DNA from: Candidatus Omnitrophota bacterium | GTDB taxonomy: Bacteria; Omnitrophota; Omnitrophia; Omnitrophales; Aquincolibacteriaceae | DNA: 64,000 nt | Direction of reading: 5' to 3' | Assembly (NCBI GenBank): GCA_049324575.1 | Contig: JBMONI010000004.1 | Location: forward strand, 43,960 to 107,959 | Shown: in pieces, positions 1 to 64,000 of the stretch | How the letters are laid out: every line of letters begins with the position of its first letter | Position numbering within the stretch: position 1 is the first letter of the stretch | The notes under the pieces: generated by a model | The model's input: only the letters and a program-made list of their open reading frames with translations | What the model was told of the DNA's origin: nothing | Databases searched by the model: none | Translations under genes and position numbers: made by a program

Positions 1-3000
1 GCTTGATAAAAAAATACAGAGGGAACATGCTCAGACCCGTCAGCAATAAGGTTAAAAAGGGATGGGCAGCCATATTGAAGCGGTATTTGTTCCAAAGCGT
101 AAGCTCATTTCCCTCATGGAGTAATTGCCAGGCACGATCTCGGATCGAGGGCGACGGATGCGTAATCGCTTTTCGGCTCCATGACAGCCACTCACGATGC
201 CGTCGCGCGTGCTCAAGGTCCCCTGTCATCAATTGGACATAGAATGTTCCCTTTTCATCGCCCGAGCGAATCAGCTCGGCTTTAGCCAAGTTCACGATCG
301 CAGAGTTCTCATTCGCCAGAAATGCGATCAAAACCGGCTTACTACGGGGATCCCCCATCATACTCAGCGCAACAGCCGCCTGGCTTTGAAATTGCGCCAG
401 CAAATTCGGATCTCGCGCCAAGGCTCCCAGATCAAAAAACCCACCGGTTTTTTTATAGACTTTCCACAAAAAAGGCGCCATATCCGGCGTGCCCCATTTT
501 CCAAGTTCCGTTGCCGCAAAAATACGTTCGCGGGGTGTCCCCGTTTTAAATTTGTCGAGCAAAAGCTCACGCGCCTCCCGCGGATCGTTTTCAGCGATCT
601 TCGAGAAAATCTTATTCACGAGGCCGGCAAAAAATTCATCCTTTGCACCGCCCCAAGAAGGACGATCATTCCAAGCCTGGAATTCAAGATCCAAAGCTTG
701 TTTTAGAAACGGGTTGTATTCGGCGCCCGAAAAAAGATGCCTCGCTTCGACCGCTGCACCACGCACCCGCCCATCCGAGTCCTTCAGAAATTCCCGCAAA
801 CGCGTAGCGAGTTCAGGATTTTTGCGCTTCGACAGCGCGAGGATCGCAGCCGCCTTAGCCTCGATGTTGGTGGATTCCAAAAACCTGATAAAAAGGGCTT
901 CCGTGTCGGCTTCTTCGATATCAGCCAATAAACCGATCACGCGCCTCACCGCATCTTGCGGGATTTCTTTCTCAGCCAGCGCATCTTCCAAATAAGCCAT
1001 GATAGGCGCCGCAGCCGCTTCTCCTTTTGCTATCAGCGCGTTCTCCAGGATTTCGTCATCAGAACTTCGGTAATGATACTTATTGGAAAGGCATTGGCGC
1101 TGATAGATCCGCCATAACAATTCTGCGGCTTTGGGATGATCGACCTTGCTTATGAGATTCACATATTTTTTTATCTCCCAGGAATGAAATGGCTTTTTTT
1201 CCTGCAATTCAAGAAATTTTCCGTAAGCTTCCAAAAAGAGCGCCGCGGTGGCCGGATTTTGAAGTCCCGCTATCGTTTCGAAGGTCTTTTCAATATCGTT
1301 TTCCTCAGAATAGGAAAGCCCTCCTTCTTTCTTTGCCTCAAGTCGTTTCAGCACGGCGCTGAGTTGGTTCATCAAAACGGCGGTCTGATACGATTCCCCG
1401 GAATATCGGTTGGGAGTTTTTTCCCATACGCGTATCGCTAAAGCCCGGACCTCCTCATTTTCATCCTTCAAACATTGGATAAGAACCTCGAGAATCGAGG
1501 GCGGAAATTGCCCCATTGTCTCCAGGGATTCGAGCGCAAACTTCCGGTTCTGCAAACTCGAAGAGCTCGCAAGCTCGGCGATGGCAAGCGCCGCTCTTTC
1601 GTCCTGGAACTTCGACAATGCGATAGCCGCTGGCACAAAGTAGGGTTTCTCCTCATGATAAATACGGATGAGCTCGGGGATCGCGCGAGGGTCACGCATC
1701 TTTGCTAATAATTCGATGACCCTTTTTCTGGGGCGTGGATCACCCTGAAGGGAGGCGATCAATGAAGGAACGGTCGGAGCTCCCATCGAAAGCAGGGTTT
1801 CTTCAGCAAAAAGCCCGAGCTTGGGATCGTTCAGCAAACGGATGAACATCGCAACACTCTCCAACGATTTAAGTTGCCCTAAGACTTTGACAGCGAGCTC
1901 TTTGCCTTCCGCGCGGGGATGCTTCTCAGCGAGTTCGATCAGTGCGGGTACAGCCGGCTCTCCGATCTGCGAAAGGACCTGGAACAAAAGTTGATCGCAA
2001 TAAGACCGTTTTCCTGAGAGACCCAGAAAATGACGGATATGTGGGATCGCCGGCTTCCCGATCTCTCTTAAGGCATTTGCATGCCATCCGAGAAATCCGA
2101 GGTTCGAACTTTCCCGCTTCATGCCTGACGCATCTAACGTGGCTTTATCCGATCTTTCATAACGCGCCGCCATGTCGTCAAGGATATCCGGCACCGAGGC
2201 TTCTCCATGCTGCACGAGACGCGCCAAGGCTTCATTCGCGGATTTTCCATTCGAAGGCCAATTCCAAAAATCGTAGCGGGTATCCGGAAGCAATGCGAGG
2301 TCGTGGGCGATCGACTGTTTTTTCAGATCCGCTTGGTCCACCGGCTCGCCGAAGATCTTGGCCGCTTCCTCGAAACTCACCGCACGGCCCTGGACAGGTT
2401 CGGGACGAGATGCCGGCTGCTCCAGGGATGGAGGCATTGCGCCAGGCGGAGGGTTCACAACCCAAGGATATTCCCGGGCGCTTGACTCCCAAGCCGCAAA
2501 GCCCAGCACCGCGGCCAGAATCGTCCACAGCCCGACGGGTTTTCGCCAGCCTGTCCGGGCAAAGCTTTCCACAGCGGCCTGCTCGCCCGCGTTTCGGAGC
2601 TCGGAACGAGGCAAGCGTCTGTTTTTCTTACGAGTCTTGCTAACTATTTGGATTAAAGAATCAAAATCAGGAAAAAGCAATGTCACCCCTTGCCATACTT
2701 CCTTGCTCACCCAATAAGTTTCTCCAGTAGGTACATCGGTAGAACCTTGGCATTGTTTTACGTCGTCGTAAAAGCCTTCATCAATATAAACATCGTGCTT
2801 CTCAGCTTGTAACAAGGCACGCGTTAGTATCGACTTAAATTCCTTGTTGGAATTATTCGTAAAAATTGCCGGCAATAATATTTCCCTTATAAACCGTCGA
2901 TGCACTCGATGTTCTTCGGCAAGATCAGGCCAACGAATCCCCTTTGTTTCCGCCGTCCATGTTCTCTCTCCCACCTCTAATTTTTTTAACAGCGATTGAA

Positions 3001-6000
3001 TTTGCATTTCTTTGGCACGCCTGCTCAATATCGGGGGAACTCCGACTTCCAGAATGTCACAGCACGGGATCCCCGATCTAACTAATCGCATCCCCATTCC
3101 GATCGCAAACTCGAATTCCCTTAGACTTCTCGCACTCATATGCAAAATGGGAATAGCCTTTTCAGTCGCATAATCAACCGGCATATGCTTCTTTTTTAAT
3201 TCAACAAACAGCTTTTCTACCATCTCGATTTTCTTTTTTGCGTAAGCATCCCCGCACATTGCCATCGCCCGAAGCGCTCCTACATGAAAAGCAAGGAGCG
3301 ACTCCCTTTTTAGAATCTCCTTCGCAATAGCAGAAAGCTTGTTTCGCATAACAGCCCGATCGCTCTCCATGGCATCTAGAAAAACCATCAAATCCATAAT
3401 TTGATCTATGTGTCTCAAAAAATCTTGATTCTTTATGTTAATCACTTTTCCATGGAGCAGTTTTACAATCGCACGCTGTTTCACCAAGCGAATCATGTTG
3501 GGCGGAGCCCCAAATCGCCTTAAGGATTCCATGTTCTTTTCCGTGTTCAAAACTTCATTGCCAGCGAAAAGCCATCGATCTGTCAGCATCAATTTTAATG
3601 AATCCTTGCGGTTAAGTTTTTTCAAAGTTAGCAAATCCCGCGCTTCCAGTGCTGCTAGCAACCGAAAATCCTTTCCAACACACCACCGCCCAAGCTGCAA
3701 ACATGCGGAAATATAAATTTTTATCCATTTGATTACTTCTATCATCTTTAAAACAGCCCCAGCAATTAAACCAAATAATATAATTCCGCCAAGAAATATC
3801 AGTAATCCGCTCCCCAAAAGAACTCCGACCATGGAAATGGGGGCCTTTTTAAACCGAAGCTTCATTCTTTCTTTAAAAGGCAAGCTTGGCATAATGGCAT
3901 CCGCAGCGGCCGCTTGGATAACTCCTAAGTAGGGCGCCTTTGAGAACTTCGTTAGTTCCGAAAAGTTTTCAGGCGAGCGCATAGCCTTTGAAGAATTTAT
4001 GATAGCTGCTTTAACTCCGTTCGCCACGAAATCATCGTTTTCGATGATCCCAAAGAGTGTCACAATTACATCCGGATCGTCGAAATTTCCCAGTGCTTTA
4101 GCCGCCGCGGAAGCAACTCTGCTATCCTGATCGCGCAGTGCTTGTACGAGATCAGGAACCGCAGAGGGCTCATGAATACGCTCTAGCTCAAATACGGGAC
4201 TGTCAGTGAAAAATCTATGTCGATAAAATGGCTCTGCGTGAATCTGTTCTATCAAATTAGAGATTTGCGTGCTAGAAGCACGAATAGCTTCAGAAGAAGA
4301 ATTTGATGGATCATCATGGGCATTGAGACTTACCAGTGATATAACAAGACCCACTATTCCGATCATTGCAGCCCGAATTATCCTGTCAAAAACCCCACGG
4401 GCTCGCCTCGGGAAATTTTTTAATACCGTTGTCGAAGATTGCTTAAAATCAGATCGATCTCTCATTTCGGCACGCGATGAAAAAGCTTTATTGCCCAGTT
4501 TCTGCGGCAATACCAACGACCCTCTTCCTGAAATCCAATCAACTTCGCTAAGAGAATAATCCTTAAAACCACCTAGTCCTTGATCGAGATGGCGGGCGAG
4601 GATGGGATAGTCGGTGGACGCCCCCAAAGATTCGGTCAGCCCGGCGATCGCACGCAGGTGGCGCTGAACCGGGCCGTCCCCCACCCGGGTCGCCATGAAA
4701 AAGTCGGACGGCTGGCGGGTGGCCCGCGCCGGAAGGAAAGGCGTCTCGAAGCGGTACACTCCGCGCGTCATGATCTCGCGGTAATAAGCCTGGTGGACTT
4801 TGTCCGGCCCCGCGATACGCGGGGAGATCACGGCGTAGGAGATCTTTTCTTTCCTGAGAAGCGCTTTGATACGGCTCGCGTGGAATCCGCCGAACACCAG
4901 AATAGCGGAACTCTCGGCGGGATCTTTCAGGAATTCCCGGATCGGCCCTCCAAGCGCCTCGTCGCGCGCTTCGGCCGTTTCGTAGAACCGGGAGGCCGGT
5001 CCGATATTCCGCTCCCAGGCCCGCGAAAGCACGACCGTGCGCCCGGTCAGCGAAACAATGAAGTCAGCGATCGCCCGGGTATCGATCGCCTCGAGCGCTT
5101 TCCGGACGGCGCCGTACTCCTCTTGCGTGAGCTTGACATCGTTCAATTTGCCGATCAGGGATAATTCCCGGTGATAGCGAAAGATCGTCCGGTCGCGCTC
5201 ATTCCCGAGAAATCGGTGGGCGATTGCTCCCTCCATCTCGGCGGTCTCCCGGAAGATCATCGCCGAATCCAGCGCGTTCAATCGATCGGCTTGTTTGGGT
5301 TCGCGGGAATCAGCGATCGCAAGCAAAAGCGACACGGCCGGATATTGATCCGAGAACGGCTTGGCCTCAGCCTCGGGGTCTTCGCCCCGCATTAAAACGT
5401 TTTCAAGACCCCGAAGATAGGAAAGCAGAGGGATCTTCCCCTCTTCATACCGCTCTTTCATCCCGATCCACGCCTTCAGGTCTTTCGAAAAGAAGCGGTG
5501 AACAAGTCCCCGTATCTCGGTCATCAGGTCCCCGAGATCCGCCTCGATCTCCTTTTTAAAACGAGCGGAATCCCGGTAGCGCTCGATGTTCTCGCCGTAG
5601 AGCTTGAGATCGTCGACCCCGATCAGGCGCCAATGGCTGGCGCCCAAATCCGAATCGCTAAATTCTAATTCCGAAACAAATGCTGAATTCGCATGTTCTG
5701 GATCCAAAGCATGCATTGTTCCGTTTTTCGGATTTTCTTTTTTCGAAATTGTTTCGAATTTCGGGTTTCGGATTTCGTGCTTGTTCCGATTGATGTGCGC
5801 GTACTCGGCGCCGCCGATCCGGAGTTTGTCGAGAAGATAATAGGAAACCCGCTCGCGCAGGACCGGATCCTTGATGAATCCGAAAAATTTCTCGGTGGGC
5901 ACCGGGCCCTGATACCCTTCCTCAAAGACCGTGCGGATGCCTTTCTCGCGCACTAAATGGTCGATCAGGCCTGCGATATGCTCCTGGGCTTCCAGCGAAT

Positions 6001-6271
6001 CATGGGCGTCCTGGATGAAATAGACCGTCTTGCCGGAGGTCCCCTCGGCATATTCGTCGAGCGTCCCCAAAGCTTCCGGAAGAAGGCGGTTTTCAGAGGC
6101 CGGAGGCTGCGCGGAGGTCCGCGAACCCGACAGCGCCTGGGATGCGTAACCGGAGGGATCGAGCGCCGTAAAGGTCAATAGGACGAAAGCCGCGATCGTC
6201 TTTTGGAACGGAAAGCGGACCGAAGGACGGAACCCTCGAACGACCTTTGCTCGGTGAATTCCAGGGGTCAT
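1..6271 (-). CDS. Large multidomain protein, partial (C-terminus beyond the window start): N-terminal domain paralogous to the giant protein's N-terminus (tentatively ChaN/Tiki/TraB-like), central low-GC segment encoding a TM helix, C-terminal PBS-lyase/HEAT repeats
   Basis: Manual reverse-complement translation from ATG at 6271-6269 (GAGGGG 3 nt upstream) runs to position 1 with no stop over about 2,090 codons. It is absent from the supplied track because there is no in-window stop. N-terminus: MTPGIHRAKVV...KTVYFIQDAHDSLEAQEHIAGLIDHLVREKGIRTVFEEGYQGP...VFGGFHASRIKALLRKEKISYAVISPRI, mirroring HVFIHIQDAHANEEAQHNIARILDHF...IVTGGFHTPGIERYLREHGYSYWVVTPAI in the giant protein. A hydrophobic span APISMVGVLLGSGLLIFLGGIILFGLIAGAV falls in the low-GC part. 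HEAT-like repeats sit at 1..2600, e.g. AVPALIELAEKHPRAEGKELAVKVLGQL and DPRAIPELIRIYHEEKPYFVPAAIALSKF. Hand translation, so local errors are possible. Confidence 0.6.
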   Translation of the reverse strand, partial: MTPGIHRAKVVRGFRPSVRFPFQKTIAAFVLLTFTALDPSGYASQALSGSRTSAQPPASENRLLPEALGTLDEYAEGTSGKTVYFIQDAHDSLEAQEHIAGLIDHLVREKGIRTVFEEGYQGPVPTEKFFGFIKDPVLRERVSYYLLDKLRIGGAEYAHINRNKHEIRNPKFETISKKENPKNGTMHALDPEHANSAFVSELEFSDSDLGASHWRLIGVDDLKLYGENIERYRDSARFKKEIEADLGDLMTEIRGLVHRFFSKDLKAWIGMKERYEEGKIPLLSYLRGLENVLMRGEDPEAEAKPFSDQYPAVSLLLAIADSREPKQADRLNALDSAMIFRETAEMEGAIAHRFLGNERDRTIFRYHRELSLIGKLNDVKLTQEEYGAVRKALEAIDTRAIADFIVSLTGRTVVLSRAWERNIGPASRFYETAEARDEALGGPIREFLKDPAESSAILVFGGFHASRIKALLRKEKISYAVISPRIAGPDKVHQAYYREIMTRGVYRFETPFLPARATRQPSDFFMATRVGDGPVQRHLRAIAGLTESLGASTDYPILARHLDQGLGGFKDYSLSEVDWISGRGSLVLPQKLGNKAFSSRAEMRDRSDFKQSSTTVLKNFPRRARGVFDRIIRAAMIGIVGLVISLVSLNAHDDPSNSSSEAIRASSTQISNLIEQIHAEPFYRHRFFTDSPVFELERIHEPSAVPDLVQALRDQDSRVASAAAKALGNFDDPDVIVTLFGIIENDDFVANGVKAAIINSSKAMRSPENFSELTKFSKAPYLGVIQAAAADAIMPSLPFKERMKLRFKKAPISMVGVLLGSGLLIFLGGIILFGLIAGAVLKMIEVIKWIKIYISACLQLGRWCVGKDFRLLAALEARDLLTLKKLNRKDSLKLMLTDRWLFAGNEVLNTEKNMESLRRFGAPPNMIRLVKQRAIVKLLHGKVINIKNQDFLRHIDQIMDLMVFLDAMESDRAVMRNKLSAIAKEILKRESLLAFHVGALRAMAMCGDAYAKKKIEMVEKLFVELKKKHMPVDYATEKAIPILHMSARSLREFEFAIGMGMRLVRSGIPCCDILEVGVPPILSRRAKEMQIQSLLKKLEVGERTWTAETKGIRWPDLAEEHRVHRRFIREILLPAIFTNNSNKEFKSILTRALLQAEKHDVYIDEGFYDDVKQCQGSTDVPTGETYWVSKEVWQGVTLLFPDFDSLIQIVSKTRKKNRRLPRSELRNAGEQAAVESFARTGWRKPVGLWTILAAVLGFAAWESSAREYPWVVNPPPGAMPPSLEQPASRPEPVQGRAVSFEEAAKIFGEPVDQADLKKQSIAHDLALLPDTRYDFWNWPSNGKSANEALARLVQHGEASVPDILDDMAARYERSDKATLDASGMKRESSNLGFLGWHANALREIGKPAIPHIRHFLGLSGKRSYCDQLLFQVLSQIGEPAVPALIELAEKHPRAEGKELAVKVLGQLKSLESVAMFIRLLNDPKLGLFAEETLLSMGAPTVPSLIASLQGDPRPRKRVIELLAKMRDPRAIPELIRIYHEEKPYFVPAAIALSKFQDERAALAIAELASSSSLQNRKFALESLETMGQFPPSILEVLIQCLKDENEEVRALAIRVWEKTPNRYSGESYQTAVLMNQLSAVLKRLEAKKEGGLSYSEENDIEKTFETIAGLQNPATAALFLEAYGKFLELQEKKPFHSWEIKKYVNLISKVDHPKAAELLWRIYQRQCLSNKYHYRSSDDEILENALIAKGEAAAAPIMAYLEDALAEKEIPQDAVRRVIGLLADIEEADTEALFIRFLESTNIEAKAAAILALSKRKNPELATRLREFLKDSDGRVRGAAVEARHLFSGAEYNPFLKQALDLEFQAWNDRPSWGGAKDEFFAGLVNKIFSKIAENDPREARELLLDKFKTGTPRERIFAATELGKWGTPDMAPFLWKVYKKTGGFFDLGALARDPNLLAQFQSQAAVALSMMGDPRSKPVLIAFLANENSAIVNLAKAELIRSGDEKGTFYVQLMTGDLEHARRHREWLSWSRKAITHPSPSIRDRAWQLLHEGNELTLWNKYRFNMAAHPFLTLLLTGLSMFPLYFFIK
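5655..5800 (-). repeat. AT-rich low-complexity insert with short direct repeats (ccgaaa/ttcgaa) inside the conserved N-terminal domain of the 1..6271 gene
   Basis: ...ccgaaacaaatgc...tttttcggattttcttttttcgaaattgtttcgaatttcgggtttcggatttcg... In frame it gives NRNKHEIRNPKFETISKKENPKNGTMHALDPEH, with no counterpart in the giant-protein paralog. Confidence 0.5.
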
Positions 6272-6424
6272 ATTCCCCTCTTTTCGTGTTCTTTGTGAAA
6301 AACAGAATCCACCGAAAAGTTACCCGTTTTTTTAGTGATTACAAGAAGCGGACACAAAAAAACCATGATTTTTCAGAAATTTTTTGAGTAGTCGTTAAAA
6401 AGGTTTGAAAAACTTTTTCGTCAA
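6272..6424 (-). promoter_or_regulatory. AT-rich intergenic region, putative promoter/5' UTR of the 1..6271 gene
   Basis: Marked drop in GC between the terminator hairpins and the ATG at 6271. No confident -35/-10 assignment. Confidence 0.25.
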
Positions 6425-6490
6425 AAACAAAACTGCGGCCATGCAGTCCGCCTACTTCTGTAGGGCAGGTTTAAACCTGCCCTACAGGTT
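6425..6490 (-). terminator. Putative intrinsic terminator of the giant gene: 30-nt perfect palindrome followed by a second hairpin and a T-run
   Basis: CTGTAGGGCAGGTTTAAACCTGCCCTACAG at 6458..6487 lies 28-57 nt downstream of the TAA at 6517-6515. The minus strand then reads CTGCATGGCCGCAGTTTTGTTTTTG (5-bp stem, T-run). Confidence 0.5.
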
Positions 6491-6514
6491 TTGAGGAACC
6501 GACTCGAATCCCGA

Positions 6515-9500
6515 TTACGCGGACTGCGCGACGATTTGGGCCATTTCGAACTTCTGCGCGATCATTTGTTCCACGGTCAACTGGATCACATTTGCACCGC
6601 CCAGGCTTAGATCCTCGTCGGTCACCACGATGATCTCGCCTTCGATCGGCACCGCCGCCGTCAAGAGAAGTCCGGTATTCTTTTCCACAGTCGCTTTCAT
6701 CGCATAGACACGCCGTTCGGTCACCGCACCCTGTTCAGCAAGAGCCTCAGCCAGAATCGCTTCGACCGGCTGTGCGATATTGACAAAGGCAACACGCGCA
6801 TCGCGGATCTCGCCCTGCAGCATAAGCAGTTTGTCACTGGTCGCGCGAACGATCAGACGGTCTTTCTCGCCAAGGCTCGCAAGCCGGTCATTTAGTTCCG
6901 TGCGCTGATCCACACTCCAACCTGTCTGCCAATCAATGACAGTGACACCGCCCTGAGCAACGCCACTCGCAACCACCGCCTGCCGCAACGCTTCATTGGC
7001 CGCATTGGCCTGAGCAAGCATCTGGACCACGCGCATCTCAGTCGTACTTGTAAGGGCATCCCCAAGCCCCGCAGGCATCTCTTCCCGAAGTTCCGCACGC
7101 GGGCCCGGTTTCTTCTTTCCTTTCGGCTGTTGAGCCGGCACTGAAGCCTTTTTCGCCTCCGTCGTTGAGGGCCGCTGCCCCGTAGCAGGCGCCACCGAAC
7201 TCTGGGGTTGGGCTGGCAACTGTCCTTGTAGCGCCTCCGAAGATTTCGGGGATCCAGTTGCCGTGGCTGGCGGTATTTGCGACTTTTTATCTTCTTTATC
7301 TTCTTTATCTTCTTTCGGGAAATCCCTCTTGTCTTTTTGATACGTCAAGTAAAACGCCACCAGATTCCCCGTCTGGGCAAGCACAAGGAAGATCAACGCA
7401 ACCAACGGGATCCAATGATGCGCAGAAACAACATAAAGTATCCCCGCGGCGAAGATTGGCAACCCAAAGGCGACCCCAGACGCCGCGACACCCAGCCCGA
7501 TCCCTAAGGCCTTAAGCGCTTTTTGCCAGAAGCTGATCCTGGCCAAAACACCTTTTAATTGTTCCCGATCATTCACATATTCGAACAGATTAGGCTCGAA
7601 ATGATCCATAAATTCGGACGTTTTATTTTTTGAACTGAAGGAATCGCGGATCTCAAAAAATATTTCCAGGAATTTGGTCGTCGCATGCAACACACGCCCC
7701 GCCATGCTGGTCAGGATCAGGCCGGAAACGAATAACGCAAAAATATTTCCGAAGCTTCGTCCGACCTCTCCGGCAATGCCGGGAAGGGCCCATTGCTGCA
7801 TGATCCCCAGCGCATAGACAGACCCCGAGATCAACGCCGCCCCGATCAGGAAAAAGCCGATCGCGCTTCCCAAATGCAGCCACCCGGTCTGGATCCGATG
7901 CAAGGATACCCTTGCAATATCGATCTCCTTCGGCTTTTTCGGCTTAATGATCTGCTCCTGCCGGTATTGGCTGAAATCATGTTTGACGCTCTCCCAATAA
8001 GACACCCAAAAACTCGCTTTCCTGGTGATCGGACCAATCCGGAAATTGCGGAACTTATTCCACCACTTTACGGCAGGGGCTCCAAGATTTTGCCAAAAAT
8101 GCGGATAACGCGGCTCCTGGATGGAGCTCGCCTTACGTTCGAAGGAGGTCCATAAATACATGAAACCGGTCAAGAGCGCTGTCCCTACCGCCGTGATCAA
8201 TAGAATACCGCCCAAAGTCGCCACGATCGCCATGCCCGCAGAGAGACCGAAGATCGAATGGAAAAGCACGAAAATCACAGGCGCCGAAAGGATGGCGGAG
8301 CCTCCCACCAGAATCGCCAAGGCGGTTGCGAAATTTTTGATGCTGAATGGACGGACCGGAGATCCTTGAAGCTTTCGCATAAGCTCGAAATACGGAAGAC
8401 TGGCTTTGTCGATCGCCTTCCTCTCCCCCGTTCCCAGCGCCGTTTCATAGGCCGCTACCATTCCCTTCATCGCCGTCACACGCGCTTCGACCATGGCCGC
8501 TTCGGAGGCTTCTCTTTCCGGCAATTCTTTCTTGGCCAGGGCCGCCATTGCCTCGAGGGTCTTGGCCTTGGAGAGGTCGATCCTCGAATGGATGTCCCAA
8601 TCCCGCGGTTTCGCCGAAAACCACATCATCATAGGTCCAAAACTCCAACTCCCGATCAAAAGGATCATCCAGTTGATCACCTCCACCTGCGGCGACAAGA
8701 GCAGGATCGAAAGGATCGTGCCAAGCGCCATCCAGTACGAAGGGGTCATTAGATGGAAAGACGCTTTCAAGGTCAGGAACGAGGTATTTCCGCCCACCGC
8801 GGTCATGATCCCCCAGGGAGACGGCTCCGGACGGATCTTGACGAAAGAGGCAACGCTTTTGATCAGCATAGAGCCAAAGGTAAATCCGGCCCAGAGCATG
8901 AATAGCCATTGGGACACGACGGGATGACTTGTGAGAAACGCTGTTAAAGGGGCCCATCCTAATTGCTGAAGCCCAGGCAGTATCACCGCCCACAAATGCG
9001 CCAAAGCGGGAGTGAAGAGGATAAGACCCAAAGCCGCGAGATAAGCCGTAATCGCCACGGTCAAAGCCAACCAACCGACCGCAACAAAGCGATTCGACAG
9101 CCGATGCAACGTCATTATCGCTAAAACGACCGCAATGCCTATGGAAATCATGAAAATATAGGGCGCATAGGCTCCGCTGATCCAAAGGACCGAAACAAGG
9201 ATGGGCGCAACCGCAATAACAACTCCGAGCAACCCTTTCCCGATCTGGCCTTTGTCGGCGAGCGTATCGCGAATCGTGGTTTTCCAAGAGGGTTTCGTCG
9301 CATCGAGTGGATGAATACCTTCCGCCCAGTTATGCAGAAAGTTATTCACCGCCAATTTGGCCTCGATCACGAAGTTGTTCAAATACAACTGGTCCATGAA
9401 AAACTGCGCGATCTTGTCCCGCAGCGAAATGGACGGAATGGTCCCCGAGAACGCCCGGTAAATAAAGAAGATCACGAATGAGAACACCGCCACCACGGCT

Positions 9501-12500
9501 CCTACCGGTTTCCAGAAAGGAGGGATCGCCAGTCCCAACAAAAGCGCGAAGACGACCCCATACGCCGCCATAGGAATGACATGATGCGGAAGGTCCGATT
9601 TTAAAGCGGCCCACAGATGGTTCAGGAATTTGGTTTGGGCTCTGGCTTCTTCGATCTCCTCATCCAACGCTTCGATCTCCTCATCCAACGACAGACGAAC
9701 TTCCGCCCGTTCAGACGGTTCCGCGGTTTCTGCGTCTTCGGCCCCGCCCCGCTTTTCACGCGCCTCCTCCATGGCTTTTTTTCGGGCAAGTAATTTTTGA
9801 TATTTTTCCTCCGCCTTGATCTGCCGGTAACGAGCGTTTTTCAACAAAATAACCACGAGAAGGACTGCGACGATCACGATCGCTGTCCCGATAGGATCGA
9901 CGGGGATACCAAAATACTGAACGATCAGTTCCGCGATCGAACGGTTCGTGAACGACATCAGGGACGGAAGATCCGCGAGCCTCGCATGAATACCCAAGGA
10001 CCCGACCCCGATAAAACCGTTGACAAGGAATGCGAAGAACAACAGGCTCGATAGATACATTTTCAGCCCCAAGGCGATATTGTTGCGGTCCGTCGAGCTT
10101 CCCCCCGGTCCCAACAAAACCATCACATACCAGGGCAAGGTCCCGCGGAACCAACGCTGGGAAGCGCGTGCCACCATTTCTTGAAGGCTTTTGACGACCT
10201 GCTCGATAACGATCGCTGTGCGGACCACCAGCGATCCGCTCTGGAACCCTTCTTCATAGTCGTGGGACAGCTGATTGAAAAACAAGGTCGCAAAAGCACC
10301 CCCATAATGCCGCATCTCATACGCCCCCAAGATCCCGCCGCCAAAAACGTAGCCCATAAAGGCCCCGAGTCCGGCTCCCAACAATAAAGAGCTTCCGCCG
10401 ACCGCTACGATCAACAGCATACCCAAGCTGGACCCGAAAAGCGCTCCGAGGATCGAGCCTTGAAGGAAAGCCGCTTTCACCTTTTGATATTCATGCTTGT
10501 ACCCATGCAACCATCCATGGAGATCCACGATGAATTTCCCCGACGGGTCCGTTTGGGCGCTCGAGATCACCCATTTTGCATTGGCGAAAAACTCACCGAT
10601 GATACCGGCCTTGTGGACCTGATCGGCAAACAGTGTCCGTAAGTGATCGCTCATATAATAGACCGGCTGGCCAAGCGCATATCCCGGCCGCCGCAGCATT
10701 TCATGCAAAGACTTTTGGATCGAAAAGACCGCTTCATTCATCTCGATCATCAGCTCCCCGACCGATCCGATCTGCGCATCGGTGATCTCGAACTCATCCC
10801 TGCGACTGCGCAGTTCCCTCTGGATCGCATTCTGCAGATCACTCATCGACATCCGATCGGGATTCTGGATCTGCAGGTATTTCGTCGCGAACCAGTCCAG
10901 AGCCTTACGCCATTCCATGCCGATCTGGTTCTTTTCATCCATGGTGAACGCGTATTTGAGGCGGTTTGGATCATCCGTATCCAGCGCCACCTGTTTTTCA
11001 TACTCGAATCTCAAGACCAGTGAATCGATCACAGCCAATCGCTGCCGCGCCGCGGCATCCTTAGGATCTTTCGTCGCCGCTTCTTGGGCTTTCTGCTTTA
11101 ATTTATTAAAAGCTTGCTGATAGCGGTACGCATAAACATCCTGCACCTCGGGAATGGAAATGTCCGTGCCTGTTCCGTTCAAATAGCGCTCGGCTTTTTT
11201 CGGATTTCCCGCGATAAAAATATTCCGTCGATCTCTGAATTCGGCATCGGTCATCCGGTGTTCTGCTTCAACTCCGGGATTATCCACATGGACCCACCCG
11301 AGCTCGGCCAAATTGGCGAAAACGACATCCAACCTTGCGTTTGTCGCGACCGATGCAGGAGAAAGCTCGATCCCGCGCGCGAATAAAAGATCAAGTTTGT
11401 CCGGAACGTTTGCCTCTTCTTGGGCCTTCTTCAGCGCTTTTTGGGCTTTCTTCAGCGCATCTTGGGCCTTCGCCAACTCTTCTTGGGATGCCGTCGCCGC
11501 TTCTTGGGCACTCGGCGCTTCTTGAGCCTTCCCCAGCGCTTCTTCGGCCTTCTTCAGCGCTTCTTGGGCCTTCTTCAGCGTCTCTTGGGCCGCGGCTCGC
11601 ATCCGAATCAGAAATGCCTCAAAGGTCTCTCCCGGGGATGCCTCTTGGGCATATTTTTCAAGATATTTCGTAACCGCCTTGCGCACCTCTTTATCCTGGA
11701 CCATTAAGGTCGTACTTCCGGACTCGAATAAGGTCTTGAGGGCGACAAGGATGAACGCCGCGAACAAAACCGTCAAAGTGACACTCCACGCCAGGCTCGC
11801 TCCCAAAGCCATCAAAGCCCAATAGACCACAGGGCCAACGAAGAATGCCGTAATCCCCGCCAGGATCGGCATCGGAGGAAGCGATATCCCCATGAAACGC
11901 GTCTCACTGACGACGAGATTGCGTCCGACATATTTTTCGCTTTGGACCTCAGGGTATCTGGACCCGTCTCCCAAGAATCTCAATTGATCGACCATGGACC
12001 CGTATTTCTTGGAAATGTTTTTGATCGTTTTCAAAGCGCCACGGTGGAAAAGATTGAATCGGGCGAACCTTCCCTTCTTGACTTCCGCCTGATTCGTCAC
12101 TTCCACATCGATGATCTGATCCATCAAAAGAGCCGGGCCTTGGTAGCCAGTCTCATAGATCGCCAACGAGATATTACGGCCAGGATTCGCTTCACCGGTC
12201 GCCTGAATATTTGACATCACAGTCTTCCGGAAGGTATCCATATCCGGCAATCCCGTGATCACGGTCATGAGAACACGCTTATCGCGCGGCACACCCTGCA
12301 CGTTGCTCGGCGGAGGGGCCCTGTCAGATCGTCTTTGCGCCGCCGCGGCTGTCTCTTGCAGGAATTGCTGACGATCCCCAGCAATAAACTTCTCGAACTC
12401 CTCCAATTCCCTCTTTTGATCTGCATCCAATTCCGGCGCAGGCGGTCCCAACACCGCCGACATTTTTTTCTCGGAAACCGTTTTGTCCAGAGGCACTTGC

Positions 12501-15500
12501 ATAACCGTATGCGATAGAAAGCCGAAAAGCACCACATAAAACGCGGCATACCACGGCGCGATCAAACTAAAATCAGGAATGATCATCCCCAGGAAGAAGA
12601 CGACCCCCAACAATAAGGCGATGGTCCCGAAATAGAGCATATTCCCAAGGTGAAGGGACATTTTCGCTTTGATGATACTTTCATCCGCGGAATGCTTGTA
12701 ATGACGGATCCGCAGCCCATAATAGATCCAGGCGGTGACTGGCGCCCCTAGGGTCAAAAGCAATCCCAAAAGAGGCGCCGATGCATACAGCACGGTTCCA
12801 TAATAGGACAGCGCATACAAACCGCCCATTCCCAGGATCCACAGCGCGATCCCCTTGGGAGTGAATTTCTTGACCAAAGGCCGCCTCTCGCCGATTTGCC
12901 GGCTATATTCTTCGACATTTTTCGTAAACGCTTCGAGAGGATCCAGCGCTGCGCGGATCTCGGAACGTTGCAGATGCGCTTTCAGTTGGGCAAGGGCCTG
13001 GGTTCTCGCAACACGCGTTAACTTAGGATCGGCGAGGCGATCCAAGACCTCCTCGATCTGTGCGCGTTTCGATGCGATCTCTTCTGCCGTTCCGGAAAAA
13101 CGCAGTTTACGCAACGCCCGCCTCAGATCCTCGATCGAGGTCGTTCGAACGGTCCCTTCACGATACCGACGGTGACGAGAGGTAAGCCAATGGATAATAA
13201 GGGAAAGAAGCGCCATGACGCCGGTAATGCCCAAGAAAATGCTCCCCACCGCCACATGGAATGCCCCCCGGTTCTCCTCCCCCTTGCCGTATTTATCGTA
13301 TTCCCATGCCCGCCGCGCCAGATCGTGGCTTGCAAGAGGTTCCTCATGTTTGACCTCTTCGGGCCTTTGCACCTCCTGCGCGGTTTCCCCTTCTTCGTTT
13401 TTCACAGCTTGCGCAGGCGCTATCTTCAATCCCGTTGACAGAATCCGTTCGCGCAGCTTTTTCCGGAAGTTCTCGACCCCATCAAGCCATGGGTCGGCCT
13501 GCGCCGCCCCCTCCGCTTTCTTCGTCGTTTCCGCAGACGCCGATCTCCCGCCTTTCTCTTCCCTTACCGTCTCCCTAGGCGTCGTCAAATAGATGGTTTG
13601 CACCCACCGCATCGACTGTTGCCAGAGCCAGGTCTTCATGGAATTTTCCGAATCAATCTTCGTTTTTCGATAAGTTTCCTTTTGCATTTCCGGATCCGTT
13701 TTCAGATCCGGATTCTCGATCAACCCCGCTTCGTGCAAACCCAGATTACGGGTCTTGCTGATCAATTCAAGCACGGCATTGATCAATTTCTCATCAAAGG
13801 CCGCTCCGGCATTTCGTTGGACAAAACCGTGATCTTGATATTGTTGAAGAATGAACTTGAGATCCGCAACGATCTGCCGGGCAACCGTCTTTTTCAGAGA
13901 GCGGTCTGTAATGGCCCAATAGAATTTTTCGAGGACCTTGGACGGAAGCGCATCCTTGAAGCCCTCGCTCGCCAAAAGCTCATCGACAAAGCGCCTTGCC
14001 TTCCAGTCGACCCCGATCACTGCGCTGTCATCGTGTTGTTCCTGGGTTTCTTCTTCCGTAAAATTTTCGACAAAGTACCGAGTCACTGCGATCTCAAGTT
14101 CCCGCGCCCTTTCCAGGAGACTCTTCTCACCGGCCTCCGCCGAAAAACGCTGCCCTACGATCAAAGACGCGATCGCTGCGGGATCCAGCTTGATCTGAAA
14201 ACTTCGACTCGCTTCGGCAACAAAATCATGGGTGTCCTGCATGATCAAAAACAAGACCTCCCGGAATTCCGGAGTGTCCGTTTTGACTTGCGGATGTCTT
14301 TCTACAATGAACTGTATCAGGTCCTGAGGATCCCGGAAGGCGGAGCGATTCCAATACAAACGACGGCTCCACTTTAGGATAAAGTCGTTCAACGGCATTT
14401 TTTGGTCTTCGTCCGTCAGTTGCGGATCAAGCTCGCGGGTAAAAAGCCAATGCTTGAGATAGGTCTTCAAATTCTGATCGTCTTGCAGGAACTGGCCTTT
14501 TCGATAATCAGGTTTCCCTCCTGCAAGGACATTGCGAATACCCTCCGTCGCCACACTGCCGACGATCGCCAGCTGTGCGAGCTCCCCGGCGGCCTTCGCA
14601 GGTTTTCCCTGATGCTGCTGATCCAGGCGTTCACGAATTGCAACCCAATAGTTGAACTCCTCGGAACCCGGGACCAAGATCCGGCCTAACTGCGGTCCTA
14701 ACGCAAGAATCGTTCGCTGATCTTCGTTCGGTCCCAAGCTACGAAAATATCGCCCTAAGAAATCCCCCAAAATACGAGCTTTGGCGGCGTCTTTTTCCTG
14801 GAGGAGGGCTTCTTCTTCTGCAGTAACCTGATCGGGCTCGGTCCGTTTTGCCTGAGCCGCTTTTAATTTCGGGGCAAATCCCTCGTCGATCTTTTGAAGT
14901 CTCGCATCCAGAGCGGCCCCATTCCGGCCCGGCATTCGATTGGTGATCCCCATCCTCATTCGGAATTCCGGGATATCCGCATCGGGGATGCCCAATGCCG
15001 TCAGCAGCGCCGAAAGACCGCCTCGGGAAGCGAGTACCCAGTCCGAAAGAAAATAGCCGGGTGCAAAAAATTGCTCGTTCAATTCCGCGAGGCTCAACGA
15101 GCGGCCCAAACTTTTGCGACTGTACTCGAGCATTTTTTTGCATTGCGCGAAATAATTCTCATAGATCCTCTTGGGAAGACTCATTCGAACCAAAAAGTAG
15201 ATATCGGCTGCGGTATAGGCGACCTCCGGGATGTGCTCGCTGATCAGGCGGCGGAGATCAGGAACAGACCGGATCGCCTGTTCAATCTCGTCGAAGGTCA
15301 TGACCTCGCCCTGGGCGGTCCGAGAATCGGTCTGATCCAGCCACCAACTCGCCATCCCTTCCAGTTTATAAATACTGAAGAACTGTCGTGAGATACTGGA
15401 ATGGTCCTCGCCGAAATCGACCCCGCGATCTTCCCGCAACTCTCGTCCGAAATCCTTTTCTGCCTTTTTCCCCGTGATCTCGCCAAGTTCCATATCCACC

Positions 15501-18500
15501 ATGCTTTGCCCTTCGGCGAACATCAGGGCCAGAATATCCTTATAGGTCGCGAACCATCCGCGGATATCCCCTCCATGGGTCTGGATCTTCTTTTGCACGT
15601 CGTTCAAAAATCCTTCCACGAATTTTGATTTGAATTTCGCGGTCGTTTTCTGCTCCCAATCCTGATAATTCTCCGGCGGCTTGCGATTGATATCGAGGTA
15701 CTCCTGATGTTTCTGCATCAGGAACATCACCCGCTGCAATTCATAATGGTTCGTGATGCCATATTTTTCGCTTCCGATAGCAATCTCGATCTTCGGAACC
15801 GTCAAAGTCACATACATTTGCTGAAGTGCGTCATGGATCGCATCAAAATCCGATTTTCCGTCAACGTGGAATAATTGGGCGACCGCGTCGAACATCTCGG
15901 ACATTTCTTCGATCCTTTTGACCAAAACCTCCGGCTTCGCCGGATCAGTCACAAAGCCCGCATAGTAATCGATGATCCCCATCAGTTCGTAATAATGCGC
16001 AATCTTCTGATAATCCACCTTGGGCGTTTCGCCCGTCCATTCCCCGGCAAGATAATTCAGGTAAACGCGCATTTCAGGGAACATGGCCTGCATCTCCCCG
16101 CGATAATCCGCAGAGATCTGCAACTTGCCCAGAAAATCATTCAACGCATTGGAAGCCTCATTTCGGTCAAGCAAAAGCTTCATGATCTGCGGATAATTCT
16201 TCGCGATAGGACTATCCCAGCCGTGAAGCCCACATTGTTCGGCAAAGCTCAAAAGGAAGGACAATCTTGCCGGTTCCCGCCAATTCATGGTTTTGGCGTC
16301 CGAACCCGGCAAAAGGATCCCCAGCACCGCATGGACCGCCTTCTGGAAAGCGGGATCCTGGGTCTTCTCGAGAAGCTTCGTATAATCAGCAACATAAGCG
16401 TCGAATTTCTCTTCATTCTTTGGAGAATCTACGGTAATCAGACTTTCAGGATCCGGATAGATGGGAGGGATCCGGACCCCACCTCTTCCCTCCGTTTCCT
16501 CTTTTATAAGATCGACCCCCATGCGCAATGCGGCCGCGCGGATCGAAGAAAGTTTTTGCTTTTCCCGGCCCGAGACCATGAGAAGATTCTTCGCCAGGGT
16601 CAGTAAAATACCGTTATCGCGTCCGTCCGGCGATTTGATGTCAAGCCCGCCGAGAATAGTGCTCAACGGCTCTTTGATCCGTGCGGCCGTTCGCAAGATC
16701 AATTGAGCGATCTTGATCTTCTGCTCCGGGCTCAGGGATTCCCAATACTCCCGTTCCGAAGGATCGGCATTCGCCCAGCCCACGAACCCATCCACCGACA
16801 TGGCAAGACTCAAAAGCAATCCCATATCATCCGGATCCGAAGATTTCAATTCCCCATACAAGCGCTCCGCCTCTCCACGCAGCTTCTCCGCGATCCCCAT
16901 CCACTCGCTATATTTCTGCTGACGCTGCTGAATGGTCAGTTTTTTCCAGGCCTCTTTTTCCCCGACCCCTGCATAACGCCACGAATCGGCGTCCCCCGAA
17001 ATAAAACGCGCCGCGGCGCTAAGCTCAGCCTGTGCGATCGTGCTGAACGGATCCCGCTTCGGCCGGGAAACTCCCAGCGCAAAAAGTCCGGCCTCGGCCG
17101 CCCAACCCACCGCCGCAAATCTGCCGAAGGTCGGGACCGAACGTCCATCGGGCGTTTTGATCCAGAAAGCCGCTTCCGGCTCTGCCGATCGGGCACGCGC
17201 TTCATTGCTCCTCTGGACATCCGCCATAATACGGATATAGACCCGGAATTCATCCCAATCGAGCCCCATCCGTTCCTTCTCTTCATAGGCCGACCGGATC
17301 GCGGCATGGTGTTTGGGGTCATAAACATCCAGGGCCTCATACAATCCCTCTTGCAGCAGAATGGTCCTGATCGTCGGAGCCTGGCTCAGGAATTTTGCGG
17401 TCCGAAGAACGACCTCGCCTTGCTCATCCGCCGTTAGCGTAAGAATATCGGCAGCGCGGATCTCCTCGATCTTTTTCACCGGATGCAAGGCCATCTCTCG
17501 AAGGATCTTGCGCGCCTGTTCCATATCCTGTTCGATGGCAGCGGCATCTTGTCCTGCCTTTTTCGTCTGATCGAGTTTCTCCTGTACGGTGTGAAGCAGG
17601 TCCGAAATGATCCGGAATGGATCCGTGATCCCATACTTTGCTGCGAGGGTCTTCAGTTCCGGGGATCTTTCCAGGTTATATCGTTCGACCAGCAAATTCA
17701 GCATCTCGTATTGGATCGACGCCTTGGAATCTCCTTTGAAATGGCTCGCCCTTAGCTCCTCCTCGAGATCCGATTTTTTGGCTTCGAGCGCGGCGATCTC
17801 CAGATTTGCTTTGCGCCCTTTTTCGCTCCACATAGCCCGCTCGGAAGGCGTTGCCTGTTCCAAACCGGCTTCCGCCTGCTGCAGAAGCGCCTTCGCCGTC
17901 CGCAGATCGGCCAGCAGGAAACGATACTCCTGGGCTCGCAGAATTCCCGCATAATTGAAACGATCCGCCGGATACAAAGGATCGTAAAGAACGGCTTTTT
18001 GAGCCATCAAAGCCGCCACCATATCAAGGAAGGTCGAATAGGCTTTAAGCCGCTGGGATTCATTCTCGTGAAAGAAGTGGAGGCCGTAGGACTCAAAAAG
18101 CGCCATCGTGAGCTCAGCGATATTTTTTTGCCGGTCGAGATTCAGCGGCTGCCCTCCGTTTATTTTTTCCGCGATCGGCCTTAGCTGCTGCAGTTTCTTG
18201 TTCAGGTCGTCATAGCTGAGCGGCCGGAAGAACAAGCGCTCCCATACGTTATTCGCATTCTGCTTTACAAAAACGCGCATCAAGTGCGCGAAATATTCCG
18301 CGTCCGTTCCCCCGGGATGGATCTCACGCCATTTGGGATAGTTCATCTGATACTGCCATTCCGAAGCGTTCGCTCCGAAATTGAATTTTTTCAAGATCTC
18401 GAGATCCTCTTGAGTCGGCTGCATCGAATTCTTGCGCGTGTCGGGATTCATTTCCATCAGCGCATACTTCAAAAGGATCATCTCAACCGCCGCGGAATTC

Positions 18501-21500
18501 TCGAGTTCGCTCATCGGTGTAGCCGCAGGATCGAATCCAGGAACTGCATCCGGATTGTTCGCAAGGAAACGATAGGCATAGACAAGAACGAGGCCCAATT
18601 TGCGCATATCCACTTTCACATCCGTCGTTGAAGCCGTATCCATGCGAAGGCCGGTATTTTCCCGATACGAAAGCAGGGTTTCCAGGAACGTCCCCAACGG
18701 CAATGACAGGTCATAATCCTTGGAGATGGCATCGATATAAGGAGAAATATCCGCATAAGCCGCTGCAAAAGGACTCCCCGGGCGGAGCAGGTAGTTCATA
18801 TATTGGATCGCGACCAGCAGTTGGGCCTCCTTGATCTCGGTCGTCATCCCCAAAGACTCCAAAACACGCACTAGTACCGGCATCGTCAGAACGTCCATTT
18901 GGATATCCGGATCGCTTGGCTGGATCCCGATGACGATCGATTTTCCGCCTTTGGGCGCCGTCACGGTGATCGGGGTCTCGTGAGGGGTCCGGATCGTAAC
19001 TGCCCGAGTGATCTCTTCATCCGGTCTTCCCTCGATGCCCGTTACACGCATCGTTCCCTCTTTTTCCGTAACGGTAATCGCAACTTTTTTGAATTCATAC
19101 GGGACCGTTGCGGCATCATCCGCAAAAAATGAAACCGCCCCGTCCGGATCGACCTTGATCTTTTTCACGCCATCGAAAAGTTTCCGTGCCGTATCCTTAT
19201 CCAGTTCGATGTCAGTGGTCAGATCCAGGATCCTGTTTTCTTTAGTTCCATCTTTCTTCGTCACTTCAAAAACGACCCGAACCGTATGGGGGGTCATCAA
19301 AGAAAACCGGAATTCACCGGCATAGGTTTCATTGGCCGGGTCCGCAGCCGCGAGATCAAAGGCCTGCGGCAACTGGACCCCGAAAAGCCTTTGCGCAAGC
19401 ACTCCAAGTGCATTGGCCAATTCGACCTTTGCAACCGGAACCTGGGCATCCGAAACAACATCCTTCGGAAGGACCGGCATGACCATTTTATTGCTAAGTC
19501 CGTCGGCAACTTCCTGTTTATCGAAAGGCTCCGGCATCGGCTTTTTCTCAACCGCCGTTCCGGGAGTCGACTCAGCCGCTCGCGTCTGTCTTTCCGCGAT
19601 CGCCCCCAACTGACCCGCCTGTTCCGCCAAGCGGGCATATTCTTCCGTAAATTCCTTCGAAGGCTGATAAGGGACCGCGACGGGTCCTCTTGTGACGGCC
19701 AATTTCCCCTGGAGAAGCGCTTCGAGATAATTCGCGGCTTTTTCCACGTCGCCTCCGGCGAGCAAAGCGCGAACGGACGCCTCATACCATTCGCCTTCAC
19801 GTTGGATGTATTTCCCAGGGACCATATCGCCAAGGATGAATCCTGAGGTTCGGGCGCGCAGAAAATCGGCGTTGTCAAGCGCGATCGGAAGATTGAAGGC
19901 ATAGACCGAAGCGGCGCGGATCAGTACCTGATATTGAAGCAGGATCCGGTACGCTTCCTTAAGCCTGACGTCGTCGGTCTGCATCGAAGAAAGCTTGGCG
20001 TCCAGAGCCGCGATGGCATGCTGGATGGAAGCTTGCGCATCGACCAAATTGACCGCGACTTCTCCGTAAAGGAGCGTGCTGGTATTGATCGAAAGATGCG
20101 AATGGATCCAACGGCGTATGCCGGTCAGACGGCTCCTGAGTTCATTAGCTTCTGTCCCCTTCAAATGCGCGTTCAAGATGTTATCCCTCTCCAGAACGCT
20201 CAACACCTTATCCGAACTGTCAGCCAGAAGACGAAGGACATCCTGTCCGGCAAGCGGCATCTTGGGAAGCCGGAGCTCTCGGTCGGGATCAAAGCCCAGC
20301 CATCGCAAGAAGTTCTGCCGCGCATTGTCGACAACCTTCGCCTGGGTATCCACGGCCAGTCCCGACTCTTCGGCGATATCCGCGATCCTCTTTGTCGTGT
20401 CATCCGGCGTGGACGGTCCCGCAAGGGCATCACGCAAGGCAGAATTCCTCGAAAAACGGTATGTGTTGAGATCAAGGATCGCCGCGTGGGTTCTCAGATC
20501 CACGAACATATTCCGTCCGAGGGCGATCTGCTGCCCTCTTTCCGCGGCGTTGAGGAACCCGTGCTGGTCGGCCTGCAGACGGTCGATCCCGGGTTGAAGG
20601 TTATAGAACAATAATTCGAGCGGTTCGCTGATCTGAAGCGCAAGGTCCATGTTAAAAGGCATCAAGGACACCGATTGCTGCAGCCACATGCGATCGGTCA
20701 AGCGCTCGACCCAGCTCCGGCCCGCATGCCAGCGGTGATACAACCAGCGATGCGCGGCCACTTGATCGTCGGCAAAGCGATCCACAAGCCCATAAGCTTT
20801 CGCCGTATCCAAATCAAACGGTGTCGTGGCGCGGTCATTGAGCCAACCCGCCGTTTTAGCGCCGCGACTCGCTTGCGGAGGTTTAGCCGCCATCCCGGTC
20901 ACCATCAAACGCCAGGCAAGATCGCGCACATGGCCAAAATCGCGGAGCTCCTCGAGATCCGCCTCCAAAAGCCCTATCCGAAGCTCGAGCACATTACGGT
21001 CGGAACCTGCTCCGGTCTTTTTACGATTCTCCAACTGCTCAAGTTCTCCGCCGTGCCGCACTCCCTGAGGATCCGTATAGCCGGCGATCTCCCCGATCTT
21101 TTTATTCGCCGCCTCACGCTGTTTTTCCGTATTTTCAAGTGTTCGGCCCATCTGCTCGCGCTGAACAGCCTGCTCACGAACGAGGTCGAAATAACCCATC
21201 GTTTCCGCATGCCCCTCCGTGATCGAAGTCGCTTTTTCGACCTTAACACGATACTTCTTCCCGCCATCGAACCAGCTCCAAAGGATCCCTAAAAAGGACT
21301 TTTGTTCCGCTCCCTGAGCCTGCTCTTGCGCGAAAAGACCGTCCATCGCAAAGTAAGGGGCATCCCCGTAGGCCGGGATCACGATGAAATCGATCCCGCG
21401 GTTGCGATAGGCAAATCCCATCTGAGACAAAGCGACGGCCAGTTTGCGTTTCCCCCACGATTCCTCGGAACCGGCGCTGAACGATTCCCCCGGAAACCGG

Positions 21501-24500
21501 CGGTTGAACATTTGCTGTATTCTTTGACGCATGGCCGGCTCCCCGTCCCAGCCTTCATGTTGCTCGTTCCATCGATCCACCTGACCCATGAATTTCTTGT
21601 AATAGTCATTGCCCGGATCCGTATCGTCATAATCCTGCGGTAAATAGCCGTTATTCATCAGGCGAAGATAACGGCGCACCGTTCGGTTCATTTCTTCGGT
21701 CAAATTGGAAATGCTCCGGTCCAGGGCTCCGATCTGGATATCCTGGTGCTGGAGCGATATCCCGTATTGGGCTGCCCGTTCGGGCTTAGCGTCCATCTCA
21801 CGCCGATTCATTCCTTGCGTTTTTACAACGGCGTCGCGCTGCGCCTTCAAAGTGGCGATCCTTTGGCGGTCCGCCGCGATCACCTGATACAACTCGAGCG
21901 CTTGGACCATGCCTCCGCGTTCGGCGAGGACCTCTCCTTCCCGATGGGCTTTCAGCTTTTGATAGATCAGCATGATCTCGGGAACGCTGTCTTCACCCAC
22001 ATGGAACTCGAAATCCATCTGCAAGATCCGGAACTTGCCTTTTTGATCGATAAAAGCCTGAGGAACGACCTTTTGGAGTATGGCCTGATCGTTGTACGAA
22101 ATATCCCGGACCGTCGTCCGCCCGGCGAACCCTTCCGTCGCTTTCTTTCCCCGAAGCTGTCCCTGCTCTTCCAGCAAAAGGTCCCTGCGAACCAGGAAAT
22201 TCTGGGCCGCCTGGAGATCCAGCTCGATCTGTTCCCGGGCACCGCGAGTCCTGTTCAAACGGGCCTGGATCGCCGAAACAAGCTCCCGGGCGATCTGTTC
22301 CGGCTTTTGGCCGACATCATATTTACGCGCAAGCTGCTGCAGAGCCCGGTCCGTATTCTCAAGCTCATGCTGGAAAACTCGCGGCATGACCGCATCCAGC
22401 ATGCCGTAGATCAAAGCGCGTTTTGCCTTGGCAAGCGCCGCAAGTTCGCGGGTCTTTTCCCGAATAGCGGCCGGATCCCTGAGAGACTCCCGCTCTTTGG
22501 CGATCTTTTGCTCGCTTTTCATCAGTTCGCGAAGCCGGCCGCGGATCTCCCCCGGCCCCCGCAACGCAAGAAATCCGGCAAGGCGCTCCACCTCTTCATA
22601 CTGGAGCATGCTCTCCCGCTCTCCGCCGAAAGTCAGATGGCGCCCGGTCCGGTTCCGCGCATCCATATGAAGGAAAACGCCCGAAAGCCCGTCGCGCTCT
22701 TCGAGATCGACAAAATTGACATCCGCCGTTCGCGGAGGCAGCGCGGAAGGTTTGAAAGCCGTTTCTTGGTCCTTGCTGAGCCTGTCATCGAGATCGACCG
22801 CCGCAAGGTTCAATTGGGTCAGAAGATTGCGGGCTCCCTGCAGGTTCTTCTGAAGATCCGCAAATTCCCCGAGAATATTCAGGACCTCGCGGGCTGTCGC
22901 CGGCAGGGAATCCGAAAGAGCCCCGCCGCGGGTAGTATCAGCCGGAAGCGTCGTTAAGGCATCGGACAGGGCACCGCTCCGGTAATAATTTGCCTGGTCC
23001 CGGAGAAGTTTTTTCGCTTTCTCCCACTGCACCGCCGCATGCTCAAGGCGCTGTCCCAATTCAGCTTCCTCGATCGCGAGCTCACGCACCTGGGTCTCCA
23101 ATTGGCGTATTTCTTCCGCATATTCGCGCGCATGGCGCTGTTCACGGATGTCCCAATAGATCGGCGGCATGGGACGGTCTTTGGAGAATTCAACCGGCAA
23201 TTTGAGGTTCATGATCGCGGCCACCGGATTCAGACTGAAGTCGAGTTCGATCCCGAACCGGACACGAAAACGTTCGCGGCTTTTCTTGACCACGTCCTGC
23301 AGCTGCTCGCGCTGGTATCGGAGCAGCGCCACCTGGTAATGCAGGCCCCCTTCGCGGGCCTCTCCCGGATGCTGGTCGCGCATGCTGGTCGGCAAGGCGC
23401 GGGCCAAGGCTTCCTGGATCTTCGTGTCCTTTTGGGCAGGATCATTATAAAAAGCCGGGTCCAGGATCGCCGCCTCGAGATCGACCGCTTCATCCGGCAA
23501 ATAAGCAGCCAGCATTTTAAGACGGTCACGATCCGCGACATACGCCGCTTGTGCATTTTGACGCTCGAGACGGATCTGGCGGAGCATGGATTCCACGTTC
23601 CGCCCTCCAAAACGTTCATCCGCGATTTTTTGCCGGGCAACTTCCGGAAGATCGGCCAACTCTTTCTCCAATTCAACCAAGCTGTCAACGACCGAGCGGC
23701 TGCGGAGCATGCCGTTGATAAGCCCGGCAGCGGCATTGGTCAAAAAGACGATCCCTTTCTGCAATTCGACATCCGTAAAATCAACTTCAACATCGCCAAG
23801 CCGCTGGCGCGGTCCCTGCGAGGGGTCCCAAACCGGCCCTTCGAGCCTCACGAACGCTGAGACGCTTGCCGGCACCGCAGCCCCCTTGAGCCCGACCTGC
23901 AATTTCCACTGACGAAGCGCCGTCTCACGGCCTTTGGCATCGGCAAGCCGCATCGCCGTCGGATAGGTGGCCGCCGCATGCCGCACGACCCGCTGCAAGA
24001 AGCTATCAAGACTCACCCGCCGGGGTTCCGGCTGCGGTTGCGCCGGCGGTTCGATCGCATCAATCGTCCGGGCCGAGGTCTTATCGTCGATCACCTCGCC
24101 CAGGATCTTTTCGAGCAACGCTCGCTGTTCATCCGTCAGTCTCCCCGCCTGCTGGACATCCTGGATCGCCTGGACCGCGGCGTCACGGAACCAAGCCGCG
24201 CTCGTTTCGGACCAATTCGGATCCTCCTTGTGCCGGTCCTGGATCGAAGTCCGCATCTGCTGGACTTTGGGATCCTGCGATTGATTTTTCATAAGATGAC
24301 TGAACACGATCTCCCAAGGCTCGATCCCGGGATGCGCATCCCGCAAATTGCGGAACAAGGCCTGAACGATGCCGCCGGAAAGATCTCTCCGCGCTTGCAA
24401 TTCGCGGGCAAGAGGATTTCCCTCATAGAATAAACGTCCTTCAACCGCACTGATCAAAAGCTGCTCCGCTCCATTGTTCAGGCTCCCCACCGTTACCGCT

Positions 24501-27500
24501 GCCTGCCCCGCCAATTGGGCCTTAAGCAGTTCCAAGACCTCCGCCCCGGCCTGGACAGGCCCGGCTTCAGGAAAATTCTTCAAAAGCGCCGCAAGGCCAG
24601 CCAAAACTTCTCTCCCATGACCAACGTCTTCGGGCTTAAACTCCGGTTTGGGCTCCGGCGGTAATTGAGGCTCCTCTGGCGCAGGTTCCATCGGCACCGC
24701 CGACGGCTTCAAGATAAGATCGATCGCGCGGTCGGCGGCGGTCAGCACCTGGCTCATGCCGTTCTGCATTTGGTTGGCCGCCGAAGTGCGGTAAGCCTTG
24801 GAGAGATCGCCTAAGCGCGCGTCATTCGGATCCAAAAATACGGACCAGCCGGCCTGCTCAAGGGCCCCGCCGCCCCAGGTCGTCGGGGTGATCGTCTTCA
24901 GAACTTCCGCGGGCACTTTGCCGCTTCCCACGAGCGGGACGAGGGACGAAAGCCCTTCGAACGTATAGCCATAATGCAAGACCGTCTTACCCGAAGCGAT
25001 CCATTCATTTTGGCGGTGCGGATAGAATCCGTGCCGGATCTGCCGTGTTTTGGGATCATAGAATTTGGCAAGCTGCATCTTGTCCAGGATCTTCTGCGCC
25101 CGCTCGCCGAGCGGAGTCCCCTGATTGGCTTGCGCAAAAACGCGGAGCGAATCGGCAAGGTTGAAATTATCGACGCTGGAAACCTTTTCCTTGTTGTCTT
25201 CCGCCGGCGACGGCCTCAATGCCTTACGGTCGTAATTCTGAAAGAAAAGACCGTCTTCACTGCGCTGCATTTTTTCAAGCGCCTCGAGCGCGGCCGCCGC
25301 GCGCCGGTCGTATTCCCCCGCCTGCAACACCTTTTGCCCCGCCGGCTGCGCGCCGTCGTGATCGCGCACCCCGACAAGATTGACAAGATAGAGCCCGGTC
25401 CCGGTGATCCCCGCGTAGACCGCGACCTTGCTTGTTCCGTTTTCAAGCTCAATATGATCGGCCGGGATAGGCGAACCCTCGGTTGCCGCGCGATAATATC
25501 CCCAGCCTTTCACTACCTGCCCATGAAGAAAAGCTTTTTCCTCTTGATTCGGCTCGCGGCCGTCCAACGCTTGCGCATCGGCCACGGCCAACGCGATATG
25601 AAGTCCCTCGAGGCCCCGGGCAACCTCAGGATCCGCCGCATAATACTGATGGACCTTTCCGCCGGTCAGGATCCCGAGCGCCTTGGCCATCTCGAATCCC
25701 TTATTATCCAACGCGTAACGGGTCGCAGCCTGATTGCTATTGAGATCCACGCTGTCGAAGAATCCGTACTCCCCCGTACTGCTTGAATAAAGCGTGGAAA
25801 GATTCATGAGATTTCGCACCACGCTTCGGGGGCCCGCATCAGCGAAGAGAAGCGATGCGTACGGAGCGATCACCGGCCTCTTGGCGTCATAACGGGCGTT
25901 CGTCTGCCCGCTTCCATCGCCATATTCCTCGAATTTGCCAGGCCTGCCGGGAACCGCCGAAGGTGCTTTTCCCCAAACCACCAACTCCCCGGAGGTAAAA
26001 CCTCCCCCTTGCATATGCAAATGCTCTTCATAAAAGCTTTGGATACCGGCCAATATCTGCTCGTCGGTAAAATTCCGGTCGGGATATTCTTGTTGGAGGC
26101 GGTCCCGCACGGCCGGAACAGCCGACGGAAGATCCCCGCGAACCCCTAAAAGGATCTGGCGCAGATCGAAACGAAGGGCCGGCGTGATCGGTTCGGCCAC
26201 GACCGCAGGCGGTTTGGCGGCCGGAGGAGGCGCTGCTTTTTCTTTCGCGGTCACCGGGATGGCCGCTTCGATGATCGCGGCCGCAATGATCTCTGCGACC
26301 GGCGCTTTGGCCTGGATCAAAGGTTCGATCTTGGCTTTATCCGCGTCGCGTTTGGCGGGAAGGGCTTGTCCTGCCTCATCGACATAACGGCTTGGAAAAT
26401 ATTCCGCGACGACCCCGATCATATCGTCCGCAGTGAGCGGCTGGCCCCGCGCTTGTAGCTCCTCTGCTTTTTGTGTTGCGCGGTCCATCCGCCGCGAGAT
26501 CGGGTCGTAACGGCTCTCTAACAGTTCCCTGGAAATCCCAAATTTGATAAGAAAATCGGTCCGGGATCCGTATCGCCCATCGACGGCCTTGACTTTCGGC
26601 ATTCCGAGCAATTCGCCCGTCAAGACCTCGGCCAAAAGCTCATAGCCCGCCGCGGCTTCCTGAAATGCCCAAGTAAGCGAACGGGTCTTGCGATTCGCAT
26701 CTTTTAGTTTTTGATAAGTTTCCTGCAGTTTCGTATCTTGAAGGATCAGCGCCGTTTCCAGGTTTCGGATCGCGATCACCTTGTCTTCTTTTTCAGGGTC
26801 CGGCAACGAAGCCTCTTGGCGGATGGCCTTCACGGCCAGGCTCAAAACGGTTTGCTGACGCAGCAGGCCTTCACCGACGCTTGCCGGGACCGTAATTCCA
26901 TAAAGTTTTTCGACTTGCGCGATCGCTTGCGCAAGATCGATCCGGTCTGCATTGAATTGAGCAAGGATCCCCTCCAACCCTTCAGGGGCTTTTGCCTCTG
27001 GCTGAGGTTCGACCGGAGGTACCGGTTGGGGCTGCGGCTTGGGTTCCGCCTTCGGCTGTGCTTGAGGCATCGGCGGTTCGGCCGCTGGAGGCTGTGCTGC
27101 AGGTTGGGGTTGAGGTTCAGGCTGCGGCGGCGCGGTTCGTTCGGGCTCAGCCGCCGGCTTGGGCGCGGCAGACGCGGTTCGCGCCGCCCACTCAGGCGGA
27201 AGTGCTCCCGCCTCAATAAATTGTCCAAGTTCCGCAAGGCTCGGCAGATCTTCTCCCCCTGCGGCTACAGGCCCCGGTTCCGTGCGAGCCGCCGCCTCGC
27301 CTTGAGGCGCGGCCGGAGCCGGTCCGGCATCCGGAGCAGGCGCCGGTTGCGAAGCCTCCGCCGGATGCGGCCACACTTCATTCATCAGCGATACTCCCAG
27401 CGGCGCTACCGCCATCCGGGCTTCCTCGGATTCAGCCGCAAGGATCTCGCCCGTTAATTTTCTGACATGTTCGGGCACAAGCCGGATCAGGCGATCGATC

Positions 27501-30500
27501 TGCATTTCATCGGAACCCGGCACCTTGCTTTTGACATAACTCGGGTAATGTTTGCGGAAAAGCTCAAGGATCCCCGAGCGCGCACCGTCCATACGCGTCC
27601 GTATATTCTCATTCATGGTCGTCACGCTCTGCATATCGCCGAGGACCCCTGCTTTGAGCTTCGCCATCTCGGCTTCGACCAAGGCCAGGAATTGCGACTT
27701 GCCGATCCCGCCAGTCTCCGGCTCAAGCCAATCCTGCGTTCCAATCTCGACAAAAGGCCCTCGGACAATGTCTTCGGTCAATCTCACCCCTTCCTCCATC
27801 GCGCGCCGCTGTCTTGCGCTCGCGAACCGTTCCTCAATCTGGTCGAAGGTCCGCTGGTCGATCACGCCCGTGACCGGCAAACCGTTCGTTTTCTGGAAGT
27901 TGCGGATCACGATCTCGAGCGGTGAATTGTCGACATATCTCGCAAAGGCAGGTTCGGTCCCTTGGGTCGGGATCCCCTTCGCGAGGAAATGAGTCGTGCG
28001 TCCGTACGGAAGATAAGGTTTATAGGCGGCCCGGATATCGTTATCGATGGGATCAAAGATCATGGGTTTGCGCTGCTCTTTGAAGAAATTCGAAGCGATC
28101 GTGATCGCAATAAAACGGGATTCAACATCGCGGTTTTTAAGATACAGATCGATTTCGGCAAGCGCATAGGCCACTTCCGCGGCAATACGGTTCTGACGCG
28201 ACGGATAAGCCCGCTCCAGAAGCTCCCGCAACTGATCCGAGAACCAGGTCCGCGCTTCAGTGTCTTTTTTGGCCGCCCGCGCAAGATATTGATCGAAGAT
28301 CCCCTGATATTCGGTCATGAACTTGGTTTTGCGTGCCATGCCGTCGAAAAATTCATCGGTCCGGGGGATCTGCGACCAGCTGTCCTTGGGCACTTTTGAA
28401 AAAACCGAGCGGATCCTTCCCTTGATCCCCTGATCGGCGAAATCCGTAGACTCCGGCGCCGCGATCTCATACAGGCTAGGCCCGTTATAAACGTCAAATT
28501 GACCCGGCTGAACACTTCTCCCCCGGTCTGCAACCGTCAGCTTGTGCAACTCTAATTTCCCGTAAACATTCGGAAGAAGGATAAAAACCTCGGCTCCGTT
28601 CCACGCATCAAAAAGCGCCGGATTCACTGCGATCGTCCCGAAATTTGAAGCCGCCGCTTGGTCCTCGCTCATGACTTGTTCGGGAATAAGACTGTATTTT
28701 GAATCGCCGAGCTTGATCGTAGGCGAGATCCACGGCGCGCCTTCTTCATTCCCGTAACCGGTAATGAAGCGCGGGACCCAGCGGGACCCATTCAACTCGC
28801 GCAGGATCTCAAACCCGGGAACATTCGCAAGCCAGGTAAAGAACTGCTCGACCTGGGGCCCTCGGTCGCCCGGAGAAATGGTCCGCGTGAATTTGAAATC
28901 CGCGATCTCGGCATGATCGGCTTTGAAGGCATCCACCGCCGCCCAGAACCGCGTGCCAGCCGTGCCATCGTTATAAGTCATGGGTTCGAGATTCCCCTTC
29001 GGACCGCGTTCAAGGATACCTTTATATTGGGGGCCTGCGGCAGCCAATTTTTCCTGAATATCCCGGATCTGCTCTTCGGTCATGGTCTTCGGTAAATTGG
29101 ACAGCTGGTCCAAAAGGACCATAGCCGCAGTAGGCGCGGGCGCCGTCACCGGAGCTTGCTTCTCCCCGACCTTGACCCCGGGCAAAGCCGCCGGCGGAGG
29201 CTCTTTGCGTTTTTCGTTCTCGATGAATTGACGCATCCAGAGGAGATCGATATCAAAGGCCTTTTTATCCTCCTCCGACATTTTTTCCTCGATCGCCTTC
29301 AGGCGCGCCTCAAGCACGGCCGCAGGCGAGAGGCCGTCATACGGAGGGATCGAAGCTCCGAAAAGTTTCCCCAGTTGATCGATCAGCCCCGGGAAGGTCC
29401 AATCCGGCCGGAGGTCTTTGCGGAGGGCATAAGCGTTCAGAAGTCCGCGCGCAAGGTTTGAGCGCTCCTCGGGGGTCAGATCCCCCGCCGCGATCCGCGC
29501 CTCAAGATCGCGCACGAAATGGTCCGTACTGGCCTTGGCATCGGCGATCCTCTGCGCCAGGCCCTGGAATCGGGCCCTCGCCTCCTCCACTTTCTTGGCC
29601 TGGAGAAGTCTGAAGATCTCGACCCGCGCGGTTTGCAACTCCCCGACCGTTGCCGTCATCTCAACAAGCGGGAGGACCCGCGCCTCGATCGCGGCAGGTT
29701 TTCCCTCTTTTTTCGGCTCTTGCGGAGGCGTTTCCTCTTTTTTCTCTTCCGGCATGGGTGCGGGCTTCGGCGTTTCGGCCGGCACATCCTTCAAAAGCGC
29801 CAGCGTCTCGGCCAGGGTCTTCGCACCGTTCAAATAGCCGTCGATCGCGGCCTTTACCGCATCGGCCGCACGGCCGGCAGCCGCTTCCGATAATGCCGCC
29901 GTCATCCCGGCATCGTCATTGTCAATGTACTGACGATAGAAAGCCAATGCCGCAACGCCGCTATCGATCGCGAGAAGATCCTTCAAACCCGGCGTTTGCC
30001 CTTCCGTGACGATCTTTTGTCCGGCCTCCGAAAGCGGCCCCGTTCTGTCCTGGATCGAGCGAACGGCGTTCAGAAAATCATAAAGCCGGCGCGCCTGGTC
30101 CGCCGCGACCGTATCCGAAGAGTCCGCGCTCTTTTCCAGCGTTACTTCGATCGCCGAATCAAGATCGGCCCGGCTCTTGAGATCCAGCAAAGATAATTTC
30201 GTTCCGGAAGCAAGCGTAACATTTTCGAGCCACATCCAGCCCCCGATCGGGATCACGCCCTGGATCGGCAAAGCGCCGTCAGCCCCCAGGAAACGCCCGG
30301 TGACCTTTTCCGGAGCCTGCGGTTCGGGTTGGGGCTGTTCGGGTTCCGGTTTGGCTTCGGTCTCGGGGCTTTCGGCCGGCGGAGGAGGCGCCGCGCCTTC
30401 CTCCCGGGCTTGCCGCGCGGCTTGCGCGATCCGATCGGCCGCAAGCTGGCGGGCCTTCTGGACACCTTCTTCCAAGGGAATCTTCCCATGGATCACATCA

Positions 30501-33500
30501 CCCGCCACGGCGTCGATCTGTCTCTGCAAAGTCTCGGCCGCCGTCCCCAGCATCAAAAGTTCGATCGGATCGAAGGCCATCCCCAGGAAGATCCCTTTGG
30601 CCGGATCGTCAAACGTTTTTGCCCGGCGAGTCGCATCGACGATCCCCTGGCGGAAAAGCGCTTCCCGGAAATCGGCCGAACGGCCTTCGCCCATCTGGCG
30701 AAGCATCATGCTCATCAAGGGATTCTGGATCAGGAGGGTGGTGATCCGTTTCAGGTCTTTCCGCTCGCCGCGGGATAGTTTTTTGAGAATGGCGTAATAG
30801 TCGAGCTCGGCCGCGTCGCTCAGCTCTTGATCGAGCGTCCTTCCTTCTTTTTTCTGCTCCTTGTGGATCGCGGCGATCCGGGCCCGCTGTAAAAGTTCAT
30901 CGCGGTAGGGCTCCACGATCGGCGCCACGATCGGATCGATCGTGGTCGATGCAAAGGTGTTCACAAGCCCAAGCGCTCCGCTGTAGACCAGTTTCGCCTC
31001 GAGGGGCGTGGGCCGGCCCAGCATCTGTTCCTGCTGTCCCAGCATTTCCAGGGTCGCTTGGTCCCCTTCCACCAGTTTGACGAGCGGAGAAAGGATCGGT
31101 GCTCCCGCCGCGTCATCGAGGCCTTCGGCACCGCCCACGGCGCCCCCGATCTCATAGGTCACGAACCAAAGACCGGCCGCCGTAATAAGGACCGAAGCCC
31201 AGAATTCGGGGCTGGTGATCACCCGGTTAAAGACCGCTTTCCGCGCATTGCGATAAAAACGGTTCAGGTTCGACGGATCAAAAAGCGCCGGCAAGATCAA
31301 ACCGGCCTGGGCTTTCTTGGAAATTTTTATCTTGGGAATCTCCGCGTCGATCCTCGCCAAAAGGAATTCGCGGTCCCGCGCCTTGAGATGAAGCGGGGCC
31401 TTGCGCAGCCGGCTTTGGGGCACGAGATAGCGGCGGATTCCTTCGAGGGCGAGGCGTTTTTGCACCGCCGAAAGCCCGGATCCGCGGGCCAAGATGGCAT
31501 CAAGCAATTGATGAACACCCGTATGGGTCGCGCTCGTAAGGTGAAATTTTTTGATATCGATCCCAAGTTTGCTCAGACTAAAATTGAGCATGCGGGCCAT
31601 TTCGGTCCGCACCCCCTGATCGACCTGCGTTTGCAGATTCAAAAAGAAGGCAAGAAAGATAGGGCTGGCAACGCCGCCGATCGAAAGATTGAGCGGGATG
31701 TTGTGCATCATGCCGAATTCGCCGACCTGGATCAGCGCCCCCTGGTCGACCAGGTTCCACGACCCGCCGAGATGCGACCATTCGAGGAAGTGATGGATGA
31801 GAGGATGCTGACCGGCCGAAAGTTCGACCAAAGCCGTATCGGTCGGATGATACCCGAGGAACACCAAAAGCCCGAAACTCACGAACGAGATCAAAAGCAG
31901 GGTCGCGGCTTTTTTGACGAACGCCTCTTCGGTGAGATCGCCCCGCGCGCGGGCCTGCATGAGGATCACCATCCGGAAGAGCACGAACGCAAAATAGGCC
32001 ACGCTGAAAAGGATCAGGGACTTCCCCACCAGCATAAGCGCAAGCGACGAAACCCCCGAATAAATGAACAAACGCAAGCGTTTGGCAACGAACGTCGCGG
32101 CGCCGGTGACGTAAAACGCGTGGGAGGCCGTCGCGGCCCAGTATCGCGCGCGCTCGGTGCTGAGATCGATCTTCTGCTCGGCGGGGATGGCACGGACCTC
32201 GTTGGCGATCCACTGCACTTCCTGGTCCGTAAGCCATCGTTTTTGGTATGCACCCGTCCAGAAATAATCGATCGAGACGCGGAAGAAATTGAAGATGAAA
32301 GAATCGAACAGATGCCATAAGGCTTTAAAAGGATCGATGACGGCTTTCGCCAGCAACGTAATGACCGAGATCCCGGGGTCCCGCATTTTCAAAAGCACGA
32401 TCGAAGAAAGGGCGTGGACCACATAGAAGCCGATCAGCATGCCGTACAAAATGACCGCCGCATTCAGCGTCACGACCCCGAGGGCTCCCAAGATCAGGAC
32501 GGCGGCGAGACCAGCCCCGATCTCCACCACGCTTCGCACCACCGATTCCACTTTACTTTGGGCCATCGCCCCTTTGGCTTGGCCGAGGATCGTGTTCGCC
32601 TCGACATACTTCCAGTAACTTTTGGCCCGGAGACGGATCCGCGCCAATTCGCGTTTGGCAGGGTCCGTGATCCCATTCAGCGTATCCGTCACCCCTCGGT
32701 CTTCCCAGGTCCGGTCTGTATCAAGCCCCGCACTGATCCCGAGCACCCCTTGGCCTTTTTTGATCCCCTGCCAGCGCTCGCTGTCGGGCGAAGCCTCTTC
32801 GCCGGGACGCGTTTCGACAAGATCCGTGTAGGTCACCCGGGTCTCATTGATCGCCCTGATCGCGGTCCACCCCAGGACGATGACGAGAACTGCCCAAAAC
32901 CAAATTCCGAATACCGAATAGGGCCAGGCCACCGCGGTCATTTGCCCGGTAAGAATCCCGGCATGTGAGATCAGGAAATTCGCGATCATTCCCGGGATCA
33001 CGCCATAAAAGACGATCCGTCCCGCATAGCGCTGGGCAAAAATACGGAAACCGTTCCGCACCTGCTCGACGACGCCCGGCTTTTTCACCGCAGGCGCAGG
33101 AGCGGGTTTTTGGGCGGCCGTAGCTTTCGCCGGACGGGACGGTGCCGGCTGAACTGCCGCAGGCGCGGGTTTTTTAGCGGTCCAGGCGCTCCAACGGCTC
33201 TTGATCGACTGCGCGAACGCCCCCAAAGCGCTCTGGCTTCGCTGCCAACCTCGGACCGTCAGTGCCCCAAGCGCGGCCGCAACGCTCCGCACCTTCTGCC
33301 ATGCTACCCCCCACCCTTTCCCGATCACCCTCCAAGCCTTCTGAATACCCTGCCAACCTCCCGCCATCTGCTTCAAAACCGCTTGCCCGGCATTCCGGAT
33401 CCCATCCAAAGGTTTTTTAGCGGCCACGGCTGGAGCGGGCGCTCCGGTGATCGAGGAACTGGGCGCTTGGGGAAGCGGCGGCTGCGCCCCCGGCACACTC

Positions 33501-36499
33501 GGCGCTGGCGGGGCCGGAACAACCGCAAGAAGTGTCTTCAGCCGTTGGCTCAATCCCGCGACTTGAGTTTGGTTGACTTTGATGTCGGCCGCAACAATTC
33601 CGGGGCTTTCGAGCCGGGCCAGGATCTTCTCAAAAAGAGGTCTTTCCGCTCCCTCGACCGGCTCCTTGCTATCTTGTTTCTTTTTAATAAGCGTCGTCAG
33701 AAGTCCGTGGTTCTTTTGACTCGCAAGCATCGGCCCGGCCCAAATCCGGCGGAGACGGCCCAGAAGTTTCTGGATCGGCGGCTCGTGTCCCGCGAACCAT
33801 TCGGCATCGCGGTTCGGCAATTCTCCGATGCGATCTTCCAGCGCCACGAAAAGACCGGCAAGGCTTTTCCATTGTTCATAAGGCTCACTGCCGTCAATCC
33901 CTGTGATCCCTTGTTCCAAATATTGCAGATCCTTTTCGATCGCCTGCAGTTCGGCATCCAGCGGATGGAGAGCGGGCTGGGCCGGTTGGGAAGCAGGCGT
34001 TGCAGGCTTCTTTTTCGAAGGCGCACGTTGCGCTTTTTCGGAAGGCGTCGCGGACTCTTTCTTTTTTGCGCGGACCTCGCTTCGGATCGTGGCCCCTTCA
34101 ACCCTCGCACGCGCCTGACCGATCAAATACTCCGCAAGCGTATTGCCTTTCATTCGGTCGCGCTGACCGAAAAGATCGATAGCCCCGAGAAGGATCCTCT
34201 GTTGCTCTGCCGTGATCCCGGGCTGTGTCAGGAGACTCACCTGGTCGAGAACGCCTTGGGCAAGGGCACTTGCAGCAGCCGCCTGATCCACACCGCGCCC
34301 CATGGCCTGCTCCACTTTGTCCGAATCAACAATACCGAATGCAACCCTTTGATTTCCGGGAAGATCGATCTCCTGAAGAAGTGATTGAGAGTCCAGGCTC
34401 AATTCCGTCCGGGCCTGAGCGCCGGCGGGAAGCCGGGCAAGAACCAGGCTGGCATCCTCGGTCAGCCGGACCGCCAAAATCTTTTTTCCACCCGCTCGCC
34501 GGGTCTTCAGTTCATCATAATGGCTAATGGCCCCGACCATCCTCCGGATATCCGTCGCCAAGGCGTTCCCGGCAAATGCCTGTCTGGCCAGTTCCAGATT
34601 CAACGGACCGCTCGCGGTCCCGAAAGGAAGATGCGCATCAAATACGCTTTCGGCAGCCATCCAAAGGACCATGGAGAGGTTCAGGGCCTGTTGAGGGTTT
34701 TTCAGCATCCAGTCGAGAAGTTCCTGACGAGTGGCTAGCAGATGGGTTTCGCCAGTCAGGATCGAAACAAAATCCCTTGCCTCCGCACGCGGGACCAAAG
34801 CCTTGCGCGCGGCCAATTGGAACCGCGGATCGCTCAAAGTGTTTTGCCCCAGGGAGGCGATCCCGCGAAGCAGGATCTCCTCGACTTTTAGGGGTTTCTC
34901 CGCCAGGGCGTCCTCGTAGCGGCGGGTCGTTTTCCGTTCGTCGATCATTTTCGTGATCGCGGGCGTGACGACCCAGTAGGAATATCCGTGCTCGCGTAGG
35001 TAGCGTTCGATCCCCGGCGTGTGGAAACCGCCGGTGACGATCGCCGAAATAGGTTCTGCGCCGACCTCGGCCTTTTGAACCGCTTTTTCGATCAAGATCC
35101 GGTCACGCGCCAGAGCGGCCGCATAGAACCGCTCGACACGCGTCAGATCCTGATCGAGGATCTCCAATTGGGACGGCAATCCGTAGGAGAAACGATGTTG
35201 ATCTAAAAGCGGTGTCAAAAGGGAGGTCAGTTGCGCAGAAACGAAATCGCCGCGGTGCGCGTAATAGTACTCGGCGTCCTGCACCGTCAGCGTGAATTCG
35301 AGCATTTTTCGGGCCACATCGAGCACGCGGTAAAGGCGGTCCAGCGCGCGCGAGGCCTCGTCGGTAAAAAGTTTTTCTTTCACAAGCCCTTCGAGCTTCT
35401 CGATGTCCTCAAAGACCTCGGCGCCGACGCTTTTCTGAAGCCGGTGATATTCGAGATAACCGAGCACTTCCCGGTAAAGCTCCGCATCCCGGACTTTGAA
35501 TGCGCGGGGCCCCGCCAGGAGGCCGCGGATCTCGGTCTCGAGATAGCCGTAATAGATCTCCTGCTTCATCCGGCCGGTCTTGTACTGCGCGGTATTAGCG
35601 AGATAGCGCGACAGACGGTCGCGACCCAGGTCCCCTTTCAGGTTTTTCATCGCTTCTTCGGTCCGCACCTCGACCTCGGAAGCCTTCATCGTCCGTTCGA
35701 TCGCAAGCAAGCGCGTAAGCGCCGCGAGCCCCGGCATCCCCTCAAGGGGAAGGGAGAATTTTTGAGCGTAGGAGCCGAGAAGGTCCGCGTACGCGACCAG
35801 CCGGTGTCCGTTCGTCTGGAAATCAGTGCGGGTTTCGTGCAATTTGCGGAGGTCTTCCGAAAACACAAACCGTGCGAGCCCGTTCAGGACCCTCTCGACC
35901 CCGGCGAGCAGCTCAAGATCGCGCTCTTTGAAGCTCATCGCGTCGAGATAGGCCTGCCGGTTCTCCTCGTACTTGGCGGAGTCCTCCACGCCGTAAAGCA
36001 CAAGGTCCGGTCGATCCACGATCGCAAGATATTCGGGCCCGGTCAGGCGCGCTTCCTTGAGGAAATAATCGGCCACCGTCTGTTTGGCGTTTCGATCCGG
36101 GAAACCGCGAAAGATATCGGTATAGAGTTCGCCGTCCGCGCCTTCGAGATTCACGAGTTTGAGACCGTAATTCGCGGCGAAATGATCGAGGATGCGCGCG
36201 ATATTATGCTGGGCTTCTTCGTTGGCGTGCGCGTCCTGGATATGGATAAACACGTGGTCGGGACGGCCTTGAAAGACTGTTTTGACCTTTCCGAATTCGG
36301 ACGGCAGTTGAAGACGATGGATCAGGTCTTTGGACGGACCCGCAAGTGCGGCCCCGGCGTTTTCGGAAGCCGCTGGACGGTTTTGCGAAAGGCCGATCCC
36401 ATCCGCCCAGATAACATTCGTTGTGATGAAGAAGAAAGTGGTGAGAGAAGCAATGAAGCGAAGCCAAGGTCTAAATGTGGGTCTTTGCCACTCTAACAT
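6515..36499 (-). CDS. Giant 9,994-aa predicted polytopic membrane protein with an N-terminal signal anchor, ChaN/Tiki-like N-terminal domain, Pro/Ala-rich linkers, coiled-coil Lys/Ala/Glu repeats and several clusters of TM helices; function unknown
   Basis: Single uninterrupted ORF in the track. ATG at 36499 follows a ~400-bp AT-rich spacer. N-terminus MLEWQRPTFRPWLRFIASLTTFFFITTNVIWA is hydrophobic. Dense hydrophobic helices occur around aa ~1180-1700, ~6200-6400 and ~7300-9400. It shares its N-terminal domain with the 1..6271 gene. No catalytic motif recognised by eye. Confidence 0.8.
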   Translation of the reverse strand: MLEWQRPTFRPWLRFIASLTTFFFITTNVIWADGIGLSQNRPAASENAGAALAGPSKDLIHRLQLPSEFGKVKTVFQGRPDHVFIHIQDAHANEEAQHNIARILDHFAANYGLKLVNLEGADGELYTDIFRGFPDRNAKQTVADYFLKEARLTGPEYLAIVDRPDLVLYGVEDSAKYEENRQAYLDAMSFKERDLELLAGVERVLNGLARFVFSEDLRKLHETRTDFQTNGHRLVAYADLLGSYAQKFSLPLEGMPGLAALTRLLAIERTMKASEVEVRTEEAMKNLKGDLGRDRLSRYLANTAQYKTGRMKQEIYYGYLETEIRGLLAGPRAFKVRDAELYREVLGYLEYHRLQKSVGAEVFEDIEKLEGLVKEKLFTDEASRALDRLYRVLDVARKMLEFTLTVQDAEYYYAHRGDFVSAQLTSLLTPLLDQHRFSYGLPSQLEILDQDLTRVERFYAAALARDRILIEKAVQKAEVGAEPISAIVTGGFHTPGIERYLREHGYSYWVVTPAITKMIDERKTTRRYEDALAEKPLKVEEILLRGIASLGQNTLSDPRFQLAARKALVPRAEARDFVSILTGETHLLATRQELLDWMLKNPQQALNLSMVLWMAAESVFDAHLPFGTASGPLNLELARQAFAGNALATDIRRMVGAISHYDELKTRRAGGKKILAVRLTEDASLVLARLPAGAQARTELSLDSQSLLQEIDLPGNQRVAFGIVDSDKVEQAMGRGVDQAAAASALAQGVLDQVSLLTQPGITAEQQRILLGAIDLFGQRDRMKGNTLAEYLIGQARARVEGATIRSEVRAKKKESATPSEKAQRAPSKKKPATPASQPAQPALHPLDAELQAIEKDLQYLEQGITGIDGSEPYEQWKSLAGLFVALEDRIGELPNRDAEWFAGHEPPIQKLLGRLRRIWAGPMLASQKNHGLLTTLIKKKQDSKEPVEGAERPLFEKILARLESPGIVAADIKVNQTQVAGLSQRLKTLLAVVPAPPAPSVPGAQPPLPQAPSSSITGAPAPAVAAKKPLDGIRNAGQAVLKQMAGGWQGIQKAWRVIGKGWGVAWQKVRSVAAALGALTVRGWQRSQSALGAFAQSIKSRWSAWTAKKPAPAAVQPAPSRPAKATAAQKPAPAPAVKKPGVVEQVRNGFRIFAQRYAGRIVFYGVIPGMIANFLISHAGILTGQMTAVAWPYSVFGIWFWAVLVIVLGWTAIRAINETRVTYTDLVETRPGEEASPDSERWQGIKKGQGVLGISAGLDTDRTWEDRGVTDTLNGITDPAKRELARIRLRAKSYWKYVEANTILGQAKGAMAQSKVESVVRSVVEIGAGLAAVLILGALGVVTLNAAVILYGMLIGFYVVHALSSIVLLKMRDPGISVITLLAKAVIDPFKALWHLFDSFIFNFFRVSIDYFWTGAYQKRWLTDQEVQWIANEVRAIPAEQKIDLSTERARYWAATASHAFYVTGAATFVAKRLRLFIYSGVSSLALMLVGKSLILFSVAYFAFVLFRMVILMQARARGDLTEEAFVKKAATLLLISFVSFGLLVFLGYHPTDTALVELSAGQHPLIHHFLEWSHLGGSWNLVDQGALIQVGEFGMMHNIPLNLSIGGVASPIFLAFFLNLQTQVDQGVRTEMARMLNFSLSKLGIDIKKFHLTSATHTGVHQLLDAILARGSGLSAVQKRLALEGIRRYLVPQSRLRKAPLHLKARDREFLLARIDAEIPKIKISKKAQAGLILPALFDPSNLNRFYRNARKAVFNRVITSPEFWASVLITAAGLWFVTYEIGGAVGGAEGLDDAAGAPILSPLVKLVEGDQATLEMLGQQEQMLGRPTPLEAKLVYSGALGLVNTFASTTIDPIVAPIVEPYRDELLQRARIAAIHKEQKKEGRTLDQELSDAAELDYYAILKKLSRGERKDLKRITTLLIQNPLMSMMLRQMGEGRSADFREALFRQGIVDATRRAKTFDDPAKGIFLGMAFDPIELLMLGTAAETLQRQIDAVAGDVIHGKIPLEEGVQKARQLAADRIAQAARQAREEGAAPPPPAESPETEAKPEPEQPQPEPQAPEKVTGRFLGADGALPIQGVIPIGGWMWLENVTLASGTKLSLLDLKSRADLDSAIEVTLEKSADSSDTVAADQARRLYDFLNAVRSIQDRTGPLSEAGQKIVTEGQTPGLKDLLAIDSGVAALAFYRQYIDNDDAGMTAALSEAAAGRAADAVKAAIDGYLNGAKTLAETLALLKDVPAETPKPAPMPEEKKEETPPQEPKKEGKPAAIEARVLPLVEMTATVGELQTARVEIFRLLQAKKVEEARARFQGLAQRIADAKASTDHFVRDLEARIAAGDLTPEERSNLARGLLNAYALRKDLRPDWTFPGLIDQLGKLFGASIPPYDGLSPAAVLEARLKAIEEKMSEEDKKAFDIDLLWMRQFIENEKRKEPPPAALPGVKVGEKQAPVTAPAPTAAMVLLDQLSNLPKTMTEEQIRDIQEKLAAAGPQYKGILERGPKGNLEPMTYNDGTAGTRFWAAVDAFKADHAEIADFKFTRTISPGDRGPQVEQFFTWLANVPGFEILRELNGSRWVPRFITGYGNEEGAPWISPTIKLGDSKYSLIPEQVMSEDQAAASNFGTIAVNPALFDAWNGAEVFILLPNVYGKLELHKLTVADRGRSVQPGQFDVYNGPSLYEIAAPESTDFADQGIKGRIRSVFSKVPKDSWSQIPRTDEFFDGMARKTKFMTEYQGIFDQYLARAAKKDTEARTWFSDQLRELLERAYPSRQNRIAAEVAYALAEIDLYLKNRDVESRFIAITIASNFFKEQRKPMIFDPIDNDIRAAYKPYLPYGRTTHFLAKGIPTQGTEPAFARYVDNSPLEIVIRNFQKTNGLPVTGVIDQRTFDQIEERFASARQRRAMEEGVRLTEDIVRGPFVEIGTQDWLEPETGGIGKSQFLALVEAEMAKLKAGVLGDMQSVTTMNENIRTRMDGARSGILELFRKHYPSYVKSKVPGSDEMQIDRLIRLVPEHVRKLTGEILAAESEEARMAVAPLGVSLMNEVWPHPAEASQPAPAPDAGPAPAAPQGEAAARTEPGPVAAGGEDLPSLAELGQFIEAGALPPEWAARTASAAPKPAAEPERTAPPQPEPQPQPAAQPPAAEPPMPQAQPKAEPKPQPQPVPPVEPQPEAKAPEGLEGILAQFNADRIDLAQAIAQVEKLYGITVPASVGEGLLRQQTVLSLAVKAIRQEASLPDPEKEDKVIAIRNLETALILQDTKLQETYQKLKDANRKTRSLTWAFQEAAAGYELLAEVLTGELLGMPKVKAVDGRYGSRTDFLIKFGISRELLESRYDPISRRMDRATQKAEELQARGQPLTADDMIGVVAEYFPSRYVDEAGQALPAKRDADKAKIEPLIQAKAPVAEIIAAAIIEAAIPVTAKEKAAPPPAAKPPAVVAEPITPALRFDLRQILLGVRGDLPSAVPAVRDRLQQEYPDRNFTDEQILAGIQSFYEEHLHMQGGGFTSGELVVWGKAPSAVPGRPGKFEEYGDGSGQTNARYDAKRPVIAPYASLLFADAGPRSVVRNLMNLSTLYSSSTGEYGFFDSVDLNSNQAATRYALDNKGFEMAKALGILTGGKVHQYYAADPEVARGLEGLHIALAVADAQALDGREPNQEEKAFLHGQVVKGWGYYRAATEGSPIPADHIELENGTSKVAVYAGITGTGLYLVNLVGVRDHDGAQPAGQKVLQAGEYDRRAAAALEALEKMQRSEDGLFFQNYDRKALRPSPAEDNKEKVSSVDNFNLADSLRVFAQANQGTPLGERAQKILDKMQLAKFYDPKTRQIRHGFYPHRQNEWIASGKTVLHYGYTFEGLSSLVPLVGSGKVPAEVLKTITPTTWGGGALEQAGWSVFLDPNDARLGDLSKAYRTSAANQMQNGMSQVLTAADRAIDLILKPSAVPMEPAPEEPQLPPEPKPEFKPEDVGHGREVLAGLAALLKNFPEAGPVQAGAEVLELLKAQLAGQAAVTVGSLNNGAEQLLISAVEGRLFYEGNPLARELQARRDLSGGIVQALFRNLRDAHPGIEPWEIVFSHLMKNQSQDPKVQQMRTSIQDRHKEDPNWSETSAAWFRDAAVQAIQDVQQAGRLTDEQRALLEKILGEVIDDKTSARTIDAIEPPAQPQPEPRRVSLDSFLQRVVRHAAATYPTAMRLADAKGRETALRQWKLQVGLKGAAVPASVSAFVRLEGPVWDPSQGPRQRLGDVEVDFTDVELQKGIVFLTNAAAGLINGMLRSRSVVDSLVELEKELADLPEVARQKIADERFGGRNVESMLRQIRLERQNAQAAYVADRDRLKMLAAYLPDEAVDLEAAILDPAFYNDPAQKDTKIQEALARALPTSMRDQHPGEAREGGLHYQVALLRYQREQLQDVVKKSRERFRVRFGIELDFSLNPVAAIMNLKLPVEFSKDRPMPPIYWDIREQRHAREYAEEIRQLETQVRELAIEEAELGQRLEHAAVQWEKAKKLLRDQANYYRSGALSDALTTLPADTTRGGALSDSLPATAREVLNILGEFADLQKNLQGARNLLTQLNLAAVDLDDRLSKDQETAFKPSALPPRTADVNFVDLEERDGLSGVFLHMDARNRTGRHLTFGGERESMLQYEEVERLAGFLALRGPGEIRGRLRELMKSEQKIAKERESLRDPAAIREKTRELAALAKAKRALIYGMLDAVMPRVFQHELENTDRALQQLARKYDVGQKPEQIARELVSAIQARLNRTRGAREQIELDLQAAQNFLVRRDLLLEEQGQLRGKKATEGFAGRTTVRDISYNDQAILQKVVPQAFIDQKGKFRILQMDFEFHVGEDSVPEIMLIYQKLKAHREGEVLAERGGMVQALELYQVIAADRQRIATLKAQRDAVVKTQGMNRREMDAKPERAAQYGISLQHQDIQIGALDRSISNLTEEMNRTVRRYLRLMNNGYLPQDYDDTDPGNDYYKKFMGQVDRWNEQHEGWDGEPAMRQRIQQMFNRRFPGESFSAGSEESWGKRKLAVALSQMGFAYRNRGIDFIVIPAYGDAPYFAMDGLFAQEQAQGAEQKSFLGILWSWFDGGKKYRVKVEKATSITEGHAETMGYFDLVREQAVQREQMGRTLENTEKQREAANKKIGEIAGYTDPQGVRHGGELEQLENRKKTGAGSDRNVLELRIGLLEADLEELRDFGHVRDLAWRLMVTGMAAKPPQASRGAKTAGWLNDRATTPFDLDTAKAYGLVDRFADDQVAAHRWLYHRWHAGRSWVERLTDRMWLQQSVSLMPFNMDLALQISEPLELLFYNLQPGIDRLQADQHGFLNAAERGQQIALGRNMFVDLRTHAAILDLNTYRFSRNSALRDALAGPSTPDDTTKRIADIAEESGLAVDTQAKVVDNARQNFLRWLGFDPDRELRLPKMPLAGQDVLRLLADSSDKVLSVLERDNILNAHLKGTEANELRSRLTGIRRWIHSHLSINTSTLLYGEVAVNLVDAQASIQHAIAALDAKLSSMQTDDVRLKEAYRILLQYQVLIRAASVYAFNLPIALDNADFLRARTSGFILGDMVPGKYIQREGEWYEASVRALLAGGDVEKAANYLEALLQGKLAVTRGPVAVPYQPSKEFTEEYARLAEQAGQLGAIAERQTRAAESTPGTAVEKKPMPEPFDKQEVADGLSNKMVMPVLPKDVVSDAQVPVAKVELANALGVLAQRLFGVQLPQAFDLAAADPANETYAGEFRFSLMTPHTVRVVFEVTKKDGTKENRILDLTTDIELDKDTARKLFDGVKKIKVDPDGAVSFFADDAATVPYEFKKVAITVTEKEGTMRVTGIEGRPDEEITRAVTIRTPHETPITVTAPKGGKSIVIGIQPSDPDIQMDVLTMPVLVRVLESLGMTTEIKEAQLLVAIQYMNYLLRPGSPFAAAYADISPYIDAISKDYDLSLPLGTFLETLLSYRENTGLRMDTASTTDVKVDMRKLGLVLVYAYRFLANNPDAVPGFDPAATPMSELENSAAVEMILLKYALMEMNPDTRKNSMQPTQEDLEILKKFNFGANASEWQYQMNYPKWREIHPGGTDAEYFAHLMRVFVKQNANNVWERLFFRPLSYDDLNKKLQQLRPIAEKINGGQPLNLDRQKNIAELTMALFESYGLHFFHENESQRLKAYSTFLDMVAALMAQKAVLYDPLYPADRFNYAGILRAQEYRFLLADLRTAKALLQQAEAGLEQATPSERAMWSEKGRKANLEIAALEAKKSDLEEELRASHFKGDSKASIQYEMLNLLVERYNLERSPELKTLAAKYGITDPFRIISDLLHTVQEKLDQTKKAGQDAAAIEQDMEQARKILREMALHPVKKIEEIRAADILTLTADEQGEVVLRTAKFLSQAPTIRTILLQEGLYEALDVYDPKHHAAIRSAYEEKERMGLDWDEFRVYIRIMADVQRSNEARARSAEPEAAFWIKTPDGRSVPTFGRFAAVGWAAEAGLFALGVSRPKRDPFSTIAQAELSAAARFISGDADSWRYAGVGEKEAWKKLTIQQRQQKYSEWMGIAEKLRGEAERLYGELKSSDPDDMGLLLSLAMSVDGFVGWANADPSEREYWESLSPEQKIKIAQLILRTAARIKEPLSTILGGLDIKSPDGRDNGILLTLAKNLLMVSGREKQKLSSIRAAALRMGVDLIKEETEGRGGVRIPPIYPDPESLITVDSPKNEEKFDAYVADYTKLLEKTQDPAFQKAVHAVLGILLPGSDAKTMNWREPARLSFLLSFAEQCGLHGWDSPIAKNYPQIMKLLLDRNEASNALNDFLGKLQISADYRGEMQAMFPEMRVYLNYLAGEWTGETPKVDYQKIAHYYELMGIIDYYAGFVTDPAKPEVLVKRIEEMSEMFDAVAQLFHVDGKSDFDAIHDALQQMYVTLTVPKIEIAIGSEKYGITNHYELQRVMFLMQKHQEYLDINRKPPENYQDWEQKTTAKFKSKFVEGFLNDVQKKIQTHGGDIRGWFATYKDILALMFAEGQSMVDMELGEITGKKAEKDFGRELREDRGVDFGEDHSSISRQFFSIYKLEGMASWWLDQTDSRTAQGEVMTFDEIEQAIRSVPDLRRLISEHIPEVAYTAADIYFLVRMSLPKRIYENYFAQCKKMLEYSRKSLGRSLSLAELNEQFFAPGYFLSDWVLASRGGLSALLTALGIPDADIPEFRMRMGITNRMPGRNGAALDARLQKIDEGFAPKLKAAQAKRTEPDQVTAEEEALLQEKDAAKARILGDFLGRYFRSLGPNEDQRTILALGPQLGRILVPGSEEFNYWVAIRERLDQQHQGKPAKAAGELAQLAIVGSVATEGIRNVLAGGKPDYRKGQFLQDDQNLKTYLKHWLFTRELDPQLTDEDQKMPLNDFILKWSRRLYWNRSAFRDPQDLIQFIVERHPQVKTDTPEFREVLFLIMQDTHDFVAEASRSFQIKLDPAAIASLIVGQRFSAEAGEKSLLERARELEIAVTRYFVENFTEEETQEQHDDSAVIGVDWKARRFVDELLASEGFKDALPSKVLEKFYWAITDRSLKKTVARQIVADLKFILQQYQDHGFVQRNAGAAFDEKLINAVLELISKTRNLGLHEAGLIENPDLKTDPEMQKETYRKTKIDSENSMKTWLWQQSMRWVQTIYLTTPRETVREEKGGRSASAETTKKAEGAAQADPWLDGVENFRKKLRERILSTGLKIAPAQAVKNEEGETAQEVQRPEEVKHEEPLASHDLARRAWEYDKYGKGEENRGAFHVAVGSIFLGITGVMALLSLIIHWLTSRHRRYREGTVRTTSIEDLRRALRKLRFSGTAEEIASKRAQIEEVLDRLADPKLTRVARTQALAQLKAHLQRSEIRAALDPLEAFTKNVEEYSRQIGERRPLVKKFTPKGIALWILGMGGLYALSYYGTVLYASAPLLGLLLTLGAPVTAWIYYGLRIRHYKHSADESIIKAKMSLHLGNMLYFGTIALLLGVVFFLGMIIPDFSLIAPWYAAFYVVLFGFLSHTVMQVPLDKTVSEKKMSAVLGPPAPELDADQKRELEEFEKFIAGDRQQFLQETAAAAQRRSDRAPPPSNVQGVPRDKRVLMTVITGLPDMDTFRKTVMSNIQATGEANPGRNISLAIYETGYQGPALLMDQIIDVEVTNQAEVKKGRFARFNLFHRGALKTIKNISKKYGSMVDQLRFLGDGSRYPEVQSEKYVGRNLVVSETRFMGISLPPMPILAGITAFFVGPVVYWALMALGASLAWSVTLTVLFAAFILVALKTLFESGSTTLMVQDKEVRKAVTKYLEKYAQEASPGETFEAFLIRMRAAAQETLKKAQEALKKAEEALGKAQEAPSAQEAATASQEELAKAQDALKKAQKALKKAQEEANVPDKLDLLFARGIELSPASVATNARLDVVFANLAELGWVHVDNPGVEAEHRMTDAEFRDRRNIFIAGNPKKAERYLNGTGTDISIPEVQDVYAYRYQQAFNKLKQKAQEAATKDPKDAAARQRLAVIDSLVLRFEYEKQVALDTDDPNRLKYAFTMDEKNQIGMEWRKALDWFATKYLQIQNPDRMSMSDLQNAIQRELRSRRDEFEITDAQIGSVGELMIEMNEAVFSIQKSLHEMLRRPGYALGQPVYYMSDHLRTLFADQVHKAGIIGEFFANAKWVISSAQTDPSGKFIVDLHGWLHGYKHEYQKVKAAFLQGSILGALFGSSLGMLLIVAVGGSSLLLGAGLGAFMGYVFGGGILGAYEMRHYGGAFATLFFNQLSHDYEEGFQSGSLVVRTAIVIEQVVKSLQEMVARASQRWFRGTLPWYVMVLLGPGGSSTDRNNIALGLKMYLSSLLFFAFLVNGFIGVGSLGIHARLADLPSLMSFTNRSIAELIVQYFGIPVDPIGTAIVIVAVLLVVILLKNARYRQIKAEEKYQKLLARKKAMEEAREKRGGAEDAETAEPSERAEVRLSLDEEIEALDEEIEEARAQTKFLNHLWAALKSDLPHHVIPMAAYGVVFALLLGLAIPPFWKPVGAVVAVFSFVIFFIYRAFSGTIPSISLRDKIAQFFMDQLYLNNFVIEAKLAVNNFLHNWAEGIHPLDATKPSWKTTIRDTLADKGQIGKGLLGVVIAVAPILVSVLWISGAYAPYIFMISIGIAVVLAIMTLHRLSNRFVAVGWLALTVAITAYLAALGLILFTPALAHLWAVILPGLQQLGWAPLTAFLTSHPVVSQWLFMLWAGFTFGSMLIKSVASFVKIRPEPSPWGIMTAVGGNTSFLTLKASFHLMTPSYWMALGTILSILLLSPQVEVINWMILLIGSWSFGPMMMWFSAKPRDWDIHSRIDLSKAKTLEAMAALAKKELPEREASEAAMVEARVTAMKGMVAAYETALGTGERKAIDKASLPYFELMRKLQGSPVRPFSIKNFATALAILVGGSAILSAPVIFVLFHSIFGLSAGMAIVATLGGILLITAVGTALLTGFMYLWTSFERKASSIQEPRYPHFWQNLGAPAVKWWNKFRNFRIGPITRKASFWVSYWESVKHDFSQYRQEQIIKPKKPKEIDIARVSLHRIQTGWLHLGSAIGFFLIGAALISGSVYALGIMQQWALPGIAGEVGRSFGNIFALFVSGLILTSMAGRVLHATTKFLEIFFEIRDSFSSKNKTSEFMDHFEPNLFEYVNDREQLKGVLARISFWQKALKALGIGLGVAASGVAFGLPIFAAGILYVVSAHHWIPLVALIFLVLAQTGNLVAFYLTYQKDKRDFPKEDKEDKEDKKSQIPPATATGSPKSSEALQGQLPAQPQSSVAPATGQRPSTTEAKKASVPAQQPKGKKKPGPRAELREEMPAGLGDALTSTTEMRVVQMLAQANAANEALRQAVVASGVAQGGVTVIDWQTGWSVDQRTELNDRLASLGEKDRLIVRATSDKLLMLQGEIRDARVAFVNIAQPVEAILAEALAEQGAVTERRVYAMKATVEKNTGLLLTAAVPIEGEIIVVTDEDLSLGGANVIQLTVEQMIAQKFEMAQIVAQSA
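7288..7316 (-). repeat. 9-bp x3 coding microsatellite (atcttcttt) inside the giant gene
   Basis: It encodes EDKEDKEDK in the giant protein. Confidence 0.7.
11413..11592 (-). repeat. Coding tandem repeat (~21-bp units, about 8 copies) inside the giant gene
   Basis: cttcttgggccttcttcagcg-like units. They encode ...AQETLKKAQEALKKAEEALGKAQEAPSAQEA...AKAQDALKKAQKALKKAQEEA in a coiled-coil-like heptad pattern. Confidence 0.7.
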
Positions 36500-36902
36500 C
36501 TGGGTTGCCGTCCCTCTGTTAGGCGTTGCGACCTAGCAACACCTTATTAAATCCTTTTAATTATCTTTACTTCTGTTTCTCCAAACATAAGTCTACCATG
36601 GGATTAGGTCTAAGTCAAATAGCTAAATATTCTTTGTAAAATGCACAAGAATCACCTTTTTCTGAAAAAATCGCTGCCTTATATTGAAAATAGATTAAAT
36701 TTCCTTAATCGGAGAATCGGATTTTTGAAAAATTCTTGGCATAACAAATCCCCTTATCCGCCCGAACGGCTTCCAAGGGGTTCTGAGGGGCATGGAGTAG
36801 GCGGAATGCGGCAAGATCCCAAGATCGATAGGGCGCCTTGAAAGGTGCCCTGGCCTAGGAAAGATCGCTTTGTGAGCTTAAAGCGGATGGACAGAAGCAA
36901 GA
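36500..36902 (-). promoter_or_regulatory. AT-rich ~400-bp spacer between tRNA-Ala and the giant gene start; putative promoter/leader of the giant gene
   Basis: GC falls sharply (e.g. ttattaaatccttttaattatctttacttctg...). The only ORFs are short and implausible. Confidence 0.3.
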
Positions 36903-36978
36903 TGGTGGACCCGACCGGGATCGAACCGGTGGCCTCCACAATGCGAATGTGGCGCTCTCCCAGCTGAGCTACGGGCCC
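36903..36978 (-). tRNA. tRNA-Ala (anticodon CGC)
   Basis: Reverse complement is GGGCCCGTAGCTCAGCTGGGAGAGCGCCACATTCGCATTGTGGAGGCCACCGGTTCGATCCCGGTCGGGTCCACCA. It has a 7-bp acceptor stem with the G3:U70 alanine identity pair, a D-loop with GG, anticodon loop TTCGCAT (CGC), T-loop TTCGATC and an encoded CCA. Confidence 0.9.
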
Positions 36979-37008
36979 ATCCTCGTGGAATAATCCGGCA
37001 TGAAACGC

Positions 37009-37045
37009 GGGGTATTATACACAAATCCCCCGCCTTGACTACGCT
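37009..37045 (-). promoter_or_regulatory. Possible sigma70-like promoter for tRNA-Ala (perfect TATAAT -10; weak -35)
   Basis: The minus strand reads ...GTAGTCAAGGCGGGGGATTTGTGTATAATACCCCG... about 35 nt upstream of the mature tRNA 5' end. The -35 element is poor. Confidence 0.25.
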
Positions 37046-37881
37046 GTTTTGGAAACCCCGGCCTCCGCCAGATAAGCCGCCAGGGCGCGCAGGGACTCCT
37101 CCCGTTCCTTCTCATGAAAGATCTCGTGATAGAACTTGGAAAAAACCTTCATGACCTTGCGCGGACTCCGGATCTTGGAAAAGATCTCCTTCGTGGCTCC
37201 GAAATCCACGACCCGCTCGTCCCCCGCCAGCAATCCGTAGACCGGGAACGGGACGTTCCAGGAACCCGATCCGAGCAGATAGTCGCTTTGATCGATCATG
37301 GCGTGAAGAAGGCGCGTCGAGACCTTGCGGCGCACGAACGGGTCCTTCTTGTATTTTTCCATTTCCTCCTCGTCATGCGTAAGGAACGGAGGATAGACCG
37401 GATTCATATAGGAAAAACGCGGAATGGATTCGCTGAACGTCCGGTTGAGGTGTTTCAGGATCTTCGGGATCACGATCCCGAAGCAGGGCGAAAAAAGGAA
37501 AAGCGCCCGGATGCGCTCCGGCCGGCGGAGCGCGTAGGAGAAAGCGACCAATCCGCCGAGGCTGTTCCCGGCAACCAGGTAGGGCCCGGCCGCCTGACGC
37601 TCTTTTTCGAGCATCTCGATGAAAGCGTCGGCGTCCTTCAAAAAATCTTCGAAGGTCTCGACATACATCTCCTGCCCCTCGGAGCGGCCGTGGCCCCGGT
37701 AATCGAAGGCGGCGGTCGAAAAGCCGAGCTTCTCGGCCTCATGATCGACATTGGCAAAGCGGCCGGAATGTTCGCCGAGGCCGTGCAGGATCAAAAGCCA
37801 CGGTTTGCCCGCTTCCCCGGCACGGACCCGGTAAAAAAGCCGGGTCCCGTCGAAAGTGCGAAAATATCCCATGTCCTTCAT
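37039..37881 (-). CDS. Alpha/beta-hydrolase, lysophospholipase/monoacylglycerol-lipase-like
   Basis: MKDMGYFRTFDGTRLFYRV...LILHGLGEHSGRF...GNSLGG (GxSxG nucleophile elbow). ATG at 37881-37879 overlaps the upstream gene's TGA (ATGA overlap). The track's longer N-terminal extension to 38391 is Arg/Gly-rich and overlaps the acyl-CoA synthetase gene, so I reject it. Confidence 0.8.
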   Translation of the reverse strand: MKDMGYFRTFDGTRLFYRVRAGEAGKPWLLILHGLGEHSGRFANVDHEAEKLGFSTAAFDYRGHGRSEGQEMYVETFEDFLKDADAFIEMLEKERQAAGPYLVAGNSLGGLVAFSYALRRPERIRALFLFSPCFGIVIPKILKHLNRTFSESIPRFSYMNPVYPPFLTHDEEEMEKYKKDPFVRRKVSTRLLHAMIDQSDYLLGSGSWNVPFPVYGLLAGDERVVDFGATKEIFSKIRSPRKVMKVFSKFYHEIFHEKEREESLRALAAYLAEAGVSKTA

Positions 37882-39710
37882 AGGGCCCCCGACGCCGCCT
37901 GAGCCTGGCGTCCGCGCGCATAAAGCACTTCGACCGCCGCATGATAATGATCGGCGATCACGCGGCGTCGCAGTTTCATCGTCGGCGTCATTTCTCCCCG
38001 CCCCTGAGTGAATTCTTCCTCGATCAGCGCCACGAATTTCACTTGCTGGAAGGACGGGCAATCGCTCAAACGGCCCCGGACACTCGTTTCGACATGCTCC
38101 AGGATCTTCGGAGCTTGAAGAATTTCCGCATAACCCGTTTCCCGGATGCCGAGATCGCGGGCCAGCGAAAGGATCATCTCCCGTTCGGGCACAACGAGCG
38201 CCACCAGATAGGGCCGCCGGTCCCCCAGGATCACGACCTGGCGAATCAAGGGATCCTCCAGAAGACAGGCCTCGAGCGGCTGCGGCGCGATATTCTTGCC
38301 GGCCGCGGTAATAATGATGTCTTTCTTTCGGTCCGTGATCCACAAATAACCGTCCGCGTCGAGACGCCCGATGTCGCCGGTGCGGAACCAATCGCCGTCG
38401 AAGCTCTCTCGCGTCACCGCTTCATGGTTCCAATAACCCTGCATGACGCAAGGCCCCCGGGTCAGGATCTCCCCGTCCTCGGCGACTTTCACCTCGACGC
38501 CGGGAATACATCGGCCGACCGAGCCGAAGCGCACGTTTTCAATCGCATTCGCCGAGATCACCGGCGAGGTCTCGGTGAGTCCGTAGCCTTCCAGAATCAC
38601 CCACCCGATCGCATCGAAGAATTCCGCGATCTCTTTGCCGAGCGGAGCGCCTCCGGAAACGAAAAAGCGGATCCGGCCTCCGAGCTCGGCGCGGATCTTC
38701 CCGAAAAAGAGGGCCTTGCCGATCCCGTAGGCCAGAAGCGCGAGCCAGTCCACCCGCTCCCCGCGGCGGCGATTGGCCTTTACGGCGCACGCGTTCTTGA
38801 GCAGGGCCAGGATGAGGTTCCGCAGAAAACCGGGTTTGGCGCGCACGGCCCGATCGATCTTCTCGCGGATCTTCTCGAAAAACCTCGGGACCGCGATCAC
38901 GACCGTCGGACGGACCCGGCGGACATCCTCGGCCACGGTCTGCATCCCGCGAGCATAGGCGATCGTTGCGCCGGAGGAGAGCATGAAATAATAACCGGCC
39001 ATCCGTTCAAAAATATGGCTCAGCGGAAGGAAGGAAAGACACGTGTCGGTATCCCGGATATGGATCGGGGTCCTGGACCCCTCGATATTCTTTAGAATAT
39101 TCCCGTGGGTCAGCATCACGCCCTTGGGCTCCCCCGTCGTCCCGGAAGTGTAGATCAGGGTCGCGAGATCGGCGCTCGCCACACGCACGAGCTGTGTCCG
39201 CACATCGAAACCCGCGTCCGGCTCTTCCGCGGCAATCTTCATAAAATCTTCGAAGCGCACCCGTTTCGGATGCTCCCCTTCCACATCATGGAAAGTGATG
39301 ACCTTGAGGATCTGGGGATTGCGGTCGAGAAGCGGCAGGAGTTTTTTCCACTGCTCGGGGCCGGAAATAAAAAGGACCTTGATCTCCGAATCGCGCAAAA
39401 TGTAATCGATCTCGAAGGCCGCCGTCGTCGGGTAGACTGGAACGACGACCGCGCCAAGCGCTAGCGCAGCCAGATCGGCATAGGTCCATTCCGGCATATT
39501 CTCGGATAAAATGCCGACGCGGTCCGTTTTACTGATGCCGATCTTCCATAAGGCCTGCGCCGTCCGGACGACTTGGCCGGCCCATTGCGTCCAGGAAAGC
39601 GCACGGCGTTTTCGGGGATCCTGGGGATCGAGGGTCAGGAGGGCCTTCCGCTTTCCATACCGCTCCGCGGAAAAGAAGAACATCTGAGCAAGGTTCTGTG
39701 GCTCCGTCAT
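37878..39710 (-). CDS. Long-chain-fatty-acid--CoA ligase (AMP-forming acyl-CoA synthetase)
   Basis: AMP-binding signature LIYTSGTTGEPKGVMLTHGN; also GYGLTETS, TGDIGRLDADGYLWITDRKKD and MKLRR. Start chosen at ATG 39710 (MTEPQNLAQMFFFSAERYG). The track's alternative upstream ATG is at 39788. Confidence 0.85.
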   Translation of the reverse strand: MTEPQNLAQMFFFSAERYGKRKALLTLDPQDPRKRRALSWTQWAGQVVRTAQALWKIGISKTDRVGILSENMPEWTYADLAALALGAVVVPVYPTTAAFEIDYILRDSEIKVLFISGPEQWKKLLPLLDRNPQILKVITFHDVEGEHPKRVRFEDFMKIAAEEPDAGFDVRTQLVRVASADLATLIYTSGTTGEPKGVMLTHGNILKNIEGSRTPIHIRDTDTCLSFLPLSHIFERMAGYYFMLSSGATIAYARGMQTVAEDVRRVRPTVVIAVPRFFEKIREKIDRAVRAKPGFLRNLILALLKNACAVKANRRRGERVDWLALLAYGIGKALFFGKIRAELGGRIRFFVSGGAPLGKEIAEFFDAIGWVILEGYGLTETSPVISANAIENVRFGSVGRCIPGVEVKVAEDGEILTRGPCVMQGYWNHEAVTRESFDGDWFRTGDIGRLDADGYLWITDRKKDIIITAAGKNIAPQPLEACLLEDPLIRQVVILGDRRPYLVALVVPEREMILSLARDLGIRETGYAEILQAPKILEHVETSVRGRLSDCPSFQQVKFVALIEEEFTQGRGEMTPTMKLRRRVIADHYHAAVEVLYARGRQAQAASGAL

Positions 39711-39723
39711 GGGCTCTCGAGAA

Positions 39724-40446
39724 TCAAAACTCTTCGTTCTCAGGAGGAGGTTTAACCGCCACGGTTCCCGCCGCGGTCCCGGCGTCATCCTTCACGGCCG
39801 GAGAAGCCGTCGTGGAAACCGTTTGTTTGGGAGATCCCGTTTTGCTTACGGCCGTCTGGGTCTCAGTTTTAACGGCCGCAGCCGTTTTTTCCGCGCCGGC
39901 CGTCAAAGTCGACGTCGCTTTCGCGAGCGGCGAAGAACCCGGCTGTTTCAAGTCCGGGGCCGCGGCTTGGGCATCCTTCTTTCCGGCTTCCGCAGGGCTC
40001 CCGGCATCGGCTTCCTCTTTGCGGATCTCTTCCAGGATCCGCTCATGCACATTGGCCTGGCGCATCATCTGGCTCAGGGCCGCATTGCCCGCCGCGCCGG
40101 CTCCGCTCGTCTGGATCGCGCTGACTTGCCGCAGGAGGCGCGTGATATTCGTATCGACGCCGCCCGCCGGACCGGCTACGGCCGGGGTTTTCGTCGCCGT
40201 GTAAATCTTCGGAACCTTAGGAATGCGGTAGACCGTCGGAACCGCCCCGGCTTTCATCGCTCTGGGAACGGCCGTCCCCGCACCGGTATTGAGATCCCCC
40301 ACTGCGCTGGACGCGCTGGTTTCGACCGTTTTCGATGTTTCGGCGGTTTTAGAACGGCTTGCCTTGGGCTTCAACGAAAATAACATGATAAGGACAAGGA
40401 TGCCGATCCCCCCGAGGATAAGCGCCGCAACGATCTTGTTCTTCAT
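39724..40446 (-). CDS. Hypothetical membrane-anchored protein with a low-complexity Ala/Thr/Lys-rich extracytoplasmic region
   Basis: Start MKNKIVAALILGGIGILVLIMLFSLKP (ATG 40446-40444, ATGA overlap with the upstream stop). The rest is TAETSKTVETSASS...AAAVKTETQTAVSK low complexity. The track ORF extends further upstream into the enoyl-CoA hydratase gene, which I reject. Confidence 0.5.
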   Translation of the reverse strand: MKNKIVAALILGGIGILVLIMLFSLKPKASRSKTAETSKTVETSASSAVGDLNTGAGTAVPRAMKAGAVPTVYRIPKVPKIYTATKTPAVAGPAGGVDTNITRLLRQVSAIQTSGAGAAGNAALSQMMRQANVHERILEEIRKEEADAGSPAEAGKKDAQAAAPDLKQPGSSPLAKATSTLTAGAEKTAAAVKTETQTAVSKTGSPKQTVSTTASPAVKDDAGTAAGTVAVKPPPENEEF

Positions 40447-41246
40447 AGAAGCCCCTTCTCTGTCTTGTTGAATCGAGGTGTTCTTTTTTCGATAAAAGCC
40501 CGCAAACCCTCTTCCCGGTCCCGGGTCCCCGTCAGGCCTGAAAATAATTCTGATTCGATCTCTTCCCCCGGCCGGCCGCCGCGTTCCCGGGCGGCTTTTA
40601 AGGCTTTTTTGGCGGCGCCGATCGCCATCGCGCTCGCACGGCTCATGCGCTCTGAAAATCTTTCGGCTTTTTTCTGAAAGCCCCAATCGCTTTCCAGATA
40701 ATCGACCCCGCCGGCTCGAAAAAACTCCCGGGCCGGCACCGGATCCCCCGTGAGGATCCACTTGCGAGCCGCCGATTCCCCGACCAGCCGGGGCAGGCGC
40801 TGGGTCCCGCCGAACCCCGGTATTATACCCAAACGGATCTCGGGTTGTGCAAAAACCGCGCTCCGGGCGGCGATCCTCAGATCGAAGGCCATTGCAAGTT
40901 CCATCCCGCCGCCGATACAGCGGCCGCGGATCGCCGCGACGGTCAGTTTCTCGGAGGCTTCGAGCTTTCGCAACAGCGCAGTCCCTTTGCGGACCACGCG
41001 GAGGACCTCCTCGGCGGTCCCGAGCCCCGCCATCGCTTTGATATCCACCCCGGCCGAAAAGATCTTCGGCAGAGCAGAGACCAGCAGGATCACGCGCACC
41101 TCGGCGTCCCCTTCGAGACCGGTCAGAATCGAGTCGAGTTCGTCGATCGCGTCCATCCCGAGAAGGTTCAAGGGAGGATGGTCCCAGACAATCTTGGCGA
41201 CCCCTGGCATACGTTCGAGTTTAAAAGAACTTGTCGTCGGCATCAT
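40443..41246 (-). CDS. Enoyl-CoA hydratase/isomerase (crotonase) family protein
   Basis: Crotonase-fold hallmarks: KIFSAGVDIKAM...AAIRGRCIGGGMELAMAFDLRIAARSAVFAQPEIRLGIIPGFGGTQRLPRLVG. Confidence 0.85.
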   Translation of the reverse strand: MMPTTSSFKLERMPGVAKIVWDHPPLNLLGMDAIDELDSILTGLEGDAEVRVILLVSALPKIFSAGVDIKAMAGLGTAEEVLRVVRKGTALLRKLEASEKLTVAAIRGRCIGGGMELAMAFDLRIAARSAVFAQPEIRLGIIPGFGGTQRLPRLVGESAARKWILTGDPVPAREFFRAGGVDYLESDWGFQKKAERFSERMSRASAMAIGAAKKALKAARERGGRPGEEIESELFSGLTGTRDREEGLRAFIEKRTPRFNKTEKGLL

Positions 41247-41274
41247 TCTCTTTCAGGAAGGCCTGCCCCGGGTC

Positions 41275-43287
41275 CTATTCTAGCACAAGCTGACGAATCT
41301 CTTCGAGGCGCTTTCGGGCCACGCTTTCGCCGGCCTGGATGAATTTTTTGGCCTGATGAAATTCGGTCCAATGGGCGTCCGGCACGTCGGGATGAAGATA
41401 GATATCCGCATCCTGCCCCGCCAACTGGGCCAGTTCATATTCCATAAAGAGGATTGCGTTCCCGATCACCGTCAGGAGGCTCGTGTCCTTCTGCTTCTTC
41501 ATCCGGAAGCGGGCGCCCTCGATCCACCGGGCAAGGCGCGGATGATGTGCGATCGTCCTGAGCTCGCGGTATTGGGACGCCGCGTCTGTCTCCGCGATCC
41601 TCTGGCGTTCCTTGTAATTGGCCAGGACATTGACCGCGATGATTTTCTTCACCCCGCGGCGGCGGAGCGGACTCACCGGAAGCGGGTCCACAATCCCTCC
41701 GTCTATATATTCCTGATCATGATAGCGGACCGGTTCGAAAACCCCCGGGATGGAAATGCTGGCGCGAAGGGCATCCACGACGCGCCCGCGCTCGAAGATG
41801 ACCTCTTCGGCGCTGGCCAGACGCGTTGCCGTGACCAGGACCGGGGTCCTGAGGTCCTGAAAGGTCGTATTCCCGAGATACCGCTCCATGAACTTGACCA
41901 TCTGCCGTCCTTTGATCACCCCCCGGACGAAGAACGAGAGATCCCGAAAGCCGATCAGTTTGGCGAACGCCGCGCGCTGGGAATCCAGAGAACAGGCGAT
42001 CTCCTCGAGTCGGTCGGCTTCGATCCCGGATGCCCAGAAAGCTCCCAGGAACGCGCCGATGCTCGAGCCCGCCACGATATCGACAGGAATATTCTCGCGC
42101 TCGAGGACCCGCAGGATCCCGATATGGGCAAGGCCGTACGCAGCCCCGCTTCCCAGGGCAAGCCCGATCAATTTTCCGGCGAAATCCCGCGCGAGATAAT
42201 GCACGGCGCGGTGGTACCGAGCAGGCTCTTGCGCCGCATCGGGAACGACATTGGAGATCCGGAAACTGATCCGCTTTTCGATCTCTGCCATCCGGGCGAC
42301 GCTCGAGGCGTCCGCCCACCGGGCGAGCACGCGAATATCGCTCGGGCTGAATTTATATTCCTCCTGGAATTTCTGGAGTGAAAACGACATTTTCCGAAGC
42401 TCCCCGAAATCCTGGTCCGCAAAAAGGTAGATCGTATCGGTATCCTGCAGGACCGCTTTCAACAAGGGGTCCGGCATTGCCTCCGCGCGGATCATGACAT
42501 GGTCGAAATGTTCGGTAAAATGCGCGAGGATCCTGCGCAGCGGGTGCTCGTCATGCGCTTCGGCCTCCCGGATATCGATATTCACATAGGCATACCCGGA
42601 AAGATACGGAACGGAGCGGAAGCGGCCCTCCTGCGGGCCCTCGCTCAAGGCGAACGGTTGCATTTTCTCGGCCGGGATCCCCCGGGGCACCGCGCGCCCC
42701 CCGCGGGCGTTCAGGTCGATCAGAACGACCGAACTTTTCGTTTCTTTGACGAGCGCCGCGCAAAGATCCGAAATAAACTCCACCGTATCCGGCTCTCCTT
42801 CGCGAGCGATCAGCGTGCCGATCCGCACTTCACGCGCATTCTTGGCTCGCCGCGTGAGCCGATGCCCGAGCGAGCGGTTCAGGTAGACCACGACCGCGGG
42901 AATGTCCCGGGCCAGCACCTTGAAGTCCTCTTTTTCGATCCTGAGAAGGATGCCGTCCCGCTTGGCTTCGACCGTCACACTGTGGGGAAGATCGTTCAGG
43001 ATGGAGATCTCGCCGAAGTGTTCTCCGCGATAGGCATAAAAAAGCGTACTTTCGGTCCCGGACGGCTGGGCCGCGGCCGAGACGCGGAAACGCCCGGCGA
43101 TCACGATATAGAAAGCGTCCGCCGACTGGCCCTGCCGGTAAACGATATCGCCCCGGCGGTACTCGACAAAACGCGCGCATTTTTCGATCTGGCGGAGTTC
43201 GGACGGAGTCAGAGACGCAAAAAAAGGAATGTCGGCAGGCAGACGATTCTCGGCCTCATTTTTCCGGTTAAAGCGAAAGAAATCCAT
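41275..43287 (-). CDS. Cyclic-nucleotide-binding domain fused to a patatin-like phospholipase (NTE/RssA-like)
   Basis: N-terminal cNMP-binding-like region (YRQGQSADAFYIVIAGRFRV...GEISIL). Patatin motifs GLALGSGAAYGLAHIG (Gly-rich oxyanion) and GSSIGAFLG (GxSxG), then DGG (YIDGGIVDPLP). Confidence 0.8.
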   Translation of the reverse strand: MDFFRFNRKNEAENRLPADIPFFASLTPSELRQIEKCARFVEYRRGDIVYRQGQSADAFYIVIAGRFRVSAAAQPSGTESTLFYAYRGEHFGEISILNDLPHSVTVEAKRDGILLRIEKEDFKVLARDIPAVVVYLNRSLGHRLTRRAKNAREVRIGTLIAREGEPDTVEFISDLCAALVKETKSSVVLIDLNARGGRAVPRGIPAEKMQPFALSEGPQEGRFRSVPYLSGYAYVNIDIREAEAHDEHPLRRILAHFTEHFDHVMIRAEAMPDPLLKAVLQDTDTIYLFADQDFGELRKMSFSLQKFQEEYKFSPSDIRVLARWADASSVARMAEIEKRISFRISNVVPDAAQEPARYHRAVHYLARDFAGKLIGLALGSGAAYGLAHIGILRVLERENIPVDIVAGSSIGAFLGAFWASGIEADRLEEIACSLDSQRAAFAKLIGFRDLSFFVRGVIKGRQMVKFMERYLGNTTFQDLRTPVLVTATRLASAEEVIFERGRVVDALRASISIPGVFEPVRYHDQEYIDGGIVDPLPVSPLRRRGVKKIIAVNVLANYKERQRIAETDAASQYRELRTIAHHPRLARWIEGARFRMKKQKDTSLLTVIGNAILFMEYELAQLAGQDADIYLHPDVPDAHWTEFHQAKKFIQAGESVARKRLEEIRQLVLE

Positions 43288-43440
43288 ACTTTAATTATCG
43301 GAATCCGGGTGGGTCCGCTTAACATGCTCCCCGGAACATTTCCTACGTCGCAAGCCATCCGGAAACGGTTTGATTTCGAGGACGAGAAAACGGCCTGTCA
43401 GAAAAAAACAGACCGCGGACGATTGGGAGGAGAGGACGGG

Positions 43441-43472
43441 AAAAACGGCGCGCCCCGAGAGGAAAAAGGGGC
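43441..43472 (-). terminator. Putative intrinsic terminator downstream of the PilZ gene
   Basis: Minus strand GCCCCTTTTTCCTCTCGGGGC hairpin followed by GCGCCGTTTTT, 17-48 nt after the TAA at 43491-43489. Confidence 0.35.
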
Positions 43473-43488
43473 AAAACGCGATCCTTAT

Positions 43489-43881
43489 TTATTTGGATCC
43501 CTGAATATCCTCGGGATCGGAAAAATCATTAACCTTGGTCTCAAGCCAATGATTGTAGGCGTAGTCCAGAACCCGGAATTTATCGACGGGGTCCATCATC
43601 ACGAACCGGACGCCCTGATCGTATCCCTGGTTCTTTCCTTCCGAGACCCGGGACCACATCACCTTGCCGGTCGTTTTGACGGGCTTCGGATCGTCGGGAA
43701 TATCGATCTCGAGATCGAGAAGGGTCCCGGTGCGCACGTCGGTCGTGGAGTTCATCTTGAGTCCGTCGCGGGAAAGATCACGGCTGAGGCTGATCCCCTT
43801 CGCAGCGTCATCTTCGGACGATTTGTAGCGGACGCTCATGAAAGCATCGAATCTCTTGAACTTCCTGCGCTCTTTTTCCAT
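43489..43881 (-). CDS. PilZ-domain protein (c-di-GMP receptor)
   Basis: RxxxR motif (ERRKFKRFD) and D-x-S-x-x-G motif (DLSRDGLKM) in a 130-aa single-domain protein. Confidence 0.75.
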   Translation of the reverse strand: MEKERRKFKRFDAFMSVRYKSSEDDAAKGISLSRDLSRDGLKMNSTTDVRTGTLLDLEIDIPDDPKPVKTTGKVMWSRVSEGKNQGYDQGVRFVMMDPVDKFRVLDYAYNHWLETKVNDFSDPEDIQGSK

Positions 43882-44029
43882 GGCTCCCCCTCCTCTCGGG
43901 TTATTTACTTATCGGCACGATGTAAAAGTTCTTAATAAAGTATTAAAATAATGGGGCAAAAAAAAACCCCTAAATCCATTAAAACTATAGCATAGGATCC
44001 CCGAATTTCAAGGGCAGGGGGCGAATTAT

Positions 44030-44527
44030 TTAGCGGTAATTCGTAAACTGGATAGGGATGGGAAGCTCATGAGCCCGGAGGGCCGAAATGACGGCCTGGA
44101 GGTCATCTTTGCTCTTGGACGTGACTCTCACCTGCTCGCCCTGAATAGCCGCCTGGACCTTCAGTTTGGTCTCTTTGATGATCCGGACGATGTCCTTGGC
44201 CGTCTCCTGCGGGATCCCGCACACCAGCTCGACTTCCTGCCGGAGGGTCCCCTCAAAAGCCGCCTCGGGATCCTTGAACTTCAGCGCCTTGATCGCGATC
44301 TTGCGCGCTGCCAGGCGGGTTTTCAGGATGTCCTGCACGTTACGGAGTTTCAGATCGTCATCGGCCAGGATCTTGATCTTTTTTTCGTTGCGGAGGAACT
44401 CGAGCGCGCTTTTCGAATCCTTGAAATCATAGCGGGTCTTCATTTCCTTGACGGCTTGATTGACCGCATTATCGATCTCCTGGAGGTCGATCTCGGACAC
44501 GATATCGAAGGAATTCTGCTGGGCCAT
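44030..44527 (-). CDS. yajQ: YajQ-family (UPF0234) nucleotide/c-di-GMP-binding protein
   Basis: MAQQNSFDIVSEIDLQEIDNAVNQAVKEMKTRYDFKDSKS... is a characteristic YajQ N-terminus, and the ~165-aa length fits. The track's longer ORF to 44779 is an Arg-rich extension overlapping the upstream PilZ gene, rejected. Confidence 0.8.
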   Translation of the reverse strand: MAQQNSFDIVSEIDLQEIDNAVNQAVKEMKTRYDFKDSKSALEFLRNEKKIKILADDDLKLRNVQDILKTRLAARKIAIKALKFKDPEAAFEGTLRQEVELVCGIPQETAKDIVRIIKETKLKVQAAIQGEQVRVTSKSKDDLQAVISALRAHELPIPIQFTNYR

Positions 44528-44529
44528 GT

Positions 44530-44910
44530 TCAGGCAAGGACCTTGAAACCTTTGTCGATCCTGTCTTCGATGAAATGCTTGAGCTGGTCCTGCTTCGCCT
44601 GTGAGAGCCCCACGAACTCGATCCCGGTATCGTAGGCAGCGATCTTGGACGAGCCCGGTATCTTGCGGCCGATGATCCAGCAGATCCGGGCCGGGCATTC
44701 GATCGAACCCTGGCCGTCCATCTCCAGGCGGACCTTGACCGCCTCGAATCGTTCTAGGGGCTCGGATTGGACGATGCAAACGCCGCCCGTGCCGACATTT
44801 TCGGTCACGGCATTAATGACCTTGCGGCCTTTCTCGACGTGGATCGTGACCTCGCACTTCAGCTGGATCCGGGGAAATTTCCGCTGATTGAAGCCGTCCC
44901 ACATAAGCAA
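44530..44910 (-). CDS. PilZ-domain protein (c-di-GMP receptor), second copy
   Basis: QRKFPRIQ (RxxxR) and ENVGTGGVCI (D/N-x-S/T-x-GG) motifs; 126 aa. Confidence 0.7.
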   Translation of the reverse strand: MLMWDGFNQRKFPRIQLKCEVTIHVEKGRKVINAVTENVGTGGVCIVQSEPLERFEAVKVRLEMDGQGSIECPARICWIIGRKIPGSSKIAAYDTGIEFVGLSQAKQDQLKHFIEDRIDKGFKVLA

Positions 44911-44916
44911 GCGCTC

Positions 44917-45843
44917 CTATTCGGTGATCGAACGGACGAAAGCGTCCTGGAAGGTTTTAGAAAATTCGGTCTGCCGGAACTGATGAAGTTTTTCCTGCCC
45001 CATCTGGAAGGTCGAGAACCGTCCGAGATAGACCGTGTGGTATTTGCGCTCCCCGCTCGACTCCCTCCGCATGAAGGCCGTGAAACCGGCGGCTTTCAGT
45101 TTTTCGACCAGCGGGCGTGCATCGGTCTCATTGACATAGGTCGCGATTTGGATCACAAACGTCCGTTGAGCCGGTGCCGCGGTCCCTTGGGTCTTCGCTC
45201 CCTCGACGGGCGTCAGGACCCCCTCGGAACTTTCAAAGGTCGTCGCCACCGGAACCGCGGTTTCCGCGGACGGAGCGTTTTGCTGCGATGGCTTGGCCGC
45301 GGTTTTTTTGGAAAGACCGCTCGAAGTGGACATGGCTTTTTCACGCTGGACATTTAAATAGTGAACGCCCCAGAAAAGGAGCGCGATCCCCGCGATCGAA
45401 AGGCACCACACCGCGATCCGCGCCGCATGGCGTCTCCGTGTCGTGACCAACCGGAGAAGGCCCTCGATCCAACCGTCCCAGAAATTCCCCGTGCGGGCGA
45501 TCGGCTGCGGGATCGCCGCGGCCGGAGACGAGGACGGTTTTTTGTAATAAGGTTCGGGCGGGCGGCTCGCAGCCGGCTGACTGATCACGACCTTGGGAGG
45601 CTCTTTGCGCGGGCTGTCGAAGAGGCCCGGCGCAGGGTCCCTGCCGGCCGGCGCAGCGAACGAACGGCCGGATTCCAGGGTCGGCAGTGAAGCTTTGGGA
45701 GGTACGGCCGGCGACGGGGCTTCTGTTTCCGTCGCGGACCCGCTCCGGCCATGATAATTCCCGTACAGCCGCTTCTGGATCTCTTCTTCCGTCAATTTTT
45801 TCATCGAACCGCTCTTTTTCCCGAATCCGCCGAGCAAACCCAT
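44917..45843 (-). CDS. SPOR-domain membrane protein (septal peptidoglycan binding)
   Basis: Single TM segment (IAVWCLSIAGIALLFWGVHYL), Pro/Ala-rich linker, and a C-terminal SPOR-like domain (FVIQIATYVNETDARPLVEKLKAAGFTAFMRRESSGERKYHTVYLGRFSTFQMGQEK). Confidence 0.7.
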   Translation of the reverse strand: MGLLGGFGKKSGSMKKLTEEEIQKRLYGNYHGRSGSATETEAPSPAVPPKASLPTLESGRSFAAPAGRDPAPGLFDSPRKEPPKVVISQPAASRPPEPYYKKPSSSPAAAIPQPIARTGNFWDGWIEGLLRLVTTRRRHAARIAVWCLSIAGIALLFWGVHYLNVQREKAMSTSSGLSKKTAAKPSQQNAPSAETAVPVATTFESSEGVLTPVEGAKTQGTAAPAQRTFVIQIATYVNETDARPLVEKLKAAGFTAFMRRESSGERKYHTVYLGRFSTFQMGQEKLHQFRQTEFSKTFQDAFVRSITE

Positions 45844-45853
45844 GGGCCACCGC

Positions 45854-46369
45854 CTAGGCCGCTTGTTTTCCCGCCTTGGCCGAATGCGTTGAATTGTGAT
45901 TGAGATGGAATGAAAATTTCAAAAGTTCAAGGGAGCCCAGCGGCACTTTCGCCCGCTGAACGAAACCGCGTTTTTGGCAGATCTCGATCGCGCGGTGCAT
46001 CGCCGAGGTCGTCTTAAAGATCAGCTCGGAATAACCGACCTCCTGGCAAAAATGGATCGCGCGGTCCATGAGCTGCATACCGATCTTGCGTTTCCGGTAC
46101 TCCCGGTCCACGAAAAGCCGGCGCATGAGCGCTACGCGGTCGTCCTCTTTTTTGATCCCGACCGTGCCGATGATCCTCTTGCCGTCGACGGCGACAAAGA
46201 ACGCTTCGCCGAGCGCCCCGTAACTCGCGGGCAGACGCTGGAGATCCTCGGTCGGATATGCCGACGAAGAATCACCGAACTCCTCCTGCATGATCTTCGC
46301 CACGAGCTTCTGGATGGAAGGCTCTTCCCCCGCTTGATATCGACGGATCGTGATGGCCGACTGGTTCAT
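45854..46369 (-). CDS. GNAT-family N-acetyltransferase
   Basis: Start MNQSAITIRRYQAGEEPSIQKLVAKIM (ATG 46369-46367), followed by ...AFFVAVDGKRIIGTVGIK...RRLFVDREYRKRKIGMQLMDRAIHFCQEVGYSEL. The track's N-terminal extension to 46594 is poly-Arg and overlaps the upstream gene. Confidence 0.75.
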   Translation of the reverse strand: MNQSAITIRRYQAGEEPSIQKLVAKIMQEEFGDSSSAYPTEDLQRLPASYGALGEAFFVAVDGKRIIGTVGIKKEDDRVALMRRLFVDREYRKRKIGMQLMDRAIHFCQEVGYSELIFKTTSAMHRAIEICQKRGFVQRAKVPLGSLELLKFSFHLNHNSTHSAKAGKQAA

Positions 46370-46382
46370 GGGATCGGGGGTC

Positions 46383-46697
46383 CTATTTTTTGGGCTGCGC
46401 CGCTGCGCCCGCCGCCGGTTTCGCGCCCTTGGCCGGCGCCGCCGGAGCGGCTCCCGCGGCCGGTTTCGCCTCGGCCCCTGCCGCGGCGGCCGTTTCTTTC
46501 GGCTCTTTGGTCGCTTTGACTTTGATCTTCTGGCTCTTGACCTTCGGCATATTGTAGATCGAAGCACCCGCTTTCCAGCGTTTTTCTTTCTCAAGGCGGT
46601 GGAGCCGCTCGAGTTTTTTCAAAACATTACGGTGCTTCACACCGACGCTTTCGACTCTCAAACTGCGATGCTGTGACATAGTCCTGAACTCCTTCAA
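46383..46697 (-). CDS. Small basic protein with an Ala/Lys/Pro-rich (histone H1-like) C-terminal tail; hypothetical
   Basis: MKEFRTMSQHRSLRVESVGVKHRNVLKKLERLHRLEKEKRWKAG...AAGAEAKPAAGAAPAAPAKGAKPAAGAAAQPKK. No family recognised. Possibly nucleoid- or ribosome-associated. Confidence 0.45.
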   Translation of the reverse strand: MKEFRTMSQHRSLRVESVGVKHRNVLKKLERLHRLEKEKRWKAGASIYNMPKVKSQKIKVKATKEPKETAAAAGAEAKPAAGAAPAAPAKGAKPAAGAAAQPKK

Positions 46698-46876
46698 AAC
46701 TTTGATGAACCAACATCGAACCCCGGAGGTTCGGGATGGCCGGCACTTGAGGAATCATTCCTTAAGTCCTAAAACGCGGTTATTATACTCATTCCCGGGC
46801 GATTTGCCATCAGGATTCTTCGGTTTTTGAACTTTTTCGAGACCGCGGACGCCGACCTTCCGGAAGAAGTCCCGGC

Positions 46877-48748
46877 TCAACCGAAAATTTTGTTGTCGAG
46901 CGCCTTCAGGAGGGCAAAAACGCAGTGCTGGGTATAATCGATCCGCTGTTCGTTGTTCACTAGCGACTGGCGGAACCCCCCGATCGCTTTCTCCGGCTCG
47001 TCGAGGTAGAAGGCATTTTCCTCCGTATATTGCGTCGCCAAAGCAAACCGCAGAGCGCCCCGGAGCGAAGCACGGTACTTTTCGGCCTTCTCCTTGTCCC
47101 CGCGCAGGACAGCCAGCGCATAGGCATCGTTGATGCCTTCGGCGTAGGAAGCCGTGGAATTCGAAGGGTTTTTCTTGAACCCCCCGAGGAGGTCTTTGTA
47201 GGGACTTTCCAGGGGCTGGTGGGTGTCGATCAGCCAATCGTTCATTTCATAGATGAATGCCGCCAGCTCAGGATCGGGCTGGTCCCGGTAAAGGAGGAAA
47301 TAGGCCTGGGTCTGCCAGGGCACAAAAGCCGTGTTCTTGTTCCCCCGCCAGTAATCTCGGTAATAGGAAAAAGCACGCTGGACCGCGTCGCGATAGCGGG
47401 TATCTTTCGTTTCCTGATAGAGGCGCATGAGGGCAAGCATGGCCTCGCCGGGATAGTAATCGGTGCCGGTGTTCTTGTCCGAAAGGAAATAAGTCCGCAG
47501 CGAGCCGTCTTCCTGCTGTTGGCCCAAGATCCCTTCCGCCAAACGCCGGAGGAGTTCCTCCCGGTCCGGATAATCCGGCTGGTGGATCAAGGCCAGGACC
47601 GCGAAAGCGCTATAGGCCAGAGACGATTCGCCCTCAAGCTCGATGAAAGAGGTCTGCTGCTCTTCTTTCATAAAGCTCAGATAATGCCGAAGCCCCGCCG
47701 CGGAATGTTCTTTCAGGCGAGGATCTCCGAGAAAATCCCCCAGGGCCGCCATCGCCCACAACGCCGCCGTCTGGCGGACCTGATTGTTCTTGCCGGAATA
47801 GGCGTTCTTGCTCGGCAGGTACATGTATTCCAGAAGACCGGTCTCCGGATTCATCTGCCGCAGGAACCAGTCGCCCGCCAGGCGGATGCTCCGGCGGATG
47901 AGCGGCGGATCGATCGCCTCGACCGCAAGGAGCGGCTGATGCCGGTAAAGCTCGGTGATCTTCCCGCGGCGGTCGGCCAGGAAATTATCCGTCTCATAGC
48001 GGATGACTTCGGTCTCGGGATCGAGATAACAAGCCTCCGGCAAGCCGGCCTTTTGACAAAGTTGCCGGAGCGTTTTCTTGACCGTATAGTTCTTTTTGAT
48101 CGCGACCGACGGAATGTAAAAAGCGCGCTTATCCCCGGATTCAACCTTCAGTCCATGAATCCCCCGCTCGATCTCCGGTTCCAGCTTTTTTTCACGCCCC
48201 ACTGCTTGCGCGGTCCGGATCACGCTGCTCTGGTTTTGGACCGCTTCTTTGATTTGCTTGCGGTCCGCCCTCCCTTGTAAAGAGACTTGCGCCGGCACTT
48301 CCTTGCGGAGCGGCGTAAAATCCTCCGGCACCAGTTCGCCTTCGGCACTGATCCGCGTCCCTTCTTTCAGAAAGCTAAAGAGAAGCTGGGCGCTCCCTAA
48401 CTCAGCGGAAGTTAACGAAGCCCCGAAACGGTCATCTTTAAGACATTTATCGACGGCTTCCCGGATATCGGCGCCGAGACGGTCAGGCGCGTCCCGGTCC
48501 GCCGACCCGCTCTGGCAGCATCGCGTTTTTCCGTCTAAAAGGACTGAAATGTAGAGTTTGTCATAATCCTTCCCTCCCAGCGGACCCCGCGGCGCCGGCT
48601 CCGGGAGTGGGGATCCTTTCTCGGAGATCCGGTCCAACATCTCAAAAGCTTCTTTCACCAGAGCTTGACGCCACGGCTCTTGCGACGTTTCAGCGGCGCC
48701 TATCGCCCATCCGCCCCCCAGGAAAAGAAATACGATAGCGCCCCGCAT
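46877..48748 (-). CDS. Secreted/anchored two-domain protein: N-terminal AMMECR1-like domain plus C-terminal domain resembling an (alpha/alpha)6-barrel; paralog of the next gene
   Basis: Start MRGAIVFLFLGGGWAIGAAETSQ (signal-like). AMMECR1-like features: YISVLLDGKTRCCQSGSADRD...DDRFGASLTSAEL...IHGLKVESGDKRAFYIPSV. The C-terminal half (QVRQTAALWAMAALGDF..., DYYPGEAMLALMRLY..., FVPWQTQAYFLLYR) parallels 48795..50060. Confidence 0.55.
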   Translation of the reverse strand: MRGAIVFLFLGGGWAIGAAETSQEPWRQALVKEAFEMLDRISEKGSPLPEPAPRGPLGGKDYDKLYISVLLDGKTRCCQSGSADRDAPDRLGADIREAVDKCLKDDRFGASLTSAELGSAQLLFSFLKEGTRISAEGELVPEDFTPLRKEVPAQVSLQGRADRKQIKEAVQNQSSVIRTAQAVGREKKLEPEIERGIHGLKVESGDKRAFYIPSVAIKKNYTVKKTLRQLCQKAGLPEACYLDPETEVIRYETDNFLADRRGKITELYRHQPLLAVEAIDPPLIRRSIRLAGDWFLRQMNPETGLLEYMYLPSKNAYSGKNNQVRQTAALWAMAALGDFLGDPRLKEHSAAGLRHYLSFMKEEQQTSFIELEGESSLAYSAFAVLALIHQPDYPDREELLRRLAEGILGQQQEDGSLRTYFLSDKNTGTDYYPGEAMLALMRLYQETKDTRYRDAVQRAFSYYRDYWRGNKNTAFVPWQTQAYFLLYRDQPDPELAAFIYEMNDWLIDTHQPLESPYKDLLGGFKKNPSNSTASYAEGINDAYALAVLRGDKEKAEKYRASLRGALRFALATQYTEENAFYLDEPEKAIGGFRQSLVNNEQRIDYTQHCVFALLKALDNKIFG

Positions 48749-48794
48749 CCACGGAAAACCCCGGGGGCTTTTTGCGGTCCGGATGGGAAAAAAA

Positions 48795-50060
48795 CTATTT
48801 CTTTGCACGCCCTTTTCCTTTCGATCGTTTTTTGTCCGCTTTCTTTTCGGGACCGGCGCCGGCAAAATCCCCCTCCGGCGCGATCAGACCGTTCTCATAA
48901 GCGCCCAGGATCGCCATGACCGCATGCTGGACATGATCCACGCGGACTTCATCCGCAGTGGCCGTGGCTCGAAAACCTCCCGCCATCAACGGCGCGGTCC
49001 CGGCGCCTTGCGGGATCTGCAGCTGAAGAACGACCTCCAATCCTTCCCGAACGAAATTCGCATAACAGACCGTGCGTTTTTCATCGTTGAGTGCCCGGGC
49101 CACTTCATACGCCCGGTTGATCCCTTCCACCAGCGAGGCGGCGGAAATACTTCTGAAGTTATAATTTTCGCAAGTATCCCCTCGCCCGTATTTAGACGTC
49201 AAGTAATCCGCCATTTCAAAAATAAATTCGGCATAACGGGGGTCCGGATCGATCCGGTACAATTTGGCATAGGCCTGGAGCTGCCAGGGAATGAAGTCGG
49301 AACTCGGTTGCATGCGCCAAAAGCCCCGGTAATAGGGAAAGGCTTTCTCAACGATCCTCTGGTACGCTTCACGGCCATACGTTTTTCGCATCTGCGCCAG
49401 CGCAAGCAAGGCCTGGCCCGGATAAAAACTCTGCGTTCGATCCGTTTTCGCGCCTTCGAGTTCGCCGGCAAACGACAGCGCCTGCCCTTCCGCGGCCCGC
49501 GCTTCCCCGGGAGCGGGGAAAAAGGACCTCAATTTCCCATGTGAGCTCTGCAGCGTTTGGATCCCTCGCGCCAGACCCTGGGCGATATCGGCATAGCGAG
49601 CGGGATCGAGTTCAAGCATGGCAAGGATCAGAAAAGCGGAATACCCCAGCTTAAGCTGCCCGGGAGTCATATTCAGATAGTAATATTGCCCCGGATAATC
49701 GAAAGCCAAATGATCGGAGAAAAAGTCGAGGCCTTTCCGCGCAAGCCGGAGCAGGCGGTCATCCTGAAGATGCTGAGCAAGCGACGCGAGAGCCCAGGCC
49801 GCCGCCGTTTCTCTCAAACGCCCCCCGGCCAGTCCGCACGAGGTCTTTTTCGTCTGGTTCGCATAATTGATGAATTCCTCGTTTTCGTTATTGAGGAACC
49901 ACTCTCCGGCCGCCGTCAAAGCCGATTCGAAACGGCCGGGAGTAGCCCGACTCATTGTCTTCTCTGAGATCGAACCCGCGATTGTGATCGCTCCCCCCAT
50001 CACTACGGCAAGAGATATCCCCATGGCCCCGACGAGATGCTGGATGCGGGATCGCCTCAT
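48795..50060 (-). CDS. Secreted protein resembling an (alpha/alpha)6-barrel, with Lys-rich C-terminal tail; paralog of the C-terminal domain of 46877..48748
   Basis: N-terminal signal-like MRRSRIQHLVGAMGISLAVVMGGAITIAG. Motifs parallel the neighbour: RETAAAWALASLAQ, SFYPGQALLALAQMRKTY, FIPWQLQAYAKLYR. Tail ...KKADKKRSKGKGRAKK. Fold assignment is tentative. Confidence 0.5.
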   Translation of the reverse strand: MRRSRIQHLVGAMGISLAVVMGGAITIAGSISEKTMSRATPGRFESALTAAGEWFLNNENEEFINYANQTKKTSCGLAGGRLRETAAAWALASLAQHLQDDRLLRLARKGLDFFSDHLAFDYPGQYYYLNMTPGQLKLGYSAFLILAMLELDPARYADIAQGLARGIQTLQSSHGKLRSFFPAPGEARAAEGQALSFAGELEGAKTDRTQSFYPGQALLALAQMRKTYGREAYQRIVEKAFPYYRGFWRMQPSSDFIPWQLQAYAKLYRIDPDPRYAEFIFEMADYLTSKYGRGDTCENYNFRSISAASLVEGINRAYEVARALNDEKRTVCYANFVREGLEVVLQLQIPQGAGTAPLMAGGFRATATADEVRVDHVQHAVMAILGAYENGLIAPEGDFAGAGPEKKADKKRSKGKGRAKK

Positions 50061-50070
50061 TAATGAACCC

Positions 50071-51465
50071 CTATTTCGAATGTCTGAACCCCGGACTCAA
50101 TATCCCGAGGCATGCTCCCATCAAAGCACACAATAATAACGACATATTCACATGGTCAAGCATAAAACTAATCGACGCATGCCCCAGGATCATCAATACC
50201 GGAACAAAAAAACCCATGCCAAAAAGAAACTGGAATCGACTTGGCGTCCTTTGGAGCATAAGAACAGACTCGATGAAAAATACTAGAATAAAAAGAAAAT
50301 AGAACCAAGCGCCGAGACCCTCTTCCGCGAGAATGGTCAAATAATGGTTCATGGCTTTATAATCCGCCATGTAAACGTTTTGGGGAGAGGTTTTTTTGAA
50401 AGTCTTTCGGTACGGATAATATCCTTTGGTGCCGACACCCCACACGGGGTTTTCTTTGAACATTTCTACCGCATAGTTCGCCCCCCGAATATTATGCGCG
50501 AACGATTGCGGCTCTTCCATCTCATCTTGGAGAGTGCTGACCTCTTGCAACGTTGCCTTAAAATCAATGTTCGTTTTCAAAAATAAAAATAATAAACAGG
50601 CTATTAAAACGCATGGGATGAAGATCCGTCTCGATCGATATTTTAAAATACAGCCCCCTATGAATGTTATTACTCCCATGAGAAAAAAAATGATGGTCCC
50701 ACGTGAATTGAACGCCAAAATCGCAATAAATGAACTACCAATGGTTAGGGCGGGTATTAAAATCTGAATCAGATGGATCTGCCCTTTAATCGGCCGCATC
50801 TTTTTTTCATCATCGAATTGCATGAAGGAATAAATAAAATAACTTATGGAAAGGAAGAAACCAACAGCGAGGACCTCTCCAATCCAGTTCGCGTGGAATC
50901 GATTAGAAATAAGGTATTTTTCAACCGCAGGATGGAAATAAAGCCAATCGGAAGCAAAGGGATTAAGCCGAATGTCATATGCAGAAAGACTTCCCCTCGT
51001 TATTAGTGAAGGCAAAGATAATGAGCATAAGAATAGAACCATCCCTATCGAAACCGAAACGATACCCACAGCTCGCTTTCGAGAAGCAGAAAACACATAA
51101 GCAAGCGCCATGGTTCCTAGACAGAAAAACCAGACGATCGGCTGCTGCGTAAAATTCTCAACAAGAACGATTTTTACGTCTTTGTCTGGCCCATTACTTG
51201 TCGCTGAAAGGAAATAGGCAAATCCCAATCTTATGATTTGGTAAATGCAGAATACACAAAACATCCCAAAACATAATGGGATTCTACGAAGGCTTAAACG
51301 CACATCGCTATTGGCGAAAACAAGAAACAAAACGAGGGTGGAAAAAACCAGTAAACAGCGCAACTCCGCTAACGCAAAAGAATCGTAACCTTTCGAAAGA
51401 AACAATGCTCCGAGCAAGGCTGAGAAAAAAAAATACGGAATTTGTCTCAGATGGCTATTGACCAC
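50071..51465 (-). CDS. O-antigen ligase-like (Wzy_C family) polytopic membrane protein, cassette 3 partner; visibly lower GC than its neighbours
   Basis: 10-12 hydrophobic helices. Wzy_C signature NHYLTILAEEGLGAWFYFLFILVFF in the C-terminal part. GTG start at 51465. Paralogous to 55286..56746 and 59610..61031. Confidence 0.7.
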   Translation of the reverse strand: MVNSHLRQIPYFFFSALLGALFLSKGYDSFALAELRCLLVFSTLVLFLVFANSDVRLSLRRIPLCFGMFCVFCIYQIIRLGFAYFLSATSNGPDKDVKIVLVENFTQQPIVWFFCLGTMALAYVFSASRKRAVGIVSVSIGMVLFLCSLSLPSLITRGSLSAYDIRLNPFASDWLYFHPAVEKYLISNRFHANWIGEVLAVGFFLSISYFIYSFMQFDDEKKMRPIKGQIHLIQILIPALTIGSSFIAILAFNSRGTIIFFLMGVITFIGGCILKYRSRRIFIPCVLIACLLFLFLKTNIDFKATLQEVSTLQDEMEEPQSFAHNIRGANYAVEMFKENPVWGVGTKGYYPYRKTFKKTSPQNVYMADYKAMNHYLTILAEEGLGAWFYFLFILVFFIESVLMLQRTPSRFQFLFGMGFFVPVLMILGHASISFMLDHVNMSLLLCALMGACLGILSPGFRHSK

Positions 51466-51507
51466 AAAAAAATCGTTTTTCCAGACGCCAATTCTTTGCG
51501 GACCGAA

Positions 51508-54500
51508 TCATTCCTGATCGACCCATTCGCAGCAATCACACCGGACCATTTTCTTCCCTTTGGGATCGGTCGGATCCAGTTCTTTCGCAGTTCCATTTGC
51601 TTCGCATATCTCCTCAGGCGCCGGTTCGTCTGGATCCTGCGGATTCTGTTCATCCGGATCAGGGCGGGTATCTCCGACAGACGAGCAAACTTTATCGCTT
51701 GAAATCCCACAAAGCTGAACCCCCTCGCCTTGGCAACATTTGTCTTGAGATTCATCATCCCCATCATCGGCGTCATCCCCCGGATCGGTGTCATCCCCAT
51801 CTTCATCGCATTTACACCCGCCGACCCCTTGGCATCCGCACATGGTTCCTTCTTCCATCGCCTTCGCAAGCTGTTGAGCCATCTGTTTATGAAGGTTTTC
51901 AACCGAATCATTGGGATCTGCATCTTGCCCTTCCATATGACACGGCGTTGTTACACATCTTTCCGGTTTCGCAGGTTCTTGTTTTATTTCTCCACCCTCA
52001 CCCTGGACCTTGCACATGCTCATCCCCGGACACGAGCAGTCTTCTCCCGGCGTATTGCAATTTTCGTCGCCCGGCTTACACCAGAATGCGCAGGGATTTT
52101 CGATCCCCCAGGCCATACAACGCGCGGTTTGGCGGTCATAAAGATGTTTCGTGCGTTCCGAATCGCTCTTCGACACGCATTCGCCGGTCCAATCACTGCC
52201 CCAGCTGCTCGATGGAGGTATCGGATCTCCGCCTTCAAGACAGCCTTCACCGATGAAACTCACATGACAGTAATTCCCCGCGGGACATTCGCTGTCCGCC
52301 GTGCAATATCCTCCGCCGCTTCCCGCTTTTTCGCAAACCGAATTTTGGCAGACATACCCCGCGGCACAATCCGTATCTTTCGCGCAGGAGGTCGATAATG
52401 AACAGGCACAATAGCCGGTCGTCAGATTGCATTTCCCGGTCCCTCCAGCAGAGGCACAGTCCGAATCCGCTTTGCACAGCGCGGTATTCTTTCGGCAATT
52501 TCCCTGCACACAACATTCGCCCGATCCACATGGAGCAGAAGCCGAACAAGCGTTGCCGAGCGGCTGACAAATCGGTTCCACCGCAGGACAGGTCGTTCCC
52601 TGGCAAGTCGGCTGAAGACAATATTCCCCGGGCTTGCATCGAACACTGCCGCACTGCTCCCCCGTCGTGTTTTCCTGACAGATACCGCCGTAAGTGCTTT
52701 TGACGCAAATAAGATTGCAAGACGCTGAAGAACCCGTCGTCGGACAGCAATTGTTATGCGAAGTGCACGGGGTGATCCCCGCCTGCCCAAGACAGTAGCC
52801 GAACGTATCCGCAGAGGCTTGTCTCTGGCAACTATACCCAAACGAGCAGTTCATGTCGTCCATACACCGCCCGCCGGTGGTGTCAAAAACGCAAGAACCC
52901 AAGGCATCAGATGGTTTGATCTTTTGACATTTTTCGTAATTTTTGCAATCAGCGGCCGTCATGCAAGTCCCGACAGGCTTGCAATCTCCGAGCCCCGCGC
53001 TGCTCTGGAAGCACACATTTCCCGCCATACAATGCGCCGTTTCACGGCATTTTCCCGAAGGAATATTTTCGCAAAGTCCGTAGTCGTCGGAAGGCGCCGT
53101 ACGTTTGCAATACCCATTTTCACCGCAAAGAGAATCATCCTGGCAGGCATTGGCCTTGTTTTGGCATACTCCAGCAGCCCCTTCGGCACCCGCCTGGATA
53201 CAGGATTCATAGGATCGGCACCAGCTGTCATCTTCGCAAGTCCCCGGCACACGGCAGCGGCCGACATTCTCCCGGCCGCTCTTGATGAAACATTCCTCGC
53301 CGGCCGAACAGTCCCCTGGAGTCTCGCATTGTCCCTCGGCCATCGGCGTGCAAAGCCCGAGATCCTTATCGATATCTTCATGGGCCAGGTATTGGCAATA
53401 TTCCCCGTCTTGACACGGGTCCGAAAACTGACAGGCGTTCGCGTTCGCGGAACTCACCTTACAGACCCCGAAACGCTCGTTCGAAGAACTCCGGACGCAT
53501 TCCCGTCCGCTTGGACAATCCGCATTGGTACCGCACTGGCCGGGCGCCGGCGTTCCGCAACGGCCGTAATCATCGGCAGCGCTGACCTTCATACAAACCG
53601 TCCCGGCCCCGCCGCAATCCGAATCGGAGCCGCAGCGCGCAGGATCCGTAATGCATCGCCCGTATTGATCGGCATTGCGGAATTTTTGACAGAGCTCACC
53701 ATTCGCGCAACCGTCCGCGCCCTGGATATCGTAGCGGCAGGATCGTTCCGGATCGATCGAGCACTGCTGAGCAATGCAAACCATGCTTTCGCCGCAGTCG
53801 GCGTTCTCCTGACACTCGACATTCACGCACCGCGCGTCATAGCAAAACTGGTTCGCTCCGCATTCGCTGTCGGAGCCGCAACGGTCATAACACCGTCCGT
53901 CATAGCAGGCCCGCGGCGCGTCCGAGGGGCAATCCGTCGTGTAGGTTCCATCCCCGAGGTCGGTTTCTTGACAAGGTTCGCTGCAACCCCAATCGTCCGA
54001 GCACTCCGTCCCAGGCCCACCGCAAATGCTGTCGATCTTGCAATAGCAAGTATGCGTGGATGAGTTACACGCATGACCGGCCGCCGCACAATCCGAATCG
54101 AACGAACAGCGGTTTGAACGGTCCCCGACCACACAAGCCCCCCCCGGCTCCGAAGGCGAAGACCTGAGGCAAAATTGATCGCTCGGACAATCCGTATGCG
54201 CCGCGCATTCGCGGTCCGCGCAGCGCCCGTAGGGATCGCCCGGGCTGTCCTGTTTGCAGATCTTGGTCGGACTGTTGCAGTCCGTATCCGCCGTGCAATC
54301 GCCGGAAGACTTCCCGCGACAGATCCCGTATGCCCCCCCGCTCTTGTTCTCGCAAATATCCCCCGGCTTGCAGTCCCCGTCCGTTTGACATTCGCACCGC
54401 CCGGCCTCGACCGTGCCGCCGCTCACCGGCCCATCGGAACAGACGGAATAATCCTTGCCGGGCTTCACGCGGCAAACTTGACAGCCGGCACAATCGGTAT

Positions 54501-55134
54501 TGGTTTGGCAGGTCTTGGAAGGATCCAGCTGGCATTTGCCCGTGCTCAGTTCACAGACTTCTTCCGGTTCGCATTCGCTGTCCGCGCGACATCCGTCGAT
54601 ACAACCGCCCTGAGGCGCTCCCGAGGTCGTCCTTTTACAGAACTTTCCGGCGGGACAGTCTTCGCTGCTTTGACAGCCCGAAAAACATTTTCCGTATTCG
54701 TCACCGACCGATTCCTTGAGACAATGCTGGCCTGACTCGCAATCTCCATGGGTCTCGCATTCACCGCTCGATTTTCCGCGGCACAAGCCGTAAGGATCCG
54801 CCGAATTGGCCTTAAAACAGCTGTCCCCTGATCTGCAGTGCTCATCTTCTTGGCATTCGCATCGCCCTTCGGGAACATCCGCGCCGCTCACCGGGCCATC
54901 TACACATTTTTTAGGACTTGCGGCCAAATCACATACCTGACAACCAGAACAATCATCTGAACGAGTGCATTGATCTCGATCTTCAGTAATGCATATCTTA
55001 AGACTGCCGGTCTGTTTGCAATATTGGCCTGAGGGGCAATCGGAATCGACGGCACAAAAGAGAGCGAACGCGGTGACGGGAAAGGATAAAAAGACAGTAG
55101 CGACAAGAACGAACTGTATTAACCGCTTATACAA
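51508..55134 (-). CDS. Secreted cysteine-rich repeat protein (1,208 aa) with acidic Asp/Glu/Pro-rich C-terminal region
   Basis: Signal peptide MYKRLIQFVLVATVFLSFPVTAFA (TTG start at 55134 with AGGAGG 8 nt upstream). It contains dozens of ~35-aa units with pattern C-x3-4-(D/S)-x-(D/E)-C-x2-G-x2-C-x6-12-(Y/F)G-x-C, e.g. CETHGDCESGQHCLKESVGDEYGKC. The tail is DEDGDDTDPGDDADDGDDE...PDPDEQNPQDPDEP. Confidence 0.75.
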   Translation of the reverse strand: MYKRLIQFVLVATVFLSFPVTAFALFCAVDSDCPSGQYCKQTGSLKICITEDRDQCTRSDDCSGCQVCDLAASPKKCVDGPVSGADVPEGRCECQEDEHCRSGDSCFKANSADPYGLCRGKSSGECETHGDCESGQHCLKESVGDEYGKCFSGCQSSEDCPAGKFCKRTTSGAPQGGCIDGCRADSECEPEEVCELSTGKCQLDPSKTCQTNTDCAGCQVCRVKPGKDYSVCSDGPVSGGTVEAGRCECQTDGDCKPGDICENKSGGAYGICRGKSSGDCTADTDCNSPTKICKQDSPGDPYGRCADRECAAHTDCPSDQFCLRSSPSEPGGACVVGDRSNRCSFDSDCAAAGHACNSSTHTCYCKIDSICGGPGTECSDDWGCSEPCQETDLGDGTYTTDCPSDAPRACYDGRCYDRCGSDSECGANQFCYDARCVNVECQENADCGESMVCIAQQCSIDPERSCRYDIQGADGCANGELCQKFRNADQYGRCITDPARCGSDSDCGGAGTVCMKVSAADDYGRCGTPAPGQCGTNADCPSGRECVRSSSNERFGVCKVSSANANACQFSDPCQDGEYCQYLAHEDIDKDLGLCTPMAEGQCETPGDCSAGEECFIKSGRENVGRCRVPGTCEDDSWCRSYESCIQAGAEGAAGVCQNKANACQDDSLCGENGYCKRTAPSDDYGLCENIPSGKCRETAHCMAGNVCFQSSAGLGDCKPVGTCMTAADCKNYEKCQKIKPSDALGSCVFDTTGGRCMDDMNCSFGYSCQRQASADTFGYCLGQAGITPCTSHNNCCPTTGSSASCNLICVKSTYGGICQENTTGEQCGSVRCKPGEYCLQPTCQGTTCPAVEPICQPLGNACSASAPCGSGECCVQGNCRKNTALCKADSDCASAGGTGKCNLTTGYCACSLSTSCAKDTDCAAGYVCQNSVCEKAGSGGGYCTADSECPAGNYCHVSFIGEGCLEGGDPIPPSSSWGSDWTGECVSKSDSERTKHLYDRQTARCMAWGIENPCAFWCKPGDENCNTPGEDCSCPGMSMCKVQGEGGEIKQEPAKPERCVTTPCHMEGQDADPNDSVENLHKQMAQQLAKAMEEGTMCGCQGVGGCKCDEDGDDTDPGDDADDGDDESQDKCCQGEGVQLCGISSDKVCSSVGDTRPDPDEQNPQDPDEPAPEEICEANGTAKELDPTDPKGKKMVRCDCCEWVDQE

Positions 55135-55285
55135 CTTCGACCCCTCCTTCCGGCTATTGCGATACTTCTTACAAATCTTTATTATCTTTTGTTAATACAA
55201 CAATAGCCGACAAATTTTCAAAAAGCAAGGCCTACTTGCAGAATTTTTATATAGCAAATTCTAGCAATTTTAAACTGTCCGGTTT
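55135..55285 (-). promoter_or_regulatory. AT-rich intergenic region with a strong Shine-Dalgarno sequence; putative internal promoter for cassette 3
   Basis: 151-bp low-GC spacer between the ligase-like stop (55286) and the Cys-rich start (55134). GGAAGGAGGGG precedes the TTG start. Confidence 0.3.
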
Positions 55286-56746
55286 TCAACTTGAATGACG
55301 AAATCCCGGTTTTAAAACTCCCAGGCAAACGCCCATTAATAAATACAAGAGCAGCGCCATGTTGAAATTTCCGAGCATTTGACTGATGGAAGCATGCGCG
55401 AGGATCATCATGACCGGGCAAAAGACCGAAAGTCCCGCCATGAATTGAAAGCGGCTTCCGGTCCGCACGAGTCCCCGGACCGCGTAAAAAACAAAGGTCA
55501 GCAAAAATCCATAATAGAGCCATGCCCCGAACCCCTCTTCGGCCCGGATCAAAAGGTAATGGTTCATCGGATGAGCCGCCGCCAAGGTCGGTTCCACACG
55601 CCCCCGGTCTACTTCCGTCACGACTTTCGGAAAGACTTCCTCATATCGCCCGGTGCCCACTCCCCACACCGGCGCTTTTTTTGCCATGGCCAACGCCGCT
55701 TTCGCCCCGAGGATATTCTGCTGAAGACTTTGGGGATCCCGCACTTCCCGGCCCAAGGTTCTCACTTCCTGGATAACGGCCGGGGATGAGAGCGCAAATC
55801 CCGCCAGGGCGATGGCCAGAAGTCCGAGCCCCCACAGGACTTTTCGGTAATGCCCGTATTTGAGGAGGAGCCCCGCCGCGAACAAGAATAGCGCGGCCCC
55901 GAAGAAAAGGATCGTCCCGCGGGAATAAAAAGCAAAGACCGCCAAGCCCGCGAAGGCGATCACAGCGAGCAGGCTGACCATCTGAAGCATATTGATCGAC
56001 ATCCGGTTGGCCGAACGGCGGCGGACGGATTCGATATCCATAAATGCATAAATCAATAATCCCAGCGCGACAAAAAAACCCACGGCGATCACATCCCCCG
56101 CCCAGTTCCAATGCGCAAAGCGTCCGAAGATCATTCGGCCCACCACCGGGAGTTCGCTTAAAAAAGAAAAATAGAAACTGTGGGCACTGTCCTTGAGATA
56201 ATCCTGCCCGCGAACGCTTGTGAGCCAGGGCAGGCAATTCACAAGGAGGAAGACCGTTCCATAGACCAGGGACCAGAGCAATGTCCGCACCTTGCTCCGG
56301 CGGGAGCAGAGGCCGTAGCTTATAAGGAAGAGAGCCAGGAAGAAGAACCACTCGGTGGATTGCCCGAAAACCGGCGACGCGCCCGCTTCGACGGCCTGAT
56401 AGTGTTCGTGGCTTGAATGCATAAGCCGGATCCCCTGATACAGGAGGAAAGCCCCGAAAACGGTTCCCGCAGGTGACAGGAGCCCCCGGAGAAGGTTTCG
56501 GTCGAGGAAAAAACCGATTGCCACGCCCCCCATAAGGAGGAGGGCTCCGATCTTCCTCAATTCCACCGTCGCGGCATAATCGTAGCCGACCGCAAACAAG
56601 ACGAGAACCGCATAGGCGCAAAAGAGGAAGAAAATCGCCTTCCGCATCACCGCCTGCGCGGCTGCAGCCAGAGCGCCCATCCGTCCCTGAACTCTCGGAG
56701 CGATCAGGATCGCGGCGTGATTTTGTTCCAGCGATGAGGTTAACAT
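55286..56746 (-). CDS. O-antigen ligase-like (Wzy_C family) polytopic membrane protein, cassette 2 partner; GC-rich
   Basis: Signature NHYLLIRAEEGFGAWLYYGFLLTFVFY and multiple TM helices. The most-upstream start overlaps the end of the 56740..59364 gene by 7 nt. The real start may be the internal MGALAAAAQ (near 56680). Confidence 0.7.
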   Translation of the reverse strand: MLTSSLEQNHAAILIAPRVQGRMGALAAAAQAVMRKAIFFLFCAYAVLVLFAVGYDYAATVELRKIGALLLMGGVAIGFFLDRNLLRGLLSPAGTVFGAFLLYQGIRLMHSSHEHYQAVEAGASPVFGQSTEWFFFLALFLISYGLCSRRSKVRTLLWSLVYGTVFLLVNCLPWLTSVRGQDYLKDSAHSFYFSFLSELPVVGRMIFGRFAHWNWAGDVIAVGFFVALGLLIYAFMDIESVRRRSANRMSINMLQMVSLLAVIAFAGLAVFAFYSRGTILFFGAALFLFAAGLLLKYGHYRKVLWGLGLLAIALAGFALSSPAVIQEVRTLGREVRDPQSLQQNILGAKAALAMAKKAPVWGVGTGRYEEVFPKVVTEVDRGRVEPTLAAAHPMNHYLLIRAEEGFGAWLYYGFLLTFVFYAVRGLVRTGSRFQFMAGLSVFCPVMMILAHASISQMLGNFNMALLLYLLMGVCLGVLKPGFRHSS

Positions 56747-59364
56747 GGCTTCTTCGCTTTCAGACGATAATTACATTCTTCGCAATAGTAATTACCATCG
56801 ACAACGCTGAACTTCCCCGTGCCATCGGCGACCATACAAACATCGATATCTTTTTCCTGTTGCGAGTCCCATTCATAATCAGGATATTCGCGATCCGGTG
56901 AATATTTACTTTCCGGCGCACAGCACTGCGAATGAAGCGTACGCGTCTTGGCGCAAACCCGGTCCGTGGGCGGAGCCCCATGAGGGATTTCCATTCCTCC
57001 GCAAACACGATCGCCCGCCCGGTAGGTCTTGATATTATCGATCGAGGACGGGCTCATGAGGGAGGCTGCACTGTCCGAGCACCACTGCCAGCTATTGGAG
57101 CTTTTTTTATAGCACGGTTTAGTACCCGTGATGCGTGTCCCCGACTTGGCCTGTGCGGTATAGGCGAAGTAATAACAGCCATCCCCGGCATAGCCGACAT
57201 CCCCATAACCCGCCGCACACGTAGGAAGCGGGTCATTATCATCACCGCGCGACACACAACTTCCTTCCCCGTCTCGGATCTGACACCGCATTCCCTTGGG
57301 GCAATCCGAACTGCGCCTGCACCCATTTCCATCATCATCGTCATCGTCGTCGTCACCTTTGCCGCCACCGCCGCCTCCTCCGCCGCCGCCGTCATCATCC
57401 CCGCCGTCATCATCCCCGCCGTCGTCATCCCCGCCGTCATCATCCCCGTCGTCATCATCCCCGCTGTCATCATCATCGCCTTCATCGGACGATTTGCATA
57501 CACCGCTGGCGGAGCCGCTTACAATATCGCATTTCATATTGCATGTTCCGTTTATGGTGATCGCGCAGCAATCTGCATCACTTTGACAACCCTCGGCCAT
57601 TTTGCACACGCCTTTTCCATCGCTGATCACACAAGTATAGAAACACAGGGACGGTCCCGTGCAACAATCGGCAGTCGAGCTACAGCCCGTATCGATCGTC
57701 TCACACACCCCTTTCCCGTTAGTGATCTTACAAGTTTTGTTGCATGGAACTTGTCCATTACAACAATCGGCCGCTGTCGCGCACCCCGTATCGATCGTCT
57801 TACAAACTCCTTTCCCGTTAGTGATCTCGCAAGTTTTGTTGCATGGAACTTGTCCATTACAACAATCGGCCGCCGTCGCGCACCCCGATGAGATGCTAAC
57901 GCAATACCCGGCCCGGTCGTCCGCGGTTTTGAATTCGCATTTTTGGCCCGTCGCACAATCCGTTTTGCTATAGCAGCGTCCTTCCATTTTATTCAAAACA
58001 CAACGATACATGATCTTAGTAGTTCCAGTGCTGATATCCGGTACCGTGATCTGCTCGCCCCCGATATCGCACATTTCATGGCTCTCGCAATCACCTCCGG
58101 ACTCACACAATTCTTTCTTCTCACAGGCCCCGCCGCCCTCAGGACAATACTGCCAGCTTGCCGGACATCCGTTCTCTTCCGAGCAAGGCCTCCCTGTGCA
58201 ATTCCCGTACTGATTCCCCGACAGTTTTTCGCACATGGCCGCACCCTGGCATTGGCTATCCGTACTGCAATCCCCATAGCTTCGCCCCTGACAAATCCCG
58301 AACTCCCCTCCGTTCTTGTTTTCGCAGACACCGCCGTTCTTGCAGTCCAAATCTCCTTGGCACTCGCATCGGCCACTGGTGACCCGGTTACCGCTTACGG
58401 GCCCATTCACGCAAATCGAATAATTTTTCCCTTCTTTGGGACGGCAAACCATGCATCCCGAGCAGTCCTCATTGCTATCGCAGGTTTTCCCGGGATCGAA
58501 TTCACAAAACCCGGTCGAGGTTTGGCAAACCTCTTCAGGCTCACAATCCGAGCTGCTCCGGCATCCGGATTCGCATTTCCCGTAACTCGCCCCCGGGTAG
58601 GGCGCTTTGCAGAACGTGCCCGCGGCGCAATCGTCATTGGACCCGCAGGTTGCCAAACAAACCCCGTAGCGATCTGAAAAATTCTGCTTATAGCATTGGC
58701 TGCCCGGCTGGCATTGCGAATCGCTTTCGCATCCACATTGGCCGCCGCTTCCCCCCGAAGGAGAATCCACGCAGGTCCCGTTACTGCAATATTGGCAGCC
58801 GGTTTGGCATTCCGCATTGGACCGGCATCCCGGCATGCACCCCCCTTTTGCGGCGTTCGGAGAATTCTTCTGGCAATATTCTCCGGCCGCGCATTGGTCA
58901 TGACTTTGGCACTGCGTCACACAGCTCCCGACCTCATCCCCCGCATTCGCCTTTTTGCAAACCGTCCCGCTCTCGCAGTCCGAATCAAGGAGGCATTCAC
59001 CGGTCGAAGGCCCGCGGCACACCCCGAGCGGCTCTCCCGGATCTCCCTTGATACAGACGTCCCCGGTTTTGCAATGTTCGGCCGATTCGCATTCGCAACG
59101 CCCATCTCCCGCGCCCGTCCCGCTGGTCGGCCCGGCCACACATTTTTTGATGCTTCCGACGAGACCGCAGACTTCGCAACCCGAGCAATCATTGTTGTTG
59201 TTGCATTCATTGGGTCTCACGAGACAAACCCCGAAGCCCGGTGTAAAAAGATGACAATATTTTTCCGGCGTGCATTCACTATCCGAGGTGCAGGCCCATA
59301 ATGCATCTTGGGCTAAAAAAGCCAGCAACAAAGCAAAACTAAATGGTATGAAGCGCCGGTTCAT
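56740..59364 (-). CDS. Secreted cysteine-rich repeat protein (874 aa from ATG) with a ~50-aa poly-Asp/Gly tract
   Basis: ATG 59364 (MNRRFIPFSFALLLAFLAQDALWA; GAGGTGG SD). The track's GTG at 59373 adds MEK. It has the same C-rich unit as 51508..55134. Three tandem ~33-aa units GCATAADCCNGQVPCNKTCEITNGKGVCKTIDT are present, the third diverged. The acidic run is DEGDDDDSGDDDDGDDDGGDDDGGDDDGGDDDGGGGGGGGGGKGDDDDDDDDG. Confidence 0.75.
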   Translation of the reverse strand: MNRRFIPFSFALLLAFLAQDALWACTSDSECTPEKYCHLFTPGFGVCLVRPNECNNNNDCSGCEVCGLVGSIKKCVAGPTSGTGAGDGRCECESAEHCKTGDVCIKGDPGEPLGVCRGPSTGECLLDSDCESGTVCKKANAGDEVGSCVTQCQSHDQCAAGEYCQKNSPNAAKGGCMPGCRSNAECQTGCQYCSNGTCVDSPSGGSGGQCGCESDSQCQPGSQCYKQNFSDRYGVCLATCGSNDDCAAGTFCKAPYPGASYGKCESGCRSSSDCEPEEVCQTSTGFCEFDPGKTCDSNEDCSGCMVCRPKEGKNYSICVNGPVSGNRVTSGRCECQGDLDCKNGGVCENKNGGEFGICQGRSYGDCSTDSQCQGAAMCEKLSGNQYGNCTGRPCSEENGCPASWQYCPEGGGACEKKELCESGGDCESHEMCDIGGEQITVPDISTGTTKIMYRCVLNKMEGRCYSKTDCATGQKCEFKTADDRAGYCVSISSGCATAADCCNGQVPCNKTCEITNGKGVCKTIDTGCATAADCCNGQVPCNKTCKITNGKGVCETIDTGCSSTADCCTGPSLCFYTCVISDGKGVCKMAEGCQSDADCCAITINGTCNMKCDIVSGSASGVCKSSDEGDDDDSGDDDDGDDDGGDDDGGDDDGGDDDGGGGGGGGGGKGDDDDDDDDGNGCRRSSDCPKGMRCQIRDGEGSCVSRGDDNDPLPTCAAGYGDVGYAGDGCYYFAYTAQAKSGTRITGTKPCYKKSSNSWQWCSDSAASLMSPSSIDNIKTYRAGDRVCGGMEIPHGAPPTDRVCAKTRTLHSQCCAPESKYSPDREYPDYEWDSQQEKDIDVCMVADGTGKFSVVDGNYYCEECNYRLKAKKPC
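57330..57490 (-). repeat. Low-complexity GTC/ATC-rich coding tract encoding poly-Asp/Gly
   Basis: The plus strand reads catcatcatcgtcatcgtcgtcgtc...gtcatcatccccgcc repeated. In frame this gives (DDDGG)n and G10. Confidence 0.7.
57600..57890 (-). repeat. Three tandem ~99-bp coding repeats (two near-identical, one diverged) in the 874-aa Cys-rich gene
   Basis: cccgtatcgatcgtct[c/t]acaaac...caacaatcggccgc[t/c]gtcgcgcacc occurs twice in succession and is preceded by a diverged copy. They encode GCATAADCCNGQVPCNKTC[E/K]ITNGKGVC[K/E]TIDT. Confidence 0.7.
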
Positions 59365-59373
59365 TTTTTCCAC

Positions 59374-59609
59374 CTCGGTTGAAGATTTTATATCTCATTC
59401 GATCCATTTTGATCATTTCCTTATTTGCGCTGTTCTAATATAAGAATTTGCATAAGTTTTGATAGAAATCTATTGAATTATGGCGAGAGGAAAAAAAGGC
59501 TATCCGGGAGGCAACAAAAGCCGTGGCCAGATCAAAGTCCCCCGAGGGGCCTAGGGAGCGCCCTTCAAAGTCTGCTTCGGCCGGAAGAAGCCGGTGCGAG
59601 AGATCCGTC
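59374..59609 (-). promoter_or_regulatory. Intergenic region between cassette 1 and cassette 2; putative promoter of the 874-aa Cys-rich gene
   Basis: ~235-bp spacer with lower GC near the start codon. No confident motif assignment. Confidence 0.25.
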
Positions 59610-61031
59610 TTAGCGGGTATGGCTGAACTTGGGATGGAGGATCCCGAGGCAGGCTCCCATGAAAGTGTAGACAAGGATGTTCATGTTGAAGTTCTCAAGG
59701 AGTGGATGGATCGTCGCGTGGCCGTGCACCATAACGAGCCAGGAAAAGATCGCTAATCCGATAATAAATTGATACCGGCTGGCCGCATGCAAAAGGCCGC
59801 TGATCACTTCCGCGAAAAACAGGATCAGAAAAAGATAATAGAGATAGGCGCCGACACCTTCTTCAGCCCATATCTGCAAATAATGATTCATGGCATAGTC
59901 TTCGGCCAAAGTCATTCGATGATCCGGTCGTAGTCCGGTTTTTTCTTGAATCAAGGGATATAAACGTAAATAGCCGTCGGTCCCGACACCCCAAACTGGA
60001 AATTCTCGGTGCATGGCTAAAGCGATCTTCCCCGCGTGTAAATTTTCACTAAAGCTCGTCGGGCTTTTGATTTCATTTTCCAGCGTTTGGACTTCCTGAA
60101 ATGTCGATTTGAAACTCCCGCTACTAAAGAAATATCCGACAACGAGCAATCCGGCCATCCCCGCAGCCAGCCAAACCCTGGATGCCTGAAGCTTCCACAA
60201 GAGCACGCTGACAAAAACAAGAACAGCCATAACAAACCAACTGATGCTCCCGCGCGAAAAGAAACCCAGGATCGAGAGCGTTCCAAGCCCCACCGCCAGC
60301 ATGGGGAAAAGGATTTCGAACAGATTAACCCGACTGCGGCTCGCCCTCCGGCTCCCTTCGCGATCGAATTGCACGAATGCATAAATAAATGAGGCCGCAC
60401 CCAGGAACACTCCGATCGCGACGAGATCCCCCATCAGGTTATGCCAGGCGAAGGTGCCGAGAAAATATTTCGAAATTAATGGGTGACAATACAGAATCGG
60501 GAAGAAAAAAATCTGAAGCCCAGGAATAACGTAGCCCCAGCTCCCGTCCTGAAATAATGACGGGAGGTGATTCGCTATGAGAAAAAGAACACTCCCGAGG
60601 GTGACGCTGACGAGAGCTTTAGTGGGACGGCGCGATGAAAAAAGAACATAGGAAATTGTCATCAGCGAAAAATAAAAAAACCAGTCTAAAGGCGCCTTGG
60701 AATAAAATTGAAAAGGCTCCCAAAAAAGAACACGATCATGCGGTTGTCCCTTCGCAAAGAAAAGAACTGCCCACAAAAATCGCAAAATCTGGAATAGCAG
60801 CAATGCAATAAAACAACAAAGCGCACTGCTAAGTGAGATGCCACGGCGGGGTTTTAAAACCCGAAAATTGACAACAAATAACACCAACAGAGCAAATGCC
60901 AACAGCATACGAAAATTCGCATGGTGTTCTTCGCCATGCTTGAAGGTGTGATTGTCGAATCCAAGCGCAAGGAACGCGATGGCGATAAAAGCACAGAACA
61001 GTACAAGATACCCCTTTGCAGAGCTGCGCAA
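59610..61031 (-). CDS. O-antigen ligase-like (Wzy_C family) polytopic membrane protein, cassette 1 partner; intermediate GC
   Basis: Signature NHYLQIWAEEGVGAYLYYLFLILFFA and multiple TM helices. TTG start at 61031 per the track (alternative internal ATG further in). Confidence 0.7.
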   Translation of the reverse strand: MRSSAKGYLVLFCAFIAIAFLALGFDNHTFKHGEEHHANFRMLLAFALLVLFVVNFRVLKPRRGISLSSALCCFIALLLFQILRFLWAVLFFAKGQPHDRVLFWEPFQFYSKAPLDWFFYFSLMTISYVLFSSRRPTKALVSVTLGSVLFLIANHLPSLFQDGSWGYVIPGLQIFFFPILYCHPLISKYFLGTFAWHNLMGDLVAIGVFLGAASFIYAFVQFDREGSRRASRSRVNLFEILFPMLAVGLGTLSILGFFSRGSISWFVMAVLVFVSVLLWKLQASRVWLAAGMAGLLVVGYFFSSGSFKSTFQEVQTLENEIKSPTSFSENLHAGKIALAMHREFPVWGVGTDGYLRLYPLIQEKTGLRPDHRMTLAEDYAMNHYLQIWAEEGVGAYLYYLFLILFFAEVISGLLHAASRYQFIIGLAIFSWLVMVHGHATIHPLLENFNMNILVYTFMGACLGILHPKFSHTR

Positions 61032-61107
61032 ATCATCCCCTTTCGCAATCAGGTGCCGATTAATTCCCTATCCTCACCTGCATGACCGTCGAGTTCCCTG
61101 CAATTTA

Positions 61108-61977
61108 CTACTCTCGTTTTGGGTCTTTTTGGTACTTGCAGCAAAATAGTGAATCCCTCGAATTGCCTTCCGTACAGTGCCCGGCCCCTACATAGACATA
61201 ATCTTTAGGCGGTGGGCACGAGCTGGGAAAGATCGAACCTTCGTCGCAAGTCGGAGTTCCGCCATTTTTGCTACACGGCTTTGTAACATCAATGCCACTT
61301 ATCGCGCCATCATTGCACACGATTTTTCGCCGCGCCGGAGCCGCGGGCTCATCGACTATACATTTCCAGGAGGGGTTATCATGATCTTGCCACGGACTGA
61401 CACACTCGGGCTCCCCCATGCTTGCCACCCCCCCATGTTTTTTACATTTTTCGTCCGCTTGTTCTTCATCACTAGGATTTCCTCCAGGAGGGTCCGTGGG
61501 ATCTGTCGGATCTGTTTTAGGATCACCACCCGGAGGAGTCTTCTTGTCCTTACAGCAATCCGACGGTAAAGCAGGCCCCGCGCTTGCGCCGGGACATTGA
61601 GGTGTTCCCGTGCGCTCCTGGTTCGCGCCACATCCATTCTGGGGACTGCCTCCACTGGGACAAGTCGCTTTCGCTTCTGTATAAATCCTGCCTTTTGCAT
61701 TGCATATGCAACCAGACTCCGCTTGGTTCGTACAGTATTCATCCTTTGCGGTATAACATTCCATGCCCTCACTACTCTGAGGAAGATTACTCCACGAATG
61801 AGCTCCCGTGCACTGCCTGGAAGGCGCACATACATGCTTATTTCCTCCACCTCCGCCGCCCCCTGCGCCTCCTCCCTTACCATCCTTAGCTGGCGCCGCG
61901 TATGTTTCACCCATCATGAGGCAAAAGGCGCAGAAAAAACACCCCACTATGCCCAAATACGTTCGTGAGATCTTCAT
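61108..61977 (-). CDS. Small secreted cysteine-rich protein (289 aa) with poly-Gly and Pro/Asp/Thr-rich low-complexity segments
   Basis: ATG 61977 with GGAGGAG SD. Signal peptide MKISRTYLGIVGCFFCAFCLMMGETYAAPA. Contains GGGAGGGGGGGN and PGGDPKTDPTDPTDPPGGNPSDEE and about 26 Cys. Confidence 0.7.
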   Translation of the reverse strand: MKISRTYLGIVGCFFCAFCLMMGETYAAPAKDGKGGGAGGGGGGGNKHVCAPSRQCTGAHSWSNLPQSSEGMECYTAKDEYCTNQAESGCICNAKGRIYTEAKATCPSGGSPQNGCGANQERTGTPQCPGASAGPALPSDCCKDKKTPPGGDPKTDPTDPTDPPGGNPSDEEQADEKCKKHGGVASMGEPECVSPWQDHDNPSWKCIVDEPAAPARRKIVCNDGAISGIDVTKPCSKNGGTPTCDEGSIFPSSCPPPKDYVYVGAGHCTEGNSRDSLFCCKYQKDPKRE

Positions 61978-62217
61978 CGTTTTCTCCTCCTGAGAGAATT
62001 TTTATAGCTTAAAAGAACAGAACTTTTTAAAAACATCGATGAGCGATACCTAGCATAAGTATACATGGCAGAAAGACTAATTTCAAATCGTTTAAAAGTA
62101 GTTCAATAGAGGGTGATTTTGAGCATTTTTCTCCTTTTTCTGATTAAAAGATCTTGATTTTTTTTAGGCGTCTAATTTTAAGTCCTGGGATTTGGAGGCT
62201 TCCCCTCTTCCAGAAGG

Positions 62218-62247
62218 GCGTAGGGCGCACGAAAGTGTGCCCTGCGG
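62218..62247. repeat. REP-like imperfect palindrome with GTAGGGC...GCCCTG core
   Basis: gcgtagggcgcacgaaagtgtgccctgcgg. It shares its arms with the palindrome at 6458..6487 and with the inverted copy at 62341..62367. Confidence 0.45.
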
Positions 62248-62340
62248 TTGGCTCTGTGGACTTCCGAAGAACCCCTTCCCTGATGCCTTCCAACCAAAGA
62301 GCGGTCCGGCACTGCAACGGAAGAATATCGATGTTATCCA

Positions 62341-62367
62341 TACAGGGCACGCGGAAGTGTCCCTACG
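62341..62367. repeat. REP-like imperfect palindrome, opposite orientation to 62218..62247
   Basis: tacagggcacgcggaagtgtccctacg. Its reverse complement is CGTAGGGACACTTCCGCGTGCCCTGTA, matching the ends of the element ~95 bp upstream. Confidence 0.4.
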
Positions 62368-62397
62368 ATCTTAAAAAAACTTTGGAAAATAAAGCCG

Positions 62398-63084
62398 TTA
62401 GCGCACGATGCTGCGAACGAACGCATCGCTTGGGGCAAGGCCGCTGGACTGAAGGCTCTCGAGGGTCTTTTTCGCGGTCGTTTTGGATTCGAAGGCATTG
62501 GCGCAAACTTGATAGTACTCCCCGCTCGGAATGACAAAGCCGTCAAAACCTTTCTCTTCCAGTTTCTGGATCTGGCGGGTCGCGGCAGACTCGGTCTTGT
62601 AGGTCAGCACCTGGATCGTGTATTTGCCGTCCTGGCGGCGTTCTGTGATCGTGCGGGTCGCGCGCGTCGTCGTTGTTTCACTCTGGAAGGTCGTGACCAC
62701 CCCATCCCCGGGGATTGCCGGCGTTTCCGGTTCACGCACGGAGTCCCCGTCGATCTGGACCGCCGGCGCGGCGACCGGCTCGATCACATTGACGCGCATC
62801 GAGGCCAGGCCATCGACCTTGGCGCGGAGATCCTCGACCTGGGCCGTGTATTTGGCTTCGATCTTTTTCACCGTAGCCGCGGCGCCCTGTTTTCCGGCGT
62901 CATAGCCCGCCGAATAGACCCAGACCCCGGCGACCATAGCGCCGATTCCGAGAAAGAGAAGATGATCCAGCCGGAAGGTTAATGAAAAACGCTCGAAAAA
63001 AGGCGTTCGCGGGACCCCCATTTTCCGGGGCAAGCTGCTGGCAACATCAAAAAGATCGGCCTGGCGGCCACGTAAAATTTCCAT
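62398..63084 (-). CDS. SPOR-domain membrane protein, second copy
   Basis: TM LLFLGIGAMVAGVWVY. C-terminal SPOR-like KYTIQVLTYKTESAATRQIQKLEEKGFDGFVIPSGEYYQVCANAFESKTTAKKTLESL. The most-upstream start overlaps the GH1 gene by 38 nt; the real start may be the internal MGVPRT at about 63021. Confidence 0.6.
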   Translation of the reverse strand: MEILRGRQADLFDVASSLPRKMGVPRTPFFERFSLTFRLDHLLFLGIGAMVAGVWVYSAGYDAGKQGAAATVKKIEAKYTAQVEDLRAKVDGLASMRVNVIEPVAAPAVQIDGDSVREPETPAIPGDGVVTTFQSETTTTRATRTITERRQDGKYTIQVLTYKTESAATRQIQKLEEKGFDGFVIPSGEYYQVCANAFESKTTAKKTLESLQSSGLAPSDAFVRSIVR

Positions 63085-64000
63085 GGAATAATTTACGGCA
63101 AAGGTCGCTCAAAACATAAGCGCTTGGCCGCAATTTTCTTCCGAGGGTCTCGAAATCGATCTCCACAATCCCAAACCGGGGCCCAAACCCCTTGTCCCAC
63201 TCGAAATTATCCAAAAGGGACCAATACAGATAACCGCCTACGGGAACCCCTTCCCGCATGGCCCTTTCGACCCATTCCAGATGCCCGCGGATATAGAGTT
63301 CGCGTTCCGCGTCGGTTTCCGTGCAAGTACCGTTCTCGGTGATCACGATCGGAAGTTTCATCCGCTTCAGTTTCTTCAGGAGCTTATAAAGCCCCTTCGG
63401 GAAGAATTCCCAGCCGAGCACGTTTTTCATGACCCCCGGCTCGGGAGGCTCATCGAGGCTGATCTCCCCGAACTGGCGCATTTGGCTCCACTCGACCATG
63501 CGGATGCGGTGACGCATGTAATAGTTGAGGCCGATGAAATCGAGCGCGCCGCGGTGCGGCAGAAATTCGCAAAAACGGCCGGGAAAGAAAAGAAAGCCCG
63601 TCCAGACGGCCTGCAGGAAAAGCTCGTTGAAGAACCAGTGCCGGAGGCGCGTCACGAACCGGTCGGCCAGAGAACCGCGGCGGCTCGGCACCATATAGGT
63701 CATGTGCTTCGCCACGCTCACCCAAACGGGGCCCCAGCCCTGGATTTCATAGATCTCGTGGATCGCGCGGTAGGCCCGGACATGCGCCAGGATCATGGTC
63801 CGGAACACCCGGGCCATTTCATCGATCGATTTGTGGCCGGGCGGCCAGACGCCGAGATAATAAGCGTGCGAAAGATAGACGACCGGTTCGTTGATCGTGA
63901 TCCAGACGCGGACCTCGCGACCGAAGCGCAGGACGGCCCGGCGGACAAAGGCGGTGAAATCGTCGACGGCGGTTTCGGCGAGCCAGCCCCCTTTCCGGGC
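63047..64000 (-). CDS. Glycoside hydrolase family 1 beta-glucosidase, partial (N-terminus beyond the window end)
   Basis: Nucleophile motif ITENG and YLYWSLLDNFEW in the listed 256-aa fragment. The acid/base motif TINEP appears in my in-frame upstream translation of 63841..64000 (RVWITINEPVVYLSHAYYLGVWPPGH). The frame is open to the window edge. Confidence 0.85.
   Translation of the reverse strand, partial: ARKGGWLAETAVDDFTAFVRRAVLRFGREVRVWITINEPVVYLSHAYYLGVWPPGHKSIDEMARVFRTMILAHVRAYRAIHEIYEIQGWGPVWVSVAKHMTYMVPSRRGSLADRFVTRLRHWFFNELFLQAVWTGFLFFPGRFCEFLPHRGALDFIGLNYYMRHRIRMVEWSQMRQFGEISLDEPPEPGVMKNVLGWEFFPKGLYKLLKKLKRMKLPIVITENGTCTETDAERELYIRGHLEWVERAMREGVPVGGYLYWSLLDNFEWDKGFGPRFGIVEIDFETLGRKLRPSAYVLSDLCRKLFHGNFTWPPGRSF

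Follow-up and report, generated by a model that had tools for sequence, protein, structure and literature searches.

Two adjacent genes for long modular proteins with a putative Tiki-like head domain in an Omnitrophota genome

The giant proteins of the Omnitrophota are a recognised puzzle with respect to their synthesis, their destination and their function as single chains. Two types have been described (West-Roberts et al. 2023): the Archaeovorins, which exceed 30,000 residues and combine a SecA_DEAD domain with GT, MT, GH, peptidase and NUDIX domains, and the Dockerin type, which carries dockerin domains and TSP3 repeats. A catalogue of long proteins is also available (Nielsen & Lui 2026). 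In these two main papers the N-terminal regions of the giants are largely without identifiable domains, and a sizeable fraction is 'Pfam-dark'. Published DeepTMHMM runs assign signal peptides to about half of the long proteins of the phylum, C39 and S8 peptidases at the N termini of other giants have been put forward as the enzymes that cut these proteins, and the published functional model is one of cell-wall attack. In Velamenicoccus archaeovorus, RNA of the predator has been reported to pass into prey cells.

A second point of comparison is the TIKI superfamily, which comprises Tiki1/2, TraB/PrgY/GumN, ChaN, EreA-C, Bcr135/136, RRSP of the MARTX toxins, the PMT C-domain and HopBA1. Tiki, ChaN, PrgY and GumN carry a signal sequence, and in PrgY/TraB an N-terminal extracytoplasmic TIKI-type domain is followed by membrane-spanning segments. 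The published catalytic set of RRSP consists of E3900-x-H3902, E3930 (28 residues further on), R4001 and H4030 (29 residues after the arginine), and the published pair H85/E113 of Bcr135 has the same +28 spacing.

Here, a window of 64,000 nucleotides from an Omnitrophota contig was analysed, in which two adjacent and co-directional genes, G and A, are separated by 243 nt. We consider it very probable that G and A belong, through different clades of a common head domain, to a very large and near-exclusively Omnitrophota superfamily of long modular proteins that share the residue pattern of the head, cysteine-depleted and diverse bodies, and cassettes separated by an RSExR motif. The two proteins resemble the known Omnitrophota giants in phylum, in having a signal-peptide plus transmembrane or signal-peptide-only architecture, and in the mosaic multi-enzyme composition of the bodies (sugar-nucleotide enzymes, methyltransferases, NUDIX, HAD, HEAT, glycosidases). 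Both are smaller than the proteins covered by those studies (>30 kaa and >=10 kaa), and G, with 9,994 residues and no SecA_DEAD, dockerin or TSP3 domain at Pfam E<0.01, falls in neither the Archaeovorin nor the Dockerin type. A Tiki/TraB/ChaN-like head, the RSExR motif and cysteine depletion are mentioned neither in West-Roberts et al. 2023 nor in Nielsen & Lui 2026. An uncurated head family with a hydrolase fold, a boundary pentapeptide in two clades and the exclusion of cysteine are seemingly new handles, which make it directly testable whether, and by what, giant proteins are processed into pieces.

Organisation of the two genes

Both genes and all features described below lie on the minus strand. 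Gene G (6515..36499) is a single ORF of 9,994 aa, whose frame stays open for 29,985 nt; AGAGGGA stands ahead of its ATG start, and the upstream region contains a promoter-like site. The protein comprises a signal-peptide-like or signal-anchor segment (36401..36499, aa 1-33, MLEWQRPTFRPWLRFIASLTTFFFITTNVIWAD), a Tiki-like head domain (34910..36328, aa ~58-530), two hydrophobic clusters and a long soluble middle; no internal repeats were found. The first hydrophobic cluster (31643..33016, aa ~1162-1619) was delineated from a Kyte-Doolittle scan only, such that the number and orientation of its helices are uncertain. The second, polytopic cluster (7376..13249, aa ~7751-9708) has approximately 22 segments in the same type of scan and yielded no Pfam match. 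A preliminary description of this locus had presented the G body as giant and polytopic; its hydrophobic segments, roughly 30 in all, are however confined to the two clusters, which flank a soluble region of approximately 6,000 aa.

Pfam searches of G returned only two matches. One is a peptidoglycan-binding-type PG_binding_1 motif (27839..27916, aa 2862-2887), a partial match to PF01471 (E=3.9e-6; 27.4 bits, with the cut-off at 23). The other is a glucoamylase-like glycoside-hydrolase-type module (24794..25990, aa ~3504-3902), which is sub-threshold for PF10091 at 19.5 bits. In another locus, L053, a separate ORF of 780 aa shows homology to G (BLASTP E=9e-8 and 2e-7) and matches PF10091 at E=1.3e-24.

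Gene A (2..6271) encodes at least 2,090 aa, with its C terminus outside the window. The frame contains no stop over the 2,106 codons between 6319 and 2, with an ATG at 6271 and GAAAAGAGGGG upstream, which confirms the earlier proposal of a large, genuine gene at this position and reveals no frame break. Its N-terminal signal-peptide-like segment (6128..6271, aa 1-48) contains seven K/R residues, TIAAFVLLTFTAL and ASQA, in that order. The head domain of A (4772..6094, aa ~60-500) has the same fold as that of G and belongs to the A-type clade. Beyond it, the single transmembrane helix that had been proposed gives way to at least two strongly hydrophobic segments (4325..4381, aa 631-649; 3749..3805, aa 823-841) and one more at the truncated end.

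The HEAT repeats of the A body are confirmed. PF13646 (HEAT_2) matches with E=3.8e-45 over the whole protein in five stretches, the first of which is at 4031..4195 (aa 693-747), and a C-terminal HEAT-repeat region (302..1897, aa ~1459-1990) shows HEAT_2, HEAT_PBS, HEAT_EZ and ERAP1_C-like matches. The many HEAT_2 and HEAT_PBS repeats recall the HEAT/PBS-lyase proteins (CpcE/F, NblB), and the body had been described as PBS-lyase/HEAT repeats. The HEAT part of that assignment stands. However, the NCBIfam equivalog models for CpcE, CpcF and NblB give 27-35 bits against cut-offs of 220-600; the repeats are therefore generic HEAT scaffolds rather than bilin lyases. A metagenome scan with the C-terminal 800 aa of A found just two weak HEAT-like matches, and a genome scan for the C terminus found no relatives above 49% identity.

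The spacer between G and A contains a perfect 13-bp hairpin followed by a second hairpin with a T-run, which together are terminator-like (6430..6489; fold energy of -40.1 kcal/mol, z=-4.2).

The shared head domain

Composition-adjusted BLASTP aligns A residues 14-486 with G residues 9-515 at 23% identity (E=3e-17), and no further significant similarity between the proteins was detected outside this alignment. The N-terminal parallel of approximately 500 aa noted in the preliminary description is thus true homology rather than shared composition, the bodies on the common head are different, as had been suggested, and the motifs listed there coincide with the invariant residues of the family. 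A head HMM built from database homologues scores 730 bits with G and 422 bits with A. Given 23% identity and membership of different clades, the pair does not represent a recent duplication. The domain heads at least 10,209 protein clusters (representatives at E<=1e-3), nearly all from Omnitrophota, and is N-terminal in all of the best 150 of the 10,209 cluster representatives. The family matches or exceeds many curated families in size, yet no curated model covers it.

The head comprises an alpha/beta core of the Tiki/TraB/ChaN/Ere type, in which a central parallel beta-sheet is flanked by helices as in the solved TIKI members, and an insert of approximately 300 aa that is helical. In G, putative catalytic motif 1 (36227..36244, H86-I-Q-D89-A-H91) is the counterpart of the RRSP E-x-H; E119 (36143..36145) follows 28 residues past H91, the conserved basic residue R465 (35105..35107) stands 28 residues ahead of H493, and putative catalytic motif 2 (35021..35032) reads G490-G-F-H493. 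The corresponding elements of A are Q87-D88-A-H90 (6002..6013), E118 (5918..5920, H90 + 28), R436 (4964..4966, 28 residues ahead of H464) and G461-G-F-H464 (4880..4891), where E118, R436 and motif 2 are invariant in A-type alignments and D88, A89 and H90 are invariant in alignments of 58 and 37 sequences. Among 136 cluster representatives retrieved without a motif pattern, Q88 and H91 (G numbering) are present in 136/136 and D89 in 134/136. E119, R465, G490, G491 and H493 are invariant in 83/83 and 136/136 heads, and F492 is retained in 82/83 and 132/136, with Tyr in the remainder.

Both heads thus possess the 2His/2acid set with a basic residue that is characteristic of the TIKI superfamily (D89-x-H91, E119, R465 and H493 in G; D88-x-H90, E118, R436 and H464 in A), arranged as acid-x-His, Glu (+28), Arg and His (+28/29) in the same order and at similar spacing; this correspondence was established by residue order and spacing, not by superposition of side chains in three dimensions. 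The elements occur in the same order in the E. coli TraB protein YbaP. The invariance of D/E-x-H, Glu, Arg and His across all sampled clades is an active-site signature, from which hydrolase activity is predicted. The heads depart from the described members in having Asp in place of the first Glu and a core split by the helical insert, of approximately 250-300 aa. In the head alignment, a further insertion of approximately 50 aa (5636..5785, aa 163-212) is present only in A, and within it residues 167-205 of the A head model have a pLDDT below 50.

No homologue of the head was detected in Pfam or NCBIfam at E<0.01. The best Pfam match, PF04187 (ChaN) at E=0.029, was obtained for 2/21 members, among them homologue P0019, and covers GG[FY]H. 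A profile search of the PDB gave 0 matches at E<=10, single-sequence searches of the PDB and a Foldseek search against it gave nothing significant, and hhalign with E. coli YbaP was non-significant at a probability of 0.18. Sequence similarity to PF01963 (TraB_PrgY_gumN), PF04187 and PF05139 (erythromycin esterase) is accordingly below significance. The proposed Tiki/TraB-like nature of the head therefore holds for fold and catalytic pattern, but has no significant match in Pfam, NCBIfam or the PDB behind it.

In its context, the head follows a signal-like sequence, as the TIKI domains of Tiki, ChaN, PrgY and GumN do, and, as in RRSP and PMT, it belongs to a very large protein of several modules. 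It differs from the superfamily at large in always forming the N-terminal module, in proteins of 0.5 to ~10 kaa. The order of a TIKI-type domain ahead of membrane segments is shared by G, A and PrgY/TraB, although the latter have only ~250-400 aa, no further modules, a small-peptide substrate and no sequence match to the head. With this family, the Tiki/TraB superfamily would gain a large bacterial branch.

Variable bodies and the RSExR motif

Bodies that share this head barely align or are unrelated; even among syntenic orthologues of G, the bodies show hardly any alignment to that of G, and HEAT modules are one of many interchangeable cassettes. Cysteine is depleted in head-bearing proteins, which seems to be a new observation: G has two cysteines in 9,994 aa (0.02%), compared with roughly 1% in neighbouring genes, and 50/110 A-type bodies have none. 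In A, the head is free of cysteine and the body contains 0.59% (9 in 1,530 aa), not far under the ~1% of its neighbours. Of the family features defined here, a signal-like N terminus, the invariant head set and RSE[LVMAI]R linkers were found in both G and A, whereas a cysteine-poor body is clear only in G.

In the G-like and A-like clades, the bodies are punctuated by a pentapeptide, R-S-E-[LVMAI]-R, which was the top result of an unbiased k-mer scan and occurs 515 times against 4.6 expected (112-fold enrichment). RAExR is enriched 5.9-fold family-wide, and substitutions by K, T or D are not enriched. The motif is essentially limited to head-bearing proteins: neighbouring genes contain no copy in 25,681 aa, and other ORFs a single one in 131,928 aa. 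None of 25 copies lies inside a Pfam domain; they sit between domains, and 46% of HSP ends fall <=15 aa from a copy, compared with 7.6% for random positions. The first copy is found at a fixed 100-140 aa past the head GGFH. By head clade, the motif occurs in 19/23 G-like, 102/110 A-like and 6/85 proteins of a third clade, in which no alternative boundary motif was found, just a once-per-protein HExxH. Together, and judged from sequence, these distributions show the G-like and A-like bodies to be cassettes separated by R-[S>A]-E-[LVMAI]-R at domain gaps and homology breakpoints. The motif also provides a practical rule for splitting giant proteins into modules for structure prediction.

In G, five copies of R[SA]E[LVMAI]R (two RSExR and three RAExR) compare with 0.19 expected (P=2e-6). 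A RAEAR variant lies directly C-terminal of the head (34775..34789, aa 571-575), followed by RSEVR, an instance of the family-wide motif (34070..34084, aa 806-810), RSEIR (12953..12967, aa 7845-7849), RAEVR (9695..9709, aa 8931-8935) and RAELR (7085..7099, aa 9801-9805). A has two copies against 0.054 expected (P=0.0014): RAEMR (4460..4474, aa 600-604), in the region of the first post-head RSExR of A-type proteins and with its R, E and R >=90% conserved in the A-type alignment A3, and RSELR (2594..2608, aa 1222-1226). The copies in G are few for the size of the protein, which weighs against processing at these sites.

The motif is apparently undescribed. The sole match in the literature is the catalytic motif of PL7 alginate lyases, an identity that is ruled out because RSExR lies in linkers, in many copies per protein and outside domains. 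A DNA repeat is likewise ruled out by the use of all synonymous Arg and Ser codons.

Export, processing and competing explanations

More than 90% of heads are preceded by a conserved stretch of positive charge and, after it, a hydrophobic one, and the signal-like N termini suggest that G and A are exported. In both proteins, the first hydrophobic segment after the head has positive charges ahead of it, a poor fit to a periplasmic head; hydropathy and the positive-inside rule are contradictory here, and topology was therefore kept out of the conclusions. Many A-type bodies, moreover, contain cofactor-dependent enzymes of cytoplasmic type with no intervening transmembrane segment, which is hard to reconcile with simple export.

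The explanation that best accommodates the data as a whole, to which we give a little under an even chance, is that G and A are modular polyproteins that are exported and may be cut at RSExR by the head hydrolase. Both proteins would be exported through Sec; the head would have hydrolase activity, most likely that of an endopeptidase like Tiki and RRSP, and would process RSExR linkers within its own chain and perhaps also in neighbouring family members, with G and A, for example, acting on each other. Cutting would release or activate body modules after export, namely the peptidoglycan-binding motif and glucoamylase-like glycosidase of G and the HEAT scaffolds of A. The cleavage step is tentative in its own right, at the same confidence as the whole or slightly less, and the link between head and motif is correlative. 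A precedent is the cleavage proposed for the N-terminal C39 and S8 peptidases of other Omnitrophota giants. Viral polyproteins, MARTX and the large clostridial toxins with a cysteine protease domain (CPD) offer a likeness of working only, in that a protease-like domain accompanies modules split by a short linker motif. In the head proteins, by contrast, cleavage is a proposal, the fold is TIKI rather than chymotrypsin-like or CPD, and the head is N-terminal after a Sec-type signal; we know of no inositol-phosphate or host-activation logic for them. An extension that we regard as unlikely is that G-like and A-like proteins are secreted polyproteins that the Tiki-fold head, once past Sec, cuts at RSExR junctions into dozens of modules, and that these modules or the uncut chain might enter prey or host cells unfolded, as metabolic-takeover effectors of ultra-small epibionts. 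Since the modules are often cofactor-dependent and of cytoplasmic type, and the proteins nearly cysteine-free, unfolded translocation into prey or host is conceivable.

The same fold and catalytic pattern would equally serve an active Tiki/Ere-type hydrolase for external targets (prey or host envelope proteins, esters or signalling peptides), in the manner of RRSP, Tiki, PrgY and the erythromycin esterases, with RSExR an unrelated linker signal for another protease (kexin-like or S8), a docking partner or a modification enzyme. The third clade, which keeps the catalytic residues with almost no RSExR, speaks for this: head function and motif are separable, and the conserved function of the head cannot be RSExR cleavage only. 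The peptidoglycan-binding motif and glycosidase-like module of G also fit the cell-wall-attack model, and S8 and C39 peptidases are present on other giant proteins. We nevertheless judge it rather less likely than autoprocessing, as the head is the most conserved part, always N-terminal after the signal segment and followed by endlessly variable bodies, which is more typical of a biogenesis or processing module, and as the motif is essentially limited to head proteins, with its first copy at a fixed distance from GGFH. That the head is non-enzymatic and serves in trafficking, anchoring or ligand binding (for example as a ChaN-like cofactor binder or TPS-like secretion handle), for dedicated export or envelope retention, appears quite improbable. 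Some TIKI-fold proteins are non-catalytic (ChaN binds haem, and PMT is without the 2His/2Glu set), and in one subfamily the head genes are immediately preceded by AcrB-type RND pump pairs. Polymorphic secreted proteins generally combine a conserved N-terminal module with variable cargo. However, the full catalytic constellation is invariant in every sampled clade, while PMT, the non-catalytic example, has lost those residues, and head genes in general have no conserved partner nearby: their neighbours are ordinary metabolic or housekeeping genes, among which only the pump pair recurs, and this window lacks it.

Rather than a dedicated two-gene machine, the G-A tandem appears to reflect a tendency of head genes to cluster. 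The preliminary description had envisaged a specific two-part envelope machine, and a co-evolving system of this kind (an envelope-spanning machine or contact apparatus with cooperating heads) would suit the adjacency, common direction and 243-nt spacing of the genes, the recurrence of tandem head genes in loci L001, L009, L031, L038, L069 and L087, and the co-directional ORF of >=1,000 aa directly upstream of a head gene in 23/62 loci. It is highly improbable all the same: the head is generic to at least 10,209 clusters, the A body has no relatives beside G orthologues, in 88 loci or in the metagenome scan, and the same two partners did not recur in either. No HEAT-type partners were found downstream of G orthologues, the bodies of the other tandem head genes having no Pfam match or being UDP-glucose dehydrogenase; the same syntenic locus holds different head genes elsewhere (L004 versus L087); terminator-like hairpins and a separate ribosome-binding site intervene between G and A; and most examined head genes have no second visible head next door. 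Misassembly of the giant ORF or of the pair, or a G that is not a real gene, is scarcely credible. That this class of gene is subject to frameshifts or assembly errors is seen from L003, L004, L039, L086 and L087, where the orthologue is called as two overlapping ORFs. However, syntenic orthologues of 7,000-7,900 aa are present in many independent assemblies; the 29,985-nt open frame of G has its start codon and ribosome-binding site and encodes the conserved head; and the protein is free of internal repeats and nearly devoid of cysteine along its whole length.

Two adjacent genes with a common N-terminal head

Gene G (36499–6515, minus strand) is a single ORF of 9,994 amino acids, with AGAGGGA just 5′ of its ATG and a promoter-like TTGACT-17-TAGACT site farther upstream. 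The minus-strand frame 3′ of G has no stop codon between 6319 and the edge of the window and contains gene A, which starts at the ATG at 6271 on the minus strand, preceded by GAAAAGAGGGG, and comprises at least 2,090 unbroken codons, as supposed in the preliminary description, with its C-terminus beyond the window. The spacer between the two genes (243 nt; fold energy −40.1 kcal/mol, z = −4.2) contains a perfect 13-bp inverted repeat, CTGTAGGGCAGGT-TTAA-ACCTGCCCTACAG (6460–6489, minus strand), approximately 25 nt past the G stop and then another hairpin, this one with a T-run; given these elements, A may have its own transcription start. The genes upstream of G are ordinary, encoding an alpha/beta hydrolase, an acyl-CoA-synthetase-like protein, an enoyl-CoA hydratase, a cNMP-patatin protein, YajQ, SPOR, GNAT and AMMECR1 proteins, and two Wzy_C-type ligases.

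Composition-corrected BLASTP aligns residues 14–486 of A with residues 9–515 of G (23% identity, E = 3e-17), which bears out the proposal of a common N-terminal domain (the head), and detects nothing significant between the remaining parts of the two proteins (the bodies). The A head carries a hydrophilic insertion of approximately 50 residues (163–212; window positions 5636–5785), modelled with low confidence and missing from every other head of alignment A1. Hydrophobic segments in the body of G number about 30 and form two clusters, between which lies a soluble stretch of roughly 6,000 residues. No internal repeats were found in G, and its Pfam content is almost nil; a PG_binding_1 motif is present at residues 2862–2887, and residues ~3504–3902 are homologous to a separate protein of locus L053 with a glucoamylase-type domain (PF10091, E = 1.3e-24 in the L053 protein). 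The HEAT repeats described previously in the A body are present in many copies (HEAT_2, E = 3.8e-45); in place of the single transmembrane helix described with them, there are at least two strongly hydrophobic segments and another at the window-truncated end. The reading of these repeats as PBS-lyase is not supported, as scores with the bilin-lyase models fall far below their cut-offs.

Fold, active site and distribution of the head

The head has a fold of the TIKI type, that of the group comprising Tiki, TraB, ChaN, erythromycin esterase and RRSP, and the earlier guess of a Tiki/TraB-like domain was right as regards the fold. Neither the G nor the A head has a sequence match in Pfam, NCBIfam or the PDB; the homologues of the head are Omnitrophota proteins, many of them cut off at contig ends. 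The active-site pattern of RRSP (E3900-x-H3902, E3930 at +28, the basic R4001, and H4030 at +29 from R4001) and of Bcr135 (H85 and E113, likewise spaced by 28 residues) is shared by the heads of G (D89-x-H91, E119 at +28, R465 and H493 at +28) and A (D88-x-H90, E118, R436 and H464). The elements come in the same order (GSIH41, E67, R228/R232-D, GALH252) in Escherichia coli YbaP, an annotated TraB protein, with which hhalign of the head gives no significant match. These residues are invariant in all 83 heads from genome loci, a set retrieved by the HxQDAH pattern, for which the invariance of HxQDAH itself is therefore circular. A pattern-free retrieval of 136 cluster representatives shows the residues unchanged in 136/136, except for D89 (134/136). 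The sole sequence-level hint is a sub-threshold ChaN match (PF04187) in one homologue, spanning the GG[FY]H motif. On its fold and active-site pattern the head is therefore placed in the TIKI superfamily, as a branch that has diverged strongly, membership at the sequence level having been tested with a negative result.

The head family is very large and has no curated model. An exhaustive profile search over 1.84 billion cluster representatives retrieved 10,209 proteins at E ≤ 1e-3 and 7,065 at E ≤ 1e-30, and a pattern scan of species-representative genomes yielded 560 head loci, almost all of them with an Omnitrophota label. The best 150 profile matches, proteins of 413–7,853 residues, all have a head that begins no later than residue ~70. 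Each head of the family follows a positive stretch (net charge of about +3) and then a charge-free hydrophobic run of 12–18 residues, predicted to be a signal-peptide-like or signal-anchor-like segment; for Omnitrophota proteins of 10 kaa or more, a published DeepTMHMM analysis finds signal peptides in about half. That long proteins of Omnitrophota carry a head with the TIKI fold seems new; neither of the two giant-gene papers (West-Roberts et al. 2023; Nielsen & Lui 2026) mentions Tiki, TraB, or tandem or paralogous giant genes.

At locus L001 (10001–17067), two stand-alone heads of 496 and 477 residues as called (stop-to-stop ORFs of 506 and 486 codons) lie on either side of a 1,344-residue protein without a Pfam match; the head thus also occurs as a separate small protein.

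Divergent bodies, cysteine exclusion and a boundary motif

The syntenic orthologues of G have heads 44–49% identical to that of G, whereas their bodies scarcely align with the G body. The A head belongs to a distinct clade (33–49% identity to A, only 21–27% to G-like heads) of proteins 1.2–3.6 kaa long. Their range of modules is extraordinary, comprising radical SAM, NAD-dependent epimerase, ROK kinase, PEP-utilising, NDK, NUDIX, HAD, methyltransferase, sigma-70, glycosyltransferase, HEAT and WD40 domains or regions. There is no hydrophobic segment past the head in 70 of 114 A-type proteins, so that head and cytoplasm-type enzymes would there share one compartment, a topological puzzle likewise visible in the literature. 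A third head clade (122 of the 290 retrieved proteins) retains the invariant head residues and largely lacks the body motif RSExR; HE..HI (HExxH, zincin-like) occurs once per protein in 28 of 105 bodies, which suggests a conserved metallopeptidase module.

Cysteine is nearly excluded from these proteins. G has two cysteines in 9,994 residues, compared with roughly 1% in neighbouring genes, several relatives of 5–7.5 kaa have none, and A-type bodies have a median content of 0.05% (zero in 50/110). Since signal-peptide proteins with 12–13% cysteine are encoded in the same window, the avoidance is a constraint specific to the head family rather than general to the exported proteins of the organism; such a constraint would be compatible with translocation of the unfolded chain. 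The ORFs with signal peptides and extreme cysteine content lie on the minus strand at 51508–55134 (1,208 residues, 156 Cys), 56740–59373 (877 residues, 106 Cys) and 61108–61977 (289 residues, 24 Cys), interleaved with two Wzy_C O-antigen-ligase-like genes; GC content is low (0.446) at 50–52 kb. The two larger ones contain repeats of the C-x6-C type (for example, DSDCPSGQYCK), and there is a DUF7107 match in one.

RSExR (R-S-E-[LVMAI]-R) was first noticed as recurrent in the A-type alignment consensus. In 292 head-bearing proteins (716,906 residues), 515 copies were observed against 4.6 expected, a 112-fold enrichment, and in an unbiased scan of every gapped 5-mer it was by far the top match. 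KSExR, RSExK, RTExR and RSDxR are not enriched in these proteins; the sole enriched variant among those counted is RAExR (about 6-fold). Neighbouring genes have no copy in 25,681 residues, and other ORFs of the same loci one in 131,928. All six arginine and all six serine codons are used, which indicates selection at the protein level.

The first copy typically lies 100–140 residues past GGFH, the median spacing is 357 residues, and only one copy falls inside a head. RSExR has small residues on its N-terminal side and an acidic tract on its C-terminal side. In three domain-rich proteins, none of 25 copies lies within a Pfam domain (about 5 expected), and copies are set tight against modules, as in the order RSEAR, Response_reg, RSEAR, or ROK then RSEMR. 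Between different proteins, 46% of local-homology ends lie within 15 residues of RSExR, compared with 7.6% for random positions. The motif is present in 19/23 long G-like bodies, 102/110 A-like bodies and 6/85 of the third clade. The copies in G are RSEVR at 806, RSEIR at 7845 and RAExR at 571, 8931 and 9801 (P = 2e-6), and those in A are RAEMR at 600 and RSELR at 1222 (P = 0.0014). A full-text literature search for RSExR turned up only an unrelated PL7 alginate-lyase motif, and its role as a boundary motif seems previously undescribed.

Several relatives carry, after the head gene, a long ORF that lacks a head and overlaps the end of that gene by 13–60 nt in annotated cases (L003, 12045–15527; L004, 13882 onward; L039, 12591–21608; L086, 17443–24249; L087, 18640–25806); those of L003, L039 and L087 contain RSExR. 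Head gene and headless ORF look like parts of a single gene set in different frames, through sequencing error, a real frameshift or recoding.

Possible processing and the neighbourhood of head genes

Head-bearing proteins would be exported through Sec, and the head would act as a hydrolase, most likely a peptidase by analogy with Tiki and RRSP, that may cut RSExR sites in cis or in trans. The third clade, with the active site retained and the motif largely missing, speaks most strongly against such cleavage. As the likeliest alternative, the head would be a hydrolase directed at a target, with RSExR read by another factor. If the head does cleave at RSExR, the boldest reading is that these proteins may be secreted, self-processing polyproteins that deliver cytoplasm-type enzymes to prey. 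Together, head and RSExR make the processing of giant proteins directly testable.

The preliminary description had also suggested that G and A form a functional system. Two heads are visible in each of six loci (L001, L009, L031, L038, L069 and L087), and in 23/62 loci the head gene has, as its immediate upstream neighbour, an ORF of 1,000 residues or more in the same orientation. The block at 36500–43300 (cNMP-patatin, thiolase or enoyl-CoA hydratase, AMP-binding, alpha-beta-hydrolase) is syntenic in several Omnitrophota genomes. Past it, L003 and L004 have G-type head genes, and L087 has an A-type gene, a 2,388-residue gene and a 5,110-residue head gene, with Fic and HTH genes inserted, which suggests that the site is a variable hot spot. 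Because partner identity among head genes is not conserved and the A body is close to an orphan, the G–A tandem looks like a general clustering habit or such a hot spot, not a dedicated machine.

In one subfamily, a tandem pair of AcrB-type RND efflux pumps (about 1,030–1,100 residues; E = 1e-82 to AcrB/MexB-type pumps in the PDB), absent from the window, lies immediately upstream of the heads (L034, L059, L075 and L080; partial ORFs in L047, L049 and L056). The heads in these loci are 30% to 45% identical to that of G.

Follow-up and report, generated by a model that had tools for sequence, protein, structure and literature searches.

A low-GC module in a very large Omnitrophota gene, probably acquired from a lower-GC lineage

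Within a very large gene of a Candidatus Omnitrophota MAG, at one end of the 64,000-nucleotide stretch of DNA analysed here (the window), a block of 659 codons has a codon usage that is foreign to the host and like that of a much lower-GC genome, and both of its compositional junctions coincide with protein-module boundaries. The best explanation, to which we assign a probability of roughly 0.7, is that the block is a complete module recently acquired by recombination from a lower-GC (about 43%) Omnitrophota lineage. Acquisition is judged recent because the codon usage of the block has not yet ameliorated, and, with a GC3 gap of about 0.3, the donor would have to be distant. The recipient gene is modular, membrane-threaded and Archaeovorin-like, in a genome of about 56-60% GC.

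The gene lies on the minus strand and encodes MFZ5801692.1, a protein of 5,458 aa. Its frame is open from position 6319 to the window edge, with an ATG at 6271; a sequence-only reading that had the gene end at position 1 was wrong, since 3,368 further codons lie outside the window. The neighbouring ORF of 9,994 aa, arranged in tandem, is a paralog. The protein carries HEAT_2 repeats (Pfam, E 3.8e-45) and a weak Radical_SAM match (24.4 bits, below the cut-off of 29.5). Many enzyme domains are found in its homologs, and a 1,191-aa downstream enzyme region had no protein match at E<=1e-10. The features of the gene in the window are as follows; TM-like segments were called solely by a Kyte-Doolittle hydropathy scan, and P0130 and P0135 are other large proteins of the group.

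4586..6271, minus strand: N-terminal part, codons 1-562, with a positively charged N-terminus, a hydrophobic signal/anchor helix and the conserved N-terminal domain; GC3 0.70-0.76
2609..4585, minus strand: low-GC block, codons 563-1221, one complete protein module; GC 0.43, GC3 0.41, four-fold-site GC 0.42
4460..4474, minus strand: RAEMR motif within the block (codons 600-604), the second motif of the doublet found after the N-terminal domain in many family members
4316..4396, minus strand: hydrophobic TM-like helix, aa 626-652 (Kyte-Doolittle scan)
4031..4195, minus strand: HEAT_2 repeat, aa 693-747, the best stretch of the Pfam HEAT_2 match
3722..3847, minus strand: hydrophobic stretch of 42 residues (aa 809-850), whose homologs in P0130 and P0135 are paired TM-like segments
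2792..3334, minus strand: conserved all-alpha core, aa ~980-1160, with invariant G(I/M)PxCD, EVGVP and HRxFIR motifs (alignments A2 and A3)
2594..2608, minus strand: RSELR motif, codons 1222-1226, coinciding exactly with the downstream compositional junction and inside the changepoint interval
2..2593, minus strand: host-like downstream part within the window, with TM-like segments at aa 1244-1262 (borderline) and aa 2071-2090 and a region rich in HEAT repeats; GC3 0.55-0.66

The presence of an in-frame low-GC block inside a GC-richer gene, as first proposed from the sequence-only reading, was confirmed by three measures, and the GC3 profile of the gene is not uniform. Whole-block GC is 0.434, against 0.582 for the N-terminal domain and 0.622 for the next 120 codons; GC3 is 0.41, against 0.76 in the N-terminal domain and 0.60-0.66 downstream; and GC at four-fold sites is 0.42, against 0.77, 0.64 and 0.735 in other parts of the gene (the 14 other genes of the window also give 0.735). 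The surrounding gene had been described as about 60% GC, which holds for the first 120 downstream codons but not for the flank beyond them, at about 52%. GC1 and GC2 are also shifted, and the shift spans all 659 codons, well beyond the TM segments. The lowest GC3 values of the window are those of the block, matched only by one Wzy_C gene, which as a whole forms a second low-GC island. The block contains no in-frame stop, where 2,000 shuffles average 42 (minimum 21) and the other five frames hold 17-57, so that an open frame through these AT-rich codons is indeed as improbable by chance as had been suspected.

Codons seldom used by the host are frequent in the block: ATA makes up 31% of Ile codons (4% in the host), TTA 21% (4-5%), CTA 12% (1-2%) and AGA 21% (5%). 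The RSCU of the block correlates neither with the rest of the same gene (0.02) nor with the other window genes (-0.05); values for low-GC Omnitrophota genes of the same family are about 0.54-0.65, and the highest of all comparisons, 0.73, is with the homologous low-GC module of P0130. The encoded sequence had been called rich in Lys, Ile and Asn, and this is true of Lys (7.6% vs 5.1%) and Ile (7.9% vs 4.9%) but barely of Asn (3.3% vs 2.7%).

The edges of the block were set by maximum-likelihood changepoints on GC3, followed by a codon-by-codon reading. The changepoints delimit codons 561-1222, from plus-strand position 4591 (support 4582-4600) to 2605 (support 2584-2662), with support intervals 7 and 27 codons wide, and in the codon-by-codon reading the composition changes between 4586 and 4585, after codon 562, and again at codons 1219-1223 (about 2608). 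Both junctions are thus sharp, within about 5 codons, and the abrupt switches originally noted at 2640 and 4560 were correct to about 30 nt (measured 2609-4585). The downstream junction falls on the RSELR motif, an instance of the pattern R[SA]E[VLM]R that is about 70 times commoner in the family than expected by chance, recurs many times per protein, delimits modules in more than 100 family proteins examined and co-occurs strictly with the N-terminal domain described below. The upstream junction lies off-motif, about 38 codons before the next one, and corresponds to the end of family homology, i.e. of the conserved N-terminal domain. In many homologs this domain is followed by motif doublets spaced 34-70 aa; in the host protein the first motif of the doublet is degenerate (QRHLR, codons 544-548).

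Low GC and sharp edges are also typical of mobile DNA, and the block could in principle be a selfish in-frame insertion such as an intein, intron, IS or MITE, or DNA of phage or plasmid origin. Pfam finds only HEAT repeats in the block, and Hint, endonuclease, transposase and reverse-transcriptase domains are absent; a search for repeats around the junctions gave only short chance matches and no terminal inverted repeats or target-site duplications; no Rfam family matches positions 1-8000; and there is no match in the phage, plasmid and viral collections. The intein, IS and intron readings were rejected on the Pfam, terminal-repeat and Rfam results. Moreover, the relatives of the block that do exist are internal modules of other large Omnitrophota proteins, and a mobile insertion is the least probable of the explanations considered here.

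An assembly artefact, in which a piece from a low-GC population was spliced into a high-GC contig, deserves consideration since the source is a short-read MAG. It is nevertheless very unlikely. Two in-frame junctions at module boundaries together with a 659-codon open frame would hardly be expected from a chimera, and genomes of 43% and 58% GC would probably share no long exact k-mers through which assembly graphs could be mis-joined. In addition, the NCBI MAG contig (161,963 bp) and an independent Logan contig of SRR32167788 (66,985 bp) show no difference over 11,271 bp, both junctions included.

The block had been thought to hold the only strong TM helix of the gene; it has in fact two to three hydrophobic helices, and TM-like segments also occur outside it, at the N-terminal signal/anchor, at aa 1244-1262 (borderline) and at aa 2071-2090. 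The stretch at aa 809-850 is probably a two-helix hairpin. HEAT_2 repeats explain most matches in a search of representative proteins, and a search with the block alone against an index of 5.8 billion proteins, proposed earlier as a check, was of limited yield, with only two weak HEAT matches. HEAT-like repeats precede the all-alpha core, for which an AF2 model has pLDDT values of 80-96; the core has no known fold relative, Foldseek against PDB giving only designed helical repeats (E>=0.067), and positions 5-137 of the A3 profile match alphaRep/HEAT designs (E 2e-11). The module would be a membrane-threading helical scaffold, composed of a TM helix, HEAT repeats, a TM hairpin, HEAT-like repeats and, as its last part, a putatively novel Cys-Cys-Asp-containing alpha-helical core.

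The core of the block was found only in P0130, P0135 and P0248, all large proteins of Omnitrophota, as internal modules. The best relatives of the block are 30-43% identical, and none above 43% (this value over 139 aa only) was found in about 15 billion proteins, nor any close relative in JGI metagenome contigs, IMG/VR, phage records or plasmid records; tblastn of the non-HEAT parts against 85 loci gave no further instance. The single new locus from the metagenome, virus and plasmid scans, L088, is the C-terminus of P0130 again, recovered from a different sample. The genes of P0135 and P0248 have an overall GC3 of 0.40 that does not drop at the module. In P0130 the module is itself a low-GC3 block (0.43, against 0.54 and 0.62) whose edges have RSEMR and RAEIR motifs within their support intervals. 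In two low-GC genomes the composition of the core is native; in P0130, the second of the higher-GC hosts, it stands out.

An equally valid reading of the P0130 module, with its low GC inside a higher-GC host, is that the composition is intrinsic to this type of module. Low GC would then result from selection, e.g. for slow rare codons aiding co-translational membrane insertion, or from AT-biased drift in a fast-evolving, weakly constrained module. The close similarity in codon usage between the two modules (r=0.73) and the TM helices in the block fit such an origin, as does the poorly conserved HEAT region downstream of the block, where four-fold-site GC is also lowered (0.64 vs 0.735). Against it, the shift covers the whole block and all codon positions rather than the TM segments alone, junctions of about 5 codons are unexpected from gradual drift, and poorly conserved regions occur in the 9,994-aa paralog as well, yet its composition is homogeneous.

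Evidence bearing on the same question was obtained from the family as a whole. A simple jump statistic at motifs gave only a modest signal (17% vs 10% in the top decile) and was replaced by a test of between-module GC3 variance, in which the true motif boundaries of 57 genes, the window gene excluded, were compared with 1,000 circular shifts. The variance at the true boundaries exceeded that of all 1,000 shifts (z=8.1), and at four-fold sites only z was 4.8-5.1, with or without the N-domain segment. Motif-delimited modules are thus units of GC3 heterogeneity, each with its own composition. For 28 strongly deviating modules the sign of the deviation anticorrelates with host GC3 (Spearman -0.72, p=1e-5), being lower in 13/14 cases in high-GC hosts and higher in 4/5 cases in low-GC hosts, i.e. 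deviating modules shift toward the middle of the family GC3 range. A universal AT pull would not produce deviations in both directions, and an intrinsically low GC appears unlikely as the explanation of the block. Acquisition by recombination, already put forward in the sequence-only reading as a horizontally acquired or recently inserted domain, gains support from the foreign codon usage, the sharp junctions at module boundaries, the occurrence of the core as native sequence in low-GC Omnitrophota and the composition of modules across the family. Weighing against it, neither a donor nor a close ortholog with the gene as it was before acquisition turned up in the collections searched, and the upstream junction is off-motif.

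The N-terminal domain upstream of the block (~500-560 aa) is common to more than 200 Omnitrophota proteins and to the adjacent 9,994-aa ORF. In the collections searched its closest relative is 46% identical; among named homologs and fetched loci nearly all carry the label Omnitrophota or Omnitrophica, and many others are unlabelled. Invariant residues are H90, E118 and H464 (in GGFH); E117 is almost invariant. The domain shares the alpha/beta fold of the Tiki/TraB/ChaN/erythromycin-esterase (EreA) superfamily, a likeness at the fold level only: it differs by a large helical insertion, and its profile gave nothing significant against Pfam and PDB sequences. The domain is probably exported. Cleavage of RSExR sites in cis by this domain was also considered and set aside because of this probable export, most motifs being predicted to be cytoplasmic.

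As to how acquisition may have proceeded, the block starts in the inter-motif spacer after the N-terminal domain and brings its own RAEMR, and for this reason the donor gene was probably a family member with the same layout. Selection would keep only those recombinants that are broken at module boundaries. Both replacement of an earlier module and addition of a new one would fit the arrival of the block, and the parity of TM segments, with which two self-consistent topologies agree, does not separate insertion from replacement. In its present place the module may tether the exported N-terminal domain and help to set the topology of downstream modules.

Comparable arrangements are known from other bacteria. 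In Rhs/YD-repeat and CdiA polymorphic toxins a conserved core is joined to a variable tip of different, usually lower, GC, and the boundary is a conserved peptide motif (PxxxxDPxGL or VENN). The Omnitrophota gene resembles them in having a conserved N-terminal part followed by a probably swapped segment of sharply different GC, with a short peptide motif at a junction. It differs in that the block is internal and not a C-terminal tip and in that each protein has many copies of R[SA]E[VLM]R; moreover, Pfam shows neither Rhs/YD or FHA repeats nor a toxin domain, and an immunity gene next to it is likewise lacking. In the mosaic pbp genes of Streptococcus and Neisseria, homologous sequence has been replaced from close relatives at 5-25% divergence. 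An in-frame foreign block in an otherwise native gene with intact reading frame is common to both cases, but here the block is a distinct module without detectable homology to what family members carry at that place.

The host protein is a relative of the "Archaeovorin" giant proteins. Archaeovorin-type giants of Omnitrophota have been described (West-Roberts et al. 2023, bioRxiv 10.1101/2023.11.21.568195), and a secretion-system locus upstream and pilZ downstream are among the features expected of the type. An Omnitrophota host, a very long ORF, HEAT repeats and several TM segments are shared with them; enzyme-like modules may be shared as well, the Radical_SAM match being weak. The host protein is smaller, at 5,458 aa, and no type II secretion-like (T2SS) or T4P genes are present in the 27 kb upstream within the window, which encode AMP-binding, hydrolase, ECH, patatin, SPOR, GNAT and Wzy_C proteins. 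The same preprint gives the cleavage points of the giants as unknown and domain incorporation as an open question; RSExR motifs, an N-terminal domain common to the proteins, mosaic composition and the exchange of modules are not mentioned in it (West-Roberts et al. 2023, bioRxiv 10.1101/2023.11.21.568195).

Mosaic genes and islands of foreign GC are well known; here the foreign piece is a whole module of the Omnitrophota giant type, with edges that match the punctuation of the protein. This suggests, as direct evidence at the level of sequence, that these very large genes grow and diversify by exchange of modules between lineages. A bolder, rather doubtful proposal goes further: R[SA]E[VLM]R would be a candidate processing or docking site that marks both functional modules and points of exchange between lineages, large Omnitrophota ORFs would be arrays of cassettes, and the block would be a freshly swapped cassette seen before amelioration. 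If true, this would supply the cleavage points of Archaeovorin-type giants and a mechanism of domain gain. The motif also provides candidate sites of processing and a principled choice of where to cut the proteins for structure prediction.

On the minus strand an open reading frame extends from 6319 up to the window's left edge, with its ATG located at 6271; along this gene, sliding-window GC content at third codon positions (GC3) changes from 0.65-0.83 in codons 1-540 to 0.27-0.53 in codons ~560-1200 and 0.55-0.66 after that. A two-changepoint likelihood fit placed the low-GC block at codons 561-1222, between plus coordinates 4591 (support 4582-4600) and 2605 (support 2584-2662), with fitted GC3 of 0.76, 0.41 and 0.60 along the gene. 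Inspection of individual codons puts the upstream switch directly after codon 562, between ...ILARHL and DQGLGGFKDY..., and the downstream switch at codons 1219-1223. The block is coding, since its 662 codons hold no in-frame stop, compared with an average of 42 in shuffles and 17-57 in the other five frames. The fit, the codon reading and the open frame thus confirm the in-frame low-GC block described in the sequence-only reading. The features discussed below are as follows.

6515-36499: adjacent 9,994-aa ORF, beginning with the N-domain (the conserved ~560-aa N-terminal domain of the family) at 28-29% identity
4460-4474 and 2594-2608, minus strand: R[SA]E[VLM]R motif copies inside the window gene
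First element of the block: linker carrying RAEMR
aa 626-652: hydrophobic helix, after the linker
aa 693-747: HEAT repeats (Pfam)
aa 809-850: 42-residue hydrophobic hairpin, after the Pfam HEAT repeats
After the hairpin: HEAT-like repeats; the profile of A3, an alignment of the block's core relatives, matches alphaRep designs (E 2e-11)
Last element of the block: all-alpha core with invariant G(I/M)PxCD, EVGVP and HRxFIR motifs

At four-fold sites, the block has a GC content of 0.42, compared with 0.77 for the N-domain, 0.64 for the HEAT region, and 0.735 for both the enzyme region and 14 other window genes. Codons ATA, TTA, CTA and AGA make up 12-31% of their families in the block versus 1-5% in the host; GC1 and GC2 are also reduced, and the encoded sequence is richer in Ile, Lys and Met. 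The 9,994-aa neighbour is homogeneous in composition, and the lowest GC3 in the window is that of the block and one Wzy_C gene. The latter, an O-antigen-ligase-like gene (50071-51465, minus strand), forms in its entirety a second low-GC island with sharp edges at about 50070 and 51490 (GC 0.416, four-fold-site GC 0.50, ATA 23%, TTA 23%, AGA 24%); its two paralogs are host-like (55286-56746) and intermediate (59610-61031) in composition. A 289-aa ORF (61108-61977, minus strand) with no Pfam match, GC3 of 0.48 and ATA at 44% of Ile codons may be another acquired gene. A smaller patch in the HEAT-rich region of the block's own gene (~1050-1350, aa ~1650-1740) encodes Lys/Glu-rich sequence (GC 0.39-0.42, GC3 0.42-0.47).

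Exhaustive representative search recovered the full-length protein, P0123 (MFZ5801692.1, "HEAT repeat domain-containing protein", 5,458 aa), from a Candidatus Omnitrophota MAG, on a 161,963-bp contig; the block occupies the protein's residues 571-1230. The same gene is present in an independent Logan assembly of run SRR32167788 (locus L005), which matches the window without a difference over 11,271 bp spanning both junctions; this makes an assembly chimera unlikely. More than 200 large proteins (about 1,200-3,600 aa), those named being nearly all from Omnitrophota, match residues ~30-560 only. This N-domain is N-terminal in all of them, mostly preceded by a hydrophobic helix, and is followed by very varied domains (radical SAM, epimerases, ROK, methyltransferases, PEP-utilising enzymes, NUDIX, HEAT). 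In 80 family loci fetched from GTDB representative genomes, N-domain identity reached 46% at best, with several paralogs per genome. A variable loop of the N-domain (~5645-5780, aa 165-209) has pLDDT <50 and locally lower GC3 (about 0.48-0.55), and some homologs carry unrelated insertions at this site. Homology with the C-terminus of P0130, another large Omnitrophota protein, was noted for the final ~190 residues of the 5,458-aa protein, encoded outside the window at L005 ~20800-21374 (VFVDAxDF...VVYNER...SIHLS...GTLAxALLWA; loci L086 and L088), which suggests that the family has a conserved terminal module. Partial synteny was seen between 37039-39788 and the P0005 locus of another Omnitrophota genome: at both sites, genes encoding an AMP-binding enzyme and an alpha/beta hydrolase lie ahead of large genes, at P0005 a family member plus a ~9.8-kaa giant ORF, whose order and number are unlike those of the window.

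The block's junctions coincide with module boundaries. The downstream junction falls on RSELR at residue 1222, and the upstream one, at the end of family homology, lies in the spacer between QRHLR (544-548), a degenerate first motif, and the block's RAEMR (600). The motif R[SA]E[VLM]R, of which no description was found in the searchable literature, occurs in P0123 at residues 600, 1222, 3140, 3612, 3875, 4332, 4363, 4961, 5266 and 5324, i.e. 10 copies in the L005 gene (5001-21377), and five times in the giant ORF. Across 120 listed homologs its rate is 1.8 per 1,000 aa against 0.026 expected, about 70 times chance; one copy, often a doublet, nearly always stands just behind the N-domain, in varying sequence surroundings. 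Its nucleotide sequence differs among copies, and it is therefore conserved at the protein level. No copy was found in 18 ordinary window genes (8,553 aa). Of the 150 HEAT proteins that the representative search returned, two bear the N-domain and carry 1.6 motifs per 1,000 aa; the other 148 have a mean of 0.085, and 13 of their 16 motifs are in P0134. Excluding this protein, which at a guess may be an N-terminally truncated family member, leaves 0.016, the chance level.

Composition follows these boundaries across the family. Between-module GC3 variance with the true motif boundaries exceeds that of all 1,000 circular shifts (z=8.1, 57 genes, window gene excluded), and the effect stays at four-fold sites only, with the N-domain segment in or out (z=4.8-5.1); N-domain GC3 does not differ systematically from the rest of the gene (mean +0.016). 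When each gene was scanned for its one most deviant block, the window gene ranked as the most extreme of 60 (z=-10.5), and other genes also have deviant blocks, of either sign, with edges mostly near a motif. A GC3 deviation above 0.20 was found in none of 348 modules of 57 other family genes, against 0.22-0.30 for the window block. Other candidate exchanged modules, motif-bounded and off their hosts by 0.16-0.20 in both directions, are aa 534-910 of L011 (P0001), aa 2056-2381 of L007, aa 1314-1702 of L014 and aa 0-938 of L075.

Outside the HEAT repeats, the block has only three relatives, all large Omnitrophota proteins.

P0130 (6,366 aa): 30% identity over 301 aa
P0135: 43% identity over 139 aa
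P0248: 35% identity over 155 aa

The P0135 and P0248 genes have GC3 of 0.40 end to end, and the module is therefore compositionally native in both. In P0130 the module, located near the C-terminus and not behind the N-domain, is itself a low-GC3 block (0.43 versus 0.54 ahead and 0.62 behind), and the support intervals of both edges contain a motif (RSEMR at 5519, LPRAEIR at 6168). This keeps alive the main rival explanation, an AT-richness inherent in this type of module. Under a universal AT pull on particular modules, however, the sign of deviation would not depend on the host, and yet across 28 strongly deviating modules it anticorrelates with host GC3 (Spearman -0.72, p=1e-5): 13/14 in high-GC hosts are lower and 4/5 in low-GC hosts are higher. 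Such anticorrelation is a prediction of exchange between lineages differing in GC. Relative synonymous codon usage of the block is uncorrelated with that of the rest of its gene (r=0.02) or other window genes (r=-0.05), and correlates with that of low-GC family genes (r=0.54-0.65) and most highly with that of the P0130 block (r=0.73). Pfam domains, junction repeats and Rfam checks gave no mobile-element hallmarks beside the block, and insertion of a selfish element is accordingly unlikely. Searches of protein, metagenome-contig, IMG/VR, phage and plasmid collections yielded no closer relative or donor.

Horizontal acquisition of a domain, as first proposed from sequence, is thus supported by foreign codon usage, junctions at module boundaries and the family-wide module pattern, with the refinement that the block would constitute a single complete module within a modular, Archaeovorin-like protein. 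Its most likely source is a lower-GC Omnitrophota family member of the same layout, and the transfer would be recent enough for donor codon usage to persist. It may have replaced an earlier module or been added; the hydropathy scan is compatible with two self-consistent topologies and thus with either event. The block's content points to a membrane-threading helical scaffold, not an enzyme; its all-alpha core was modelled with pLDDT 80-96, and a search with the model gave no significant structural relative.

The long ORF, the N-domain with diverse downstream domains and the giant neighbour fit the "Archaeovorin" type of Omnitrophota giant protein; the preprint on these proteins states that where they are cleaved is not known and leaves open how they take up new domains (bioRxiv 10.1101/2023.11.21.568195). 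Known phenomena of the same kind are mosaic genes and the Rhs-like GC discontinuities between core and tip, where a peptide motif marks the boundary; the Omnitrophota setting and the motif-delimited module structure appear undescribed so far, and R[SA]E[VLM]R may represent a processing or docking site.

Follow-up and report, generated by a model that had tools for sequence, protein, structure and literature searches.

The locus described here raises the question of whether an open reading frame of 9,994 codons in an uncultured bacterium is a real gene and, if so, what its product might do. The window (i.e. the whole stretch of 64,000 nucleotides that was analysed) originates from a member of the Omnitrophota, and the original prediction had described the encoded protein as a giant membrane protein of a size very rare in bacteria and with no recognisable catalytic domain. 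The reading that is favoured here, with a probability of roughly 0.6, is that the 9,994-aa product is an envelope-anchored multi-enzyme platform, one of the membrane-anchored, multi-module giants of the Omnitrophota.

A single gene of 9,994 codons and its flanks

The ORF at positions 6515..36499 of the minus strand runs from an ATG start to a TAA stop, and its translation contains only the one terminal stop; it is one real gene, carried by an uncultured member of the Omnitrophota (represented by a MAG), as had been proposed from its uninterrupted frame. Proteins of neighbouring genes are identical to the NCBI entries MFZ5801698-713 ('MAG: Candidatus Omnitrophota bacterium'), while exact look-ups of the giant protein and of three other translations gave no entry. 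The following features flank this gene:

36903..36978, minus strand: tRNA-Ala(CGC), co-oriented with the giant gene and 404 nt upstream of its ATG
36500..36760, minus strand: AT-rich leader, read directly from the sequence, with GAGGGA approximately 9 nt before the ATG
6430..6487, minus strand: two hairpins 3' of the stop codon
1..6271, minus strand: downstream paralogue of at least 2,090 aa, starting with the ATG at 6271 and without a stop up to the window edge

In the two adjoining closed minus-strand frames, 96–116 stops occur per approximately 2,170 codons (4–5%), and at this density the probability of a chance open run of 9,994 codons would be in the order of e^-450. Each 1,000-codon block of the ORF displays the same coding periodicity (GC1 > GC3 > GC2), GC3 remains between 0.61 and 0.72 along the entire length, and codon usage is similar to that of the neighbouring genes (cosine 0.93). 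The ATG is fixed by homologues, the N-termini of which align from residue 1. Additionally, Logan contig SRR32167788_3473 (66,985 nt) matches window positions 34917–55843 at 100% identity, so that only ~1.6 kb at the start of the gene lie within the match, while its gene call from the same ATG records a product of 9,994 residues, although the Logan and NCBI assemblies may rest on the same reads. It is thus highly improbable that the ORF is an assembly chimera of two or more genes or is not expressed as one product: the GC content declines from ~0.59 to ~0.53 across the gene, the assemblies are only of the short-read type, and aa 4001–6000 (in the metagenome scan) and aa 7701–9750 (in word-indexed searches) lack a close relative, but the GC drop lies in codon position 1, and so reflects amino-acid composition, while GC3 is steady, the frame is free of the stops that populate the other frames, a second assembler arrived at the same call, and in relatives with the same N-terminal domain the frame likewise continues past 3,900 aa.

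Both the AT-rich leader and the palindromic terminator that had been noticed by eye are present, the latter as a hairpin with a perfect 12-bp stem (6458–6487; CTGTAGGGCAGG-TTTAAA-CCTGCCCTACAG), which is followed by a second, terminator-like stem with a T-run (6430–6449). Directly downstream of the giant lies a second large gene, absent from the earlier description. Its product combines a signal anchor with a TIKI-like head that is paralogous to that of the giant, and further contains TM segments and HEAT repeats. The plus-strand 'ORFs' in positions 1–6500 were rejected as out-of-frame artefacts of this minus-strand gene.

The conserved N-terminal head

The N-terminal part of the protein comprises two features:

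36401..36499, minus strand: aa 1–33, N-region with positive charges (R6, R10 and R14) and hydrophobic segment
34790..36322, minus strand: aa ~60–570, head domain with a predicted TIKI/EreA/ChaN/TraB-superfamily fold and the candidate active site D89, H91, E119, R465 and H493

The signal anchor of the original prediction corresponds to aa 1–33, which are a Sec signal peptide or a signal anchor, cleavage possibly occurring after IWA; this segment is conserved in homologues and is modelled by AF2 as a helix spanning residues 7–32. The predicted globular domain of ~500 aa is the head itself, for which the AF2 model (pLDDT 78.7) suggests an alpha/beta core, composed of a parallel beta-sheet with flanking helices, that is split by a helical insert of ~290 aa, a feature in which it differs from the TIKI superfamily.

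The residues H91, E119, R465 and H493 are identical in all 137 head sequences, and D89 is retained in 136 of these. In the TIKI family, a 2His/2Glu motif is formed by E3900, H3902, E3930 and H4030 of RRSP, and by H85 and E113 in the case of Bcr135 (PMC6254334). The D89-x-H91 pair of the head, its E119 (at a His-to-Glu spacing of 28) and H493 fit this pattern, with the difference that the first acidic residue is Asp rather than Glu, and the constellation [D/E]-x-H, 28 residues, E and H is thereby shared with the TIKI/TraB/PrgY/erythromycin-esterase/ChaN superfamily, including Bcr135 and HopBA1. The tentative ChaN/Tiki/TraB-like assignment made previously therefore gains motif support from the published TIKI pattern, and the head is predicted to adopt this hydrolase fold with a fully conserved candidate D-x-H/E/H constellation. 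At the level of sequence profiles, neither the curated superfamily models (TraB_PrgY_gumN, Erythro_esteras and Cofac_haem_bdg) nor any other Pfam, NCBIfam or PDB entry matched aa 1–1000, even at E <= 10, while PDB profile searches with the head returned only noise, and Foldseek with the head model yielded nothing significant (best E 0.3).

The head is widespread among related genomes. It was matched in 44 proteins, nearly all from the Omnitrophota and always at the N-terminus, and it starts giant ORFs at the 157 loci that were fetched (77 from genomes, the other 80 drawn from 251 metagenome loci; alignment A3 was employed to find the loci, A2 being too divergent). The 77 loci from titled genome records belong to the Omnitrophota or to unnamed MAGs. 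At most of the related loci the head-led ORF extends beyond 3,000–3,900 aa, and where the downstream sequence amounted to 3,000 aa or more (85 loci), the ORF had not closed by the locus end in 73 cases; stand-alone head proteins of ~550 aa were also found. Similarly, the synteny of tRNA and head gene is kept in many Omnitrophota loci, and tandem head paralogues, as observed in this window, are frequent. In the collections scanned, none of the relatives exceeded ~50% identity to the head.

Membrane clusters and embedded modules

Beyond the head, the following features were discerned:

33065..33547, minus strand: aa ~985–1145, Pro/Ala-rich linker (PAPPAPSVPGAQPP...), read from the translation
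30920..33052, minus strand: aa ~1150–1860, membrane module 1, with 7–8 hydrophobic helices
27839..27916, minus strand: aa 2862–2887, PG_binding_1 match to the C-terminal half of the profile
26990..27382, minus strand: aa ~3040–3170, Pro/Gln/Glu/Ala-rich linker (PQPEPQPQPAAQPPAAEPP...), read from the translation
24830..25981, minus strand: aa ~3507–3890, SGL-like domain by PF10091 homology, with weak but consistent AF2/Foldseek results
11738..13249, minus strand: aa 7751–8254, second cluster of ~6–7 hydrophobic helices, by hydropathy
11416..11591, minus strand: aa ~8304–8362, Lys/Ala/Glu heptads (ALKKAQE) encoded by a 21-nt x 8.5 tandem repeat
7376..10453, minus strand: aa 8683–9708, third and largest cluster, ~16–18 hydrophobic helices, by hydropathy
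6518..7102, minus strand: aa ~9800–9994, C-terminal soluble tail with no relatives detected

The spacers, the heptads and the three membrane clusters agree with the architecture that had been read by eye, hydropathy indicating, besides the N-terminal hydrophobic segment, ~30 candidate TM segments that cluster at aa 1162–1788, 7751–8254 and 8683–9708. Membrane module 1 is conserved, at 23–28% identity, in some of the other ORFs that bear the head (HLxDxF...RxxIxYF...RW), while PDB profile searches with this module returned noise only. The ~6,000 aa between this module and the second cluster are non-repetitive and hold the PG-binding motif and the SGL-like domain; tile-against-tile BLASTP and phmmer identified no internal repeat apart from the 21-nt array. 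The PG_binding_1 (PF01471) match scores 26.4–30.3 bits against a gathering score of 23, over profile positions 31–56 of 57 only. For ~85% of the protein there is no detectable relative or domain, and PDB sequence searches with both halves produced only noise. RTX/Ig-repeat, NRPS/PKS and beta-helix domains gave no hits in Pfam or NCBIfam, in accordance with the earlier view that the protein is none of these, and PADLOC returned no hits. A 3D/DPBB lytic-transglycosylase-like domain suspected by eye at aa ~2590–2680 was discarded, as neither Pfam at E <= 10 nor tblastn against phages lent it support.

Aa ~3507–3890 represent a second candidate for a catalytic domain, from the beta-1,2-glucanase clan and with a putative, permuted (alpha/alpha)6 fold. 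While the giant's own PF10091 match (E 1.9e-4, 21.4 bits) is under the gathering score of 27, an exhaustive HMMER/phmmer search identified 164 relatives at E <= 1e-3 and 38 at E <= 1e-10, and those tested carry PF10091 (10/10) and DUF3131 (9/10). Word-indexed searches with aa 3445–3930 had found none of these, and their negative outcome, also for aa 7701–9750, thus reflects the prefilter. The subfamily profile matches the structures 8wy1, 8rf9 and 8xuj and those of GH144. E3848 aligns with the general-acid Glu of the clan (CpSGL E211, EeSGL1 E221 and TiCGS E1356; PMC12102758), and the candidate base D3777, within SSVDNFNLA, with the proposed general base of the 'VDNG' motif (CpSGL E142 and EeSGL1 D149; PMC12102758, PMC10834661); both residues are invariant in alignment A4. 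As regards the clan-defining aromatic residues (XcSGL F286 and Y367), Tyr3578 of YGFFDSVD is kept, whereas the Phe of GSMFE is apparently Leu3880, as mapped by motif only.

Compared with 8wy1, 8rf9, 8xuj and Cgs-like proteins the domain shows a circular permutation, in that the ~100 residues which are C-terminal in the canonical order come first, and ~40 residues are deleted. Its AF2 model is mediocre (pLDDT 63.5) and all Foldseek matches have E > 1e-3, the top match being 8xuj (E 2.3e-3) and the remainder (alpha/alpha)6 enzymes. The domain would therefore share with the SGL clan (GH144/162/189/192-194) the PF10091/DUF3131 homology, the general-acid Glu, the VDN Asp and predicted (alpha/alpha)6-type helices, while differing in its permutation, its loop deletion, the apparent Phe to Leu exchange and its position within a 10,000-aa chain. 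The combination of head and permuted SGL domain within one ORF was also observed in P0045 and L117/L118, and in two further loci (L107 and L153) free-standing SGL-like genes are located 2–4 kb upstream of head-bearing genes, together with a DD-carboxypeptidase carrying PG_binding_1. The claim that the protein has no recognisable catalytic domain thus finds no support, given two candidates, the head with its complete constellation and the glucanase-clan domain.

Place among Omnitrophota giants and proposed role

In some samples 24–28% of Omnitrophota contigs encode a protein with a length of 10,000 aa or more, and TM helices or a signal peptide occur in 94% of these proteins (10.64898/2026.06.07.730766). 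Since TM-rich giants have been described before in the Omnitrophota (West-Roberts 2023; Nielsen & Lui 2026), the gene is a further example of these rather than a unique oddity and is, by itself, ordinary for Omnitrophota, and the rarity of such genes in bacteria, as stated previously, requires this context (10.64898/2026.06.07.730766). With the published giants ('Archaeovorin' and the multi-enzyme classes) it shares the phylum, a very long ORF, an N-terminal signal peptide, many TM helices (~30, against a catalogue mean of 22 for proteins that reach 10,000 aa), divergent carbohydrate-active and wall-binding modules embedded in the chain, and mostly unannotatable sequence. Furthermore, NUDIX, GT2, metallophosphatase, kinase and PGM domains are present in other head-bearing relatives, as in the published giant classes, while Pfam detected no GT, methyltransferase or NUDIX match in the giant itself. 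Unlike the published giants, it contains no SecA_DEAD, C39, S8, dockerin or TSP3 domain and no long repeats, its 9,994 aa are under both published size thresholds (>30,000 aa and >=10,000 aa), and the type II secretion/pilus genes reported beside many giants were not seen in this window. The TIKI-like head, the linkage to a tRNA and PF10091 are mentioned in neither 10.1101/2023.11.21.568195 nor 10.64898/2026.06.07.730766.

According to the reading favoured here, the chain would be threaded into the inner membrane with the head outside the cytoplasm, and the PG-binding and glycosidase modules would probably be located there too. The platform may then attach to the cell wall and cleave glycans of the envelope or periplasm (beta-1,2-glucan type) as well as peptide or ester bonds. 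PrgY and TraB are extracytoplasmic and membrane-tethered, and the proposed arrangement of the giant is similar; likewise, the RRSP effector of MARTX toxins is one module within a multi-module protein of very large size. The platform might act on the bacterium's own envelope or on the envelope of a host or prey cell, as proposed for Omnitrophota giants in general; the literature on TM-rich Omnitrophota giants includes a cell-wall-degradation hypothesis (10.1101/2023.11.21.568195; 10.64898/2026.06.07.730766).

Alternatively, the protein could be a polyprotein precursor, in which case the chain, once exported, would be cleaved at the Pro/Ala-rich linkers to release separate proteins, the head would be the processing protease and the ORF a mere delivery format. 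We regard this as unlikely, even though the apparently intact and fully conserved hydrolase site of the head, the endopeptidases among the TIKI family (e.g. Tiki and RRSP; PMC6254334) and the long low-complexity linkers between modules speak for it, as does the C39 or S8 peptidase near the signal peptide with which other Omnitrophota giants begin and for which self-cleavage was suggested (10.1101/2023.11.21.568195). The linkers lack a recurring cleavage motif, however, the superfamily also includes esterases and non-enzymes (ChaN and PMT), and the stand-alone heads of ~550 aa indicate that the domain is not tied to a role in a giant chain.

A mainly structural role appears distinctly doubtful. 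[quoted passage not shown] Conversely, the sequence is non-repetitive, unlike that of known fibre or adhesin giants, the identity of the head's catalytic residues in 137 sequences argues for catalysis, and ~30 TM helices far exceed the needs of an anchor.

The third alternative, that of a cytoplasm-facing machine which makes or remodels the cell's own periplasmic glucans, is decidedly improbable. The best PDB matches of the SGL-like subfamily profile are Cgs cyclization domains, a faint NCBIfam match to MdoH/OpgH is located at aa ~8770–8832, and the number of helices in module 1 bears on this issue, as 7 would place the 6,000-aa middle of the protein in the cytoplasm and 8 in the periplasm, the flanking charges not being decisive. 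However, the position of the GH189 (Cgs cyclization/transglycosylase) nucleophile Glu (TiCGS E1442, WGISE motif; PMC10834661) is occupied by Pro3513 (WGKAP) in the giant and by Pro, Ser or Val across the permuted subfamily, Pfam and NCBIfam searches for glycosyltransferase and GH94 domains were negative, and the signal peptide and PG_binding_1 point outside the cytoplasm. Moreover, the MdoH match reaches 16.9 bits against a cut-off of 419; weak matches to Ctr and V-ATPase-f within the TM clusters are likewise far under their cut-offs, and all three were treated as hydrophobic noise.

It is conceivable, albeit quite unlikely, that the TIKI-like head and the conserved 7–8-helix module constitute an undescribed, phylum-wide 'starter cassette', i.e. 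a periplasmic hydrolase with a membrane device that processes, inserts or exports its own chain; such a cassette would explain the presence of the head on hundreds of otherwise unrelated giant ORFs, the tRNA-linked locus and the tandem duplication.

The wider question is how tiny-celled bacteria produce proteins of 10,000 to 150,000 residues, insert them and put them to use, the greater part of the sequence of these proteins being unannotated. In this context, the conserved head offers a separately expressible handle with an apparently intact hydrolase site, and a marker of a large family of giant genes, while the conserved membrane module that follows it represents a second handle on these giants, and the permuted beta-1,2-glucanase-clan domain suggests a specific glycan target.

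Integrity and anatomy of the giant gene

The ORF listing of the window places the giant gene at 6515–36499 on the minus strand as a single ORF of 9,994 amino acids with an ATG start, the translation of which contains a terminal stop only. Since the two closed minus-strand frames of the adjacent region carry 96–116 stops per ~2,170 codons, a 9,994-codon open run by chance (~e^-450) is out of the question. Furthermore, coding-type codon-position GC was seen in all 1,000-codon blocks, bearing out the original observation of one uninterrupted ORF, and codon usage was close to that of the neighbouring genes (cosine 0.93). GC drops along the gene from ~0.59 to ~0.53 while GC3 stays constant at 0.61–0.72, the drop being located in codon position 1 and thus reflecting amino-acid composition. 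The assigned ATG is correct, as homologues align from residue 1. The AT-rich leader and palindromic terminator that had been described were both found at the gene ends, the 3' side bearing a perfect 12-bp hairpin (6458–6487) and a second terminator-like hairpin (6430–6449). Additionally, a Logan assembly contig (SRR32167788, 66,985 nt) is 100% identical to window positions 34917–55843, spanning just the first ~1.6 kb of the giant gene; the gene called there from the identical ATG has a product length of 9,994 residues on record. The gene call is thus shared by two assemblers, although the reads beneath both may coincide.

Hydropathy, translation and tandem-repeat analysis recovered the signal anchor, spacers, heptads and three hydrophobic clusters previously claimed. 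The N-terminal hydrophobic segment is preceded by three Arg residues, and ~30 candidate TM helices fall into clusters at aa 1162–1788, 7751–8254 and 8683–9708, with sequence blocks set apart by Pro/Ala/Gln/Glu-rich linkers. The Lys/Ala/Glu heptads correspond to a tandem array of 8.5 copies of 21 nt (window 11416–11591), and tile-against-tile BLASTP and phmmer identified no further convincing internal repeats. Searching halves and 1,000-aa tiles against Pfam and NCBIfam yielded one PG_binding_1 match above threshold (aa 2862–2887, half of the profile covered) and, below threshold, a match to PF10091 ('Glycoamylase') at aa ~3503–3601, all other matches being noise. The first membrane cluster (module 1, aa ~1150–1860) is shared at 23–28% identity, with clear motifs, by a subset of ORFs that bear the same N-terminal (head) domain; its candidate eighth helix (aa 1770–1788) is strongly conserved and hydrophobic among relatives, and a PDB profile search and Pfam returned no relative of the module.

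The N-terminal head domain

A homologue search with aa 1–1650 returned 44 proteins, the matches to which were confined to the first ~570 residues of the query. These homologues were matched at their own N-termini with 22–48% identity. Nearly all belong to Omnitrophota MAGs and are annotated 'hypothetical protein, partial'; Elusimicrobiota and Auribacterota contribute a few. Scans with the head identified 77 loci in GTDB genomes and 251 in JGI metagenomes, 80 of the latter being kept. In 73 of the 85 loci that extend 3,000 aa or more downstream, the ORF reaches the edge of the fetched DNA without a stop. In six loci (L004, L008, L021, L035, L042 and L046) the main head match is preceded, a few kb upstream, by a second. 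Stand-alone head proteins of ~546–554 aa, 28–29% identical and with little beyond the head domain, occur in five others (L143, L147, L151, L154 and L155) and would be convenient targets for biochemistry.

The head had tentatively been called ChaN/Tiki/TraB-like, and this assignment is supported at the superfamily level on the basis of motif, spacing and conservation, although no curated sequence model recognised the domain in Pfam, NCBIfam and PDB searches. The published TIKI catalytic pattern (RRSP E3900/H3902/E3930/H4030; Bcr135 H85/E113; PMC6254334) maps to D89/H91/E119/H493 of the giant protein, with the His-to-Glu spacing of 28 residues as published. H91, E119, R465 and H493 are invariant across 137 head sequences, as is the GGFH turn, while D89 is conserved in 136 of them. 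PMT (2ebf) and RRSP (5w6l) rank lower in the match list of the head. Foldseek listed EreC, Bcr135 and HopBA1 for the head model at non-significant scores, probably because a ~290-residue helical insert splits the core.

A permuted SGL-clan domain

Relatives of the beta-1,2-glucanase-clan-like (SGL) domain at aa ~3507–3890 were absent from a word-indexed search, while exhaustive HMMER searching of 1.84 billion representatives identified 164, 38 of them at E <= 1e-10; among ten relatives tested, PF10091 was present in all and DUF3131 in nine. A profile built from the giant protein and six relatives of the same layout matched the full-length Cgs structures 8rf9 and 8rf0 (E 1.7e-62), the beta-1,2-glucanase EeSGL1 (8xuj, E 1.2e-29) and GH144 structures. 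The alignments indicate a circular permutation, in that the YGFxDSVD region, C-terminal in canonical enzymes, stands first here, and BLAST coordinates against Cgs-like proteins display the same swap of segments.

Published catalytic residues of SGL-type enzymes comprise the general-acid Glu (E221 in EeSGL1, E1356 in TiCGS), a candidate base (D149 in EeSGL1) and, in TiCGS, the GSMFE Glu E1400 and the nucleophile E1442 of WGISE (PMC12102758, PMC10834661). Mapping through the printed alignments places the equivalents of the general acid at E3848, of the candidate base at D3777 and of the GSMFE Glu at E3881, the adjoining Phe being Leu in the giant protein. The position of the GH189 (Cgs-family) nucleophile is occupied by Pro3513, and this nucleophile is absent throughout the permuted subfamily. 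As the acid/base residues are kept and the GH189 nucleophile is missing, the domain appears to be an SGL-clan member of the hydrolase type and not a Cgs-type transglycosylase. It is divergent and carries a loop deletion; its structure model is of moderate confidence (pLDDT 63.5), with 8xuj as the top Foldseek match (E 2.3e-3) and other (alpha/alpha)6 enzymes following. Activity of this candidate domain is plausible, not assured.

Genomic setting, proposed topology and known giants

Features of the window that surround the giant gene:
1–6271, minus strand: downstream paralogue gene, ATG at 6271, open to position 1, at least 2,090 aa
36903–36978, co-oriented with the giant gene and 404 nt upstream: tRNA-Ala(CGC)
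43489–43881 and 44530–44904, ~7 kb upstream: PilZ genes flanking YajQ (DUF520, 44030–44527), Logan gene calls
44917–45843 and 62398–63084, upstream: two SPOR-domain (septal peptidoglycan-binding) proteins
50071–51465, 55286–56746 and 59610–61031, upstream: three Wzy_C (O-antigen-ligase-like) membrane proteins

With its Wzy_C and SPOR-domain proteins, the neighbourhood is rich in envelope functions. PilZ genes near giant genes have been noted by West-Roberts et al. (10.1101/2023.11.21.568195). Directly upstream of the tRNA lies a lipid-related run (37039–41246: alpha/beta hydrolase, AMP-binding acyl-CoA-synthetase-like enzyme, enoyl-CoA hydratase), followed by a cNMP-binding patatin-like phospholipase (41275–43287). 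Minus-strand ORFs 51508–55134 and 56740–59373 have atypical codon-position GC (GC2 ~ GC1) and no Pfam matches; the former is probably not a gene, since Logan calls a 435-aa plus-strand gene (52756–54063) within it. ORF 63047–63817 (minus strand) matches GH1 beta-glucosidase over its C-terminal third alone (profile positions 284–449 of 453), so that the rest of the enzyme would be either outside the window or disrupted. GH1 enzymes with a link to the use of beta-1,2-glucan are known (PMC12369401).

The downstream paralogue, absent from the ORF listing because ORFs running off the window were omitted, has its own signal anchor, TM segments, five HEAT_2 matches and a head 26–29% identical to that of the giant protein (E 2e-13 and 2e-9), retaining FIQDAH, EEG, ARD and GGFH. 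Tandem paralogous head-bearing genes seem common. tRNA-Ala(CGC) also lies 276–2,523 nt upstream in at least 11 related loci (L002, L009, L011, L013, L016, L018, L024, L029, L033, L062 and L064), with tRNA-Gly(CCC) in its place in L014, L020, L044 and L057. GCG is the commonest Ala codon of the giant gene (47%).

Head and permuted SGL domain are also joined in one ORF in loci P0045 and L117/L118, while L107 and L153 have a canonical SGL-like gene standing on its own, 2–4 kb upstream of the giant gene that bears the head, within the following set:
L107, 3301–9492, and L153, 1281–6166: GH57 branching-type enzyme; S11 DD-carboxypeptidase with PG_binding_1; 720–734-aa SGL-like protein (PF10091 and DUF3131)

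The L107 set additionally holds a Cu-oxidase_4 (PF02578) protein and EF-P. These upstream functions are ones that the giant protein of the window carries as fused modules, and the fused or neighbouring SGL domains of these loci lend modest support to a link between head-bearing genes and envelope glycans.

Module order, conservation of the head site, SGL homology with the predicted acid and base kept, and the PG-binding match are direct results at the sequence level. The signal/anchor would place the head outside the cytoplasm. Eight helices in module 1 would likewise place the 6,000-aa middle region outside, which suits PG-binding and glucanase-type modules, whereas seven would render it cytoplasmic; the charges flanking the helices are not decisive between the two. 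The giant protein may thus be a platform, rooted in the inner membrane, that presents wall-binding and hydrolytic modules in the periplasm or at the cell surface, directed at its own envelope or at that of a host or prey, as has been generally hypothesised for giant proteins of Omnitrophota.

Giant, TM-rich and mostly unannotatable ORFs are documented in this phylum (10.1101/2023.11.21.568195, 10.64898/2026.06.07.730766); a signal peptide or TM helices are present in 94% of the 916 long proteins catalogued in 2026, the average helix number is 22, and 15% lack any domain match (10.64898/2026.06.07.730766). The present gene fits this type, although it is small by that standard and has none of the SecA_DEAD, C39/S8 and dockerin features that these studies emphasise. 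Yet the TIKI-like head as an N-terminal domain common to many such genes, the tRNA-linked, often tandem head-bearing locus and the permuted SGL-clan module all appear undescribed in the literature searched, and the giant gene therefore belongs to a known kind, to which it adds some new family-level detail.
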